Shown here piece by piece: positions 1-64,000 of a stretch of DNA of 64,000 nucleotides. The notes below the pieces were generated by a model. It made no database searches. It was not told the DNA's origin and saw only the letters and a program-made list of their open reading frames with translations. Origin of the DNA: Botryllus schlosseri. Lineage: Eukaryota. The stretch spans positions 19,282,001-19,346,000 of the forward strand of contig CM119376.1 of NCBI GenBank assembly GCA_051294905.1. Direction: 5' to 3'. Within the stretch, counting starts at the first letter, position 1. Each line of letters opens with the position of its first letter. The translations under genes and the position numbers were made by a program.

Positions 1-181
1 AGGTGGATTTGGGAGCGGTATTTCAGTTCCGTGTCCGCCATCGTGTTGGCTACGATACGTATTATAAACGACAGAGTCTTCTCCCATAAGGCGTTGTCAT
101 ACGAGGAATGGAACGAGCCTTGGTGGACGAAGAGCGTGCAGTCTCCGCTGTATCTACCTCTTATCGCGCCCAAGGAAGACG
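1..181 (+). CDS. EXT2: Exostosin-2 exon (gene continues upstream of window)
   Basis: Frame 1 reads RWIWERYFSSVSAIVLATIRIINDRVF...SYEEWNEP...PLYLPLIAP, matching EXT2 ([22 protein letters not shown]...SYEEWNDP). Donor G|GTAAGC at 182. The exon may start at base 3. Confidence 0.93.
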
Positions 182-383
182 GTAAGCCGGATAATAATAT
201 TCGATGTTCTTTTGTGTCACTTGCGCCTGATCGACAATCTTGTCGCATGGCAGACAAGGCTGTATTTCATTTGGAAGCTATGATCTTTGCATACTTTGGT
301 GTCCCAATAGCCTAAATCATGGCTTGGAAAGACCCGGCATGCTTGCCAATTGCCACCGGATGTTTTATCAATTTTGTCTTCAG

Positions 384-585
384 GCTTCACTGCAGTCATT
401 CTCGCTTACGATCGCGTCGAAAGTCTATACCAAGTCATGTCGGGCGTCGACAAAGTCCCGAGTTTGAGAAAAATTATTGTCGTCTGGAATAATCAGCAGA
501 AATCGCCTCCGCCCAAGGAAGAATGGCCGCCGTTGTCAAGGCCCGTCAACGTGATAAGGACTTCCTCTAATAAACTTAGCAACAG
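384..585 (+). CDS. EXT2: Exostosin-2 exon, start of GT64 domain
   Basis: CAG acceptor 381-383; FTAVILAYDRVESL...VPSLRKIIVVWNN...NKLSNR; donor GT at 586; phases 1/2 consistent. Confidence 0.95.
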
Positions 586-1022
586 GTATTTCTCACCTGC
601 CATTATGTTTGGCCGAGTTAGTCACTGGACTTGGACAGTAAAGAAGTACTTCTACTTTTTAGAGGTGCTCCACCACTGGAGCGGTTTTAGTTTTCCACTA
701 TGTCTGGTTTTGCATGAACTGCTTTCAGGCAAAACTGCTCGCTTTAGATTTTGAAAAGTAGAAAGTAACTTTGGGATAAGTTTGCATCGTCTTTATGTGG
801 GATGTGGGCATAAAAACTGGGCGAAATAGTCCCTGTATCACGGCAACTGAATATGTTTTCGATAAATTCACCTACCTGTAGCGTTATAGACATTTTGAGT
901 TAGTCTCTAAGATGCACTTTGCAATTTCGGAAGTAAAAACTTCCGATTTACTGCTGAGTGCTCTTCTGAGTAGAAACCTGTCACGTTTGCAGTGTCAATA
1001 TCAATACAGTTACTGTTTCCAG

Positions 1023-1119
1023 GTTTTTCCCGTACAAAGAGATCGAAACGGAAGCGATTCTGGCCATTGACGACGACATCGTAATGTTGACCTCGGACGA
1101 AATCGAATTCGGATATCAG
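1023..1119 (+). CDS. EXT2: Exostosin-2 exon with DXD motif
   Basis: [32 protein letters not shown]; AG at 1021-1022, GT at 1120. Confidence 0.95.
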
Positions 1120-1177
1120 GTACTCGAGGATTCGTTCATGTCCTCCTGCCAGATTTGCGAGATCTTGTTTTCTGAAG

Positions 1178-1344
1178 GTGTGGAGGGAGTTTCCGGACAG
1201 ACTGGTCGGATTCCCGCCTCGGCTTCACGTGTGGGACGAAAACGGGAATCCGAAATACGAATCGGAATGGAAAAACGACATCTCCATCGTTTTGACGGGG
1301 GCCGCGTTCTATCACAAATACTACAACTATTTGTATTGGAACAA
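1178..1344 (+). CDS. EXT2: Exostosin-2 exon
   Basis: [20 protein letters not shown]...[27 protein letters not shown]; preceded by a 58-bp intron (1120-1177). Confidence 0.95.
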
Positions 1345-1535
1345 GTGGGTGCTTCGTTCTGCTTGCTGTTTTGATTCGTCCCGGTGGTTCCCAACTATCT
1401 GGGGTCTAGCAAAGGTTTTGTGGGGGTCGCGATTATCGATTTTGCCCGACATTAATTGATGGTAGTAGATGTTGGACCTTTTTATTCTAATTCAATTGAA
1501 ATGAGCTATGGACTACCATTTGTCATTTCTGTGAT

Positions 1536-2010
1536 CAGGGTTGTAATGACTCGAGTCACGATTTTTTGATGACTCGAGTCATTTTCTCAAAATATGGAAA
1601 TAACTTGACTCGAGTCAATTTGTGTATTGACTCGACTTGGACTCGAGTTATTGCAGATGACTCGAACTAAGTCATATGACTCGAGATTCAGCCGGCCAAG
1701 ACCGACATTTCATTGTAATTTCGAAGAACAGTAAAGTAACCACTCTATTAGGATTACGTCAATTGGCACTGGTACTTGAAAATGCGACCAGAAACTGATA
1801 AAAGTGAGGAAAATTAGTATATTATGAATGCGAACCATTCGACATCACCAAACAGATTTATAAGAGTGGCCTTAACAAGACTTTAACTGGAAATTGAGCA
1901 GTCAACACAATGACTTGAACTCGGACTTGACTCGGTGGTGAACTGAAAATGACTCGACTTGACTCGAGTCAAAACCGTAAAAGTGAGAATGACTTGTGAC
2001 TCGGAGCTTT
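1536..2010. mobile_element. MITE-like element with many GACTCGAGTC palindromic subrepeats (EXT2 intron)
   Basis: Starts CAGGGTTGTAATGACTCGAGTC; more than 10 GACTCG(A) motifs; related copy at 63491-63696. No TSD resolved and the right end is approximate. Confidence 0.65.
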
Positions 2011-2301
2011 GTGAATGTACCGGCGTACACGTCATTGTCAAACAACGGAATTCTAGCTGGTTGTGGGATTGATACTGCAGGTTTGCACGCATTTGGTAGA
2101 AGCCCACGATAATTTTTCAGCTGTAGATTTTGCTAGCCTATTGTATATTTGTCATTGAGGATAGTTTTAGCAAACAACACATGCGCTATAGTTTTATGTG
2201 TTTTCTGTAGAGCTATTTTAATCTATCACTGGGACGAAATTAAGCAGTACCATATTTAGTATTGCTTGAAGATATTGTCTTACAAAATGCTAATTTTAGA
2301 A

Positions 2302-2505
2302 GACAAGATAGCGTAATGGATAAGCGTCCGGCTTCTTGATCGGTAGGTCATGGGTTCGATCCCCGGCCGGGTCAGACCAAAGACCTGATTAGTAACACTG
2401 GTATCCATGGCTTCTCTGCTTGGCGCTCATGCATTACTGGGAGAGCATGGAGGGGTGGTGCATGACTTAAAAAAGCCGTAAAGGCTATATCTGCACTTCC
2501 TTGTC
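2302..2505 (+). mobile_element. tRNA-derived SINE
   Basis: A box TAGCGTAATGG (2309-2319) and B box GGTTCGATCC (2353-2362), then a non-tRNA body (GTCAGACCAAAGAC...CTGGTATCC...GCTC..GCATT) shared with the copy at 54961-55099. The 3' end is approximate. Confidence 0.8.
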
Positions 2506-2751
2506 CGGCGGCATATGCACATCATGCACTCATGGTATGCATATGCGCAGATCGTGTGTATGTGTATCATGAGTCGGTGTATATGCCGCAAAAACATCAA
2601 GGACAAAAATAAACTACGTCCTTTCCTTTATGTTCCCCTTTCGCTGCAGAGTTACCATTCCACCTGATAATAAACCGTGATTGATGCAAGGTTTCTCTTC
2701 ATTGTAGTAGTCTCCGCTACTGTTATTGAAGAAACCTTTTATTTCGTCTAG

Positions 2752-2937
2752 GATGCCTGCCGGGATTCAAGACTTTGTCGACGATCACATGAACTGCGAA
2801 GACATCGCCATGAATTTCCTGATCAGCAACGCGACCGGGAAAGCCCCGATCAAGGTCACGCCGAGAAAGAAATTCAGATGCCCGGAGTGCCTGACTGGCG
2901 GCAGCCTTTCGCTGGAGCAATCGCACATGGTGGAAAG
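2752..2937 (+). CDS. EXT2: Exostosin-2 exon
   Basis: [46 protein letters not shown]...HMVER; donor GTAAGT at 2938. Confidence 0.95.
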
Positions 2938-4284
2938 GTAAGTGTTTGTGGCGTGGTTATAAGCTGTTGGTGTTCGTATCGGTGACTTTCATGCCTCTCA
3001 TTCATACACACGTTCTGAGTGCACATACATTTCTATCTAACGTGTTTTAAAAGCATTGGAAACAGGAACTAGCGGAGTAGGCAACCAAAAAGGTGATGCA
3101 CCTATTGTTAGTTAATGGTGCGCGCAAGCCGACACTTTACGGAGACATCCATATTTATCACTGATCACTTTGACCAGAGGCCTAGCCGGAATGAAGACTT
3201 GAAGAGGTTAAATTGTTCCAACAATGAATCTCCGTCATAGACACATTGTTACGTTACGAAAATGACGTCACAAAACCTAAAATCTTGAATTTTCGAATTG
3301 ATGGTTTGGGCTGATATGGAAGTGGACATGGAAATGAAATGTCTAAGAATTTCAATCTTTATTGAAGGCTACAATGAATTTTAGTCATAGCCAGCTTTTT
3401 ATTTGAAATTTTGTTTGACTCTGGTTAGTAATTTCGCTCACTTCTGCCCGGCCATGTAGTAGACAGGCAATGTTTGCTTTGGTGACGAGAGCACACAAAC
3501 AAAACCACAAGGCTTTACCGCTCAAACATATTGCTGACGTGACCGCGTACCTATCGCGATAATAGCTACCGCCAATCGACCCATATCTTCACAATCGTAA
3601 CGCGAACCGCATTTTTAACTATTCCCCGTCGAACACGCCGAATATATCATTGCCTGTCGCCATTGCTCGAGATATTTGTCTGAAACACACGCGGGCTGCA
3701 GATTGTATCCAACAGCCATCGAATGTCTGCATCGCACCGTACGTTCAGTTTCTTAATAACTTTTATCGATTCGAAACACCGCAAGAAATGCGATAGAATG
3801 TAATGATAAGAAGGTGTCGAATCTACTTGTAGTAGTCTCAATCAGACACCCACCTTGGCCTAGAACATCTAAATATGAGACATGCACATGCACATTGTAC
3901 ACTGAATGAAAAGTATCGGGCAATATCATAAAACAAGCAATGAAAACGAAGTGGCATGCGTCGTTTGGGGCGAGTCGAAACGTCAGATCGTAGTCCAGTA
4001 ATCTGGAACCCTTAGTAATATTTATTCGGTTCGAGCTACTTGTATTTTGACTTGAATGTGGCAAACTGGGCGTGCTCCAATACCGTCGTATTGCCGGCGA
4101 GACACGATTCCACAGTTAGGTCCAGCACACTTGATGTGATACGATGCGTTTTCCTGTAATTTGTGCTTATTATAATGTGGTTGGACGAGAAGGCCGCTCG
4201 TTTGTTGCACTTGTGTGCTTTTGTGCAGTGACAGCAATGGATCTGATACATGAGACTTTGCTCAGATTTACGCGCTAATTCCAG

Positions 4285-4423
4285 GTCTACGTGCATCAAC
4301 GAATTCATGCGCATGTACGGCAGCCTGCCGCTGAAAACCGTCAATTTCCGAGCCGACCCGCTTCTCTTCATGGACGAATTTCCGGACCGGCTCAAGGCGT
4401 TCCCGAACGTGGGCTCGCTGTGA
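4285..4423 (+). CDS. EXT2: Exostosin-2 terminal coding exon
   Basis: STCINEFMRMYGSLPLKTVNFRADPLLFMDEFPDRLKAFPNVGSL-TGA, matching the EXT2 C-terminus (FPNIGSL). Confidence 0.95.
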
Positions 4424-4629
4424 TCGCGCAGCGCGAGCGACGAAGCGTGTCGTATTACGCCGCCGGTCAATCGTAGACGCGGCGGGAGAGCTCTAATCTG
4501 GCACGCTTATTACTTTGCCTGCTGGACGCAATTTTTTATTGGTTCTTGTAGCAAATCCGGCCTGCTGTTATTATCACTGTTACGCCGTTCGCGGCTCTGA
4601 ATGCGACCAACGTTTGTTTGTGTGTATCC

Positions 4630-4790
4630 CAGAGGCGGTCAGTTAACTAAGTACTTGTACTTTTTTCGGAATACTCAAGTAGGTTTCGCTTACTACGGCT
4701 ATGTTTTATACTACTTCTGTTTATACTTGACAGATTTCTTGGCAAAACTACTTACTTTTTCACTTTGGATTTTGTAAAGTAGGAAGTTGT
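4630..4790. repeat. Dispersed TACTT/AAGTA-rich MITE family fragment
   Basis: CAGAGGCGGTCAG...AAGTACTTGTACT...TACTCAAGTAGGTTTCGC resembles 35970-36115; related pieces near 27345-27538, 42900-43150 and 52370-52530. Confidence 0.55.
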
Positions 4791-4893
4791 TTTAGGGTGT
4801 GTTTGCATGGCTTTTACCGGTGAAATTGTCATACCAACTGGGAAAAATGCCCCTGTAACTCGTTAATTAAATAGTATATTCATATTGAAATGA

Positions 4894-4927
4894 ACCCGAA
4901 TATTTTCGGCTGACACTCGTCAGGGGT
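4894..4927 (-). ncRNA. Minimal type I hammerhead ribozyme (inverted copy)
   Basis: Exact reverse complement of 5022-5055. Confidence 0.78.
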
Positions 4928-5021
4928 AATCGTCAGCAACTAGTAGAGAATTGGAAAGAACATTGTATATCAACAATCGTATACAATGTTCTTTCCAATT
5001 CTCTACTAGTTGCTGACGATT

Positions 5022-5055
5022 ACCCCTGACGAGTGTCAGCCGAAAATATTCGGGT
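5022..5055 (+). ncRNA. Minimal type I hammerhead ribozyme
   Basis: ACCC-CTGACGA-G(TGTCAGC)C-GAAA-ATAT-T-C-GGGT. Intact core CUGANGA/GAAA/UH, G10.1-C11.1 pair, helix I ACCC:GGGT, palindromic helix III AATATT. Predicted cleavage after C5051. Confidence 0.8.
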
Positions 5056-8000
5056 TCATTTCAATATGAATATACTATTTAATTGTATATTGAAGTTCTG
5101 TACCTCCAAGAAGCTCTTCAAGTAACTCGTTAAGTGAAATTGTTTACGAAAATTGCGTCTATTTCAAGTGTCATCGTGAAAAGTACGCGGCCGATCGACC
5201 AATTTTACTTTTTGAAACTGCCCGAGCATTTTTTAGACTGTCATTTTCAATCTGAAATCGGTCTTGGAAATGGATACCTCTACTTGTGATTCTACTTCTA
5301 CCTGGTTCCAACGATGACTATTTTGACCGCCTCTGGTGTTTCCAATTCACTACATTCTACAATACCGCCGAATATTACTGTGGTACATTTGCTAGTTCAC
5401 TGCCTGATGCGATACCTATCGACCAGACGACCCGCGCCTGCTTTGCGTCCAATGTTGTTATTCTTTTTACCGCGAGAGTGCCGTTGGCATGGCGCGTTTC
5501 TGACAGTCTTTTCGTAGAAAGCGTGGTGTTTAGCGGTAAACGCCGCGCAGATGAAAAATTCGCGGCGAGCCCGTTCACGCCTACTCTATGATGAAATTGA
5601 TGCTGTTTGCGGGTAATACTCACGGCTGTTTTCTTGAATTTTGGCTTTCTCTTCCGCTATCAACGTACTGTTACGAAACTGAATTTGAGATAGCTGATGG
5701 CGCATCCTTCAGTCGCGCCAAGTAATGCAATTGAGGTATTCGATGTGACATCTATGTACTACTTTTTCTGAATCATCTTACTGATGAATTTTATAGGCCT
5801 GTAACTGTCTTTGTAATAATCGAATTGGTCAGTAGCAAAACTTTTCCACACGAGGTAATTCAAATACGCAGCGTATCGTAGGCAGGCTGAATACCTCTGC
5901 AGTGTTGGTGCCAACATATTTCTGTATTTGTAGCAAGCTTTAAGCTTCCTTGTTTGTACTAATTTTAGTATTTAAGCCGCGTAATCTCCTTATCAAGTAT
6001 GAACCTATCTATCAGCTTATTAAGTATGAACCTATCTATGATCCTTTCTATCAGCTTCCTTGTAACATATAATATGACACCAGTGCCTCGAAGTTGATAG
6101 GTGCTAATTGGCGGCGTTGGGGGTTGTTGTTTTAATCAGCGCAAACGATATAAACAATTTTATTATAGCCGAACTTCCGTTTTAATCAGTATGCTGCAAA
6201 TACGTACGAATGTCACTTATCAAATAGCTTCGCGACACTTGCGGTCAACTGTACCTTTTTGCACTTTTCAGCATCGCGGTAGTAATACGCTTCTTCACTT
6301 TTATGGCCTAAACGCGTCCTCGATTTTGCTCTTTTTGCCACTTCTAAATTCCATTTTCCTTTCTGTATTCTTGTATACCTGCTGATTGAATTTGACATTG
6401 CGATAATACAGCTTATTGTCTGAGACGTGTTTTGATTCTTGCCGTCATTCCGTTAGCGCCGTCGCGTAGTCGAGAGAATAAACTAAACTACCATAAGAGG
6501 GTCAAGGAATTTCAATATCAGTAAGGAAGTAACCTGGTAATGAGCTCAATGACATTGGTTGAGCCGTGATAAATGTCACGGATTAAATTTTGACAGTCAC
6601 ATGCAGCCCGATAATCTGACGCAAGAGGTGGTGAAACTAGTGTGTATACTGTGTAATTCCAACTTGTTTACAAACATAGACAGACTCGCTGGAGACGACC
6701 TAGTATTGGCAAGGAATTACCAGGCTTGCCCGAACGTGCCCATGCAAGATTCCGTCAAGTGTTTGTAGACCGGGACGGGGTCCGTATCAACACTTCACTT
6801 TGTGGTTACTTTCTAATTGGCAAGCGGCATAGTATGAGGCTATATGAGCAATTGAGCCAGCATGTTATGAGTGCGATTGTTCCAGATTTCGCCAGCTACC
6901 GTATCGGAAAAATTAGTCTTGATAATCAATTTCGAGTGGCAGATAGGATCAGTAACTATTATGACGAATTCGAGTTGTGTCTGCTATCTGGTCTGAATCT
7001 GACTTCAAGATCTGCATATGCCCTGTCTCGCTTCGGGAAGAGGCACCTGTGTGGATTTCTGTAAGGGAGTCGAGTCTGGAATGAAGTGTCTCGAATTCAT
7101 CCTCGGTGCATGCGCAATTGCGCGTTTTGATATGATGCAATTGCTATGACAGCAAAGTTTAATTATCGTGATTCACCGATTGTGTTATTAGAGCCCGTCC
7201 CACAACCGGGAGCCGCTACTGGTCTCGACCATATTCCAGACTTTTGGGTTCTATTCGGCGAAATTGAAAATATTGCAGAGAAGCATTGAACGATGGGCGC
7301 AGGGCATATAGTAATATCGGGCTGTTGAATCATCTCTCGGAACAAATGATTTAATAATATTTAACACCTATCCTATGCGATGTGGCGAAGATTCTTGTTG
7401 TTGGTCGTAATGTGATTACGGTACCAGCGTTAGTGAGTTGCACTGATCTTTCCGAGTATCGTTCGGTTATTCACTTCTACATGTGTCTGTATTGAGTCCA
7501 CCACTTCCGTCAAACCCCTGCTGCGATTTAGCAAAACTGCTAGACTACCAATATATTGTGAATTAGATGCAGGCTGCCGGTTATTGTAAACTGGAAGGAT
7601 TAGCGACTTTAGAGGATATTCAATACGTGAGACTGTCTTTCCGGTTTTACATGATATACGTGTCATCATTTCCTTTGATTTGATTAAACCGGAAATCAAG
7701 TTTACGATCCCCATTATGGCGTGGTAAGTTGTGTATAATTGATTTGTCTCTAAAGACCATGGGTGGAGCGACTGGTAAAGGATTATTTTTACATCCGAGC
7801 CAAAGGTCCTTAGGGGATTTCAAAGAAAGAAAACGAATCGTGGGTAACTTGCTACAAAGTTTGCCATTGTGGCCTGTTTGCTATCAAGATTAAACAACAA
7901 CCAAAAAACTCTCTAGCGCTACTTTTTTCTTGGCATTTTTTCGGTAGTTCATATATAAGTTTTTCATCGACAGGAAATAACTATATTGTCAAAGGTATTG

Positions 8001-10787
8001 GCACAGACGAGTCGGGTTTGGTTTTGAATTACTTCTATAATAATTAGGACTTGGTGGGACCTTTCGTCTCTAAAGGCCTTCAGTGCCACGGGGAGTAACA
8101 TGTTACCTACTTATTTAAGGTCTATTGAAAACCAGGATTGATAAAGCTTCAATTTTGGGGCAAGTATTCACGAATATTCTGTTTTAATATTTTCAGAAGC
8201 ATGACAGTGTTCGCGGCTAGATATAAACGAACAGTCGTACAATTCTAAATGTAGAAGTCAATTCTATACATTGGCGATTTTACGATGAGCATAAATCTAG
8301 CTGAATAAAACGAGAGATGAAAAAGATATCGATATCACGTCACAATGAAACAAAGCGCGCTTGATATTTCCGCATTTTCACGAACAACAAAGAAATAGGA
8401 AAAGTGAAATTATACATTAGCGGTGAGATGCAAAGGGCTGTTCCTAATCCGTGACACTTTCGCTTATTACTGACAAATGGAATTCTATAAGGCTATACCA
8501 CAACTTATTCTCAGAGTCCCGATTCCAGGATATTGACAACAGAAAGGCGTACAATATTGATTCCCTAAATACCAGTCGGCAATATGGTAACGTCGTTATC
8601 ACAGAAAATGTGTTACGGAATGACATATTGATGTTCGATTTGACGTCGACGTTGAACTATTTATCGCATATCAAAAGGAGTTGAATGAGGGAAGCGTTTT
8701 CTATATGCACTTTTGTTGCAAAAATAATAACGCCCATCTTTGTATTCAAACTAGCTGCGTAATGTAAAATACAATGCAGTAAACATTTGCGTTCGGTTAC
8801 TCTGATCGAATTTGATAAAGGACCTACGTACATGGCAAGTGGTGTCAAATTCAATTCAACAACGCCGCTTTATTAGATCTGCATGAGAAGAGTATTGGCA
8901 ATTTCTAATGGATTCGAAAAGACAGCCGATAGGTTATGAATGTATTTGGTAACTTGAAATCCACCATGACAGTTGAAGAACTTTGTATAGGTGGATGTAT
9001 GAGTTACTGCGTATCTTCCGAAGTATTGTATTGATAGCCGCGACTAATAAACCTTTGTCACCTCTGGGCTAAAGCGAATATATATATTTTTTATATACTG
9101 TATATTGAAGTGTTTGAACGGTCGACTGAGAACTTTCTTTACTGGCATAGTAATTGGGATTAGTGAGGGCAGTCAGCATGCGCGTAACTATGTTCATATT
9201 TTCTACATACATTCCAACGTATGCATCTATATTGCAACTATATCTACCATGGCGGTAGGCTTACTAACATAGTCAGTCATCGCTGTAACCAGTCAATCTC
9301 GGAAAAATGAAAGCAAGTTATATTCTATAATCTTTATGACATCCCTACCATATCCTGTATGTATAATTACAAGACATATTTCTGATTAGGCGAGACTATA
9401 CACTAGATGCGCTGCGGAGCTACGACAAGTTGGCTATTGCATAACTGTAGTATTCGTTGGATTGTACGTACATAAGTTAGTTGTTGAAGCATCCCGAAAG
9501 TGCCGAAAACCTACAACCGTATTGTGATAGCCTACGCTTTACGCTTTAATTGTTGGCATGGTTTTCTACGGGTAGAGTAAAGACGAAACAACGTACTTAC
9601 CTGACGCATATCATTGTAAGTCATCATTGACCCTGGTGCAATAGAATAGAGGCCATCAGGTGATGAGCACCTATTTTATTTATTTAAATAGAACAACAAC
9701 TAGGGAATGACTCTTTTACATCATCATCATTATTCCTGCAGCATGACTGAACTTGAACATTGAACAAGTTTCAATGGATGTTATTCACTTTAAATATATC
9801 TGAAACAAAGACGGCGAAATCAACGATCCCGTTCTTTGTGACAAATTCTCTTCTCATAGGCACAAGTACCGAACTTTTACGATATACAATAGGTTACGGA
9901 AAATTAACAAAGTCACAGCAGCAACAACTAAAGACGCAATTAAATTACCCAGATTGTATCAGTGGACTTAGTGATTTTAACAATGCAACAATTATCGACC
10001 TAAACGCAGATATCGCTTCTGGTTTTCCATGAGTTTGTTAGCGACTTTTGACGCGTCAATACTGATATCCGAGAGTAGACAATAGACATCGGGTGATTTG
10101 ACTTTTTCGCAAGCCATACCGCCCGGCGATTCAAGCGGCAAAATCGCCGTGTTCCGTTCGGCACTTCACAGCGTGAATATTTCGCTTGCTTATTCGCATA
10201 TATATTTACAAATAATAGATTTGAGATACGGGAGATATCTGGTATCTTCGACAGCTGTAATGCGGCTATGGAACAGTAGCACGCCCGTCAGCGTCTGACA
10301 GGTAGACTCCGGCGGCCGCAGAAACGAAAAGCGATTTCGAGAGAACGATTTTGCTCGTAAACGATAGTAAATTAGCCGTGGCGCTTTGTTCGAAATTGTA
10401 TGTACGAGTACGACGTACATTTCGCGGCAGACTGCAGACCCGCTAGTTGTTATGTGATTATGGATTTGACTGGCAATCTTTCAGAGTCATCGAGTTATGC
10501 TCTAAAATATCGGCGAATATTACCGGCGCATCTGCGTTAGTGTTCGTTGTATTCGCTTCTGTACAGATGCTCAGCGGAGGAACGAGTAACAGGTGCGACG
10601 TGCGATACCGTCTCCAGTCATTCATATTTTGTAGTTGTTGAGTGGAGCAGTTTTACCCCGCGTAGAGAAAACAATCATGTGTCGTAATATTCGTTCGAAT
10701 CTATCAGGTATTGACCGCAAAGGGCTTTATAATGCATACTCGACCTGAAGGCTTGATTGAGGTTGAAGTATTGATTTTTTATTTCAG

Positions 10788-10815
10788 AAATTAAACAGAT
10801 ATGAACTAGTATAAG
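10788..10815 (+). other. Candidate 28-nt 5'UTR micro-exon of the Dscam-like gene
   Basis: TTTTTTATTTCAG acceptor and AAG|GTATCC donor; a 56-bp intron leads to the TTGTAG acceptor at 10871; contains the uORF ATG AAC TAG. Confidence 0.4.
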
Positions 10816-10901
10816 GTATCCCGTCTTCACGCTAGACGAAGCTCCAATCTTTGGATATACGCGTCTTGTAGATTATTTCCAACATAATCAGGAGCGTAAA
10901 T

Positions 10902-10974
10902 ATGTATCGGAAGGATAGATGTTTCTTGCTCTTCAACGCTGTCATGATGAATGCCTTTTGCATGTTTTATCCGG
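10902..10974 (+). CDS. Dscam: Dscam-like coding exon 1, signal peptide
   Basis: AAAT-ATG; MYRKDRCFLLFNAVMMNAFCMFYP (basic n-region, hydrophobic h-region); phase-1 donor G|GTAAGT joins 19262 in frame to give ...FYPVSS/TTVSI. Confidence 0.75.
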
Positions 10975-13900
10975 GTAAGTCTTTTAAATTGTTATTCCAT
11001 GTCAATGCGCTAATTTACAAGGTAAACATTCGTCGCAGACCATATGCTGAAGTCACACAGTAAGCCGCTTTGGAAAGTGGTGTTCTGTCGGACTTTGCGG
11101 TCTGGTTTTGCGAATATTCTCCCTTCAATTTTCCTGTGCGCCCATAAAACTAATTCAGTGAATAGAACTTGATAGTCGCGCCTATCTCCGGGCAGTGCAC
11201 CTCGTAAAATGGAATTAATGTACAACCTCATTTGGCGGGATAACGTATTTGCGCGGTAGATCAAAATTTATCATCGCCGTCTCCGATTCCTGAATCCTTA
11301 CTGATCTACAAATATCCGAGCCATCCCAAAGTAGCATATGTACCTCAAAAGTTCCGCCTCTGTTTATTCTGTAGCTAAGTACAGTTTACATTCGACTCCA
11401 AGCGTAGGTCACCGGTGTAGACATGCAATGAGATTATTTATAAATCGTAACTCAACTTCTGGCGCGGAAATAGCACCGAATTATACATGGTTCTTGATAT
11501 ATTATTATTAGTTTATTAACCAAAGAATGTTTCAGCCTCTCTACTCCGCTCGCCCAAAGCTAGCTATTATATATAATAAAATCCCATCAATTCATTCAAT
11601 TGCTAATCAGTCACCGAATTATAATACCTACCATTCCCGTTATTATTATAATGACATCGTACATCATTTAATATGTGATAATATGATTACGGTATATGTT
11701 ACATTCCTTCGTTTTGCGCTGAGACAACAATCGACCCAAATACCGGTCTTCCCTTAATTTCATGTACATAAGCAACGTTGTTGTTTGTTTTGGTGTCAAT
11801 CACATTGTATTGTCACGTCACTAAACATGTGTCCGGAATCTCCACCTGTATATCGCTCAACACTGACAGTCCACTAATGAGTTGTTCGGATTCTCAAATA
11901 AGACAACATGTCAATAATGTTTCTTGAATTTAATAAAAGTACGTTCTTAACTATACCTAAATGTACTAAGGTAGGCACTAGGCAGACGGTGAGACGACTT
12001 GATCTTTGTTCTTGAGCTATAATTGATAGACCTCTGCAGTCACCGCATTGCTAATCGCGAACCATGTAGTGATTAACTAACCGTCGAAAACACGTAGGTC
12101 GAAGGCACGCCGGTGGGTTTGGCGACAGTTTCAAAAACACGCCGCAAACTTATTTTGGGCTATTTTGTCCTAGTAGGAGTATAGTAAACGATGATGGTGA
12201 CGCTAATGCATTTGTATGATATCGTCCCGTAAAATATGAAAAACTTGAGAAATGAATGCAGCTACTGGATCAAAATAAAAAAATTCCTAATTCCTCGATA
12301 GAGTAAATCCAAATATAATCATTCGCAGATTAGGGCTCCGCCGCAATTAATACAATCAGCTGTCAGTAATTTGTTATAAATTCGATTGAAGCGTATTTGT
12401 GCATGGAATATATATTTTTTGTCTGAACGGAGATAATGCGTATAATACAGTACGGTATATATAGAGTTGGTAAGTCATATTAATCAGAAACTCATTCAGA
12501 ATTCCTAACCGTCTAGCTTTGTTTCGGCCACTGTTCCCATCTTAGTATTGTATGTTGTTCCGTTGACGAAAGTCCTGTGGCGCGAGGTTACTAATATTTC
12601 AAATACTTTCGCATGGCGCGCGGGTCGTCAGTCCTCAATTTGCCGCGAAACTTTTGATATTTGAACTCTCTGCAAGTCGCGGTTCATGTCACCCGCAATA
12701 TGAACCCCGTCTCGGTATCGACCGCCTCGATTGAGACAATGTTTTGATGACAGCACGCTCAACCTCTCGCCGTTTTGACGGCTACGAAATTTTTGTAAGC
12801 TGAGTGTGCAAACAAGTTCTCGGTGTATACGACGTGAACGTGACTAAGAAGTTTTGGCGAAGTGTCTTTCCCCACATCATACGGGCGATTGATGTCGCAT
12901 ATTTTTCTATCTACATATCTTGAAAATGCTGGTACGGAAACATGTCGCGATGAAGATCAGTGGCATACTAAAAAGTCGGAGTCGACTGATGATATTGCAC
13001 TAGTACTAAAAGCGCTTGAGGCTGTGTTAACATTCCTTTTAACCTATGATTTGAATCACGCTACTACACGCAACCTCATGTGTTTATGTGTAGCCGAAAA
13101 TTGGCGTTCCTGGTTCGAAGCCACAATCATGAGATCATCCACGGCGCCGCGAAGCGTTGGGGTAAAATTATCGGATTTTACTCTGCAATAAGGCCTTCCT
13201 CGACAGATGCTAGGTGACGGTGGGGAAATGTTATGCTTATTGTTGTCGGGCGTAAGAACATAAGTCTGTGATAGCAGAGTCAACTGAGGCCGTTCATCCG
13301 AAAAAAATGACTCATAACATATCGTGGCTTACCTTGCCCGCATTGTTATGGTTGAAACACCCTTGGAATATAGTGCTGTTGAATGATGTTTCAAATAAAT
13401 CAAGTCGCGTTAGCAAGTGCTAAACGACACAATTCATAAGCGTATACTACGCGGCAGCAATATCAGTCGAAAAGCCGTCATAGACAAAACCTTAATGAAG
13501 TAAAGGTAACTGGAAGGTGGCGAAACCACACTCGAACTTCTAGAGGCGCGTCTTCCGCCTAAATTAGGTAATTGACGCTAATATATAGATTACTAGTCCT
13601 TGTAACAGCAGGTGGTGTAAATACTTCTCGTGTTTGCGAAGTAGTTGTGATCCGACACCGATGCAGCGCGAAACACAAGACGCCCACGCTTAGCATTGGG
13701 TTAAACTATGATTCTGGATGTTTCCGAACTCAATTCTTTCGATTATACTTTTCCCATGGACACTTAATTTCGAATGGGAAATTTGAACTGCAACAAATCA
13801 AGTGCCAGGTAACTTGCAACTGTGAGAAAATAATATCAACACGGTCTGCGCGACCTTTGCGTAGCGATAGAGGCGCTTGGTGTGTCGCTACAAATTTCGT

Positions 13901-16608
13901 GCAAGTTGGTAGAATTCCAAATTCACCATCGTTGTACAATGTTAGATTATGCCAATAAGTTAATTCCGCACGGACTTTATCAAACGTCTTTCTACCAACG
14001 CTCAGTGCCGATTGCTTCGTGTATATTGTACAAGAATAAATGTATCTTTCGCTAACGTCATTCCGACGACAGAAAACGCCAAGTTAGCTGTCACAATTCG
14101 AAAACCTGTCAGGAGCTTCTACCAAACAGGAGAGTTTCATTCCTCTTGAGAAAGCATGAGCGATGAGCGTATAGACCACGATACCTGTTTGATGTCGTCC
14201 TCATCAGGCAAACGGGTCGCGTTATTTTCAAACTTTTGTCTACAATGCGGCTCATGAATATTTAAACGAGCTCTCATCGCCTGCCAGCCGTACATCAGTT
14301 TTACTAAATAACGGGAATAACTTCAGACTAACGAACGACTGGCGAATGTACGCGTATCTAATTGTATTTTGTTGCCATGCGCGCCAAACCGTTGGTCTGG
14401 TCACGGATTATGAAAGGTCGTCAGGATTACCCAATAAGTGGCAAATTATGCTGGTTATTTCCGGCGCGTAATGACCGACTGCAATCAGTCACTGAATGAG
14501 TGAGTCCGTCCGCGGGTACCTGGTAATTAATCAAGGGATTCAAGTCAACCGGTACATTTCTTCGTTAACATAGTTATCACGCACTATTATTAGTGCAAAG
14601 TTATTGACGCATACTCTAAACGGGATGTGTGCTGTATTGTGGGTGATAGCATATATTGTTGGAGTCGAAATGGCCATAGGACATCCTTACAACGCGGTTC
14701 AACCAGAGACACTCTATAAAATTACATTCGTCAGCATCGGCTGTAAAACTATCAAATATAAACTCATCAAATTCATTTTTGAGACCACACACCAAGGCAC
14801 TTGATAATGAGCGGACAGAACAACCGATCTTGGTTCGATTCCAAATTCCGTTTCCACATCTTATTGCTTACCGACTAATCGAAAAGCATTAGTTTGAAAC
14901 GAACTAGATTGCAATTTATTATTATATCAAGTGGATGCCAATCATCACTGTCGTGGAAGCACACTCTGTGATCTCGCATGGCGACAAAAATTCCAACGCA
15001 GCTAATGTATCGCCAACAACACGAAATGTATTCGTTGTGTTACTACCGAACAATTTGAAAATCATTTCATTTAAATCGGTTATCGAATTTAACAGTTTAG
15101 GACAGTAACACCATGTACTGTTCAACACAGTTAAAACGAACACAAATAACTGTTCCGAAATGATACCTGCTGTCCTGTATGCTGGACGGCCTTTGGCACG
15201 GACACTGGGAGGAAATTCGCGAGTCTGCATGGTACATGTAGCCTATGCAAACTCATCATACCTCAAACTCTTTGAAGTAATGATAACGGACGCGCGCTGC
15301 CGTTTGATGTAATTATCCAATGTTTTTACAAGTTATGCCCGAAGTACCCTACACGCGAAACGGATCGCTTATTTTTAATATCCCAGCCGGTTGGTTTGAA
15401 AGCTTATAACGGAATTGAAATTCAATTTTCCGCCTTGTGACCCTGGAAGTCAATCCGCCGGGAAGCATGCATCTCCTTCCCCACTTATTAAATTCTGCAA
15501 CGTTTGTTAAAGGGCAGCCGTCAGTCATAAGACAAGACTAGAGAATTTTTGCGGCCATGTAGGATTGATTACGATGTATGATTTCTAAATTTCTGGGTGG
15601 TAAAAAGTCTTGTAGGCTATGCTATTGATGGAGGTTTATGATATATCATATTTTACATATGTCGTATGTAATCTACCAATTATTTTTGCACATTCGACAA
15701 ATCCGCATTGTTGAGAATAATATGCATTTGGCGATACTCGTTTATTTCGGTTCAATCACTAGCGAAGCACCGCAATAACCCGTAATCAAGACATCGTAAT
15801 TAGTGGACGGAAAGTCTTCATTGGGCATAAAAGCGTGGTTTTTGCGGCATTGTGTCTGGAACATGATGGCTAATTATAAGCTAGAACGTACACAAAATTA
15901 TCAATACGCACGGAATGAAAAAAAGGTAAAATAGGGATTCAGTATAGATTTCGGGTTCGAAATAGGAAACCGCCAGTGGCAAATATTCCTCAATTAGTAA
16001 ATGAAATGAAGTCATTGTGTCGCAATACACGCAGCCGACATAATTAGCAGTTAAGTACCGTGACTAACACGGAAAAGGATTATCTGGTGATCGTCGTTAA
16101 TCGCATTATTTGAGTACATAATATACGCAATGCTGGAACATAAATCAAATGAAAGTACTGTGTTCTGTTGTTAACACCCCGAGCAAGCAACAAGTAATCG
16201 CGTACTGCAATTTATTATGACATTTGAATTGACTGCTGCAATACCTCGATAGAAAATATCTCACCTATCTTAACTGAATGCAGATTTCAAGGCTAGTTTC
16301 GTCGCAATATCACTGACCCAATTTTGAAATATCGAATCGACAAGCTCAATGTCAATTATCCTCCAGTAAGCCGTGGTTAAATCTGCATATGTAGTGTATA
16401 TGCAATTGAATAAAATGTAGGGTGTGTAGTGTGCATACTGTATATAGTATAAAATTCTACAGGTACATTGAAATCAAGTTACTACACAGGGGGCGAATTA
16501 CCATTAGCCTATTTCTCGACCTATTTACATTGATTTACATTCGCGAGACGTCAAACCCTTTGCCATCCATTCGACACGAAGTGTTGAGGTGCAGACTATC
16601 TGCGAAGC

Positions 16609-18985
16609 GGGTGCCTTTATTTTGTGCTAGGAAACTTATGAAAATTATGGAAACTTATGAAACTTATGAAAACTTATGAAACTTATGAAAACTTATGAAA
16701 CTTATGAAACTTATGAAAACTTATGAAAACTTATGAAACTTATGAAAACTTATGAAACTTATGAAACTTATGAAAACTTATGAAACTTATGAAACTTATG
16801 AAAACTTATGAAAACTTATGAAATTTATAGAAACTTATGAATCTTATGGGAAATTATGAAACTTATAAAACATGAGGTAAATTAATTCAGATTCGAAGTT
16901 TATTGTGAGACCATTGCCTCGGTATTCGATACCAAATTGGGATTTTTAAATCATGATTGCAATAATGGCAATCAAGATTTACATAGACCAGTGGTTGCCA
17001 AAATCTTCAACCTCGCGGCACCCTCTGTAAATGGAAAATAGTCAGCGGCACCCTAGCATTATCGACCTTTTTTGGCTAGCAGCACACTGTAAACTACCGG
17101 AAGATTTGACAGCACCGATAGACACACGGAGGTGATCTCTGACGAAGCTATTTTACCTATTCGGTGACCGCGAGTAGGCTTTGCCTTCTTGTACTATACT
17201 TAAAACCATGCGGTAACTAAGTGCCAGCACGCCTAATAAGAGAATGCTGGGGAGTGTTCTGATTGCAATATGAATTTATAAACTTGAACATCGACGACGC
17301 TTCATTTCTTGATGGTAATTAGGAAGGCAATGAGGTTTTGAAAACCGCATTGTCTCACAGGCGCCAGTATGTCTGCGATCAATCAACGCATCGTACAAAA
17401 CTGGATTAACCCTTCTCGGCACGCGATATGTCTGGTAAACCGAGTTCGCGTGGATATTGGTTGTCGGCATGACAGAAATAATATTTTTACAAATAAACTT
17501 CACATCGACACCGACGGATTATAATTTAGATCAGTGGTTCCCAAACTTTTTCGGTGTCAGGGCCAAATTTAGAATTTCAGAGCACGGTCGGGGCCGCACG
17601 AATACCAGGGCAACGGACCCAAAATGTCATCAAAATATGATGATTGGTCGATGTGCGGTGATTCTATCTACAATTCTACATATAATTTTTAAAATCATAA
17701 TCATTGGGAACGATAAGTAACAACATATTCATACGTCACATATGAGTGTATCACGACTTCGCGAGTATCTTCAATAATATCGCGAACCGGAAAGGTTGTC
17801 TTAAAGCATAGTTTAAGCTTATCTTTACTTGAGTGGCATTGACGTCGACTATTATTTCCAAAGATACCAATTCAGCGTCAATCAGCAAACGCGACTGTGT
17901 CGCAATCTTCATATGCTAAATTGCTAACACGTGACCCAATTTGATTGCCGCGCGGGGAAAGTTCAAGATTGCGCAATGTGCACAATATCTCAGATGCGCT
18001 GGTAGACGTCTCATTGTTTTGATGTACTCTCTGTTTTTCACAACAGATTAAATAAAAATGCTAACTCTCCGGACGAAGCTTTAATTCTTCCACAATTACG
18101 AACAATGTTTATGTAAATTGCATTGTTAATTTAGGAGAATACCAGATACCCTGATTCCGACATAATTGTCTACTTAGAGCGAAATGCTGGTAATCTCTAA
18201 TTTAATTCTGATATTTGTCAATGCTTTACAATTTTGAATCTAATCTACTTCTGGTTTTCCGGAAAATAGTACTGAACTGTATAGTCCGGAACAAACCGAG
18301 GTTGTTGTACAGACATTTGCCATTCTCGTGCTTATAACAAAGAGCTCTGACTTAATTGTTATGAACTGAATTTATCTCAATTTCCACAACTGGTCGTGAA
18401 ATTTATCCGAGTTATCCAACTTCACACTGACAACGCCCACGGTTTTCACTTGGCATTCGAAATAAATTTAAGCAAAGTAAAGGTGAATGAGTCCAGTATA
18501 ATTCACGGTAATAAATTTTTTCTTTCCAGTCAGGTTTATAATATAGGACGGTTTCAACTAAAATTGATTGATTATTTGGCTTGTATTCATTATATCATTG
18601 CGATTGTTGCTTTACAATGTTTTTTTTAATTCTCTACTAGCTACTGACGATTACCCCTGACGTGTTTCAGCCGAAAATAATCGGGTTCATTTCAATAGGA
18701 AGATATTCTTAAATTGTATATTGAACGGCTCTTCACCCAAGAGCTCTTTATCTTCATAAGTTTCCATAAGTTTCATAAGTTTTCATAAGTTACATAAGTT
18801 TCCATAAGTCTCATAAGTTTTCATAAGTGTCATAAGTTTCATAAGTTTTCATAAGTTTCATAAGTTTCATAAGTTTTCATAAGTTTCATAAGTTTTCATA
18901 AGTTTTCATAAGTTTCATAAGTTTTCATAAGTTTCATAAGTTTCCATAATTTTCATAAGTTTCCTAGCACAAAATAAAGGCACCC
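16609..18985. mobile_element. Foldback-type DNA transposon, non-autonomous, 2377 bp
   Basis: TIRs GGGTGCCTTTATTTTGTGCTAGG followed by mirrored arrays of 9/10-bp AAACTTATG units (about 16631-16870 and 18753-18963); TSD TGCGAAGC at 16601-16608 and 18986-18993. Confidence 0.9.
18653..18686 (+). ncRNA. Degenerate hammerhead copy in a Penelope-like pLTR fragment
   Basis: ACCC-CTGACGT-G(TTTCAGC)C-GAAA-ATAAT-C-GGGT; core A9 changed to T and helix III palindrome broken. Confidence 0.65.
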
Positions 18986-19261
18986 TGCGAAGCCCGTACA
19001 CCAGTAAAAACGCAATCGCATTCAAATCGCATATTGCAGCGTTGAGGGTATTAAAATGCAATTTGACTCTTGAGATAAATTGGATCAAGCCCAGTCAAAC
19101 GCTCGCCGCCCCTGCGCGATCCGGGTAATTGCAGCTTAGCTTACCGTTCCGTGTTATTTCGTCGTTGAAAATGACTCATATTTACGGTCTGTCCATGTAA
19201 CGTTTATTCTAAATTGTATCGAACCATCTGTTATTATCTCATCGAATATGTATTTCTCTAG

Positions 19262-19712
19262 TTTCATCAACGACCGTGTCGATTGTTTCTGGATTTGAAA
19301 GACGGCTTCTGCAACAAGGCGAGAGCGTCACGCTTACATGCACAGCCACCGGTGCATATCACGTGTCAATAAGGTGGCTGCTGGACGGCCTGCCTTTGGA
19401 GTACGACCAAGATCCAACACAGACAAATAGCGTCTTCCAATCCGCGTACAATCCTTACAAATCCAACGCGGGGGAGTATTTGCATTCAAAATATTCGATT
19501 GAGACTTCTAATGAAGTATCAGACGACGATTCCGATACGAAATCGGTTGATGCAATTGAGACTGAAGAAGTAAACAGTACGGGAAACAAAAACATGTCAT
19601 TTACTGATCGTGATGACACCACTTCTGCGCCCGAAGCCATCCATATTCAATCACCAGTCAACAGTTTTATTGACGGACAGTCGATGAACGTACTGGATAT
19701 TTCAATAAACGA
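19262..19712 (+). CDS. Dscam: Dscam-like exon 2: Ig (DSCAM Ig5-like) N-half plus long acidic insert
   Basis: SIVSGFERRLLQQGESVTLTCTATG...IRWLLDGLPL, then about 100 low-complexity residues; donor GA|GTAAGG. Confidence 0.9.
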
Positions 19713-19823
19713 GTAAGGATGCATTTACACCGAAAATACAAATAGTTACACGTAGAAGTAAATTGTTATGATTCAAATTCATCATAATGCTATAAAGCAT
19801 CTAATCCACTCTTCACTTACCAG

Positions 19824-19963
19824 GGAGACACCCCGCCAGGTCACAATGAAGAGTTCGTTATCCCTGAACAACGCAACAGTGCAAGATGGCGGCATATACG
19901 CCTGCGTTGCACAAAGTGTATTTTTGCATACTGCGTCTTGGAGGAAGAAAATAACTGTGGCTG
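19824..19963 (+). CDS. Dscam: Dscam-like exon 3: first Ig C-half
   Basis: KSSLSLNNATVQDGGIYACVAQS (D-x-G-x-Y-x-C); phases 2/1. Confidence 0.92.
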
Positions 19964-20022
19964 GTAAGTGGTCGCGTCATGGCGGCAAACTTTGGGAATG
20001 CAGCAGCGCATTTTATCTACAG

Positions 20023-20169
20023 GACCACTGTCGCTAAGGCGCAACCGCCCTATCCCTGCATTGCTGAACTCACTGGTGATAATTCCGTGCACTGTGCTCG
20101 GTAGCGATGACGATTTCGATGTGAGATGGTTCTATCGAAAGTTTCCTGGGCGAGGTCGAAGCAATCTCG
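20023..20169 (+). CDS. Dscam: Dscam-like exon 4: Ig6-like N-half
   Basis: GPLSLRRNRPIPALLNSLVIIPCTVLG...VRWFYRK; two possible phase-1 donors, after 20154 or after 20169. Confidence 0.85.
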
Positions 20170-20232
20170 GTACGCATTACCCTCGAGGTTGTTGTTATTC
20201 GGCCCCTATTTAGTTTGTGTTTCAATTAATAG

Positions 20233-20400
20233 AATCCTCTGAAATTTGGGTGTCGATGCCGAACGATGCAAGACAGAAAATACACCAAAACGGAAGTTTG
20301 GAAATACCCGAAGCGAAGAAGTCCAACGAAGGCATATACAAGTGCCAGGTTGAATTAAATGGGATACTACAAGAGACGGAAACACCTATGAGGGTGATGG
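20233..20400 (+). CDS. Dscam: Dscam-like exon 5: Ig6-like C-half
   Basis: MPNDARQKIHQNGSLEI...NEGIYKCQV resembles DSCAM LPFNHRQVAFENNGTL...DEGEYTC; donor G|GTAAGT. Confidence 0.92.
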
Positions 20401-23400
20401 GTAAGTACAATGATAATTCCTCATTTCAACTGTGTTGCCGACTCCACGCCAAATATCTAAAATTATGGACATAAAATAGGGACATTAACGGATACAACAC
20501 GGCCCTATGAAAATGGGGGTGGCAGCAAATAAATATTCAGCAGTGACGTGACACTTCCCCGGAAGGAATGTAATAATTCAAATTGAGTATGTGGGCGGGG
20601 TGAAGGCGCATTTTTTCCTACTAACAACCGTGGACATATCTGCTCCTATACTCGAAGTCTGCGATATCGCCGCAACTGGGCTATATCTAAACATTTGTTT
20701 ACTTGTTTCTTCCTTCCTTCCTTTACTACTCAAAATATGATACCAAATTGCGGCAGATCCTCGTTATTCTGAGCTTCCATTACTCCCCGACCTATTCACG
20801 CTGACTTGGTGATGGTTTCTCCACGAAGTAAAAATTCCAATGGAAGTCTTGACTCTTGGTCGCTAGTCCTGCTTTCAATATCTTAAGTTCTTTGCCTCTC
20901 TAATTACAGGATTAGATGTTAGTGTGTTTGGTTTTATAGTATCAAAATATTCATATAGCTCGAGGTCGAGATGATAAGCCTTGAATATAATCTGAACTCA
21001 AGTTACAGGCTATATAAATGTGCTCTCCCGTGTTTTCAGTCACTAATCATCGCTATCATGGCGGCGACTATTATTTGTATAATTAAATATAACTATTACG
21101 AATATAATGTAATATACAACAGCTGGAACAAAGAGCCCGTAATTTTGTTTTCAATTAATTATTATCAACTGGCATGTAATTTTTCATTGTTAGCTAATGC
21201 CAAAGGTTTTGCCAATGAAACATCGTGGCGTGTCCAATATATTATAAAGTCGAATCTGTTTGCACGGTGTATATTGTGTATGTTGCACTTTTTCTTCCTA
21301 TAAGGAGAGAGGATCTTACAAATGCATGCTGTTTGTCCATATGGTTGAAAAAAAAACGTGCAATAGGCACATCCTTTGTATATGAATCTGATTATGTCGC
21401 AACCGCTGACTGTCGCTTTTGTATAATGCAAAATTCATTAATGCATGGTATCGCCGGAATGTTGGACTCAGTCCCCACTCAGCTTTCTCGGCAATGAAAA
21501 TAAGCCACGTACTCTCAGTTGTTTCAGAGGTCTCCAAAGTTCAAAACCACAAGTTCAAAGCACAGGTTGACAAGATCCTTGCATTTATGCAGCGCATTTG
21601 CCGAGATCATGCTGATAAAACGACTGATATGTCATGCGTCATACACTCGTACCGCCCATTACGGCACTGATGAGATATGTAACGGCAATTTTCTAGATTT
21701 AGATATGGTTAGCGATAATACGCGAATCACACACAACTACCGCCAATGATCATTATTTCGTGTTTTCAGTGTTAAATGCACCAGGCGAAATCTGGTAAGG
21801 TGCCCCTCACCCTCACACCACGATTTCCTGGTGACCAAATTACGTTGTAACTGGGTTATCGTAATTCTTTGATGAAAAATCCACTCGCCCGGCAAAATTA
21901 CTGACTTATGATATTAATCGCATTCGATTTGGTCAAAGTATTGCGTTGCCCTTGTGCAATATTACCTTATTGCTGCATCACTTGGATTTAATCAGTCCAT
22001 CGGCTATGGACGTCATCATGTTTGCCAAACATCGTGGCACATTCCTCTTGACTTGTCTGGATATTTTCTGTTTAAATTTCACGGTATGAGTATGTGTGCA
22101 TCGATCTCCAAAGACACGTCTTCTTCGGCTTGCCTTGCAAAATAACTTGTATAAGACTTTTGGAAGTGGTTGTGTTGCAGTCGTATTTATTTTGCTCAAT
22201 CGATGTGAATTGATACTATTTGATAGTTAGTGGTTAGTAGTGCAATATATTTGTGTTCCTCATGCCTTTTCAGTCCGTCGTATATCACGATTGCAAACCT
22301 CATCGTCTGTAAGTTCCACATCAGTATAAACATCCCATCGAATTTTGGATTATAAATAATCAATTGAAAAAGTCTCCCAAATTCGGACACGCAAACCTAT
22401 GCAAATCCTTCGTAGATTGATACTGGGATGCGTGAAATCATCGCTATCTGGTAATGGATACTGTTTCATAACATTTCACTTTTGTGTGTGATTGTCACGA
22501 CCTTTAAACCTAGTAATGACTTTGCGCTGTTCCGCCCACACACCTTCCGAGACTTTGCGTTGTTTTGCGCCCAGAATTATTACGTGTCTTCCAGCAACTA
22601 TAGCTACGTTTTACCGTATTTGGTCTTTCATCGCGTGATGGCCTATCATCCATTTAAGATCTAGAATCCTAGAAAACATCCACTAACGATTTTCGGAGAG
22701 TGCAATGTAAAACGAGGCATCGCCACAAACTCTCGAATGGCTTTGCTGACTTTGGCGTAACACAAAATACTAACACCTATCGGTATTTGATTTGACTGCA
22801 CGCATGGCCGAATCCCGTCTTAATTTGCCTGCTCTTACCGTTTCGCGGGATTAATTATTTATTCAAAGCCGCGTTTGCACACAAACAAACAATTGCTTCG
22901 TCAACACGAGGTAATAGAAAACATCTGTCTGTGACTTTACGCGCACAACTTCCGCGTGTTGGGAAAATCAGCAGTCTCTTATCCCCATACATCCCATCAA
23001 CTAGTTTTATTCGCGTCTATGACATTGTCATCTCGAAAAACTAAACATGACGGAATACCTTTTTTCGTTTAATCAGATAATAGATAACTCGCCAGCTGAC
23101 AGAAGGGCCTGCTCGTCTGGCGTATAGACGCGCAAATCCTTGATACAACAAAAATATCGACCCCGGTATGATTTGCGTGAAGTTGCGATCGCAGGCGTAC
23201 GACCCCCGATAATCGCCCGGTAACATTAAATATCGACTTTCATCGGCGGCGTAAGCCACGTAACGGCGATTCCCATTTCCCAGATGCGTAATTAAAATTG
23301 ATCAAGCGCAGACCGACGGTATGATAGTTGACGTTATGGCAGGCGGCGACGGATATATCTAGTGATTGTCGCGCCGCAGTGCATCTGCCTCGCTGTCCGA

Positions 23401-23582
23401 TCCATCAACGGCGTATTTTTGTAATTGCAAAATTGAAGGATTAGTGTCTCGCGAGTGCCTTTCGCGGTTGTGGCTGCGTACTTAGAGCCGTTTTCCTTGT
23501 GTATTTATCGATGTTTTGTTTAAATATTCCATCGACTTTCTTTGGATCGAATCCAATGCGAGGTGTAATTGTTGGCGGGATC

Positions 23583-25940
23583 CAGACATGGGGTGATTAC
23601 TTCATGATTGTAATCGATTGCGATTACGATTACTTCTGAATGACGCGATTACGATTACGATTACGATTACAGCAAAATCAGGAAGTAGTCGATTACGATT
23701 ACGATTACATTGGAAAAGTAATCACGATTACTCACGATTACATTTATTTTGCATCTTAGAAGCTATGTTGGAAGACAATATATGGAATGCGCTGAAGAGG
23801 CCTAATGAGATAACAAACTTCCTTTAAAAGAGATGCGTCATTTCTTGTTACGTCATAATGTACCCATTGACCATTTTTATAGAGGTCAATTTATCGCGGC
23901 CAATGATTTGCATTCTTGCCAGGGCCATAATTACCGCACCCCAAATTTCCCAATAGGGTGGGGAGGGAGCTCGAAGGGGACTCAAAAAGTGTTTCATAAA
24001 CCAACATAAGTTATAGAGTATTTTCGAGAGATCTAATTAACTTGAAAATCCTCTCTAGATCAGTGATTCCCAACCGCGGCTCCGAGCTAGCCTATTTGCG
24101 GCTCCCATTGACGTTGGAAAATCCAACAAAACTATCATAAAATCAATTTAGAAGAAACAAAAAAATTGATATTCAAAAATTACACTAGCTTGGCTTGGAA
24201 TCTGGAGTTTATAATTAAGGCTGGAGACCAATTTCCTTGCTGTCGAGTAGCGATTCTCTACTCAGCAACGATTTCGTTACTCAACTCACGTCAAAAAGTA
24301 TGCTCACACTCAAATGCGTTTGGATCGTCACTCAAATTTAAGTCTGCTCATCATCTGACTTAATTAAGTGCAGGTGGTCTTACAACACGTTTTACAACGC
24401 TATCTGACGATCAAACCAATAGATCATTTGACTTGATAGTTCAACGGCTGCATTGACGGAATGACTGCTTTTTTGCCCATGATGAAAATGTTTTCAAGTC
24501 CTATTGTAGTTAATGTGGCCACTGACCCTGGTAATTTAAAACTTGAGTTGCTAGACATGCAGTCAGATATAAAGACATGACAATTTGTTTGTGCGTATCA
24601 CGAAAGTTTTTTTTAGTCTGCTATACGCTTGAGCCACTACAGTGTTGGATTATATAACAAACCGGAGGTCACGAATTAACAACATACACTAAAGTAATTA
24701 TAACATGATACCAGAGGTTATAATCATGAATTACGTGCCCCCAGCTCTACATGTAGGTAATTGTGTGGCGAGATAGCGCCGTGGTATAATCCACGGCTGC
24801 CACGCCATTGGGTGCAGAATGCAGGAAATCGGTCTGGAGTAACTGACCGTTGTAGTCGACAAACACCAAGATTGAAAACTCTACAGGTAAATCTAACCAT
24901 CGCGGGCTGAGAGAGGATTAAAAATTAATAGTAATATAATGCAATTATTGACGAAATTCAGTCTTCAACTTGCGATTACCACCCTATAGGGGCCAAAGAC
25001 CGGGGGACGAATTGCTGTTTTTGTCCTGATTTCAGCTACAACCCATGCTAACATGATATATAAGCCTATGGCCATGGCGGCAGGTCCCAATGTTGAGTAA
25101 AGAATTGTGAAATAACGATTGGCGCCCGTTTCAAGTATAGAGTCATATGAGTATAAGACGAAGCGAACATAAAATTCTGCCTTCAACTTAATACAGATAT
25201 TGTACGGCAAGCTGCCGTTACAAGAAACGGCAAAAACGGGTCGGTTCTGATATATATGTATCACCAGCTGTTGATTTTTACTGCTTCGTTATGGAATTCG
25301 CAATGTTTTATTTGACGAGTACAAAATTTCAAATCTTTGTCCGGTGTACGTACGTACTAGATAGGCCTACTGCTCGCCAAGCAGCTACGGTCAAATTGCG
25401 TTTAACTAAGCATAAGCATAACCAAGCATCAACTCATAAGTTACTATTTTAAACTAGGCAGAGCGGAGATAAATAATACTGCTGCAAGGTAGTGGCGTGT
25501 GGAACGTGTTGATAACCTGATATACAGCACGGCGGGTGTTCTACTGTTCTTACAATGACACTAATGTACGACGTATGTACATTGTACATCGAATATCTAT
25601 TTAGTGTGGATACTTCTTACGCAATGACGCGCAAAGCTAATAGGCTGCTTCTGACGTAATAATGAGCTGTGGCGTTTGACAATCAGACGTTTGCGCTGTC
25701 ACGAGCCTGGTATAATATCTCTTCCTTGTTCACGAATGTTCAGTTTATGTCACAGTTCTTGCAAAAATAAAAAGTAATCGTTCTTTCACAGAGAAATCGA
25801 TTAGATATGGGAAGTAGTCGATTACGATTACGATTACTTCGGAATTTTTTCGAATGTAATCGATTGCGATTACGATTACTTGAAAATGCTGTAATCGTCG
25901 TAATCGATTACGATTACTAATCGCGATTACCCCATGTCTG
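23583..25940. mobile_element. hAT-type non-autonomous element, 2358 bp, with (GATTAC)n subterminal repeats
   Basis: TIRs CAGACATGGGGT(G/A)AT; 8-bp TSD GCGGGATC at 23575-23582 and 25941-25948. Confidence 0.88.
24461..24580 (+). pseudogene. hAT (Charlie/SPIN/GTF2IRD2-like) transposase remnant
   Basis: MKMFSSPIVVNVATDPGNLKLELLDMQSDIKT* resembles the recalled motif LFSSPFSVDV..P.NLQ.ELI.LQ.D..LK. Confidence 0.6.
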
Positions 25941-26239
25941 GCGGGATCTGCCAAAATTAGGATTAAGTCCTCGCACGTGGGAGATGAGGTTAGATTTCGC
26001 GTAAGATTTGAAAACAAAACGGATTTGAATATTTGGACGTGATTAGGAACGGATTTGTATCTGCGATTGTTGCAAAATTAGAGCAGGATTTGGGCATGGA
26101 ATTTCGAATAATTTCGAATGCACGTGAACGAATTCCAGTCGGTAACGTACATAGATTTGGATATCGACGTGATTGGAGTTCAGGATCTGAACTTTTATGG
26201 CCTAGGCTTACAGTATAAAATCCGGAACAGGGGTTAAAA

Positions 26240-26520
26240 TAGTGGTTCTCAAATTTTCTTTAGGCACGCCCCCTTTATGACGGTGAAAAATTTCGCGCCC
26301 CCTTATCGCCATATCACAAAATGCAACCAGAATGCTAGCAATCCCAACGGCTAGTTTGATTGCATGGAAGGTTATGACTGTTGATGAGAAAATTCTCAAA
26401 TATGAGATTAGGACTATATACAGAGCAATCAATAACTATGAATTGAAGGAAAATCGCGGGGAGCGCGAAAAAAAATCAGTAGACCACCATTTCACGCCCC
26501 CCACTTTGAGAACTATACTG
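26240..26520. mobile_element. Short hAT-like MITE
   Basis: TAGTGGTTCTCAAA...TTTGAGAACTATACTG imperfect TIRs with GCCCCC subterminal motifs; no TSD resolved. Confidence 0.5.
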
Positions 26521-27153
26521 GAATAAAAGTATCAATCCCGCTCATCTCTAATACGCATAGTAACCACGGGCCCTCCATATTGTTCCAAATTAGTAAGTCA
26601 AACAATTCCGCGTTATCGATATCGTCACCGTAGGGCTGGGCATAACGATTCGAGTAGAGACATACGAGTTCTTTGAGTACCGAAATTATATGCCACTTGC
26701 GACCAGGAATTATTTTTATAAACGTGTGTTAACTTTATGCTACATGAATCGATCCTCTCCGCCGTTGCAGCTTTGAATCATCGATATGTCATATCAAGAC
26801 GTGTAGCACAAAGTTACAGATATCAGTGGAATCGACATTTCTCTGAAGTAGCGATCGACCCACGGCGTTCACACAAAACGCAATTAAATAGGTATATTCA
26901 GTGAATAACAAATTGTCTTTAATGCTGTGTGTAAGTGACAACATTTTCTTTTTGCTCGCATAAAATATTTATATTTGAACTTTATAAAAATTATCCGTAT
27001 AGTGAGTAATGCTCGGATAACCGACTCAAAGTCGAACCACCCAGGTATTAGGTTTTGCCCTGCCCTGATTGTCACGTGATAACTCCTACAAATCCAACAT
27101 GTGTAGCTGAAATGGCGATGATCCATTATAAGTTGTTGTTCCTTGTTTTCCAG

Positions 27154-27322
27154 TCCCTCCGAAAATCAAGGTTTTCGCGTTCGAAGCTGTCAGAGTCGGG
27201 CAGCCTTTCGCCGAATTCTGCGTGATCACGGAAGGCGACCTACCTCTCAACATATACTGGAAGAAAGACGGCGTCACGATACGACCGAACGATCGCATCG
27301 AAATGACCCGTTCAGCAGTAAG
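27154..27322 (+). CDS. Dscam: Dscam-like exon 6: Ig7-like N-half
   Basis: VPPKIKVFAFEAVRVGQPFAEFCVITEGDLPLNIYWKKDG resembles DSCAM Ig7 VPPFIQPFEFP...CVVVSGDLPITITWQKDG; donor AG|GTAAGT. Confidence 0.93.
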
Positions 27323-30300
27323 GTAAGTCATACAGTAAAAGTAAAGTGAGTAGGTAGGGATAGTCGGTGGGACATACTTCTACCTTTTTGAAGTGCTCAA
27401 GTATATTTGACCTACTTCCACTACCTAATCAAGGAATTGAGACTTTGGGCTACTTCTATACTTCACCGTTTTCAGTTTTTGTGCAAGACGTAGCCTAGAG
27501 TACTTGAGTACCCACGATGACTATCTTGACCACCTATGCCCTCGGCCAACTATGACAACAGCCGCATTCTGTAACGTATGGTGTTTTTTTATGATATTGT
27601 TGTGTCACGTAAGGCCCATGGGACGGGAAAGGTGAGTAATATCGGTCGGATAATCGCGAATTCTTGTATCGCCAAGGGGATGGACCCCCGGCCGTTAATC
27701 ATTATCACCTGTTCCGCAAAGGTGTACTGTGAATCTTAATTAAATCTAAATCTTTATAAAACGATTTTCGCCGCTGCGCAGCAACGCGAGTCCCATCCTG
27801 GATACGGCTCGCGTTTCCTGCTGTCTTGGGAGAGATATTGGATTGAATCGTAGATGTTTATTGGTAATAGATACGCAAGGGTCGGGTTTCTCGATCGTTT
27901 GAAGAGCGCGGTCTGTTTAAAAGCGAGTCGCCGGTTGTGCAACCTTGTTTTGCCGGGTCGAGATCTTGTGCTGCCGGATACGGTGATTACATCGAGATTT
28001 GACATTTGAAGCGTGACTGGTGTTGATAAGTTTCGCACATTTGTATGTTATATTTATGGAGTCTTTGTCATATATTAGTTTCAAAATAACCCGGAATATA
28101 CGCTGCATGGTTGTGTAAAAAGTTGTATTTGGGAGATTTCCATCTTAATTAATAATGTAAATCAGCCCCTCTGCACTTTCTGCTACCGAATTTTGCTTTC
28201 ACAACCATTGTGACGGGGGAAACTAGTCAGATATACCAATTCTTACGGAGGCATATCGCCGGAGCGTAGTGGATTGCATCCACGTGTGCCAGCCTTTTGC
28301 GCACGAAAGCAGAAACCAGTGCCTCCCTGAGACATATTTCCGTGAGAATTAGTGTATTGGACTCGTTTTCACCCATTGGAATGTGTGCGAAAGCTGTATT
28401 TCGTATTAGAAATCGCTGTTGACTCGATTTTCACCCTACGATTTCGTTTAGACTTTAGGTGTAAATACGCTTGCAACTCGTTCAAGAGAACATATAGTTA
28501 CCACAAAAGACCTAGCGGGATGGGCGTTTGGAATATAGCGCATCGGGGTTAACACTGAACACTTGGTAATATTAACACTTGTTTTGAATCTGTATCGATT
28601 CAGCTCTAAATAAGCTCTCCCAATCCGGATACACCACAGTAGAAGGCGAAAACAAGATTAACAAAACAGCGTGCAAGTTGACGATACATGCGGCCGCCTC
28701 CAGACTTTGCGGCTATCTTAATTTGCTCTTATCACTATTCCGCTTCCTCGACAGTCATTAATAATTGATCGTGACTTTTGGCTGTTATCAATAACAGATA
28801 ACGTACGGGATTCATAACTCTCGGCGGGCGTCGCGGTGTGAGGAGCACTTCCCAAATACTCAAATTCAAAGTATAGAAATAGATTAAGGTAGTATTCTCT
28901 GAAACTCAAGTAAACGTGACGTCATTAATTTCTAGTCAAGTAGAAGTAGATGCAGCGATTAACAAATGAGTAGCAAGTAAGCATTCTTGTAATATGTAAT
29001 ATGGGCTATAATATGTGTTAGTTGTTGTGATGCAAAAGGATTTACTGCCAAAAGCGTCACCATGTTTTTTTTTTACAATAATAATATTATTAGGAAACAG
29101 TCGAAGTACTGTTACTGATCGCCTATGGAAATATCATTCGTCATATTGATACCAGCCGACCGATACCGAATGCAGAAAGTTATTTTAGCGATCGCTTCGC
29201 TACTGTAATTCGTTATTGACAACATTTGAGTATAACGGAAGGGTCCGTGAAATCTGTTTTTACCCAGCTCTGACGCATCGCGCCGTTAAATGCCATGTCA
29301 TGGCCGGGTGAAGGTATTTTTAGCGCCTTGATGGTGTTTTGACTGGTATACACACCGGACCTTTGTCGCTTCCGTCGGGGCTGACGCAAGCGCTGTCGAC
29401 GAACCGCAACGAGCCGATGGTAAAGCAAATCGCTGAGTGCTAAATTCCTTGAAAACCCTTTGATGGGATCGGCCACAGAGCATGCACATTTAGGTGGTTT
29501 AATGCGTGTATCACTCTATTGCAAACATGCATAAATTTTACGTGTCTGCTCGCGTCATACCGTGTCGCAGAACGCGGTGTTTGGTGTGATGTCCCTGTCG
29601 GAATTTTACGTTATCGCTAAGTTCAATTCCGCAGGCGCGAAATGTAGGCGATATGTGACATTTATGGCACGTATCGGTTTACGGTTATCATTATACCCGC
29701 TGAGCACATAGCCGAAATTCAAGGTCCTGTCATATCCATCATTAGAGCGGTTATTATGCGTCCTATCGGTCATCTGACCTCACAGACCGACCGCAGATAT
29801 GCGGGTCAATGTGGAGATTTTATTAGACGCGCGTGAGCGAACTTTCGCCGCTTGGGTGTCGTTGGATTTGGTGTCAACTGTATGTGATGTTACAAACCGT
29901 AGTAGAATATTGTAATCTACGATTGGAGTGGAGTATTTCGACGCCGCGTGTGGACAGTGTTCTTTTTTACTTGCGGGTTAATATCGGGTACCCCGATTTG
30001 AATGCACTGATACTCACTGTGAGATGAGAACCGCGCTTTGAAGTTCTGCGAAGCTGTGGGCAATTAAGACGAAAAATGATGCTAAATCCTCCTTGTAAAT
30101 ATCCCGTTTCGAAGTCTAATAGGGTAAAAAAAGATTTGCTTTGACTAAGGCTTAGCAATGCAGCGGTTACGTTTAAAATGCACTCTGCGTGACTTTTACC
30201 ATTCATTCCGTCTCGCTAATTCCGGTGTTTAACGAAATCTCTGTTGCATGCACCAACTAATACGACCATTACGAGCGATACATACGTATGCTTGTTTCCC

Positions 30301-32556
30301 GAATTTTAGTGTTGGCCTGAATCTCAGACTTTTCGTCTGCCAATCTCAAAACCGATCACGTAATCGCTCCATGCCTTTGATCGATCACGTTCAGAATTTC
30401 AATTGCGACCTTGATTACAAGTGCTTGAAAGCCCGCTTTCGCTACCAGCATGTAATTACGATGCCAAAACACAGAAAACAAACGCGACTCGAGGAGCATC
30501 GGCTCGCGGGCATTTCTCAAATTATATTGTAATGGTTCCGCAATCAGAACAAAATAATCGATGGCAATTATAGCTCGCCAATCGCAAATCGCCTCAACAA
30601 TGTATACGCAGTCTCGGAAACGTTGCTTGCGATTTTGATGTCTTGTTTTCTAGGCGCACGCGAATTTCCCAGCGGGACGCGTCAGTGAATATTTGTCTGG
30701 TACAGATAAAAGTCAACGGCCATCCGAGTTTTGTGTGCCGACGCATCGCCCGGCAAATTTCGATTCTCAAGAGATAGGAGTTTGAAGAATACGCGCATAT
30801 GCGCTCCGTTTCTGATTAACACGGCCGTTGCCGGTTTTCGGTGACAATCTGTCACGTTAGGCCTTATTAGATTTATCTTCGCGTGCCTTTAATAGGTTTA
30901 CGCGTAGTGCCCCGCGCGCGTGCGTTGCTTCAGCCAAAATTTGATCCGCTTCCCAACAGACTGGGTGCCAGAAACGAAATCGCTTCCGCGATTAGTAATG
31001 GGAATTCCCACTGATATCCAGTCTGTCTTCTGGTGGATCTTACGTGAAATTTGGAAGCTTTGTGTGAAAGGCACAGCGCGCTAGAAGTCGTACTCTCTCG
31101 GTTGCGAAATTTTATCTACCGGTATTGGCCTTTTTTAATTATGCGCCGCCAAATACCTTTCGAACAAAGCGGAGTCGCCCACCTTCGAATATCCACCAAA
31201 TTCACGGCTCGCATAGTCAATTCTATGTGGTTGATCACAATTTCGATAGGTAGATTACTGTCGAATTACGAGCGAAACACCATGAGTTAGACACAATAGA
31301 ACTCGTACGCCGGGAATTCGATATAGCTCCCGAGATAACTATCTGGCAATTACAGCGAATTGGCGCCCGTTTTCGTCATGCGTATTACCAGTCACAAAAA
31401 CAAGCACAGGTCCGCGGCGGAGGACTTGACATACGCAATGCACACGATGTGGATTTTATAACGCTTAGTGCCAGGTCCGACGTGTATGTCGTGGTAATGT
31501 GGCGGCGTAATCTTCGAATATAAACACAACAAAGCCAGCCGTAATAACCTCATCCGAGGTTATACGAGATGTAATCTTGACTTACTCGGATTAGCACAAC
31601 TCATTAAACTGTAGCACGCGAAACGCTCGAGAATTGGCGTTTTCACTGTAAATATCAATGTTGGTGTTGCATGGCAGCGAACTGTAGATTCTATAGCATC
31701 TCCTTTAAAATATCCCAACTGTAATTGACTTAATATATGTCTCGACCCCGAATTATGCCAAGTTTCCGTCTATGATGCATTAGCGGCCATTGCGTTCATT
31801 GCGATAACATCTTTAAATCGTGAGAACAGATGGGTATCAACAACGCGCTGTAAATGTACAGGTCCGCTACGATCCTGCGACGGGTTGTGTATACCGTAAA
31901 AGGTCTGTCGCTGAAAGGTAGATTCGCAGGATTTTAACTGAGCGATCGCGGACCTGCGTAGTGCGTATACATTCCCAGTCCTTCAAACAAATGCGAGTCG
32001 AATGATTCGTATCTATGTCGCGGCGTCTTATCCGAGATAGCGATCATGAATCAATAAACTACCTGAATTGTTGTGAAGTGTATCGCAGAATTCCTAAAAA
32101 AAACTAACAAAACAGACTTGAAATTCGTGGCGAGCCAAGAACGTATTTAAAACACAAATTTTCTAGCATGCGGTGTGTACCAGACGGACAAATCGTGACA
32201 ATCATACACCTAGGGTTGGGTTGAGGATAGTTGTGATAATCGAAAACTATAGTGGGACTATTTCAAGTTATCTTTACGCAATTATTGTTAAAAAAAGTTC
32301 AATAATTGGTAGAAATCAAAATCCCAATGTCAGCGTGACTTTTGTCGTATCGTTGTATAGCCTTCAGGTCATTCAGGGTCAATTTCCGCCTTAGTAGTGG
32401 TCGGAATATACACTACATTGTGCACTTGTGCAGTCACCCACTTGCAGAGTTGAGCGGACTATAGAGAACAACGGTAGTTTGATTACATCACTGTGTGAAT
32501 TTGACCAAGGAAAATGCAACGCAATCTGCTAAGCTTATTCTCAATTTTATTTGCAG

Positions 32557-32672
32557 TACGTCGCTGTCCCTGTCCATACGCAGCGTTACTCTGGAACTGG
32601 CTGGGGACTACACATGCTGCGCGTCGAACAACGTTAGCAGTACTTGCCACACAAGTTCTTTAGTCGTCCTGG
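32557..32672 (+). CDS. Dscam: Dscam-like exon 7: Ig7-like C-half
   Basis: TSLSLSIRSVTLELAGDYTCCASNNVSSTCHTSSLVVL; phases 2/1. Confidence 0.92.
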
Positions 32673-33071
32673 GTAAGCGCACACGTCACACTCGAAGTCT
32701 TTGTTTATATTTAGTTATGGAGCGCTTTTGCCAACATAAAAACGCGTAGGTTTATTTACGTGAATTGTATTTTAATCAACGATGCCAACGACCAATGACA
32801 TAATTTGTCGTTGATATTTCTCGAGATTTTTTACACAATTCAATTACTCTGTTATCAATCAGTCAGTCAAATGCTACGCAATTGGATGATGATGACAGTT
32901 ACGTTACCTCGTGACGTTTGCGTAAATTGGCGAACAGTCGGCTTTTATAATACCACTTACAAGCGCATCATAACATCCGTCTTAATTTCCAACCCCTTTA
33001 TTCGAACATTTATGACGTACTTCCGAAGTAAACGGACCGTTCCGGATGTCTATTTACGATATTGTCTTCAG

Positions 33072-33194
33072 ATCCCCCGAAGATATTAAACCTGCCGTCC
33101 GAGCTATCGAAATTATCCGGAGACCGAGTGGAGATTAACTGCGAGGCAACCGGGTACCCGAAACCGAATATTACGTGGGCGCGTGTGTCGGCCG
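33072..33194 (+). CDS. Dscam: Dscam-like exon 8: Ig8-like N-half
   Basis: DPPKILNLPSELSKLSGDRVEINCEATGYPKPNITWARV; TTCAG acceptor and G|GTAAGC donor; not shown in the ORF track. Confidence 0.92.
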
Positions 33195-35476
33195 GTAAGC
33201 GCGAGTAATTGAATCATCGTAACCATCGGTGTACTGAGCAGTGTGCATTGTTACGGGACAACGCGTGTAAGTGTGCGTTGCTACGTGCGTTGTCGCGGTT
33301 GTGAGCTATGAGTATATAAAGATAACTTGGCTTTTGGTGACGTAAACTTATGATATCTATCCAATATATCTTCCTAAATAGGCGAATATAGATCTAAGCG
33401 GAAACAATTCATATGATCGATGTATGGTAACCCTTTAACACGTAAACAAACGGGACACGAACTGCGTATTACGGAGTGCTAACGACGCATATCCATCACT
33501 TAGCGCTTGCATAATGTACGCATTGTCACAGAAGCCCTTTTTTGCCTGTGTACTAGAATATGTTACATGCAAACTGTTGGGAATTTCGATGGAGTAATCG
33601 GTATAAGAATGCATTGAGTTTTCGAATGTCAAGGCCTTCATTTAATCCTGAAATATTACCCCGTTGCTATTTGGCTTTTGCATAATTAATACGTCCTACC
33701 ACCTGCCGCTTGTTTGGCATAACCCTACCAACTTTGGAAGTTGCGATTTGACCGACCGTGTTTCGCTACGCTTTTCGGGTAAGAGCCAGATTCGGGGGCG
33801 AATTGCAAACCAAAATAGATATATCTGAAATTGATATACGATTTGTGATATACCTTTACGTTACGTTCCACGGGGTTTAAATTACAGTCAAACCCTGAAA
33901 ATGATACAATTTTCAAACGCGTACGTTTCTCCTTTGTATCGACTATGGAGAATCATGACTACATCTACAGAGCGTTTCCAAGCAATGCGTCAAGTAATTT
34001 GCACTGTTCAATAGGTCCTATAAGTGAGATGTAAACTATTCAAACGAAAGTAAATCATCCTTCAAATATCACGGTTTCTGTTTGGCTCCTGTTTGGCTCA
34101 TTAGGCAAGAATTCAAACTTTGACAATGCCAATTGGATTTACTGTCTGTTCTTGGTCGTTGCAAGCATGGATTCGTATTTTGCCGATGAATAAATGCCAG
34201 CTCTCGATTAACTGCTCACATAAAATTGCTATGGCACAAGAATTATACTTCGACTTGGGTTTGGTTTATTGAAAATTTATTGGAATGGGATAACAGCAGA
34301 CGCGCACCATTAAAGGTCTTTTACGGACATTGGCTGTTAGTCTGGTTTTATTTGGATTTTATTATGATGTGACGGTACCATACTCAGATTATTGATACTC
34401 TTTATGAGCCAGCATTGTGGACTCATCAATACCAATACCCGGTGCGGTTTTATTCTGTAAAATCAGCGATATATCTGGCGTTCATAAATGATTTTCTGGC
34501 TGGCCTGGTGGACGTTAAGAACTCGGATTGACCTTCGCAATCGAATCGCGTGTGGCGGATATAACACGCGTAAAGTTATGATTTGATCTACTTTATCATG
34601 TTTTGGATCCCAAGAGGGATTGACTATAGCCTCGCTGGTACACGCGATTTCGTGTATCTCCGTATCAACCTTCGCGAAGAACCGTGTTAGATCTTTCGTC
34701 ACCACGTTGGATGTTCTCTACCGCAGTGCGTTCCCGGTGTATTTGCAATATGTGTCAAAGTGTTGTAAAACATTGTGTACTTTTTGGAATGTGGTTGCGC
34801 GTTGGGGTGTGGATTTGCGAAAACTATATTCATTCGAGTCGTAATTTATACTTTATGTGTTGGTACAGCGTAAATCGCGATCAATTGGGGATATCGCCGT
34901 AGGGGGCTTGTAAACTTACGATGTGTGAGCAATGTGATTATAGTGACAAATTTAATTTACGTCACTTCATTTCAAAAGACTTAAAAGGTGGACATAAGGG
35001 GTAGCTGCAAAATTTGACGCAGTAAAACATAATTTTGATAGCTTTTCTCACACGAAAGTCGGCATTGGAGTGCGTAAAGTTTATGTTACTATTGGCTAGT
35101 TACTAGTTAACCAGTTAGCTGCAACGCATATATGCTTTCCTTTTACCGATTAAGTTAAATTGATATTTACATGTCCATGCTCATGTTCAATCTCCGATGC
35201 CCATGTATAGTTGAATCGTCATAGTATTTACTATGTGATTGCCCGAAAAGAATCTGGCCAATGGACACGCCAATGGTGAAATATTGTATTATCGTGAAGG
35301 GTACCTGCGATGACAAATGGAAGGTCAGGCGCAATGCTAATGTCCTTATGACGTAACTAATAGCATGTAGACTTGCGGACGACGGCCGTACAGTAAATCA
35401 CCGCTGTTTGATATCGGATTAAGACAAGTGTCTTGAAATCCAATTCCAGATGTAAAACTAATAATATCCTTTCCAG

Positions 35477-35680
35477 ACTCAAAAAGCGATTACATTTCCA
35501 TCCCGTTCCGAAAAGAGGACGATACAACAAAGGAAATCTTCGGATTTCCAAAAATATATCAAACCAAAAACGGATCGCTGGTCATCGCCAACGTATCGAG
35601 TCCAGACGCCGGGAAGTATTTCTGTCGGGCTAAGAACAATGTCGACGAGTCCAGTAACTTCTTATCGCTACAAGTGCACA
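35477..35680 (+). CDS. Dscam: Dscam-like exon 9: Ig8-like C-half
   Basis: SKSDYISIPF...KNGSLVIANVSSPDAGKYFCRAKNNV...LQVH; donor A|GTGAGT. The true frame differs from the ORF track entry at 35433. Confidence 0.92.
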
Positions 35681-35766
35681 GTGAGTACCGCTTTAATCGC
35701 CGTGTACACTCTCATCAACCATCTCGAGTGTGGGATTTACGATTTCGTGTTTATTGCACTCGACAG

Positions 35767-35938
35767 ACCCGGCGAGAATCCTGGACGTGTTCGGCACGCG
35801 GGACATCACGCACAGGCGCGACTTGAGGCTGAAATGCACGACGTGGGGCGATGACGTCATATACGTGACGTGGTTAAAAGACGGCCGCGCGTTAACTGCC
35901 GGCCAAGCCCGCGTGCAAACAAGCGCGAAAGACCACGG
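35767..35938 (+). CDS. Dscam: Dscam-like exon 10: Ig9/Ig10-like N-half
   Basis: PARILDVFGTRDITHRRDLRLKCTTWGDDVIYVTWLKDG; donor GG|GTAAGT. Confidence 0.92.
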
Positions 35939-37199
35939 GTAAGTAATGCTATGTATAAAGAGTCGTATGCAGAAGTGGTCTGGTCAGTAGCGAAGTACCT
36001 CTACTTGTTTGAAGTACTCGAGTAGGTTTCGCGTATACTTGCGGTACTTACTCGAGTGGGTATGTTTTTGAACTACTCCCACTTCTACTTGAGCAGTTTT
36101 TTTACGTAAGACTACTTACGTTTTACACCTGGAATGTTATCAAGTAGGGAGGGGTTTTGGGACACGTGTGTCTTACCGTTATGTACGGAATGGTTATGAG
36201 AGCCACGCGAAATAGCCTTCAAAGTAACTGCTGAATATGTTTTCGAAGATTGAGACAATGTGTGGCGTCGTTTGTTGTGTTGCGTTAATGGCGAAGATAC
36301 ATCTTGATACTTCGAAAGTAGCCGCCATCGATTAACTGTGTAAAGTATACGACTCTTCGACCAAATCGACGTTTCGAAACTACTCCCTTGACTACTTCTC
36401 AGACCTTTTATTTTTTTACTTCTACAAAATCGGGATTGTGACACAGATGGCGCGCTCTCCGGGCGTAAGATATACATGCAGGCTTTGTGGTCGGATGTCA
36501 AAACCTTTTGAAGGCAAAAATGACCGGTTATCTAATCTGCGAAGCCTACGCATTACTCATGCGGCCTTGGGGGAGTCTTCAGTTCATGAACGGTGGCGTG
36601 CGACAAAGCCCACGAGAATTGGCCGAAAACATATGATGTGTGTTGTTCTATTTTCGTGTCAGTAATGAAAGGGCAACGCCTTTCAAATACGAATTCACAA
36701 TCCGTGTGACTTAGGGTTGGGGCTCAATGTAAAATAGTAGATTGTATCCGGCCCGATTTCCGTTCTGATTGAAACATACTTGAGTAGAAGTGAAATTAGC
36801 GACGCATATTTATGCTCAATTACAAGGAGAAGTAGAGAATTCCAAGTCCCGTCGAAACTACTTCATGCGGAAGTGGAACATGAAAGGTAACGGCATTACA
36901 AATAGTTGTAACCTGTTATCGCGATACGGAGGCTGTTTCACGTGGTTTTTATTACAATTTCACTCAGTATAGTGACGCAATCCTTGTCCCAAACTACTTC
37001 ATACTTTTCGAAATCAAAGTGAGATTAGTAAGTATAGTTATGCGTATAAACCGTATATGTAGAACTTGATCACTTCGTTACTGACCATCTCTGGAAAGGT
37101 ACAGGTCATTGGAAATACTATTATTCATTGTACTTGTTCAGTTCATACTAACCGACAGATTTCGATGGAATTCATTCTAACGCCTATTTTCGTCACCAG

Positions 37200-37339
37200 C
37201 AAGCTGGACTCGCAATACGCGGTCACCCTGAACAGATTGATGATCGGAAACGCGACCAGATCCGACACCGGGCTGTACACCTGCGTGGCTAAAAATAAAT
37301 ACGGAATCTCGAAGAGGGAGATGAGCGTCCTTGTGAGAG
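37200..37339 (+). CDS. Dscam: Dscam-like exon 11: fifth Ig C-half
   Basis: NRLMIGNATRSDTGLYTCVAKNKYGISKREMSVLVR; phases 2/1. Confidence 0.92.
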
Positions 37340-38146
37340 GTTGGTTCGCACATTTACCATCGATTCGTTGAAGATAATTTTTCGATTGTAATGCGCGTGG
37401 TACTTCCATTCGACATCGCCGCCTGATTAAAAGGTTATCGATTTTCGTTCTCGTATCGATGTTATGAATTATGTCGCGTCCCTTGTCCCTTGTGCGCTGA
37501 TTGATGTTCTCGGCAGTTTAGCAGGAGCACCGAACGGGATGCTTCTTAATTTTGCGCTTCATACATTTTTAAACGCGGGGCAATATGGCGGATTAAGTTT
37601 CTTGGATATCCTCAGAAAATCGCCCTTTAAGACATCCTGCCGGATGGGAGACTATCGGGTTGACTTAAAATTGCGAGTGTAACTGTTCTATACTCTCGCT
37701 TATGCTACATATAGAGCAATATCTCCGTGGAATGTATCTTTTAATGCGTCACCAATTTCTCTATAATGATGCAAGCATTGCGAAAATTTGTTGTGGGCAC
37801 ATTTCAAATTTCCGATGGTTGCATTAATGTACGTTCCGTGTCATTTGGGTCCGCATCGTTTTACGACCTTTTTCTGTTGTTTGTTGACTCGTAAAGCTGT
37901 TGCAGTAAATCGAAAAATCGATCCATAACTTCAATCATACGCGTGCAATGGATATGTGCAATTGTGCATGCACACAACACATTCGACACGGGGAGTCGTA
38001 CAGCGAAATCGTTAATGTGCCTTGAGTCATACCGTGTATTTATCGCGTTGACTTTTTTCTGTCGGCTGCTATGCAGGGGTGGTCAATGACGAAGTACATA
38101 GTCAATTGTCAATCGGCAATAATCAAATTCTTTTATTGATACGCAG

Positions 38147-38311
38147 CGCCGCCGATGGCCCCGAGCGAATTCAAAGTCATCGACAAGGGAACCTCGTTTC
38201 TACGGCTGCTGGTCACGCCCGGCAAGGACGACGGAGGATCCAGAGTCTGGAAATATCAACTCTCATATCTGCAATTAGCGCACGCGAACGACACGCCATC
38301 TTCGCCAGAAG
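38147..38311 (+). CDS. Dscam: Dscam-like exon 12: FN3 (FN5-like) N-half
   Basis: PPMAPSEFKVIDKGTSFLRLLVTPGKDDGGSRVWKYQLSY resembles DSCAM FN5 PPDQP...[20 protein letters not shown]. Confidence 0.9.
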
Positions 38312-39592
38312 GTACACATAGGTATTTTCGGAAAGAGCTCCTAACTGTCACATCTGCATGCCGCGGAAGAGTAATACTAATATAATCGACCTAGCTCAGC
38401 AAGTTTGCAATTTCTGTTTTGCCATGTACCACGGCTTGGTGATGAATATATTTAGACTATTTGCTTATCGTCTATTAGTGTACACCATTTAGGTTTGTTA
38501 TTACTGCATCAGACTGATGCAAGTTTGAAAGCCTAACCGCACCGAGATGCATCCCGAGTTCAGAAGATGGTAAACAAAAAGGGTTCACCAACTATACCAG
38601 CATTTTGATGCATGTGTGTTTTCGCTGTTTGGCATACTCCCGATAATTATAAGTCGCAGTTCATGCGTGCTTTGTTAAATTGATGGAAATATAACCGCTA
38701 CACGGTCGCATCCTGTACGGGATGACGAGCCGGTGTGTGCGCATGCGCTTACGGGGTCGCAGGTCAGCGTCTTTAGTTCCGTTAATCCAATTACGGCATT
38801 TCCGCACGTTTGCGATGCATCGCGGAAAGTGTCGGCATACGCCTGATTCGGCCTGCGTAACTTATCGTGAGCGTATTTCCCATGTCGGCCTTTGGAAAAG
38901 TTGTAAGTTCACTCGAGTGCTCAGTCAACCGAGGGCTTGCCGACCAGACAATTATTTTTGGCATTATCTTCGCCACCCGTCATGCCTACCTGCCTTCGTT
39001 CGTAAACAAAATATATTCGGTGTAAACTGAGCAGCAAATTAAGGCATTTTCTGTGTCTTGTGCGCGGGCGGTAAATGTAGTCATCGGTGCTGCTCAAACT
39101 CAATTACAATAAGTATAAGTAAATATTTTCGCGACATGTCAAACTGCTATGATTGGGAGTAGAAAATGAATGATTTGAAAAGCTTTCAAGTAAGTAGTTT
39201 CGAAAAGAAGATTTGGAGGAGAGTTATCATACTTTTGACAGTAAATCGGTGGTGGATAATTTCGAAATTGTGAGGTCTAACGCGAAATGACAAATCAAAC
39301 TACCAATATGAGCAGTTACCGTCATGAAAACAAAACCGCAAACTACTGCGTCCTTTACAAAGTACAAAGTGTACAATGTGAGTGATTTTGCCGTAAAATC
39401 ACTGCAGCAAACGTGGAAATAGTCCTAAAGCAAAACGACATGAGCACTTCGAAAAAATAGAAGTATATTGTTAGTGACCACTGACCACGCCTGCTATTTA
39501 CATGGTGCGACAGAGAACCTTGCTGTAATTCCGTGAGATATACTCTCGCGACTTTCATTGAACAAATTATAAGTTTCACTCTACTTCTTTAG

Positions 39593-39796
39593 GTATCCCA
39601 ACACAGACCAAGTCTCTGGACGAAGCGAATTCGCCCGTGCGCGTTACTCGACCCGCGTCAGCGAAGCCGGGAGCGCAGGAGATCGTTTTGGATAAGTTGG
39701 AATGCGGCACCAAGTACGAAGTTGTCATCAGAGCTAAAAACGAAATCGGCGCCAGCCCTCTTGCGACAGGCCTGACCGCTACCACATTAGGGACAG
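39593..39796 (+). CDS. Dscam: Dscam-like exon 13: FN5-like C-half
   Basis: LDKLECGTKYEVVIRAKNEIGAS...ATTLG resembles DSCAM [21 protein letters not shown]...AKTLG. Confidence 0.92.
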
Positions 39797-41306
39797 GTTG
39801 GTGTATTTTATTGCTTGATTTCTTATTTCATAGGTGTTGAAGGTCGAGATATTTAAATATAGATTTCAATTTTCAATTATGATTCATCAACATCTGTGCC
39901 TATCTCATGCTTGCAGACAGCCTTATTTCCCAATCAGTATGTACTGACAAACAAACACTGCAACGAGCTTTAGGGTTTACTTTACGATGATGCCATACAT
40001 TACCACTGTCCACACAACATGACGCGATGATTAGGATTTTGGTACACTAATTCACGGACAACTCGAGAAAGGTTTTTCCGAAAACATGTTTTCGAATAGA
40101 TATCTTGGCGGCGTTAAAAGCTGGTGAAGTGGGATGGAGGTCCAAGTTGAAGTCGCGTCATTTGTATTGTTTATTAGATCATGCGAATCAAAGAACCAGA
40201 TCTTCCTAATGGGTTACCGCGGTGTAAGAAGTATCCGACCATCTGTTTTCAATGAAATGTTCGATCTTTTGAACCAGAATTCCTTGATTGATGATTCCAG
40301 CCATTTCCGATAGCCGCAGATAACTCGTTTATGCAGATCCTTAACCTCATAGGACTCGTAATTTACCTGATTCATTGATTCTTGCATATATCATCGTTTC
40401 TATGAGTAATGCCCTGTTTCAAATGAAGGCTATATCTCATTTGTACTTCGACAACCTCGCAGTATCAAATTGCGCGCATGTGCTTTTTAAAGCTATTATT
40501 ATTACGTAATAGTTTCCGTGCGCTTTAAATACACATGTATTCGTTCTGCCGGAAAGATATATATCTATCCAATTACACCTTTCCATGTTTAGTAGAAGCC
40601 TACTGGATTTTAGCTGCGGTGCGGTGACGTAATTTTTCTCGTTCATCTGGCTTTCTCCGTCACTTGAAGTGGTCTGACTTGAACACTCGATTTGTATTCT
40701 AAACATGATTATGTGTTTTCGTCGGGAAAGCGTGGCTTTGCCGCTCGTGAAACCGTCAAAATGCGACACGAAATATTATGTACTGGAGTGGCCTGCGATA
40801 AATGAGCCATCTGTCCGTTGTTTGTGCCGTTTCCGTGAACGAGTGCGATGAACTGACGGTGGTGATAGGCTGAGTATTGATACTTAGTTGCACCTGGGTT
40901 ATTCGCCTAATTATTTGTGTAGGACTTATATTCGCAAGGAAGTGTTATGAATTTATTGTAATACTTTTCGATATCAACAATTTCTTATCGTGTTTATCAG
41001 CATATCGCATTGCTATCTTTTCGGGAATGCGTACATAACCTGTGGAGGTGAAGTTGAGACCAATAACGGCCCTGACGATATCAACTTACTCTCACCTTGT
41101 AACTTTATAATGTCACGTCACAATTAACCGTCACCACAACAAGTAAATTGATTTATGCAGAGTAACTAGAATTCTTTTGTATATCCTTTATACATGTTCG
41201 CTGTCAATAGTGTGACCCAACTTTACAAGTTTTACAACTTTACAAGTATTTACAAGTTTACATGCGATACTTGCCGCATTCGATTACATTCGCCGTATTT
41301 TTACAG

Positions 41307-41408
41307 CCCCTGTGTTACCGGCGGAGAAAGAGCTACTGGTATTCAAGAATCAAACGACAGTTGTTTTGGATTTGCGTGCATTTCAGAACGGCGGTTGCCC
41401 GATCACAG
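41307..41408 (+). CDS. Dscam: Dscam-like exon 14: FN6-like start
   Basis: APVLPAEKELLVFKNQTTVVLDLRAFQNGGCPIT resembles DSCAM [28 protein letters not shown]. Confidence 0.93.
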
Positions 41409-42048
41409 GTATGCATGAAGTCGTCAATCTATTTACCCCGTCGAGTGCGTACTCGGTACGCGGTTTCCGGTGTTTTGTTATTGCCGTGGGGTACTCAAAA
41501 TGTGAATGAGTCCTTAAACAAAAGCGATGTTTTATGCCGTACATGAAAATATGTGCCAGTACCATACTGGAACACGTGTGCCGCCTGTTTATGTCACCCT
41601 GCCAGACTTGAAAACTAGATCATTCTGATTGTATAATTAGACATATTAAAGCGAGATGCTAATAATCTAATTATAATGTACTAAGTGAAATGTTTCTATT
41701 CTCCAGTTTTAATTCAAATTTATATTATGGTTTTCCTGAAAATTCTACATTAGAATTGTGAAGTGCGAAACCAGTCAAGCTTGATGGTATACAGACTTTC
41801 GTCACTATCATGTTAATGATAACGAACCCTGATTGATATGAACTGAGCTAAAAATTAGTAGTATTTCTTTTTTATTCGCGATTTAATTCAATTTAATAGT
41901 TGTATCGAATTCAATGATTCCAATTTACTTTGAAAAAAACTGTGTAGCTGTAATTATAGTTACAATCTAATTTGTAACATCTGAAAATTTTCTAGTCGTG
42001 CAACCCCGCACTCATATCCTGATCTACGTCAAACCATTACTTATACAG

Positions 42049-42200
42049 AATTATGGATCGAAATAGCTCAACACGGAACCACGGAATGGAACGTGACGAA
42101 ACTGGATAGGGAAGTTCTCGACGGACGATTATCAGGCGACACCAAAACCGGAGACGTCGGAGATCAAAATCCCGGTTATTTCGTTTTTACGGATTTACAC
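42049..42200 (+). CDS. Dscam: Dscam-like exon 15: FN6-like middle
   Basis: LWIEIAQHGTTEWNV...YFVFTDLH; TACAG acceptor and |GTGAGT donor; phases 1/0. Confidence 0.88.
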
Positions 42201-42283
42201 GTGAGTGCGAGCCCTCCGCAGATACTCTACTATCCAATATCCCACATTTCGGAATCTTATACATTGCGTTTGCTTCCGCTCAG

Positions 42284-42403
42284 GTCGGCACTTGGTACAA
42301 GGTGTGGACATCGGCTTGCAACGTGGCCGGGTGCAATTACAAGACGTATTCTTTAGCGACACTTCTTGCCAACGGAGCTACCATACCACCGATAGAAAGA
42401 AAG
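42284..42403 (+). CDS. Dscam: Dscam-like exon 16: FN6-like end
   Basis: VGTWYKVWTSACNVAGC...ATLLANGATIPP resembles DSCAM ATWYELQMRVCNSAGC...ATLNYDGSTIPP. Confidence 0.93.
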
Positions 42404-43182
42404 GTACATGCGACGAATCTGTTATGTTTTGGTCTCTTTACTCTGTCTGCCCGGTATCGCGTGTATTAGATTACTATTATCGATTGCTGTGAAGGTGCTC
42501 GTGACAATAACTGTAAAAGTATAGGTTAGGGTGTGTTAAAAATGAGCTGGAACGAAGGCCGATATTCATATTAGAATGAAGATATCGTAAATCCACTACT
42601 AAGCTTTAATACGCGCCGAAAATATCACGGGTATTTTGCGTGGCGCGAAGGCCGCCCTACCTTTAAGCTACGGGACGCGGTACCCCAGCATACCGCCAGA
42701 GGCGATCGGATTTGATATGTCAAATGTAAATCCTGTTCCGAATTTGAGATTTAAAAATAGAGTGAATTTCATATCATCTGAGGAGGTCAAATTAGTTATC
42801 ATTGGCACCGTAGTAGAAGTAGAAGCAGGGTCGTAATTTTCTACTGAAGTGCAGTGGTGATTTTTAGTATTCTAGTATTCTTTGCCTAAAAATTGAAAAA
42901 TGTTACGCCGAAGAGGAAGAAATCTTAAATCATAATCACTTGAGTAAGTAGACCAAGTATAGGCAAAGAGTACTTTAGTATACTCCGAGAAAGTAGAAGT
43001 ACTTCGTTAACCGTTACGAAACACTTGTATGGCACGAAGGAATACGAAAATGACAGAATCTTTCTCAAAACTCTCATGAAATTGGAAAGTATATGAATCT
43101 CGGTGTCTAAGTAGTACTCCAAATTTAACAGTAAAAAATCGTACATCCAATACTGTTCAAGTCGTCAATTAGGTTTTTTTTC

Positions 43183-43562
43183 GGTTCTATACCAATACCG
43201 AGAAAACCATTACCGAGAACGGATGTTACCGAGAATGGACATTACCGAGAATGGTCATTACCGAGAATGGTCATTACCGAGAATGGTCATTACCGAGAAA
43301 GGACACCACAGAGAATGGACGTTACCGAGAATGGCCAATGCCAAGAATCTAACTTGCTGGGACGGACGCTGTCGAGAAATTTATACACCTAAGAACCGAC
43401 ACCGAATGCGGCAAAGCCGTGATGCACATGCACACGGCCTCTTCATATGCATAACATGCCTGAATTTCATACATTGCATTCTCGGTAATGCCCATTCTCT
43501 GTGGTGCCCATTTTCGGTAATGAAATTCTCGGTAATGGTTTTCTCGGTATTGACCAGATACC
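43183..43562. mobile_element. Small foldback-like MITE with 15-bp TACCGAGAATGG subrepeats
   Basis: CAATACCGAGAAAACCATTACCGAGAA at the left is mirrored by TTCTCGGTAATGGTTTTCTCGGTATTG at the right; tandem 15-mers inside both arms. Confidence 0.8.
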
Positions 43563-43699
43563 ATTCAAAAAAAAATCTGAATCCAAGCCAAATCGATCAT
43601 CTCAAGAGGTCGCCACGCTGGTGAACCATATACACGTGCCAACATTAAGAACGTATCGGCACGCCGAACTCCATACTGATCATCTCCACCTCGTTTCAG

Positions 43700-43829
43700 A
43701 CCGCCGAATCTCACGACCGTCGATTCCTGATTCCCATGATCTGCGGATTCGGACTCGTCATCCTACTAGCGTCGCTTCTCCTGCTGTACAGGCACAAGCA
43801 ACGCGCCAAGAAAGTCACGCGGATGAAAG
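43700..43829 (+). CDS. Dscam: Dscam-like exon 17: transmembrane helix
   Basis: FLIPMICGFGLVILLASLLLLY followed by basic RHKQRAKK; phases 0/1. The frame differs from ORF track entry 43501. Confidence 0.92.
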
Positions 43830-43960
43830 GTACAAAGTCATTATCACACATCTCCTAGCCTGTCTCGAGGGACGCGATGGCGAGCTAATCTCGCTTGATA
43901 ATGCATGCGTTCTTGAACATAACAAAAAGAGTAACGCGCTGTCCGTGTCTGATTTTGTAG

Positions 43961-44124
43961 CGGCAAAGAAAATGGCCCGCACTCTGCTGTACAAAACGGA
44001 CGACGACGGCCCGCCTGATTCGGGAATACGAGTGAGTTTACCGAACGCGGAAGGCACCAGCCCGGCTTCCGTACTCGTGGAGACGTCTGTCTCGATCGAT
44101 AGCGACGGCGAAACTTCAGTTCAG
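43961..44124 (+). CDS. Dscam: Dscam-like exon 18: cytoplasmic
   Basis: TTTTGTAG acceptor; AKKMARTLLYKTDDDGPPDSGIR...ETSVQ; phase-0 donor after 44124, or alternatively after 44031. Confidence 0.8.
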
Positions 44125-44168
44125 GTTGGCAAAACGCATTCATTACGATATATCGTATACATTGATAG

Positions 44169-44452
44169 TAGGGCTGTGCAAAATCGAGTACCTGAGTGAT
44201 TCGATTCAGAATCACGTATTATGCTTCGAGTCGAGTAGTCGAGTATCACTCATTATGACGTCACAACAGAATGAACTATGTCAAAGTTAAAATATGCACC
44301 TTTTATGTCACCACAAAGAATATAATGCCTAGCATCCGTTACATCAAAGATACTTCGATATTTTTCGACCATGCCGATTTCATTGCACTTCGTGACAATG
44401 TTGTGGGATGATCATGATTTCGGAAATGTGTTATTTCCAGTAACGTTCGTAG
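44169..44452 (+). mobile_element. Truncated copy of the TAGGGCTG hAT-MITE
   Basis: Colinear with the first part of 49640-50149 (AAAATCGAGTACCTGAGTGATTCGATT...GTAACGTTCGTAG); right TIR missing. Confidence 0.8.
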
Positions 44453-44656
44453 AAGTAGAAGTAGAAGCAGATCGGGTGTGTGTTAGTGACAGAGGCAAAC
44501 ATAGTGAAGTGTTGGTCAAAGGTATCATTGCTTACGTCGTCTTTGATGTTCTACATGAAATTTATTACGTACAATTCGCAGTTTCTCTACTGTCTGCCAT
44601 ACAGTTGGCGTGAAAGCGAAAAGGCCATCCTTAATTACCTTGTAATCCTGTTAAAG

Positions 44657-44891
44657 GCCGCGGAGCGTGGAGAAAGGCGCGGCTCCTGCGAACCCTTGGT
44701 GGATGACGCGGCGACGGAGAGATGCGACGTTTTGACTCATCTGCCGACTGTGAGCGCGGCGACTACGCTGTCGCAAGGGAAGGCGAGCGCTTGTAGCTGG
44801 GGCAGCGAGAGGACGAAAGTTTCAAGAGAGGGAAAGTTGTCGTTGAAAGACAACGCGGAACTGGCCGTGTTTAGAGATATGGCTTCTTCAG
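44657..44891 (+). CDS. Dscam: Dscam-like exon 19: cytoplasmic
   Basis: AAERGERRGSCEPLVDD...DMASS; GC-rich open block with phases 0/1 that fit its neighbours. Confidence 0.75.
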
Positions 44892-45216
44892 GTAAATGAA
44901 CGAAGATTTTTGATAATATGTTCCTGATTCGTTCGTTCTTACGATATTTGGATCCAGCATGCTTATATTTTGTTACCCATGGGTGGATATTGGTCTGTTT
45001 ACCAAATGGATGCAGTGCAGATGCAAATACTGGTGGTATGCTGGTTAATAGATGCCAGTTTTGTATGTAGTGTACAAAGTATTTTTGACCTTGTCCACTT
45101 CTTAAGTATTCTTCAAGACGTCTGTACACAGTTTACAATGTACAGTTTGTATATGTACAATGTACATGTACAGTTGTACACTTATTCACGCGTAAAGCGC
45201 TGTAATATCGTTTTAG

Positions 45217-46389
45217 ATGACGAAGATCCATCCACCGAACCTTTGGTTTGCGACGAGAGCGCCTTCGGAGACTCCGGTACCTGGTCGTTTTTCAAACCCG
45301 CCCGCGGCGCGGCGATCGCAAAAACCGACCGGGCGCTGCCGAAAAAAGCAACCAAGCCGGCGGTCAGCAGGCAGTCTTCCACGTCGTCCGGCACAGACGA
45401 AGAACTAGCCCAAGTTTTCGGGCTGTCTTGCTCGAAACATAAACCGGAGACGGAGAAAAACAGGACGTCCGACGTTAACAAAAACTACAGACCGTCATCA
45501 AACGAAGACAATCGCAGCACGAGGGAGCGGAAACCACCCGGTAGTCGAAATCGACAAGAAAAACAATTCCCGAGACCAGGGTTAATCGCGGACTTGGTAA
45601 AGCAAGAGCTTCGCTCTAATTCAACCGGTATGATGCAGAAAAACGACCCGCGCCATTTCAGACCGTTAAATAATGACGGCGCACACGGCGCTAAGCGCCA
45701 ACACCAGGTAAACACCCGACCGAACCCGGCGTTCAACACTTCCAATCATACTCAGTTTAATATGCACCGGCCCTATAGCGGTCACCAGCGAGGCAATACC
45801 TACGCTAACGACCACACGCACGATTTGAAAAGTCAACTAACCGCGCACGCGCAGAACGCAGACATTTTACGCGCTTCTCCGTACGGAGAACGTCAATGGG
45901 TAGACACGTACGACTCCAGATGCAGCACTAATCGTAGTAAACCACCCTCGTGGGGTTCAATCGAATTGGACAAACAAGGTTATCTTACGCCGCCCCCTAG
46001 CGCAGACCCAACACCATTGCGACCGCATCGCGATAGGGGGACGCCTAAATACAGAGGTAGCGATACGAACACAGACACCGACGCTGTATTTGACTACCCA
46101 GCGAAAGACAACAGCAGGAAACTGGACACTAGCAGCCCGCGCGATTCGGGTATCGGAAGTGACGAAGGCCCCGCGTCGAGGCATTTGACGGCGTCTGTCT
46201 CTCCGGCGACCATGAAGGTCAGGGCAGGGCGGAAGTCTCTGGACAGTTTGGACGAGATGGAGATGAAAAAAGGCGAGGGGTTGATTTCGGGAAACGCGTA
46301 TTCGAACGCGAGGAAGGAACATCAATTTATGATGTCGCCCCCGCTCACGCCGCCGGTAAACCAGGCCAAATTGCAGCCTCACATTTTCG
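45217..46389 (+). CDS. Dscam: Dscam-like exon 20: large low-complexity cytoplasmic exon (391 codons)
   Basis: TTTTAG acceptor; open for 1173 nt; contains PPPS/PPLTPP; donor G|GTGAGT. Confidence 0.88.
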
Positions 46390-46460
46390 GTGAGTGTTGT
46401 GATACTGACATAGCAGAGAGCTCGCATTCGTATTCCCGCATTCGTATTTTGGTGTATCTG

Positions 46461-46878
46461 TAGTAAGGCGGAGCATCGATCGGAGTCGGATTGTATATCC
46501 GGCCGGTTTTTCTCATTTTTGACCGGAGCCGGATCAGTACTTTTTTGAAACGGTCGGACTCGGATCAGCAATATTTACTAAGAATATGACAGCATTGACA
46601 GCCTTACTTACCCTCTTCCCCCCAATCAATAGTTAAAGTGAAACGTTCATGGAAATAAACCACATGCTAAGTCCAAGTTGGCAATATTACTTCAGATAAA
46701 GGCTTGGCTTGATCTTTTGAGTTTTTAATTCTCTTGCATTGTTTCAGTCAATATTCAATACCAGCCTGTGAACAGATTATTATTATTGGAGTGTTTCGGA
46801 CCGGATCACGGTCATTTCTAGAATCCGGCCTAGGAGTCGGACCGGAGACCAGAGAATTTGTCGATCCGCTCCGCACTA
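46461..46878. mobile_element. MITE with CCGGA/GGATC subterminal repeats
   Basis: Imperfect TIRs TAGTAAGGCGGAGCATCGATC and GATCCGCTCCGCACTA; no TSD. Confidence 0.5.
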
Positions 46879-47516
46879 TTCTGTACGGTGTGGAGTCATT
46901 TGTTGATTAAATGTCTGCTATCTCAGCTTAATAACACATAAATTGATTCTATACAGATACGGCCTTACAATAGTAGTGGCTGTTACTGTTACCCTTGAGG
47001 ATGGTTCTACCTCACATGATTTCATAGCGATTAATGGCGGAGTTCATAGCCACAGAGGTCATGAATTTCAAGGATTACAGCAGAGCCTACCGGTCGATTT
47101 CGAAATCAGCTGATACTCTCCGAGTTCGGTGAATTATTTATCCCCTTCACACATGCCAACAATAATATTTACTGGTTGCATTATATTATCTAATTGAGGT
47201 CGTTATGTCATATTGAAAGATTATTTACACATGGAGTTCATTTACTTTCCATGCCGCCATATTGCACAAACTGAAATTTCTCCCATGTGTTTTTCACCAC
47301 TTATTTACCTGACCAATGATGTCAATGGGGTGCGTTAATTGTTTATCTCTTAGTCAAGCACATCAGACAAACCCATAACGAGCCTAATATGTTGCACCGA
47401 TCAACACACTTGCGTCCGCCATTTACCAATGGTAAACTGAGCTAGCTGATTAATTACTAATTTGAGCCCTAACACATTGCCGCAATATCCTCAACAGTCT
47501 TACATACTTTTTCCAG

Positions 47517-47830
47517 TCGACATATCCTCGAAGAGCAACACAACGCCGCCAAGAACCGCGCGATCCTCCTATCCGCCTTGCGGGCAAAATGTTCCAATGG
47601 GCGGCAAACAACCGCGGAGATTAGACTGTATCCCGACGCCGCCCCCTTCCGGACACAACACCCCGGTGGACGGTACTGGGTCGAGACCCAAATCCAAACA
47701 GGACCGCTGGCTCGTAGCGGACTTGGACGGCAGGCACGATTCCCGCCACAAAAACAGGCCGCACAAGAAAGACTCGAATTATTCGCTCGGTAAAAAGGAT
47801 CGCGGCTGGCAAACGTCGACTCTCGTTTAA
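47517..47830 (+). CDS. Dscam: Dscam-like terminal exon ending in a PDZ-binding motif
   Basis: TTTTTCCAG acceptor, phase 1; ends ...WQTSTLV-TAA, compared with vertebrate DSCAM ...SYTLV. Confidence 0.9.
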
Positions 47831-48808
47831 GCGAATGTTAGTTTGTAACTCCTATAATAAGTACAAGTGTCATGTCACCAGTACGCTACCTATATGCAAT
47901 GTTACGTTATGCGTATAGAAAGCGCAATACGACGGGAAGGTAGTTTGAGCCGGCAGTATCGACTTCGTTCAAGTTCAAAGATTACAATGTGACGCCATAA
48001 CAGAGCTTTGGGAATTTTCTCGGTGTCGTCCGGGGCCGCGACAGTGTATCTTTCTATTACATGCATCTGTCCATGGAATAGAACCTGGGTGAAGTGATCT
48101 TTAGTTTACGAATACTTTGCGTTTGGAATATTCGGTTTTGGAATGAAGTTGAAATGTTCTTCTTATAAATTTGGAACAAGGCTTCCCAGTGTTGGTGCCT
48201 ATATCTAAGTTACGTTGTGTTGTTGTTAAACCCTGGCAAACCACTACACAATTTACTTGCTTCAGCGACGTATTTCAACTGCTTTCGTCTACGTCCATCT
48301 GTAATTCAATCATGCACCGACTGCAGCCGCGCGCGTGTCGATTTGCGTTTTATTTTTAACGAGATATTCTATTGTATTTGTACTATTTTCTCGGTCTTTT
48401 TTCATTCTTACGGTTCTTCTTTGGTGTATCAGTTACTCTGTTTGTTTCTCGCGAAAGTCACTCTTTCGTGATTGGAGCGTTGATTGTGGTCACCAATGAA
48501 CAAAGATATCATACGAGTTGTCTTCACTGTTGCAACTGATAATAGCCAGGGAGATATCGAGAGGGAGGTATTCTTAGCGATCAAATTGCGCCAGGATACC
48601 ATACTGACGTCGACGTGATACTAGTTTGCTGGTCAAGATCTGAGATATGTTACACCAGGTAAAAGCGCCTTAGCGAATGCTGGTGGGTCAAACCACGCGG
48701 AATTGGTGAAAGTAGTCATCCTTGTTGCTTAGGTATAAGGAACGGTGAAAAGCATGAGTAAGCTCCGCAAAAAATATGTCAATTGTCCGACATATGAGGA
48801 CGTGACAC

Positions 48809-48814
48809 AATAAA
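48809..48814 (+). promoter_or_regulatory. Candidate polyadenylation signal of the Dscam-like gene
   Basis: First AATAAA I found downstream of the stop codon at 47830. Confidence 0.4.
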
Positions 48815-48830
48815 AGACGACAGTCCAACC

Positions 48831-50582
48831 CAGGGGTTCTCAGCCCTTTCTTGGTCGTGGCCCATTTTCCGATTTGAAAATGTGCTGTGGCCCACCTCTT
48901 ATCTTGGAGTCATAATCCTGTTCAATACGTGGTAGTCGTCGGCGCCAATATGCCTATTTATCTAAAATATGCGTATTTTTTTCTTAATTTACTGATGATA
49001 TTTAAAACTAGACCTCCAGGGACATGAAGTCGCGCGAAGCGCGAAGAAAATTTTCGAGTTGAATAAATATCCTCCAACAAGCGACCAACGACATAATCGT
49101 GGGCCCCTTCGAGCTCCCCCAATCGGGGGTTTGGGTGCGGCAGTTACGGCCCTGGTAGAGCATAATAGGCTAAAATTCCTGTGTATATTCTGATCATCCG
49201 CTGCTCCATTCGCGTTGCGAAACACAATGATCAAATCCCCGCATTCACTGTATGATTAGGGTTTTAGTTCCACTATTGCGGGGAATAATACAAACATTCC
49301 TGGTCAGCTTCAAACAATTCATTAATGAATGCTTTAGTACTACAGAGAACTGGAGAAAGAGTTTTTCTTAATATGCATGCTGTACAATGTACATTTGGTA
49401 TCTTGTACCAAACAAACTGAAGTTGCAATGTCAGAATATTCAATCCAATGATACAATCAATTCATGTGAGTCTTACATTATGTTCACTGATTTCCAGGCC
49501 GGACATTTTAAACCTACTCCAAAGATTAATGCGCTCTTCTAAATCCTCAATCCATTACGATTCGTTTCGGTGGTGCAGTATACCTTCACCAGAAGTTACT
49601 AAGTATTTTCAATTATCGCTATTTTTGTCTTACAATAATTAGGGCTGGGCAAAATCGAGTACCTGAGTGATTCGATTCTGAATCACGTAAAATGCTTCGA
49701 GTCGAGTCGAGTAATCGAGTATCACTCATTATGACGTCATAGCAGAATATTATTTGTCAAAGTTCAAATATGTACCTTTTAAGCGACCACAAAGAATATA
49801 ATGCCTGTTATCCATCATATTAAGGATACTTTGTTATTTTTTTCGACCCTACCGATTTCATTGCACTTGGTGACAATATTGTGGGTGGATCATGACTTCG
49901 GAAATGTGCTATATCCAGTAACGTTCGTAGCTTTGTACTTCATGTTTCGTATGCTACGATACGGCCAATCAAGGTTTCAAGGCTTCAACAGTGAAATTAG
50001 CATAAACTCGTTGATCGTTGATAAACTCCTCGTTGATAAATCAACTTTCAGTGGCGAGGAGAGTATAATTTCAGTACTCGAAAAAATCGTCTTTTACTAC
50101 TCGACTCGAATCATTAAAATTAATACTCGAATCATTGTGCCCAGCCCTAACAATAATACGACCTGTCGAAGTAGCCTACAGTATAATCTATACATCAATT
50201 ACACGTCATTCCTAGTTTATTTCACCCCCTTTCAACGGCATACGACATATGACCCTGCAGGAATACTTGGTTACTTCAGCACTACCTTCCAGTTATCATA
50301 TACTTGAAATTACTTTAGTTGCTGATAGCCGTAGCTTGTCATAGCCAGCGGAAAAAGCCTCCGTTTGTCCCTCTCGTTTTGACTTGTACATGCTGACTCC
50401 ATACGTGTCACTACGTCTCATCAAAGTCGGATGAAAAGTTCATGAATATATTCCTAGCGTTTAACATAACAAATAAAACTAAACTTGCATTAATTCTAAA
50501 ATTTTCTAAATAGCTGTGTGGCCCACCTCAAAATGCTCTGTGGCCCACCAGTGGGCCATGACCCACCCTTTGAGAGCCCCTG
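48831..50582. mobile_element. hAT-type non-autonomous element, 1752 bp
   Basis: TIRs CAGGGGTTCTCA and TGAGAGCCCCTG; GTGGCCCAC subterminal repeats; 8-bp TSD GTCCAACC at 48823-48830 and 50583-50590. Confidence 0.9.
49640..50149. mobile_element. Nested hAT-MITE, 510 bp
   Basis: Perfect TIRs TAGGGCTGGGCA and TGCCCAGCCCTA; 8-bp TSD ACAATAAT at 49632-49639 and 50150-50157. Confidence 0.92.
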
Positions 50583-53283
50583 GTCCAACCCAAACCATCA
50601 CCCACATGATCAAATGTCGTACACTCACACAGTAACGTAGGAGCATATATGCTGTCGCCCCTGGCTTTCGTTGAAAATGCCGCCCGGTGCCTAAGATATT
50701 CGTAGGCCCCCTGCCGCCCCAATTTAGAAATAGTTTCAATCTTTTCAATTATAGTTACTGGAAATCTTGTGCTTCAGTACTTCTGTAGTGTAGACTAAAT
50801 AGGTCATCCCGTAACATTTTGTTACCCATGGCGCAGAGCCATAAGCGCTAAAGCGGCTGCTACGCGACTGCACTCACAGTTCCACAAGCTCAAGATGTTT
50901 GCAATGCGACCAGCGTCCGATAACGCGAATGAATCTACAGCACTTTTTTAATGACATCTGAGCAATTATGAGAATTCTCTGACATACAACGGAATAGGCC
51001 ACGCTACCTACTTGCACGCGGAGCTCTATCAGACACGACTACGATTAGGATCACGACGGCGGGCCCGAATTACATCTATAGGTAGCGTAGTTGCATTGAT
51101 TCTGGATGTCAAAAATTCCGATGAGCATTGAAGTTTAGCAGGATCTTCTGACGGAATGTCTACGGCATTATTTTTCAAGATTCGTAGATCCAACTACATT
51201 TTGCGGGCACTGAATTGCAAATTTCTAGCTGGATGAATGAGGGTAATAGGTCTCAGAAATCTGAGAATCCGGACATTTTTCGAAGTGATGCAGCTTTCTA
51301 AAATTATAAATTACCTGCTTCGAAACTTGAGAATTCTGCTTTGCACCAGACTAAAATTTCTGAAAGCTTTTGTGAGAAGTCACCTCACATATAACTGCAG
51401 CATGTATGATGATCTGGCCAGGAAAATCGCAGTCCGCCCTAGATGCCTGCTATACAGACAATGGTGGGTGCATGGACGCTATATTCGAAGGGAATTGATC
51501 ATGCCTACAAAAGTAATAAGCCTAATTTAGAATGAAATTTGGCCCAATGATAGCATCTTGGAATCAATAACTTTTGGACATAAAAAAGAGAAAAGAAATG
51601 CCCTCAGCGATTTCGATTGGAAATGCCATGAATCCGTACGATACCAACAGCACTAGCTTCTTCGTATCACCTGCAGTGTAATTGTACAAGTGTTCATTCT
51701 GATGTATTTCTATCATTTCTGTGACGATGCTAGATTGCTAGACCTATAGATTTGACTGTGACGGTTGGTATCGAATGTGATTAATTGCGTTACGGTACAT
51801 TTAAACGGCGAGAAGAGCCGTTCGCTGTATGCCTACGTAGGCGCGGAGGATATTTTCTTTCATTCATATTAGTCCTTTGCTTCTAATTGCTCTTCATGCA
51901 TGCCGCCGAATTCTCAGATAACAATACCTAAATTCAGGTCTTACTTGCGTTTACCTTAATCCCGTTTCCATGACACTTCCGAAGCAAGCCAAGATCCAAG
52001 TAAAATCCTTTAATTGATGCCTTTATTATAAGAATATCAACATTGACTGTGCGTTAACATCGCTGTAATTTGGACCAGTAGACAATTCTTTGCTTGTTTT
52101 TCTTGGAACTTCTATTTCTGTTACTAAGAAACCAGCTACCATCACGGGAGCTGGTCATAAAAGTGGTCGGATTTTCTGCTCGGTAATCACCATAAATGTG
52201 TTTTACTACATAGTTGCCTTGCGCAACAGGCCTCTCTGCTGGTGGTATGCCTTAAGAATATCGTATAGCGGATCTATCTGCCTTTCTGACGTGTTAGTAT
52301 CAAAAAAACACCAGCAACAGCCACCTATTTAGCAATGAAACAGCCGAGATTCTCCCGAACGCTAGATACGAGACATATGCCTTGAGCAACCAAGTATACT
52401 TCTAATACATTTTCGCAATTCTATAGTATACTTGCACTACTTACTCCAGCGCCTCTGTTTTCAGACTACTTCCACTTCATAGCTTTTTGGGCCAATCTAC
52501 TTACCTTTGAAAGGGTAGTTTTTGTAAAAGAGAAAGTCGTGTTGGGATATGTTTGCAATCTTTACATCATTGTTATGGGGGATAGTGCCAAGACGAAACT
52601 TCCCTACATCAATGTAACTGGATAATTGCAGCTGTTTGTCTAGACATTTTGTACTCGTCGCAAAGATGCAAACTGGACTTCCAAAAAGAGCCTACTCCGA
52701 TTAATTGCTAAAAGATTGTGATCCCTAGACCAAACTGTTTTAGTCCCATTTGAAGCAGTTTTCTATTTCAGAACTCGATACTTGGGCTTGTGTAGTTGAT
52801 TAGAATTATATAGCGTTACCTCTTCATAAGTATATACTGCCCGCTGCCTACCCTGACCACCCCCGTTGCCTGTATATACAACCTTCCACGGATCGCCATA
52901 ACATATCAAATAATGCCGCATCCCGATGTAAACAAGATCCGTATATTGCACAACGAATGAAAAGAAAGAATGACGAAGATTGTTTGCTACTAAATTTCCG
53001 GCCACACCGCACACGATGAGTTATACAACTTCCAATCGTCGCCCGAGCACCAGCTAGTGTCGACATTGCCCCAGGGATCGACGTGCCACACCGTGATGGA
53101 GCAACTAAACATAGAGTAAAGTTCAGTAATTCTAATGTTAACCTAATTTGGGCAAGTGAAAAATATTTCATTTTCTAGTCGATTTAAAAAAAAGTGTTTA
53201 GCCGAAGTTCTAATCATAACTTAATTTGAAAGAAAACTGTGTAGGGATGATTCTAATGGAATAGCATACTCATATCGAAATAA

Positions 53284-53317
53284 ACCCGAATATTTTAGCC
53301 TGACACTCGTCAGGGGT
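53284..53317 (-). ncRNA. Degenerate hammerhead copy in a Penelope-like pLTR fragment
   Basis: Reverse complement reads ACCC-CTGACGA-G(TGTCAGG)C-TAAA-ATATT-C-GGGT; catalytic G12 changed to T. Confidence 0.65.
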
Positions 53318-53962
53318 AATCGTTAGCAACTAGTAGAGAATTGGAAAAATGAACAATTCGTATCCCCAATATAATATAATATAATTTGGAAAAGTTGAAA
53401 AATTGCCAGTTGCCGACTCTGGCTTCGATCACCATTTCCCGGAAATGTCGTTTCTGCGTTTGTGCTAAATAGGCTGCCTGTTACGGAATCTGAATACTAT
53501 CATTTGAGGTTTCAAGGCTTCCAACGTTGACAAGGAAGGTATATCGACACTGTATTTCAGTGACGAGCGGGTATTGATTTTCGAGAATTCAACTATCCAA
53601 CTATATCCGAAAATCCCGTCCAATAATCCAAAAAATCCGCATCGAAAAACACCGTCACAGAATTTCAACTGTCCAACTGAGCTGAGATAAAGTGATATGT
53701 GATAATATGATTGGCCTTACAGTATTGTCTACTCTCCAATGGTAGTGGTGTATGTTGATTTATCTTGGCTTGGACCCTTGACAAATATTTTAGAGTGCTA
53801 ACAGTCGTATCGCAAGGTGTCAACTGCCTGCGTTTGGTTATCGAATTGACTACTTCTTTCAGTGGGCTTGTAATCAAAACTCCCTTCCGTTCACAACTAT
53901 CCGGACATATTCGTATCAAAGTTAGGACTATGCTGTCCGATGCTCCGTCGATGAAATTACTC

Positions 53963-54115
53963 TTAGGGCGGAGATAATAAAGTAAGCTGATCCGGGAGAA
54001 TGCTAATCATGTGAATAAAAACTGTTAATCGGGACGCAATTTAGGCGCAGATAATAAAGTTAGCTGATCCGGAATAATGGTAATCGTGTGATTAAATATG
54101 CTAATCGCGACGTAT
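53963..54115. repeat. Two diverged tandem copies of a 78-bp unit
   Basis: TTAGG...GATAATAAAGT(A/T)AGCTGATCCGG... at 53963 and 54041. Confidence 0.7.
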
Positions 54116-54553
54116 AAAGTTGGAAAAGGTTACGCGCGATGGTTAGTCGAGGTGTCCCGAGTTTTCAATCAAGTGGCGTTATCTGTTGCTTCATATTGCG
54201 GAAACGCGTTACAGGCTTTCGGTTGTCAATTTGTTGAATGAAACAGCTGCCTGCTGACAGCGATACTGCCACTGTAATAGGTCGAACTATCACATCATCG
54301 CGAAATCAAAGTCGTGTCCAATTCGTATGGTATACACTGTAAAAAATAAACATGGATTTTATCATGGAAATGACATGACTTCCTCTTTCTCATGTTAATT
54401 CCATGAAAACACCGACATGGTTTTAAAATCTCATGTTGACATGACAAAAACTTCCATGATGGGACATGATGGGAGCCATGTCTATGGTTATCAAGTAAGA
54501 GTATCACGTTGAGCTTTAGTGATATCATCATAATTATCATCATCATCGTCACT

Positions 54554-54906
54554 GAGAGAGAGGAAGAGAGAGAGAGAGAGAGAGACAGAGAGAGAGAGAG
54601 GAGCGAGAGAGGGAGAGAGAAAGAGAGGAGGGAGAGAAGGAGAGAGAGGAGATAGAGATAGAGAATAGAGCAGAAAGAATAGTGGGGGAGAGAAAGAAGG
54701 GAATGAGAGCCTATATAAAGGAGAGAGAGAAAGAGAGAGGGGAGGGAGAGGGGAGGGGAGGAGAGAGATAGGGGGGAGAGACAGAGAATAGAGCAGAAAG
54801 AAGAAAGGGGGAGAAAGAAGGGAAAGGGAGCATAGAGAAAGGAGAGCGAGAGAGAGAGAGAGAGAGGGAGGGGGAGGGGAGGAGAGAGATAGGGGGAAGA
54901 GAGAAA
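54554..54906. repeat. GA-rich polypurine tract, about 350 bp
   Basis: Nearly pure (GA)n/GGA sequence with internally duplicated blocks (GAGAATAGAGCAGAAAGAA twice). Confidence 0.95.
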
Positions 54907-54960
54907 TCAGACTTATTCTCGTTTTCACCATTGAGATGCTTTGACGATTGAAATGCGATA

Positions 54961-55099
54961 ACCATGCTATCCCTGAATGCTGAACGTTGAGCCGGATAGC
55001 CACGGATACCAGTTTTTTAGTCTTTGGTCTGACATGGCCGGGAATTGATCATATGACCTACCGATCAAGAAGCAGGACGCTTTACCATTTCACTATATC
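54961..55099 (-). mobile_element. tRNA-derived SINE, second copy, 3'-truncated
   Basis: Reverse complement GATATAGTGAAATGGTAAAGCGTCCTGCTTCTTGATCGGTAGGTC...GTCAGACCAAAGAC...CTGGTATCC aligns with 2302-2450. Confidence 0.8.
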
Positions 55100-55707
55100 G
55101 CTATTTCAGCTGAGTGACAAGTAAACATCGTTACATCCTCACAGGATATATTGCAATACACAAACATCGTGATTCGTACATAGCTACATCATCGCACGCA
55201 AACAACGCCGTTCGGTTACGGAGCCATAATGACTCCGGATTATCTGGTTACAAAACCAGTCATGCGTACAGTATAGACGTAGCGCTCAATTCAAAAGGAT
55301 TGCAAAAAAGAGGAAGTTTGATGGAGTCGGTCATTTCATAGGTTGTTTTGTGAAAGTTGCAAAGTTTATGGCTTGTTGCTGTATTAAGCCGTGGATTGGA
55401 TGGTAAGTATTGATGTATTTATTGTTCCTGTCTTCGTTGTAATATATCCGCCGAATCTGCAATGCGTCACTGGGTATAGTCGAACCTGAAGCAACTTAGT
55501 CGTATTCAGTCAGATACCGGCATATAGCGGGAACTGCCAAACGGCTGCAAATAGTGATCAAAGTTTACTGCGTATGCATTTGTATGTAGTTGTAGATCAT
55601 GTGGTAGTTGGTAATGCGTTAGTAGTCCTAGACGTTTCACAAGCTTCCTTGCTTTTATTTTGTACCGTACTGGCAATGTTAAAGTGAAGTATTTATCCAA
55701 CTGTAGG

Positions 55708-55812
55708 AATATTCATCCTGAGGTGATTGAAAAAACTTCAGCTTTAAAAAATATGGGATATCATGCTATACTTGAGCCTTTGATTCAAGATTTGAAAACC
55801 CTAGAAACATAA
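55708..55812 (+). pseudogene. EnSpm transposase remnant
   Basis: NIHP...KNMGYHAILEPLIQDLKTLET* resembles the recalled animal EnSpm motif K.YG...ILEPLIQDLK.LE..G; ends in a stop. Confidence 0.7.
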
Positions 55813-56408
55813 GAACCAGATGTAAATTTGTATTTTACAGATATACATACTGCAGTTGTTTGTAATGTTACTCCTGTGATATTTGTGACATTGAAAATGA
55901 GGCTGCTGGAGATCATGAACGACTGAACGAGTGATTACAGTGGATCACAGATCTGAAATAGCTGAAACTGTGAGAACTGTATTTCGGAGTAATATCGGGG
56001 ACAGTATATTCAACTTCTATATTACGACGAGGCATTTGCCTCGTATGATCTCTCGACAATTCAAGATAAAGGAGTAATACGACTAATCTTGACAGACGAT
56101 GAAAGTAAGTAATTATTACCACACATAAATTGGTAGGCTACTATACTAGGATTAGGCTACACTCTTAACGCATATTCGAAGAGTTGTTTCGAGGTTCCGA
56201 ACGACACTGATTCCAAATATGACCTTGGTGTTTTCAAATTGTCTCTGGTTTTGGTGATATCCCATGGGGTTATTTTGACGAACGTCACATTTTCACTGTA
56301 TGGTCCAGATAAAAAAAAACGGCTAAGAAATTAAATCTACTTGTTATACTGAACACTGTATTAAATCAAAATGCAGTAAAATAATTATATTTAGGGTAAT
56401 TGGATTTA

Positions 56409-57353
56409 CCGTAATTTTCCAAGTATAGTACGCCCCCATGTATAATACGCACCCCTAAAATAGCATGTAAATTCTGGGAAAAAGCCTGTACCCATGTATA
56501 GTACGCACCCTGCATTTCAGTACATGAATAGTTCCGATTTCGTATACGATGTCATTCTGTTTTGCGATGTCACTCTTGAACAATCATTACACAGCGATCG
56601 CTAATCATTATACAATTAGCGGGATTGTCTTTGAATGATAGTAGATAGCAGCCAAAGCCTGCAAGGCGGGCGGCGCGATAGTTCAGGCTAGCGACACAGC
56701 ATCTTGAGCACGAGAAGACCTTTTACAGATGCGATTGCTAATCATTATAAAATTAACGGTATTGTGTCTAAACGATAGTAGATAGCAGCCAAAGCCTGCG
56801 ACGCCGGCAGCGAGTTAGTTTAGGCCAACGAACCGACATCTTGCGCACGATGCCTATTATAGATGCGATTGCGCCTAGGCTAACGGTTATGTCATGCGCA
56901 ACAGGTCTGTTGGAGATGCGACTGATTACGCAAGCGATTATATCTTGCGCACATGGCCTCTTGTGTATGTACTATGTATAAATTGCGTATGCGATTGTTC
57001 GGGCCGGTCGTTGACGCGATGAATTGGCGAGAATTGCCACGCACGAGTGTCTATTAGTGACCTAATTTTGCTCGCGTACAAACGGCAAACCAACTCAGCA
57101 GGAGATCGCGTGCTTTTGCACACGACTCTCGTTAATTGGATACACGCGTCGCTTCCCACTTATTACTGCGCGCGATGGCTGAAAGTGATGCGCGATTGGA
57201 AACAAACATGAAGAATGAAGATAGGTGTGATTTCAAGTTTTTTATCGAGGGAGATTTTTTTCAAGCGCGTTGTTCCCATGTATAATACGCACCCCCCGAT
57301 TTTAGGGCAAAAAATCGTGAAAATTTTGCGCATTATACATGGAAAATTACGGG
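56409..57353. mobile_element. Tc1/mariner (pogo-like) MITE nested in the CACTA element
   Basis: TA-CCGTAATTTTCCA ... TGGAAAATTACGG-(G)TA; TAGTACGCACC/TAATACGCACC subrepeats; internal tandem duplication of about 137 bp (about 56596-56850). Confidence 0.8.
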
Positions 57354-58036
57354 TATCATAATTGGAGTTTTTTATAGATTATTTCTTAAGAGACCACATC
57401 ATATTTAGAGTGGTGCCCCTTTAATTTCAACCTTGCAATCGATTTCTTACAAGCACGTTGCTATTTTTGCGCTGAAGAGATATTTCCATGGCTAAGCCAA
57501 GTATTATCGTGACTCTTCTATACTTGTGCAGAGAAAGCTGTTTGCAAAGTCAACACATCTACCCTTCCGAAGACGAACTTAGCGTCGACGAGCATCAAAA
57601 GGAAATAAGTCAGAGTGGAAATAGAGGGTGCCAGATGAAGAGATGCTGCAAGATCGAATGTGAAGAACTTTTAAATCAGGCCGCGACAGTGTCGTAAATG
57701 GAACATCAGCAAGAATACTGATGAAGAATGAAGATCAGTTTGGACCCATGCTCCCTTGGTAGGTACAATCTAACGCAGTGGTTTCAAACACAACATTGCC
57801 ATGATCGAGTCAATCTGCGACTTTGCAACAAACTCACAAAGTGTTCGTTTTACAGAATGCTATGATAGTACAAAACAAACTACATATATATATTCCTGAA
57901 ATAATTTACGATAGTTGTGACATATCCTCGACCACAAGCCCGACCTGTGCTTAAATTGAGACTACTGATAGTACTAAAGGCTCCTGCAGACAAACTTAAT
58001 TAATTAGCTATGATGTAAATCTGTCACAATGTTCAG

Positions 58037-58181
58037 ATTTTGGAAGAAGTGAAAATATGTTGCCTGAATCAAGCCTGTTTGGATGTTGATTTGACCTCAA
58101 AGATTTTGGAAAAGACTTGGAGCTCAGCACTCAGTCTCCTGCAACCGCAAGAAATTCCGATAGAAATTCAAAAAGTTATGG
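58037..58181 (+). pseudogene. Exon-like remnant inside the CACTA element, possibly its accessory gene
   Basis: GTTCAG acceptor; open frame ILEEVKICCLNQACLDVDLTSKILEKTW...IQKVM; G|GTAAGT donor. Confidence 0.45.
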
Positions 58182-58419
58182 GTAAGTAAGATACTTTCGC
58201 AAATTTAGGTAGTTGGCGGTCAATATCTGTCGAGTAGTTCTAGTCGCGGATTGTGAAAAATGATTAGTTCAAATTTTAGTTGCGGGTTTCGGGAAGTGAG
58301 TAATTCTTGTTCCAGCTTCGCAGTTGTGTAGGTGCTCAATAACTGAAAAACACATGTCATCGCGAGGGTGGGTTGAAATCGAATAGCCTACCTGAGTGAT
58401 TCCACAGATCTAGTTGGTT

Positions 58420-59545
58420 CAGGGATGGGCAATTATTTTTCTCTGCAGGCCACTTCAGTAATAGAAAGTAAGTTGGCGTGCCGAGCCAAACCAACATGTT
58501 CAGCTATATTCTCCAGTGTATTGATTTTATTTATAAATGGAAAGCAGTGAATTACATTTTTAATAAATACGTCTCCGTGGATGTGTTGATATTAGATAGC
58601 CTAATGAGAAAAGTACGGTTAATTAACGAAATGAAAATTTATCTTTATTTTCCCTCCTAATTCAAGATAATGTTAAACATGATACATTTTGAATTCTCTG
58701 TAATCCGGGTTTTTATATCAATACATTAAAAGGTAAGCTATATCTTAACAGTGCGACTTGATGAAATTGACATATATATATATATATCGGTTTCGGCCGA
58801 CATGTGGCGGTACTTTTGGTCAAGATTTCCTCGCCGTTGAGCTTTTTTGCAGCACACTTCGCAGAGTCACATGTTAGCCGAAACGTCATTGTCAACGTCT
58901 TGGTGTGTCCTGACGCGCTAACGGCCGACGCCGAAATGCTGATCTCTATAAATTAGCTGTTCTTGCGGGTAGAGTGGTACCCATATTATTATCAAAACAT
59001 CTAGTCACTATATATCGCGCGAAGAAAATTTGAATTAAATTTCATAAATTATAGGATTTATGTCCATTTACGAAGTAATTTTTGGTGCTTCGAGCTCGGG
59101 CCCTCTCCATTTGAGGGGTCTGGGATGCGGCAGTTGCGGCCCTGTGTTTAGTGCATTTCAGCTTTCGACATTCTTTTTATGATATGTCCATTCACCCTTT
59201 ATGTATGATGAGGTTTCAGTCAAAACGCGCACTGACAATGGCAACAAAGAAGGTTTGAACCAAACTATACGGAAGGAGTAACTTATTGTGACTTATTGTT
59301 ACGACCTTGCTACATAGACTTGATTTTAAATCTGGATTACGCATACAAGCTTGGGAGGGACGTACGCTATGTTATCGCGATACATTATTGAGCAGGTTTC
59401 AAAGTAAATCAATTTCCGTTCCAGCTCAGTTTATCCAGCTTATGGTTTTATTCAGCAATATTCAAAAGTAGGTTTTATGTTTTTAATTCCAAAAATTGGC
59501 CACATGTGCTTCTCAAAATAATGGGGCTCACTTTGCCCATGGCTG
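58420..59545. mobile_element. Older hAT-type MITE nested in the CACTA element
   Basis: TIRs CAGGGATGGGCAA and TTGCCCATGGCTG; flanks AGTTGGTT and AGTTCGAT match 6/8, a decayed TSD. Confidence 0.6.
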
Positions 59546-60852
59546 AGTTCGATGTATTATAGTTCGTTAGTTGCGGATTTATAAAGGTCATTACTTGGTA
59601 GGATATTATAGAAATAGGGTATTTCAAGTTGCCGATTTTAAAAACTGTCTGGTTCCTAAGGCAATGTTGAAATTTGCATATTTTTTGCCACGCCCATATT
59701 TGCAGTTCACACTACACAAACAGTAACTGCATTCATTTAATTTTTGTAACTGCATTTATTTAATTTTCAAACCGTTTTTTTCTCGAATGTTCCACTTGAG
59801 CTGATCTCTCACTTCTCATTCAGGTAATCAGAAATTGGACTGGGTGGTCGGCATACCCACCATTTTCAATGAACGCTTCGACAGCTTCCTGATTGTGGAT
59901 AAGGTGAGTTGTTGATAATGGCCAAAACTGGTTTGCTCAATAATACTACAAGACAATACTACAATAATAATAATAATAGTTAATTCAGATTCAAGTGCTC
60001 GAATCATTATGCCCAGCCCTACAAACAATGTGAGTTTAGTGTGCGCCATTGCCTCGCGGGAAAACCAGTCAAAAACCATTGATATTGTTAGTTGTGATTT
60101 AGTTCGTAAGCTCCTGATTTTAAAAGGTTGCTAGTACTAGTTCTAGTATCAAATTTTAAAAAGTTCTAGGTATAGTTGTAAGTTATAGTTATATTTGTGG
60201 ATTTTGAAAATTGAGTAATTTTAGTTACAATTCTAGTTTTGAATTTTATAAGGTGATTGATTAGTCCTAGTTTTAGTTTTACTTGCGGATTTGAAAAAGC
60301 GAGTAGTTCTGTTTTCGGAATTCCCAGAAAAGACACAAACAACCTTTGGCCGGGTCGCAATCACCAAAGTTGAACTCCGTCACCAAAATACAAGTTTTCA
60401 AATCCTGGATTAACCGCCCATCCGTGCAATAATCCATCCATTTATTAATAATTGGATAATCGTAGGTCGTAGCATCAAATAGTATAGTGGTGCAGAGGTA
60501 AAGGAATGGAAGACAGTGCATGTGTGCATACTTGATATTGTCAAGTGAAAAGTAGATTTTGTACATACCGAGACAATTCATAGACAAGGTCACTGTAATG
60601 AGGTGCTAATAGATTTTTGTCATCTTAACTGGCTGTGATTGATACAACTTTAAACCACCTTGGAAACTATTCATATGTATTCTATCAACCCGTGTGCCTT
60701 GAATAGTGCACGCATGGTAATGACATTTATATTCATTATAGGATCCGAAGAATGTCAACCCGACGATGAAGTGCGATACTCTTCAGAAAAAGTGGACAAT
60801 CCATTTCGTTTGGGAATCTGTCGATGGACTAATGAGTTTCCATCATACAGTG

Positions 60853-60927
60853 GCGACATATTGCGTTTTCAACATGAAGTTTGCGCCAGCGTCAGCGAGT
60901 TCATTGAACTTTTCGCAGATTTTCTTG
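60853..60927 (+). pseudogene. EnSpm accessory ORF (SAMD3-like C-terminal motif) remnant
   Basis: ATYCVFNMKFAPASASSLNFSQIFL resembles the recalled motif ASYYVFNLEYPK....TLEFIQR.FL. Confidence 0.55.
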
Positions 60928-61481
60928 CAAACATTCCAGATGTCAAATACAGCTAAATACATCCAACCACAGGGTATGTGTACATTAATAGAGGTGAAAG
61001 GTCAATTTGAAGCATTATTAGGACATGGGTAGGGACATGGATGTCAACAGGTCTACATGGATGTCGACAAGTTATCATGGGCCTTTTCCATGTCAACATG
61101 ACTCAGGTGGGACCAGGTCTAGACTATGGGTACACCCATGATTATTTTTTACAGTGTAGCTAAGAAGAAACGGATTATAGAATATTGATATCGCTCTGCC
61201 ATGGCGGGTACATAATTCGTTGATTGTTTAGTGAATCTGTTACCTGGAGACTATCGGCACGGTCACTATCGAAAACATTTGTGCGTAGGAATGGTACGCA
61301 GTGTACGCAGTTTTTATGAATAACTTTAACTAGTTATCTATATAGTTTGTTCTGGTTTGTTAAGTCATGAGATTAACGCTCCGGCTTGTTAGGTCATGAG
61401 ATTAACGCTGACTTTATGCGCTGCGATGAACCGGTTTCCTTAATCCAGGGTTGATAAATCCGGACGAACGCGATAATCGAC

Positions 61482-61487
61482 TTTATT
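61482..61487 (-). promoter_or_regulatory. Candidate poly(A) signal of the RING/TM gene
   Basis: AATAAA on the minus strand about 30 nt after the stop at 61515. Confidence 0.45.
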
Positions 61488-61514
61488 GCTAATCCAACTG
61501 TTTTATCTTCGCCC

Positions 61515-62016
61515 TTAGTGCGAGGGGCGCATATTTCCATTGCTTAAAAATCGACTCCCCCACTCGGCCCGAATAATTACAATTGGCACTAGACTCGGAT
61601 AATATCGCTCCAAGCGTCGCGCCAAGCCCTGTTCTATAATAATCAGTTTTACGCAAGTGAATCCAAGAGAAATAGTGAAGCCATACCAGACAGCATCATA
61701 AGCCTCAGCGTCCGGCGAATAGGCATCTCCATCGCGCGTGTCCAGCGAAACCAGCCTGGCACAGGCAAGTGAAATAATCCCGATGCACGCAAGCGCAAAG
61801 ATGACGCTTGCCAGTAACCACGACCCGTTCGCGCATACACTCGGGCAAGCGGCGTCCATAGCAAAATCGAACGACTCCGACGGGATTCCCGGCCCGCAAA
61901 GTTCGGGCGTACACGAGCCGCATTTCGCGGAGTAAAATTCGTGGCAAGCGTGGCAGCGGAACATTCGCGCCGCGTCTGTGACGTTTGTCTTGCGGCCGCA
62001 ACGTGGACACACGAGC
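61515..62016 (-). CDS. RING-like/TM protein, terminal exon (Cys cluster plus two TM helices)
   Basis: TTTTTGCAG acceptor, phase 2; LVCPRCGRKT...CHACHEF...WLLASVIFALACIGIISLAC...VWYGFTISLGFTCVKLIII...*. Confidence 0.88.
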
Positions 62017-62950
62017 CTGCAAAAACAGATCATGGACATAACACCGGGAGAAGTGAAATCAGAATGAGCCCCATACTAAGGTAGCGGATCTGTAACGTAA
62101 ATATCGGGTTTCGACTTAATCACATGCAGATGAAAATTTTGAAAGACATTTGTCGTGGGCTGTTGCCGGGTACTTTTATAGAAGCTACTTAAACGATAAT
62201 ATCTTTCCGAACCTGTAGTGTTAATAGTTGCATAAAATGTATACAGTGCTGATAAAACTACTCTGTCTGTCTACTGACATACGTCCATGGGAAAGTGGTG
62301 TACTCAAATGATCCAATATCTTTTCCGTGACATCCGGCATATCACTCCGGCAAACTTTAAGTTTGATAAAACGTAATGACTGATGTTCAAAGAATGTACA
62401 ACCATACAACATCGGTTTCACGTTTGTTCAGAAAACTTACGAGCAATCGCCACAATCCCTGGTTTTCTTCACACGGGTCGTCACTATCAATTCTGGGGCG
62501 TCTCAACTTTTGCACCAATAATAAGTCCTTTCTGAACAACGTCTTACCAAATTCTATTGAAGGGATTATTTTTAAGGGTTGGATAGAGGGATTTTAGGTT
62601 GTGGGGAATGAAGAATGGGAGAAAAATCAGAAGTGGGAATGAAGAGAAAAGGGTTACGAACCACCGCTTCACATGTACGGTAGCAGCTGGACAAGTTCTT
62701 CTGCGATAACTTATCGCGGGCCCCGTAAGTTATCGAAGGCCCCGCTCTCAGCCTTTTGACCTCTTCGTTTGAATTTTTTGTCAAAATATTCAGAGAGAGT
62801 TATGATTTCGTATCACTAGACACTAATATATATTTGAACATTCCAAGTAGTACATCCTGACATGACGTCATCTGAGTAGTACTAATTACTAGACTCGACG
62901 GTATTCGATTTTGTCCTAGAGTTGCAGCGGATCAAGAAATCGTCGCCAAC

Positions 62951-63172
62951 CTTCTCTTTTCATCCCGAGTCAAGCACTGGCAGCAAATATCACTATTTCG
63001 ATGCCCGCAGCTCATCGTAACGACTTTCCCGACGTACTCGTGGCATATCTTGCAAATAATCGGCGATGGGAATGTGTCAATGCTTGTCGCGCTTACAGGA
63101 ACTGTATGGCGACATATTGGACATGACAGGGGAGGCGGGTGTAATATCTTTTCAGTAGGATATCTCTGAAAC
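62951..63172 (-). CDS. RING-like/TM protein exon with C3HC4-type RING body
   Basis: TTCGCAG acceptor and AG|GTTGGC donor; LSCPICRHT...CKICHEYVGKVVTMSCGHRNSDICCQCL. Splicing to LVCPRC completes C-x2-C-x10-C-x-H-x5-C-x2-C-x10-C-x2-C. Absent from the ORF track. Confidence 0.85.
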
Positions 63173-63283
63173 CTGCGAACAAAGCGAGTTTTTCAAAATG
63201 GCGGACGGCAAAACGAATAGGTGCTGTACAGAGCACTGCGCAGGAAGATCAAGCCATTAGCCATAGTTGTGAAGTATAAATAC

Positions 63284-63412
63284 TCAGGTTTCTCCATTGC
63301 AAATCCAATGAACAATTTGGCATCTTTATTGAATACTATTCCAGAGTTAGGGTTGCCATATTCGATAATGCATGATTCCTGACAAATGTAGCTCAATTGT
63401 TTTGAACAATAT
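63284..63412 (-). CDS. RING-like/TM protein exon
   Basis: TACTCAG acceptor and GA|GTATTT donor; YCSKQLSYICQESCIIEY...AMEKP; 129 nt, phases 2/2. Confidence 0.7.
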
Positions 63413-63490
63413 CTGAGTATCACCAAAGTAGGCTTACATCGGCTTGATGTCATATGGATGAGAATTTCGAAAAAATATAATAGTCGCATG

Positions 63491-63696
63491 CAGTGTTGGG
63501 ATGACTCGAGCCATGACTTGACTCGAGTCAGACTCGAGTCAACTTTTTCGTATGACTTGACTTGACTCGAGTCACTTTGCAAAAATGACTTGACTTGACT
63601 CGGCGCTTCAGAAATGCGGATTGACTCGTGACTCGGAGCAAAATTTACGAGTCAATTTCAAGTCATCAATAAGTAAACGGTCTCGACCAAATCCCT
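63491..63696. mobile_element. GACTCGAGTC-repeat MITE in an intron of the RING/TM gene
   Basis: CAGTGTTGGGATGACTCGAG... with repeated GACTTGACTCGAGTC; same family as 1536-2010. Confidence 0.65.
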
Positions 63697-63780
63697 GTAT
63701 CATGTGTATATTCGGATTATTACCGATACGCCGGTGGCACTTGTGAGAGCAACCAGTCATTCAATTACTGTACGTTTCAC

Positions 63781-63834
63781 TGGTCCTCCATTGTTACATC
63801 ACAAATATATTGGCCGCAAACGAAATGATCACAG
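63781..63834 (-). CDS. Candidate exon of the RING-like/TM gene
   Basis: 54 nt, phases 2/2, weak splice sites; joining it to the upstream exon creates C-A-I-C-D-H-F. Confidence 0.4.
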
Positions 63835-63914
63835 CTTACGTTGCCGTATAGTAGTAAGTAGATTAAAAGCAACGTATCTGGGTATCTCTGTTTCTTAAAC
63901 GGCCTAGTGCTTAC

Positions 63915-63943
63915 ATTGCGCAGTGGTCACCTTTACCAACCAT
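63915..63943 (-). CDS. Candidate first coding exon of the RING-like/TM gene
   Basis: ATG GTT GGT AAA GGT GAC CAC TGC GCA AT|GTAAGC (MVGKGDHCA); strong donor; further upstream exons may lie outside the window. Confidence 0.5.
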
Positions 63944-64000
63944 CTTGTATGATTTAAATAGAATGAATATAGTTCATGCATTTATATTCTCACGGATGTA

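What the first reader, a model, noticed from the sequence alone, without database searches (positions are those of the whole stretch)
10902..47830. Shortened Dscam with an unusual 5 Ig + 2 FN3 architecture
Seen: 21 exons splice in frame (4662 nt using the longer donors) to give SP, 5 Ig, 2 FN3, TM and a tail ending STLV. Established: canonical Dscam is Ig1-9, FN1-4, Ig10, FN5-6, TM, with homophilic specificity in the Ig1-4 horseshoe (Ig2, Ig3) and Ig7; chelicerate sDscams are shortened differently (3 Ig + 3 FN). By recalled motif similarity this protein keeps Ig5-Ig8, one Ig9/10-like domain, FN5 and FN6. Inference: an independently derived short Dscam that lacks the horseshoe and must recognise partners differently, for example through Ig7 or heterophilically. 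I know of no description of this layout.
Basis: partly seen in the sequence, partly recalled or inferred. Interest (0 to 1): 0.85.

Follow-up and report, generated by a model that had tools for sequence, protein, structure and literature searches.

The report
Short DSCAM gene in sea squirts
This sea-squirt gene is a real, conserved relative of the nerve-cell recognition protein DSCAM that has lost nine of its sixteen outer domains, including the tip used for self-recognition in flies, so it shows what such a receptor can do without them.

Summary
I rebuilt the same 21-exon, 4662-nt reading frame (1553 aa): signal peptide, 5 Ig, 2 FN3, a membrane span and a tail ending STLV.

Two other ascidians have the same layout:
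- Styela clava RefSeq LOC120335542, annotated "uncharacterized".
- A 5.4-kb transcript contig whose start codon is preceded by stop codons in all three frames.

Domain scoring and trees place the seven domains with DSCAM Ig5, Ig6, Ig7, Ig8, Ig9/10, FN5 and FN6. The fits for Ig6, Ig8 and FN5 are weaker. Ig1-4 and five domains between Ig8 and FN5 (FN1-4 plus Ig9 or Ig10) are missing. Chelicerate sDscam keeps a different subset (Ig7-9 plus FN1, 2, 5).

No hidden Ig or FN3 exons lie in the window. Each exon is single-copy, and an exostosin-type gene ends about 8 kb upstream of exon 1.

RNA contigs confirm four splice borders. Exon 1 is not verified.

Profile searches found no canonical DSCAM tip elsewhere in this genome, but this test is not exhaustive.

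A modelled homodimer of the Ig7-like domain passed its controls. That pass may reflect memory of solved Dscam dimers.

I found no published description. I class it as a new variant of a known kind, of moderately high interest.

The parts
10902..10974 (+). Exon 1 (predicted): start codon and signal peptide, phase-1 donor
   Evidence: Best hydrophobic ATG-ORF with a strong GTAAGT donor in 2.9-19.26 kb. Not confirmed by reads or homology.
19262..19712 (+). Exon 2: first half of Ig a1 (DSCAM Ig5-like) plus an acidic Ser/Thr-rich insert of about 100 residues
   Evidence: Pfam Ig hits. An RNA contig starts to fit at 19263, and 19467-19713 is continuous in a spliced contig. Orthologues carry the insert.
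19824..19963 (+). Exon 3: second half of Ig a1
   Evidence: Junctions 19712/19824 and 19963/20023 are seen in an RNA contig of run X4. Pfam Ig.
20023..20169 (+). Exon 4: first half of Ig a2 (Ig6-like)
   Evidence: Acceptor confirmed by RNA contig. The donor was chosen by frame and the conserved Trp. tblastn with orthologues.
20233..20400 (+). Exon 5: second half of Ig a2
   Evidence: An RNA contig ends its fit at 20400. Pfam Ig.
27154..27322 (+). Exon 6: first half of Ig a3 (DSCAM Ig7-like)
   Evidence: Top genome-wide hit of an Ig7 profile built from canonical DSCAMs only, E 1.7e-8. Tree Ig7 clade 96.
32557..32672 (+). Exon 7: second half of Ig a3
   Evidence: Second hit of the Ig7 profile. 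Acceptor chosen by equal length with orthologues.
33072..33194 (+). Exon 8: first half of Ig a4 (Ig8-like)
   Evidence: HMM hit; tblastn 59-62% identity to orthologues.
35477..35680 (+). Exon 9: second half of Ig a4
   Evidence: Pfam ig/I-set; phmmer best class Ig8, 39 bits.
35767..35938 (+). Exon 10: first half of Ig a5 (Ig9/Ig10-like)
   Evidence: Pfam I-set. Tree places it with Ig9 at 93; phmmer ties Ig9 and Ig10.
37200..37339 (+). Exon 11: second half of Ig a5
   Evidence: Pfam I-set; splice sites.
38147..38311 (+). Exon 12: first half of FN3 a1 (FN5-like)
   Evidence: FN3 HMM hit; tree FN5 clade 81.
39593..39796 (+). Exon 13: second half of FN3 a1
   Evidence: Pfam fn3; HMM hit.
41307..41408 (+). 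Exon 14: start of FN3 a2 (DSCAM FN6-like)
   Evidence: PF25059 positions 2-22.
42049..42200 (+). Exon 15: middle of FN3 a2
   Evidence: tblastn to orthologues; splice sites.
42284..42403 (+). Exon 16: end of FN3 a2
   Evidence: PF25059 positions 53-89, E 4.3e-7. FN6 clade 99.
43700..43829 (+). Exon 17: transmembrane helix and basic stop-transfer stretch
   Evidence: Reading of the sequence; 61-69% identity to orthologues.
43961..44124 (+). Exon 18: juxtamembrane cytoplasmic part (longer donor)
   Evidence: The orthologues read on through 44031, so the donor at 44124 fits.
44657..44891 (+). Exon 19: cytoplasmic
   Evidence: tblastn to orthologues; frame. The acceptor is less certain (44582 is also in frame).
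45217..46389 (+). Exon 20: large cytoplasmic exon
   Evidence: The acceptor at 45217 restores the orthologues' junction and gives 4662 nt. Held by 20 public runs from 6 studies.
47517..47830 (+). Exon 21: end of the tail, STLV, stop codon
   Evidence: tblastn. The last three residues, TLV, are the same as in vertebrate DSCAM and DSCAML1.

Best explanation
Shown: the window holds an intact, spliced gene for a DSCAM-family membrane protein with a shortened ectodomain. The gene is conserved among ascidians.

Shown: its seven outer domains correspond, in order, to DSCAM Ig5, Ig6, Ig7, Ig8, an Ig9/Ig10-type domain, FN5 and FN6. A membrane span and a long disordered tail follow, and the tail ends in the same TLV PDZ-binding type of motif as vertebrate DSCAM.

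Inferred: two in-frame block losses of phase-1 exons made it from a canonical 10 Ig + 6 FN3 ancestor. One removed Ig1-4. The other removed five domains between Ig8 and FN5. These losses are independent of the chelicerate sDscam.

Inferred mechanism: it is a neuronal surface receptor tethered to PDZ scaffolds. Lacking the Ig1-4 horseshoe, it would bind in trans through an antiparallel homodimer on the ABED face of its Ig7-like third domain, as fly Dscam1 Ig7 and sDscam Ig1 do. It keeps the Ig7-9 stretch reported to bind netrin-1.

The acidic, glycosylation-prone insert in the first Ig may act as a spacer. No test has been made of this.
For: Gene and layout:
- 21 exons, 4662 nt, 1553 aa, one stop.
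- Four borders are seen in spliced RNA contigs.
- 51% identity over the whole length to a transcript-derived orthologue and 45% to Styela clava LOC120335542. Both have the same layout and end ASTLV.
- The orthologous transcript has stops in all frames before its ATG.

Family:
- PF25059 (DSCAM/DSCAML C-terminal FN3) scores 87 bits in the Styela protein against a cut-off of 39.
- A search with the FN3-to-membrane part returned only DSCAM, DSCAML1 or Dscam2 among its 26 non-tunicate hits.
- Canonical DSCAMs score 143-202 bits (most about 160-200; a centipede Dscam2 107), against 61-89 bits for sidekick, L1, Robo, CDON and nephrin.
- Domain-class scores and trees agree.

No hidden exons, no exon arrays, and a GT64 gene lies upstream on the same strand.

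Mechanism:
- The Ig7-like domain keeps all 14 invariant columns of DSCAM Ig7.
- The modelled homodimer scored 0.59 against a best control of 0.00 among 3 controls.
- That mark was reached by 21 of 30 proteins solved as pairs of one chain and by 0 of 23 solved as single chains.
- On eukaryotes it was reached by 17 of 29 (animals 7 of 16), but by only 1 of 7 with no older solved relative.
- The runs agree in at least 97% of contacts, and the partner's pLDDT is at least 92.
- The interface residues lie on strands A, B, E and D, the face used by Dscam1 Ig7 and sDscam Ig1 (PMC10154414).
- The netrin site is reported at Ig7-Ig9 (PMC10154414, citing Ly 2008 and Liu 2009).
Against: - Exon 1 is unverified.
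- Raw reads of one bulk RNA run showed no coverage of exons 2-5, so where the gene is expressed is unknown.
- The ascidian clade sits on a very long branch (2.26 changes per column). Its place among DSCAMs is unresolved in the Ig5-9 tree.
- aIg4 is unresolved in the domain tree, and aIg2 and aIg5 are ambiguous by score.
- The tail shows no significant similarity to vertebrate DSCAM tails apart from the last residues.
- Pfam Dscam_C was not found.
- The dimer model may be a memory of solved Dscam1 Ig7 dimers and says nothing about affinity.
- No binding, expression or loss-of-function data exist.
Confidence: 0.8

Rival explanations
1. The short protein is a lineage-specific extra copy. A canonical 10 Ig + 6 FN3 DSCAM still exists elsewhere in this genome and does the classical job.
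For: Whole-genome searches here work exon by exon and score only the best candidates. A single vertebrate DSCAM Ig5-9 query failed to recover even the window's own exons, so such single-protein searches can miss a diverged gene. The ascidian clade's position in the family tree is unresolved.
Against: - An Ig7 profile built from canonical DSCAMs alone ranks the window's exon first in the whole genome. No second DSCAM-like Ig7 stands out.
- Profiles of Ig1-4 and of Ig1-2 hit only generic single Ig exons. No run of four consecutive matches appears, and the Ig1-4 profile had no match to its Ig1-2 part.
- The FN6-plus-membrane module occurs only in this gene.
- The two searches seeded with the ascidian orthologues returned no other tunicate protein.
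Confidence: 0.15
2. Same gene, different mechanism. It no longer mediates homophilic recognition and works as a heterophilic receptor, for example for netrin through the retained Ig7-9-like stretch, or as a co-receptor.
For: - The horseshoe is gone. In fly Dscam1 its Ig2 and Ig3 domains carry two of the three homophilic contacts (PMC10084454).
- The netrin-1 site is reported at Ig7-Ig9 (PMC10154414).
- The large acidic insert in the outermost Ig could hinder close trans contacts.
Against: - The Ig7-like domain models as a symmetric ABED-face homodimer: score 0.59, best of 3 controls 0.00.
- That mark was reached by 21 of 30 proteins solved as pairs of one chain and by 0 of 23 solved as single chains.
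- On eukaryotes it was reached by 17 of 29 (animals 7 of 16), but by only 1 of 7 with no older solved relative.
- The runs agree in at least 97% of contacts, and the partner's pLDDT is at least 92.
- sDscam, which also lacks the horseshoe, is homophilic through this very domain (PMC10154414).
- The two mechanisms do not exclude each other.
Confidence: 0.3
3. It belongs to another IgSF family that normally has 5 Ig + 2 FN3 (NCAM, IgSF9/Turtle type) and only resembles DSCAM.
For: The domain count and the PDZ-type C-terminus are the same as in those families. This is recalled knowledge and was not tested against their sequences here.
Against: - Six of the seven domains fall inside single DSCAM domain clades, and aIg4 scores best with Ig8.
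- PF25059 scores 87 bits.
- The FN3-to-membrane search returned only DSCAM-family proteins, although IgSF9-sized proteins were within the length range.
Confidence: 0.02
4. It is an artefact: a truncated gene model caused by mis-assembly, or a decaying pseudogene.
For: Exon 1 is only predicted. The RNA contigs differ from the window by 5-10%.
Against: - The 1553-aa frame is intact.
- The same layout occurs in two other species, one from a complete transcript.
- Spliced RNA contigs exist.
- The ectodomain is better conserved than the tail.
- No Ig or FN3 remnants lie in introns or flanks.
Confidence: 0.03

Closest known systems
Vertebrate DSCAM and DSCAML1 (canonical 9 Ig, 4 FN3, Ig10, 2 FN3)
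   Same: - Domain-by-domain kinship of Ig5-9 and FN5-6.
- DSCAM-type membrane-proximal FN3 (PF25059).
- Single membrane span and a long disordered tail.
- The same last three residues, TLV.
- The FN6-like domain is sister to vertebrate FN6 at 84% support.
   Different: - Lacks Ig1-4 (the horseshoe), FN1-4 and one of Ig9/Ig10.
- Carries an insert of about 100 residues in its first Ig.
- The tail is otherwise not alignable.
Chelicerate sDscam (3 Ig + 3 FN3; PMC4835542, PMC10154414)
   Same: A DSCAM derivative that has lost the N-terminal horseshoe and Ig10 and keeps Ig7-9. It is likely to rely on the Ig7-type antiparallel dimer.
   Different: - sDscam keeps Ig7-9 and FN1, 2, 5. The ascidian protein keeps Ig5-9/10 and FN5, 6.
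- sDscam has tandem 5' cassettes chosen by alternative promoters. Here every exon is single-copy.
- The host lineage is a chordate, not an arthropod.
Chelicerate Dscams lacking FN3-4 and Ig10 (9 Ig + 4 FN3; PMC4835542; P0165 and P0172)
   Same: They show that an in-frame loss around Ig10 is tolerated in this family.
   Different: They keep Ig1-9 and FN1-2. The ascidian loss is larger and is combined with loss of the horseshoe.
NCAM and IgSF9/Turtle (5 Ig + 2 FN3)
   Same: Same domain count. IgSF9 also has a PDZ-type C-terminus (recalled, not tested here).
   Different: The domains here descend from DSCAM Ig5-9 and FN5-6. The resemblance is one of layout, not of ancestry.

Membership tests
DSCAM family | Ectodomain of 9 Ig, 4 FN3, Ig10, 2 FN3 | tested here: not met
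   HMM segmentation gives 5 Ig + 2 FN3 in the window's protein and both orthologues, against 16 domains in 11 canonical DSCAMs.
DSCAM family | N-terminal Ig1-4 horseshoe | tested here: not met
   The signal peptide is followed directly by the Ig5-like domain. No Ig exons lie upstream in the window. No Ig1-2 matches of DSCAM type occur in the genome.
DSCAM family | DSCAM/DSCAML-type membrane-proximal FN3 (Pfam PF25059) | tested here: met
   87.4 bits against a cut-off of 39 in the Styela orthologue. Partial exon hits in the window. FN6 clade at 99%.
DSCAM family | Each domain descends from a specific DSCAM domain, in the same order | tested here: met
   Ig5, Ig6, Ig7, Ig8, Ig9/10, FN5, FN6 by phmmer classes and trees. 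aIg4 is supported by score only, and aIg5 is not resolved between Ig9 and Ig10. Colinear BLAST alignments.
DSCAM family | [quoted passage not shown] | tested here: met
   Membrane span from residue 891. The window's protein ends STLV, against YTLV in six vertebrate DSCAM/DSCAML1 proteins.
DSCAM family | Cytoplasmic Dscam_C domain (Pfam PF12355) | tested here: not met
   No hit in the tail exons or in the genome. Among the hits, this family is listed only for insect Dscams and for none of the vertebrate DSCAM/DSCAML1 proteins, so it is not universal.
DSCAM family | Homophilic binding | not testable with these tools
   Only a model. The Ig7-like homodimer scored 0.59 against a best control of 0.00 among 3 controls. 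The mark was reached by 21 of 30 proteins solved as pairs of one chain and by 0 of 23 solved as single chains. On eukaryotes it was reached by 17 of 29 (animals 7 of 16), but by only 1 of 7 with no older solved relative. The runs agree in at least 97% of contacts, and the partner's pLDDT is at least 92.
Chelicerate sDscam | Retains Ig7-9 and FN1, 2, 5 only | tested here: not met
   Here Ig5 and Ig6 are also kept, and the FN3 domains are of FN5 and FN6 type.
Chelicerate sDscam | Tandem arrays of 5' variable cassettes | tested here: not met
   Self-tblastn finds each exon once in the window.
NCAM / IgSF9-Turtle | Domains related to those families rather than to DSCAM | tested here: inconclusive
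   No NCAM or IgSF9 sequence was in the comparison set. The indirect evidence points to DSCAM.

The most novel reading that the evidence does not exclude
This short form is the only DSCAM of these ascidians. In that case the sister group of vertebrates has discarded the Ig1-4 horseshoe and the FN1-4 stalk altogether. It would run DSCAM-type recognition or netrin sensing on an Ig5-9 + FN5-6 core. This would be a second, independent shortening of Dscam after the chelicerate one, without any isoform diversity.
Probability: 0.5. Interest if true: 0.7.

Novelty: new variant of a known kind. Interest (0 to 1): 0.62.

Why it matters
A recent review calls the DSCAM layout "strongly conserved" across animals (PMC10084454). 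The only well-known shortened form is the chelicerate sDscam.

A conserved chordate DSCAM without the horseshoe is a natural deletion experiment. It asks which domains are needed for recognition, netrin binding and signalling.

Ascidian larvae have very few neurons and can be manipulated genetically, so the question can be tested directly.

It also corrects an annotation: the Styela clava protein is listed as "uncharacterized". It may explain why an early survey found no homologues of fly Dscam exons 4 and 6 (the variable Ig2 and Ig3 exons) in a tunicate genome (PMC1397879).

Tried and rejected
- PDB sequence search with the FN6 exon gave only chance hits.
- Pfam PF25059 as a genome probe is not specific. 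Its core matches titin-like FN3 arrays.
- Single-protein probes of the own genome (starfish or fish DSCAM parts) were too insensitive. The fish Ig5-9 control did not recover the window's own exons. I therefore used profiles with a working control.
- The locus C10:15.336 Mb, the best hit of several probes, is a small generic Ig gene and not a DSCAM.
- Attempts to verify exon 1 failed. There was no homology to the orthologues' signal peptides. The run X4 contig carries 27 further letters upstream of 19263, but they were not printed. A fragment search returned only one genomic ORF of a relative.
- Hybrid test of the fifth Ig. The first half scores nearer Ig10 and the second half nearer Ig9. This is the reverse of what a simple unequal crossover between Ig9 and Ig10 predicts, so the result is inconclusive.
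- The concatenated Ig5-9 tree left the ascidian branch unresolved.
- The tail shows no significant similarity to DSCAM tails.
- Literature searches found no description of a tunicate DSCAM layout.
Full report
**Setting.** The window is G000:C6:19282001-19346000 of a 496-Mb chromosome-level genome. Earlier notes of this scan call the animal a sea squirt. This fits the closest proteins, which are from Styela clava and from an unnamed transcriptome. The window has no N runs.

**The observation.**
- Stop-free stretches on the + strand between 19.2 and 47.8 kb carry Ig and FN3 signatures.
- Choosing GT-AG sites by frame, and in four places by comparison with orthologues, gives 21 exons and a 4662-nt coding sequence of 1553 aa.
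- Every border between domains is in phase 1, as is usual for IgSF genes.
- The order is signal peptide, five Ig, two FN3, a membrane span from residue 891 and a tail of about 640 residues ending STLV.

**RNA evidence.**
- Twenty public runs from six studies hold the large tail exon.
- I laid four runs on 14501-20500. Contigs of run X4 start to fit at 19263 and join 19712 to 19824 and 19963 to 20023 (GT..AG).
- The same contigs end their fit at 20400 and run unbroken through 19467-19713. The acidic insert is therefore part of the message.
- The contigs differ from the window by 5-10%, which I read as allelic or population divergence.
- The sampled raw reads of a bulk RNA run (about 6% of the run) gave no coverage of exons 2-5, so expression there is low or absent.
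- Nothing else in 14.5-19.2 kb looks like an exon of this gene. The deep pile at 18.5-18.7 kb is a repeat.

**The 5' end.**
- Exon 1 (10902-10974) is the best candidate among all ATG-started, hydrophobic, phase-1 exons in the 16 kb upstream of exon 2. It has a GTAAGT donor. Nothing confirms it.
- The architecture does not depend on exon 1.
- Upstream, an exostosin-type gene (Glyco_transf_64, profile positions 1-217) runs on the same strand to 2938.
- A DSCAM-trained Ig/FN3 model finds no further domain-coding stretch in any frame of the window.

**Orthologues.**
- A search of 1.8 billion representative proteins with exon 2 found a 1648-aa protein in which the match begins at residue 36. It is Styela clava LOC120335542, "uncharacterized protein".
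- A second orthologue, of 1607 aa, comes from a 5391-nt assembled transcript (SRR32906208). Its 167-nt leader has stops in all three frames, so its reading frame is complete at the N-terminus.
- Both go from signal peptide straight into the domain that matches exon 2. Both carry the insert, have 5 Ig + 2 FN3 and end ASTLV.
- Identity to the window's protein is 45% and 51% over the full length.
- Shorter ORF fragments from further relatives exist, at 72%, 52% and 44% identity to exon 2.

**Which family.**
- Pfam's DSCAM/DSCAML C-terminal FN3 model scores 87 bits in the Styela protein against a cut-off of 39. It hits the matching exons of the window.
- A search restricted to the FN3-to-juxtamembrane part returned 26 non-tunicate proteins. 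All are DSCAM, DSCAML1 or Dscam2.
- In pairwise comparison, most canonical DSCAMs score about 160-200 bits in one colinear alignment (range 107-202). A second alignment covers Ig10-FN5-FN6-TM.
- Sidekick, L1, Robo, CDON and nephrin score 61-89 bits.

**Which domains.** I cut 11 canonical DSCAMs and the three ascidian proteins into domains with iterated HMMs. Mean phmmer scores of the window's domains against each canonical class are below.

| Ascidian domain | Best class (bits) | Next class (bits) |
|---|---|---|
| aIg1 | Ig5 (27) | 18 |
| aIg2 | Ig6 (12) | Ig8 (12), a tie |
| aIg3 | Ig7 (52) | 19 |
| aIg4 | Ig8 (39) | 27 |
| aIg5 | Ig10 (23) | Ig9 (22) |
| aFN1 | FN5 (21) | FN2 (18) |
| aFN2 | FN6 (46) | 9 |

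- Maximum-likelihood trees with sidekick, Robo, CDON and L1 domains as outsiders put aIg1 in the Ig5 clade (96), aIg2 with Ig6 (86), aIg3 in Ig7 (96) and aIg5 with Ig9 (93).
- They put aFN1 in FN5 (81) and aFN2 in FN6 (99), sister to vertebrate FN6 at 84. aIg4 is unresolved.
- The protein is therefore a colinear subset of DSCAM. Ig1-4 are gone, and a block of five domains between Ig8 and FN5 is gone.
- Splitting aIg5 at its exon border does not support a simple Ig9-N/Ig10-C hybrid. If anything the halves lean the other way.

**Relation to sDscam.**
- Chelicerate sDscam lacks Ig1-6, Ig10 and FN3-4 and FN6. It keeps Ig7-9 and FN1, 2, 5, and has tandem 5' cassettes (PMC4835542, PMC10154414).
- The ascidian protein keeps a different subset and has no duplicated exons.
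- Independence is thus inferred from content, gene structure and host lineage.
- The Ig5-9 tree cannot place the very long ascidian branch.

**Is there a canonical copy as well?**
- Single-sequence probes were too weak.
- An Ig7 profile built only from canonical DSCAMs finds the window's exon as the best match in the genome. This validates the profile approach.
- Profiles of Ig1-4 and of Ig1-2 find only generic single Ig exons and no DSCAM-like run.
- The FN6-plus-membrane module is unique to this gene.
- This argues against a canonical paralogue but does not exclude one.

**How it may work.**
- The Ig7-like domain aligns without gaps to DSCAM Ig7 and keeps its 14 invariant positions.
- Two copies were modelled. 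The score was 0.59 and the best of 3 controls 0.00.
- That mark was reached by 21 of 30 proteins solved as pairs of one chain and by 0 of 23 solved as single chains.
- On eukaryotes it was reached by 17 of 29 (animals 7 of 16), but by only 1 of 7 with no older solved relative.
- The runs agree in at least 97% of contacts, and the partner's pLDDT is at least 92.
- The symmetric interface uses strands A, B, D and E. This is the face that Dscam1 Ig7 and sDscam Ig1 use for antiparallel dimers (PMC10154414). Since such dimers are solved, the pass may be memory.
- The Ig7-9 stretch is reported to hold the netrin-1 site (PMC10154414).
- The C-terminal TLV matches vertebrate DSCAM/DSCAML1. Their PDZ-interacting ends matter in vivo (PMC10084454, citing Garrett 2016).
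- Everything in this section beyond sequence likeness is inference.

**Novelty.**
- I found no paper that describes a tunicate DSCAM layout.
- Crayton et al. 2006 found no tunicate homologues of fly Dscam exons 4, 6, 9 and 17, but did find homologues of some constitutive exons (PMC1397879).
- For exons 4 and 6 (Ig2 and Ig3 in the fly) that fits a gene without the horseshoe.
- The Styela protein has been public but unnamed.

Noticed in passing
window 1-2938 (+): The 3' part of an exostosin-type glycosyltransferase gene. Four exon-sized stretches match Pfam Glyco_transf_64 positions 1-217 of 245. It bounds the DSCAM-like gene on its 5' side.
   Followed up: partly
window 19400-19712 (+): An acidic, Ser/Thr/Asn-rich insert of about 100 residues lies between the C' and E strands of the first Ig domain. 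It is present in all three species, with variable sequence and length. It is kept in the spliced RNA contig (19467-19713).
   Followed up: partly
window 16630-16871 and 18753-18963: Two arrays of 19/28-nt tandem repeats are reverse complements of each other. They bracket about 1.9 kb of intron 1. RNA-run contigs and reads pile up inside, to a depth of 547 at 18.5-18.7 kb, with many loose ends. This is probably a repeated mobile element.
   Followed up: no
window 4889-5060 and 53313-53480: The same ORF-like translation reads on both strands at 4889-5060, so this is a palindrome. A related stretch lies at 53.3 kb. Another note of this scan reports hammerhead ribozymes here. An Rfam scan of the window at gathering thresholds found no family at all.
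   Followed up: partly
window 43208-43334: A 16-nt tandem repeat (7.9 copies) lies in the intron before the transmembrane exon. It gives a repetitive false ORF in two frames.
   Followed up: no
window 54554-54904: A long GA-rich simple repeat with a 121-nt higher-order period. It causes the GC-skew spike at 54-56 kb.
   Followed up: no
window 61515-63650 (-): Minus-strand open frames with Cys/His-rich, RING-like patterns give only weak Pfam RING hits (E 6e-4 and 4e-3, below the cut-offs). This is probably a separate gene downstream.
   Followed up: partly
G000:C6:19518165-20015798 (about 0.17-0.67 Mb downstream of the window): A cluster of at least eight single-exon Ig-domain ORFs on both strands matches any DSCAM Ig profile weakly. 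It looks like a local family of Ig genes, not DSCAM parts.
   Followed up: no
G000:C12:9.31-9.45 Mb and C5:3.65-3.84 Mb: Very long arrays of FN3 and Ig exons (titin/twitchin-like) dominate every FN3 or Ig probe of this genome.
   Followed up: no
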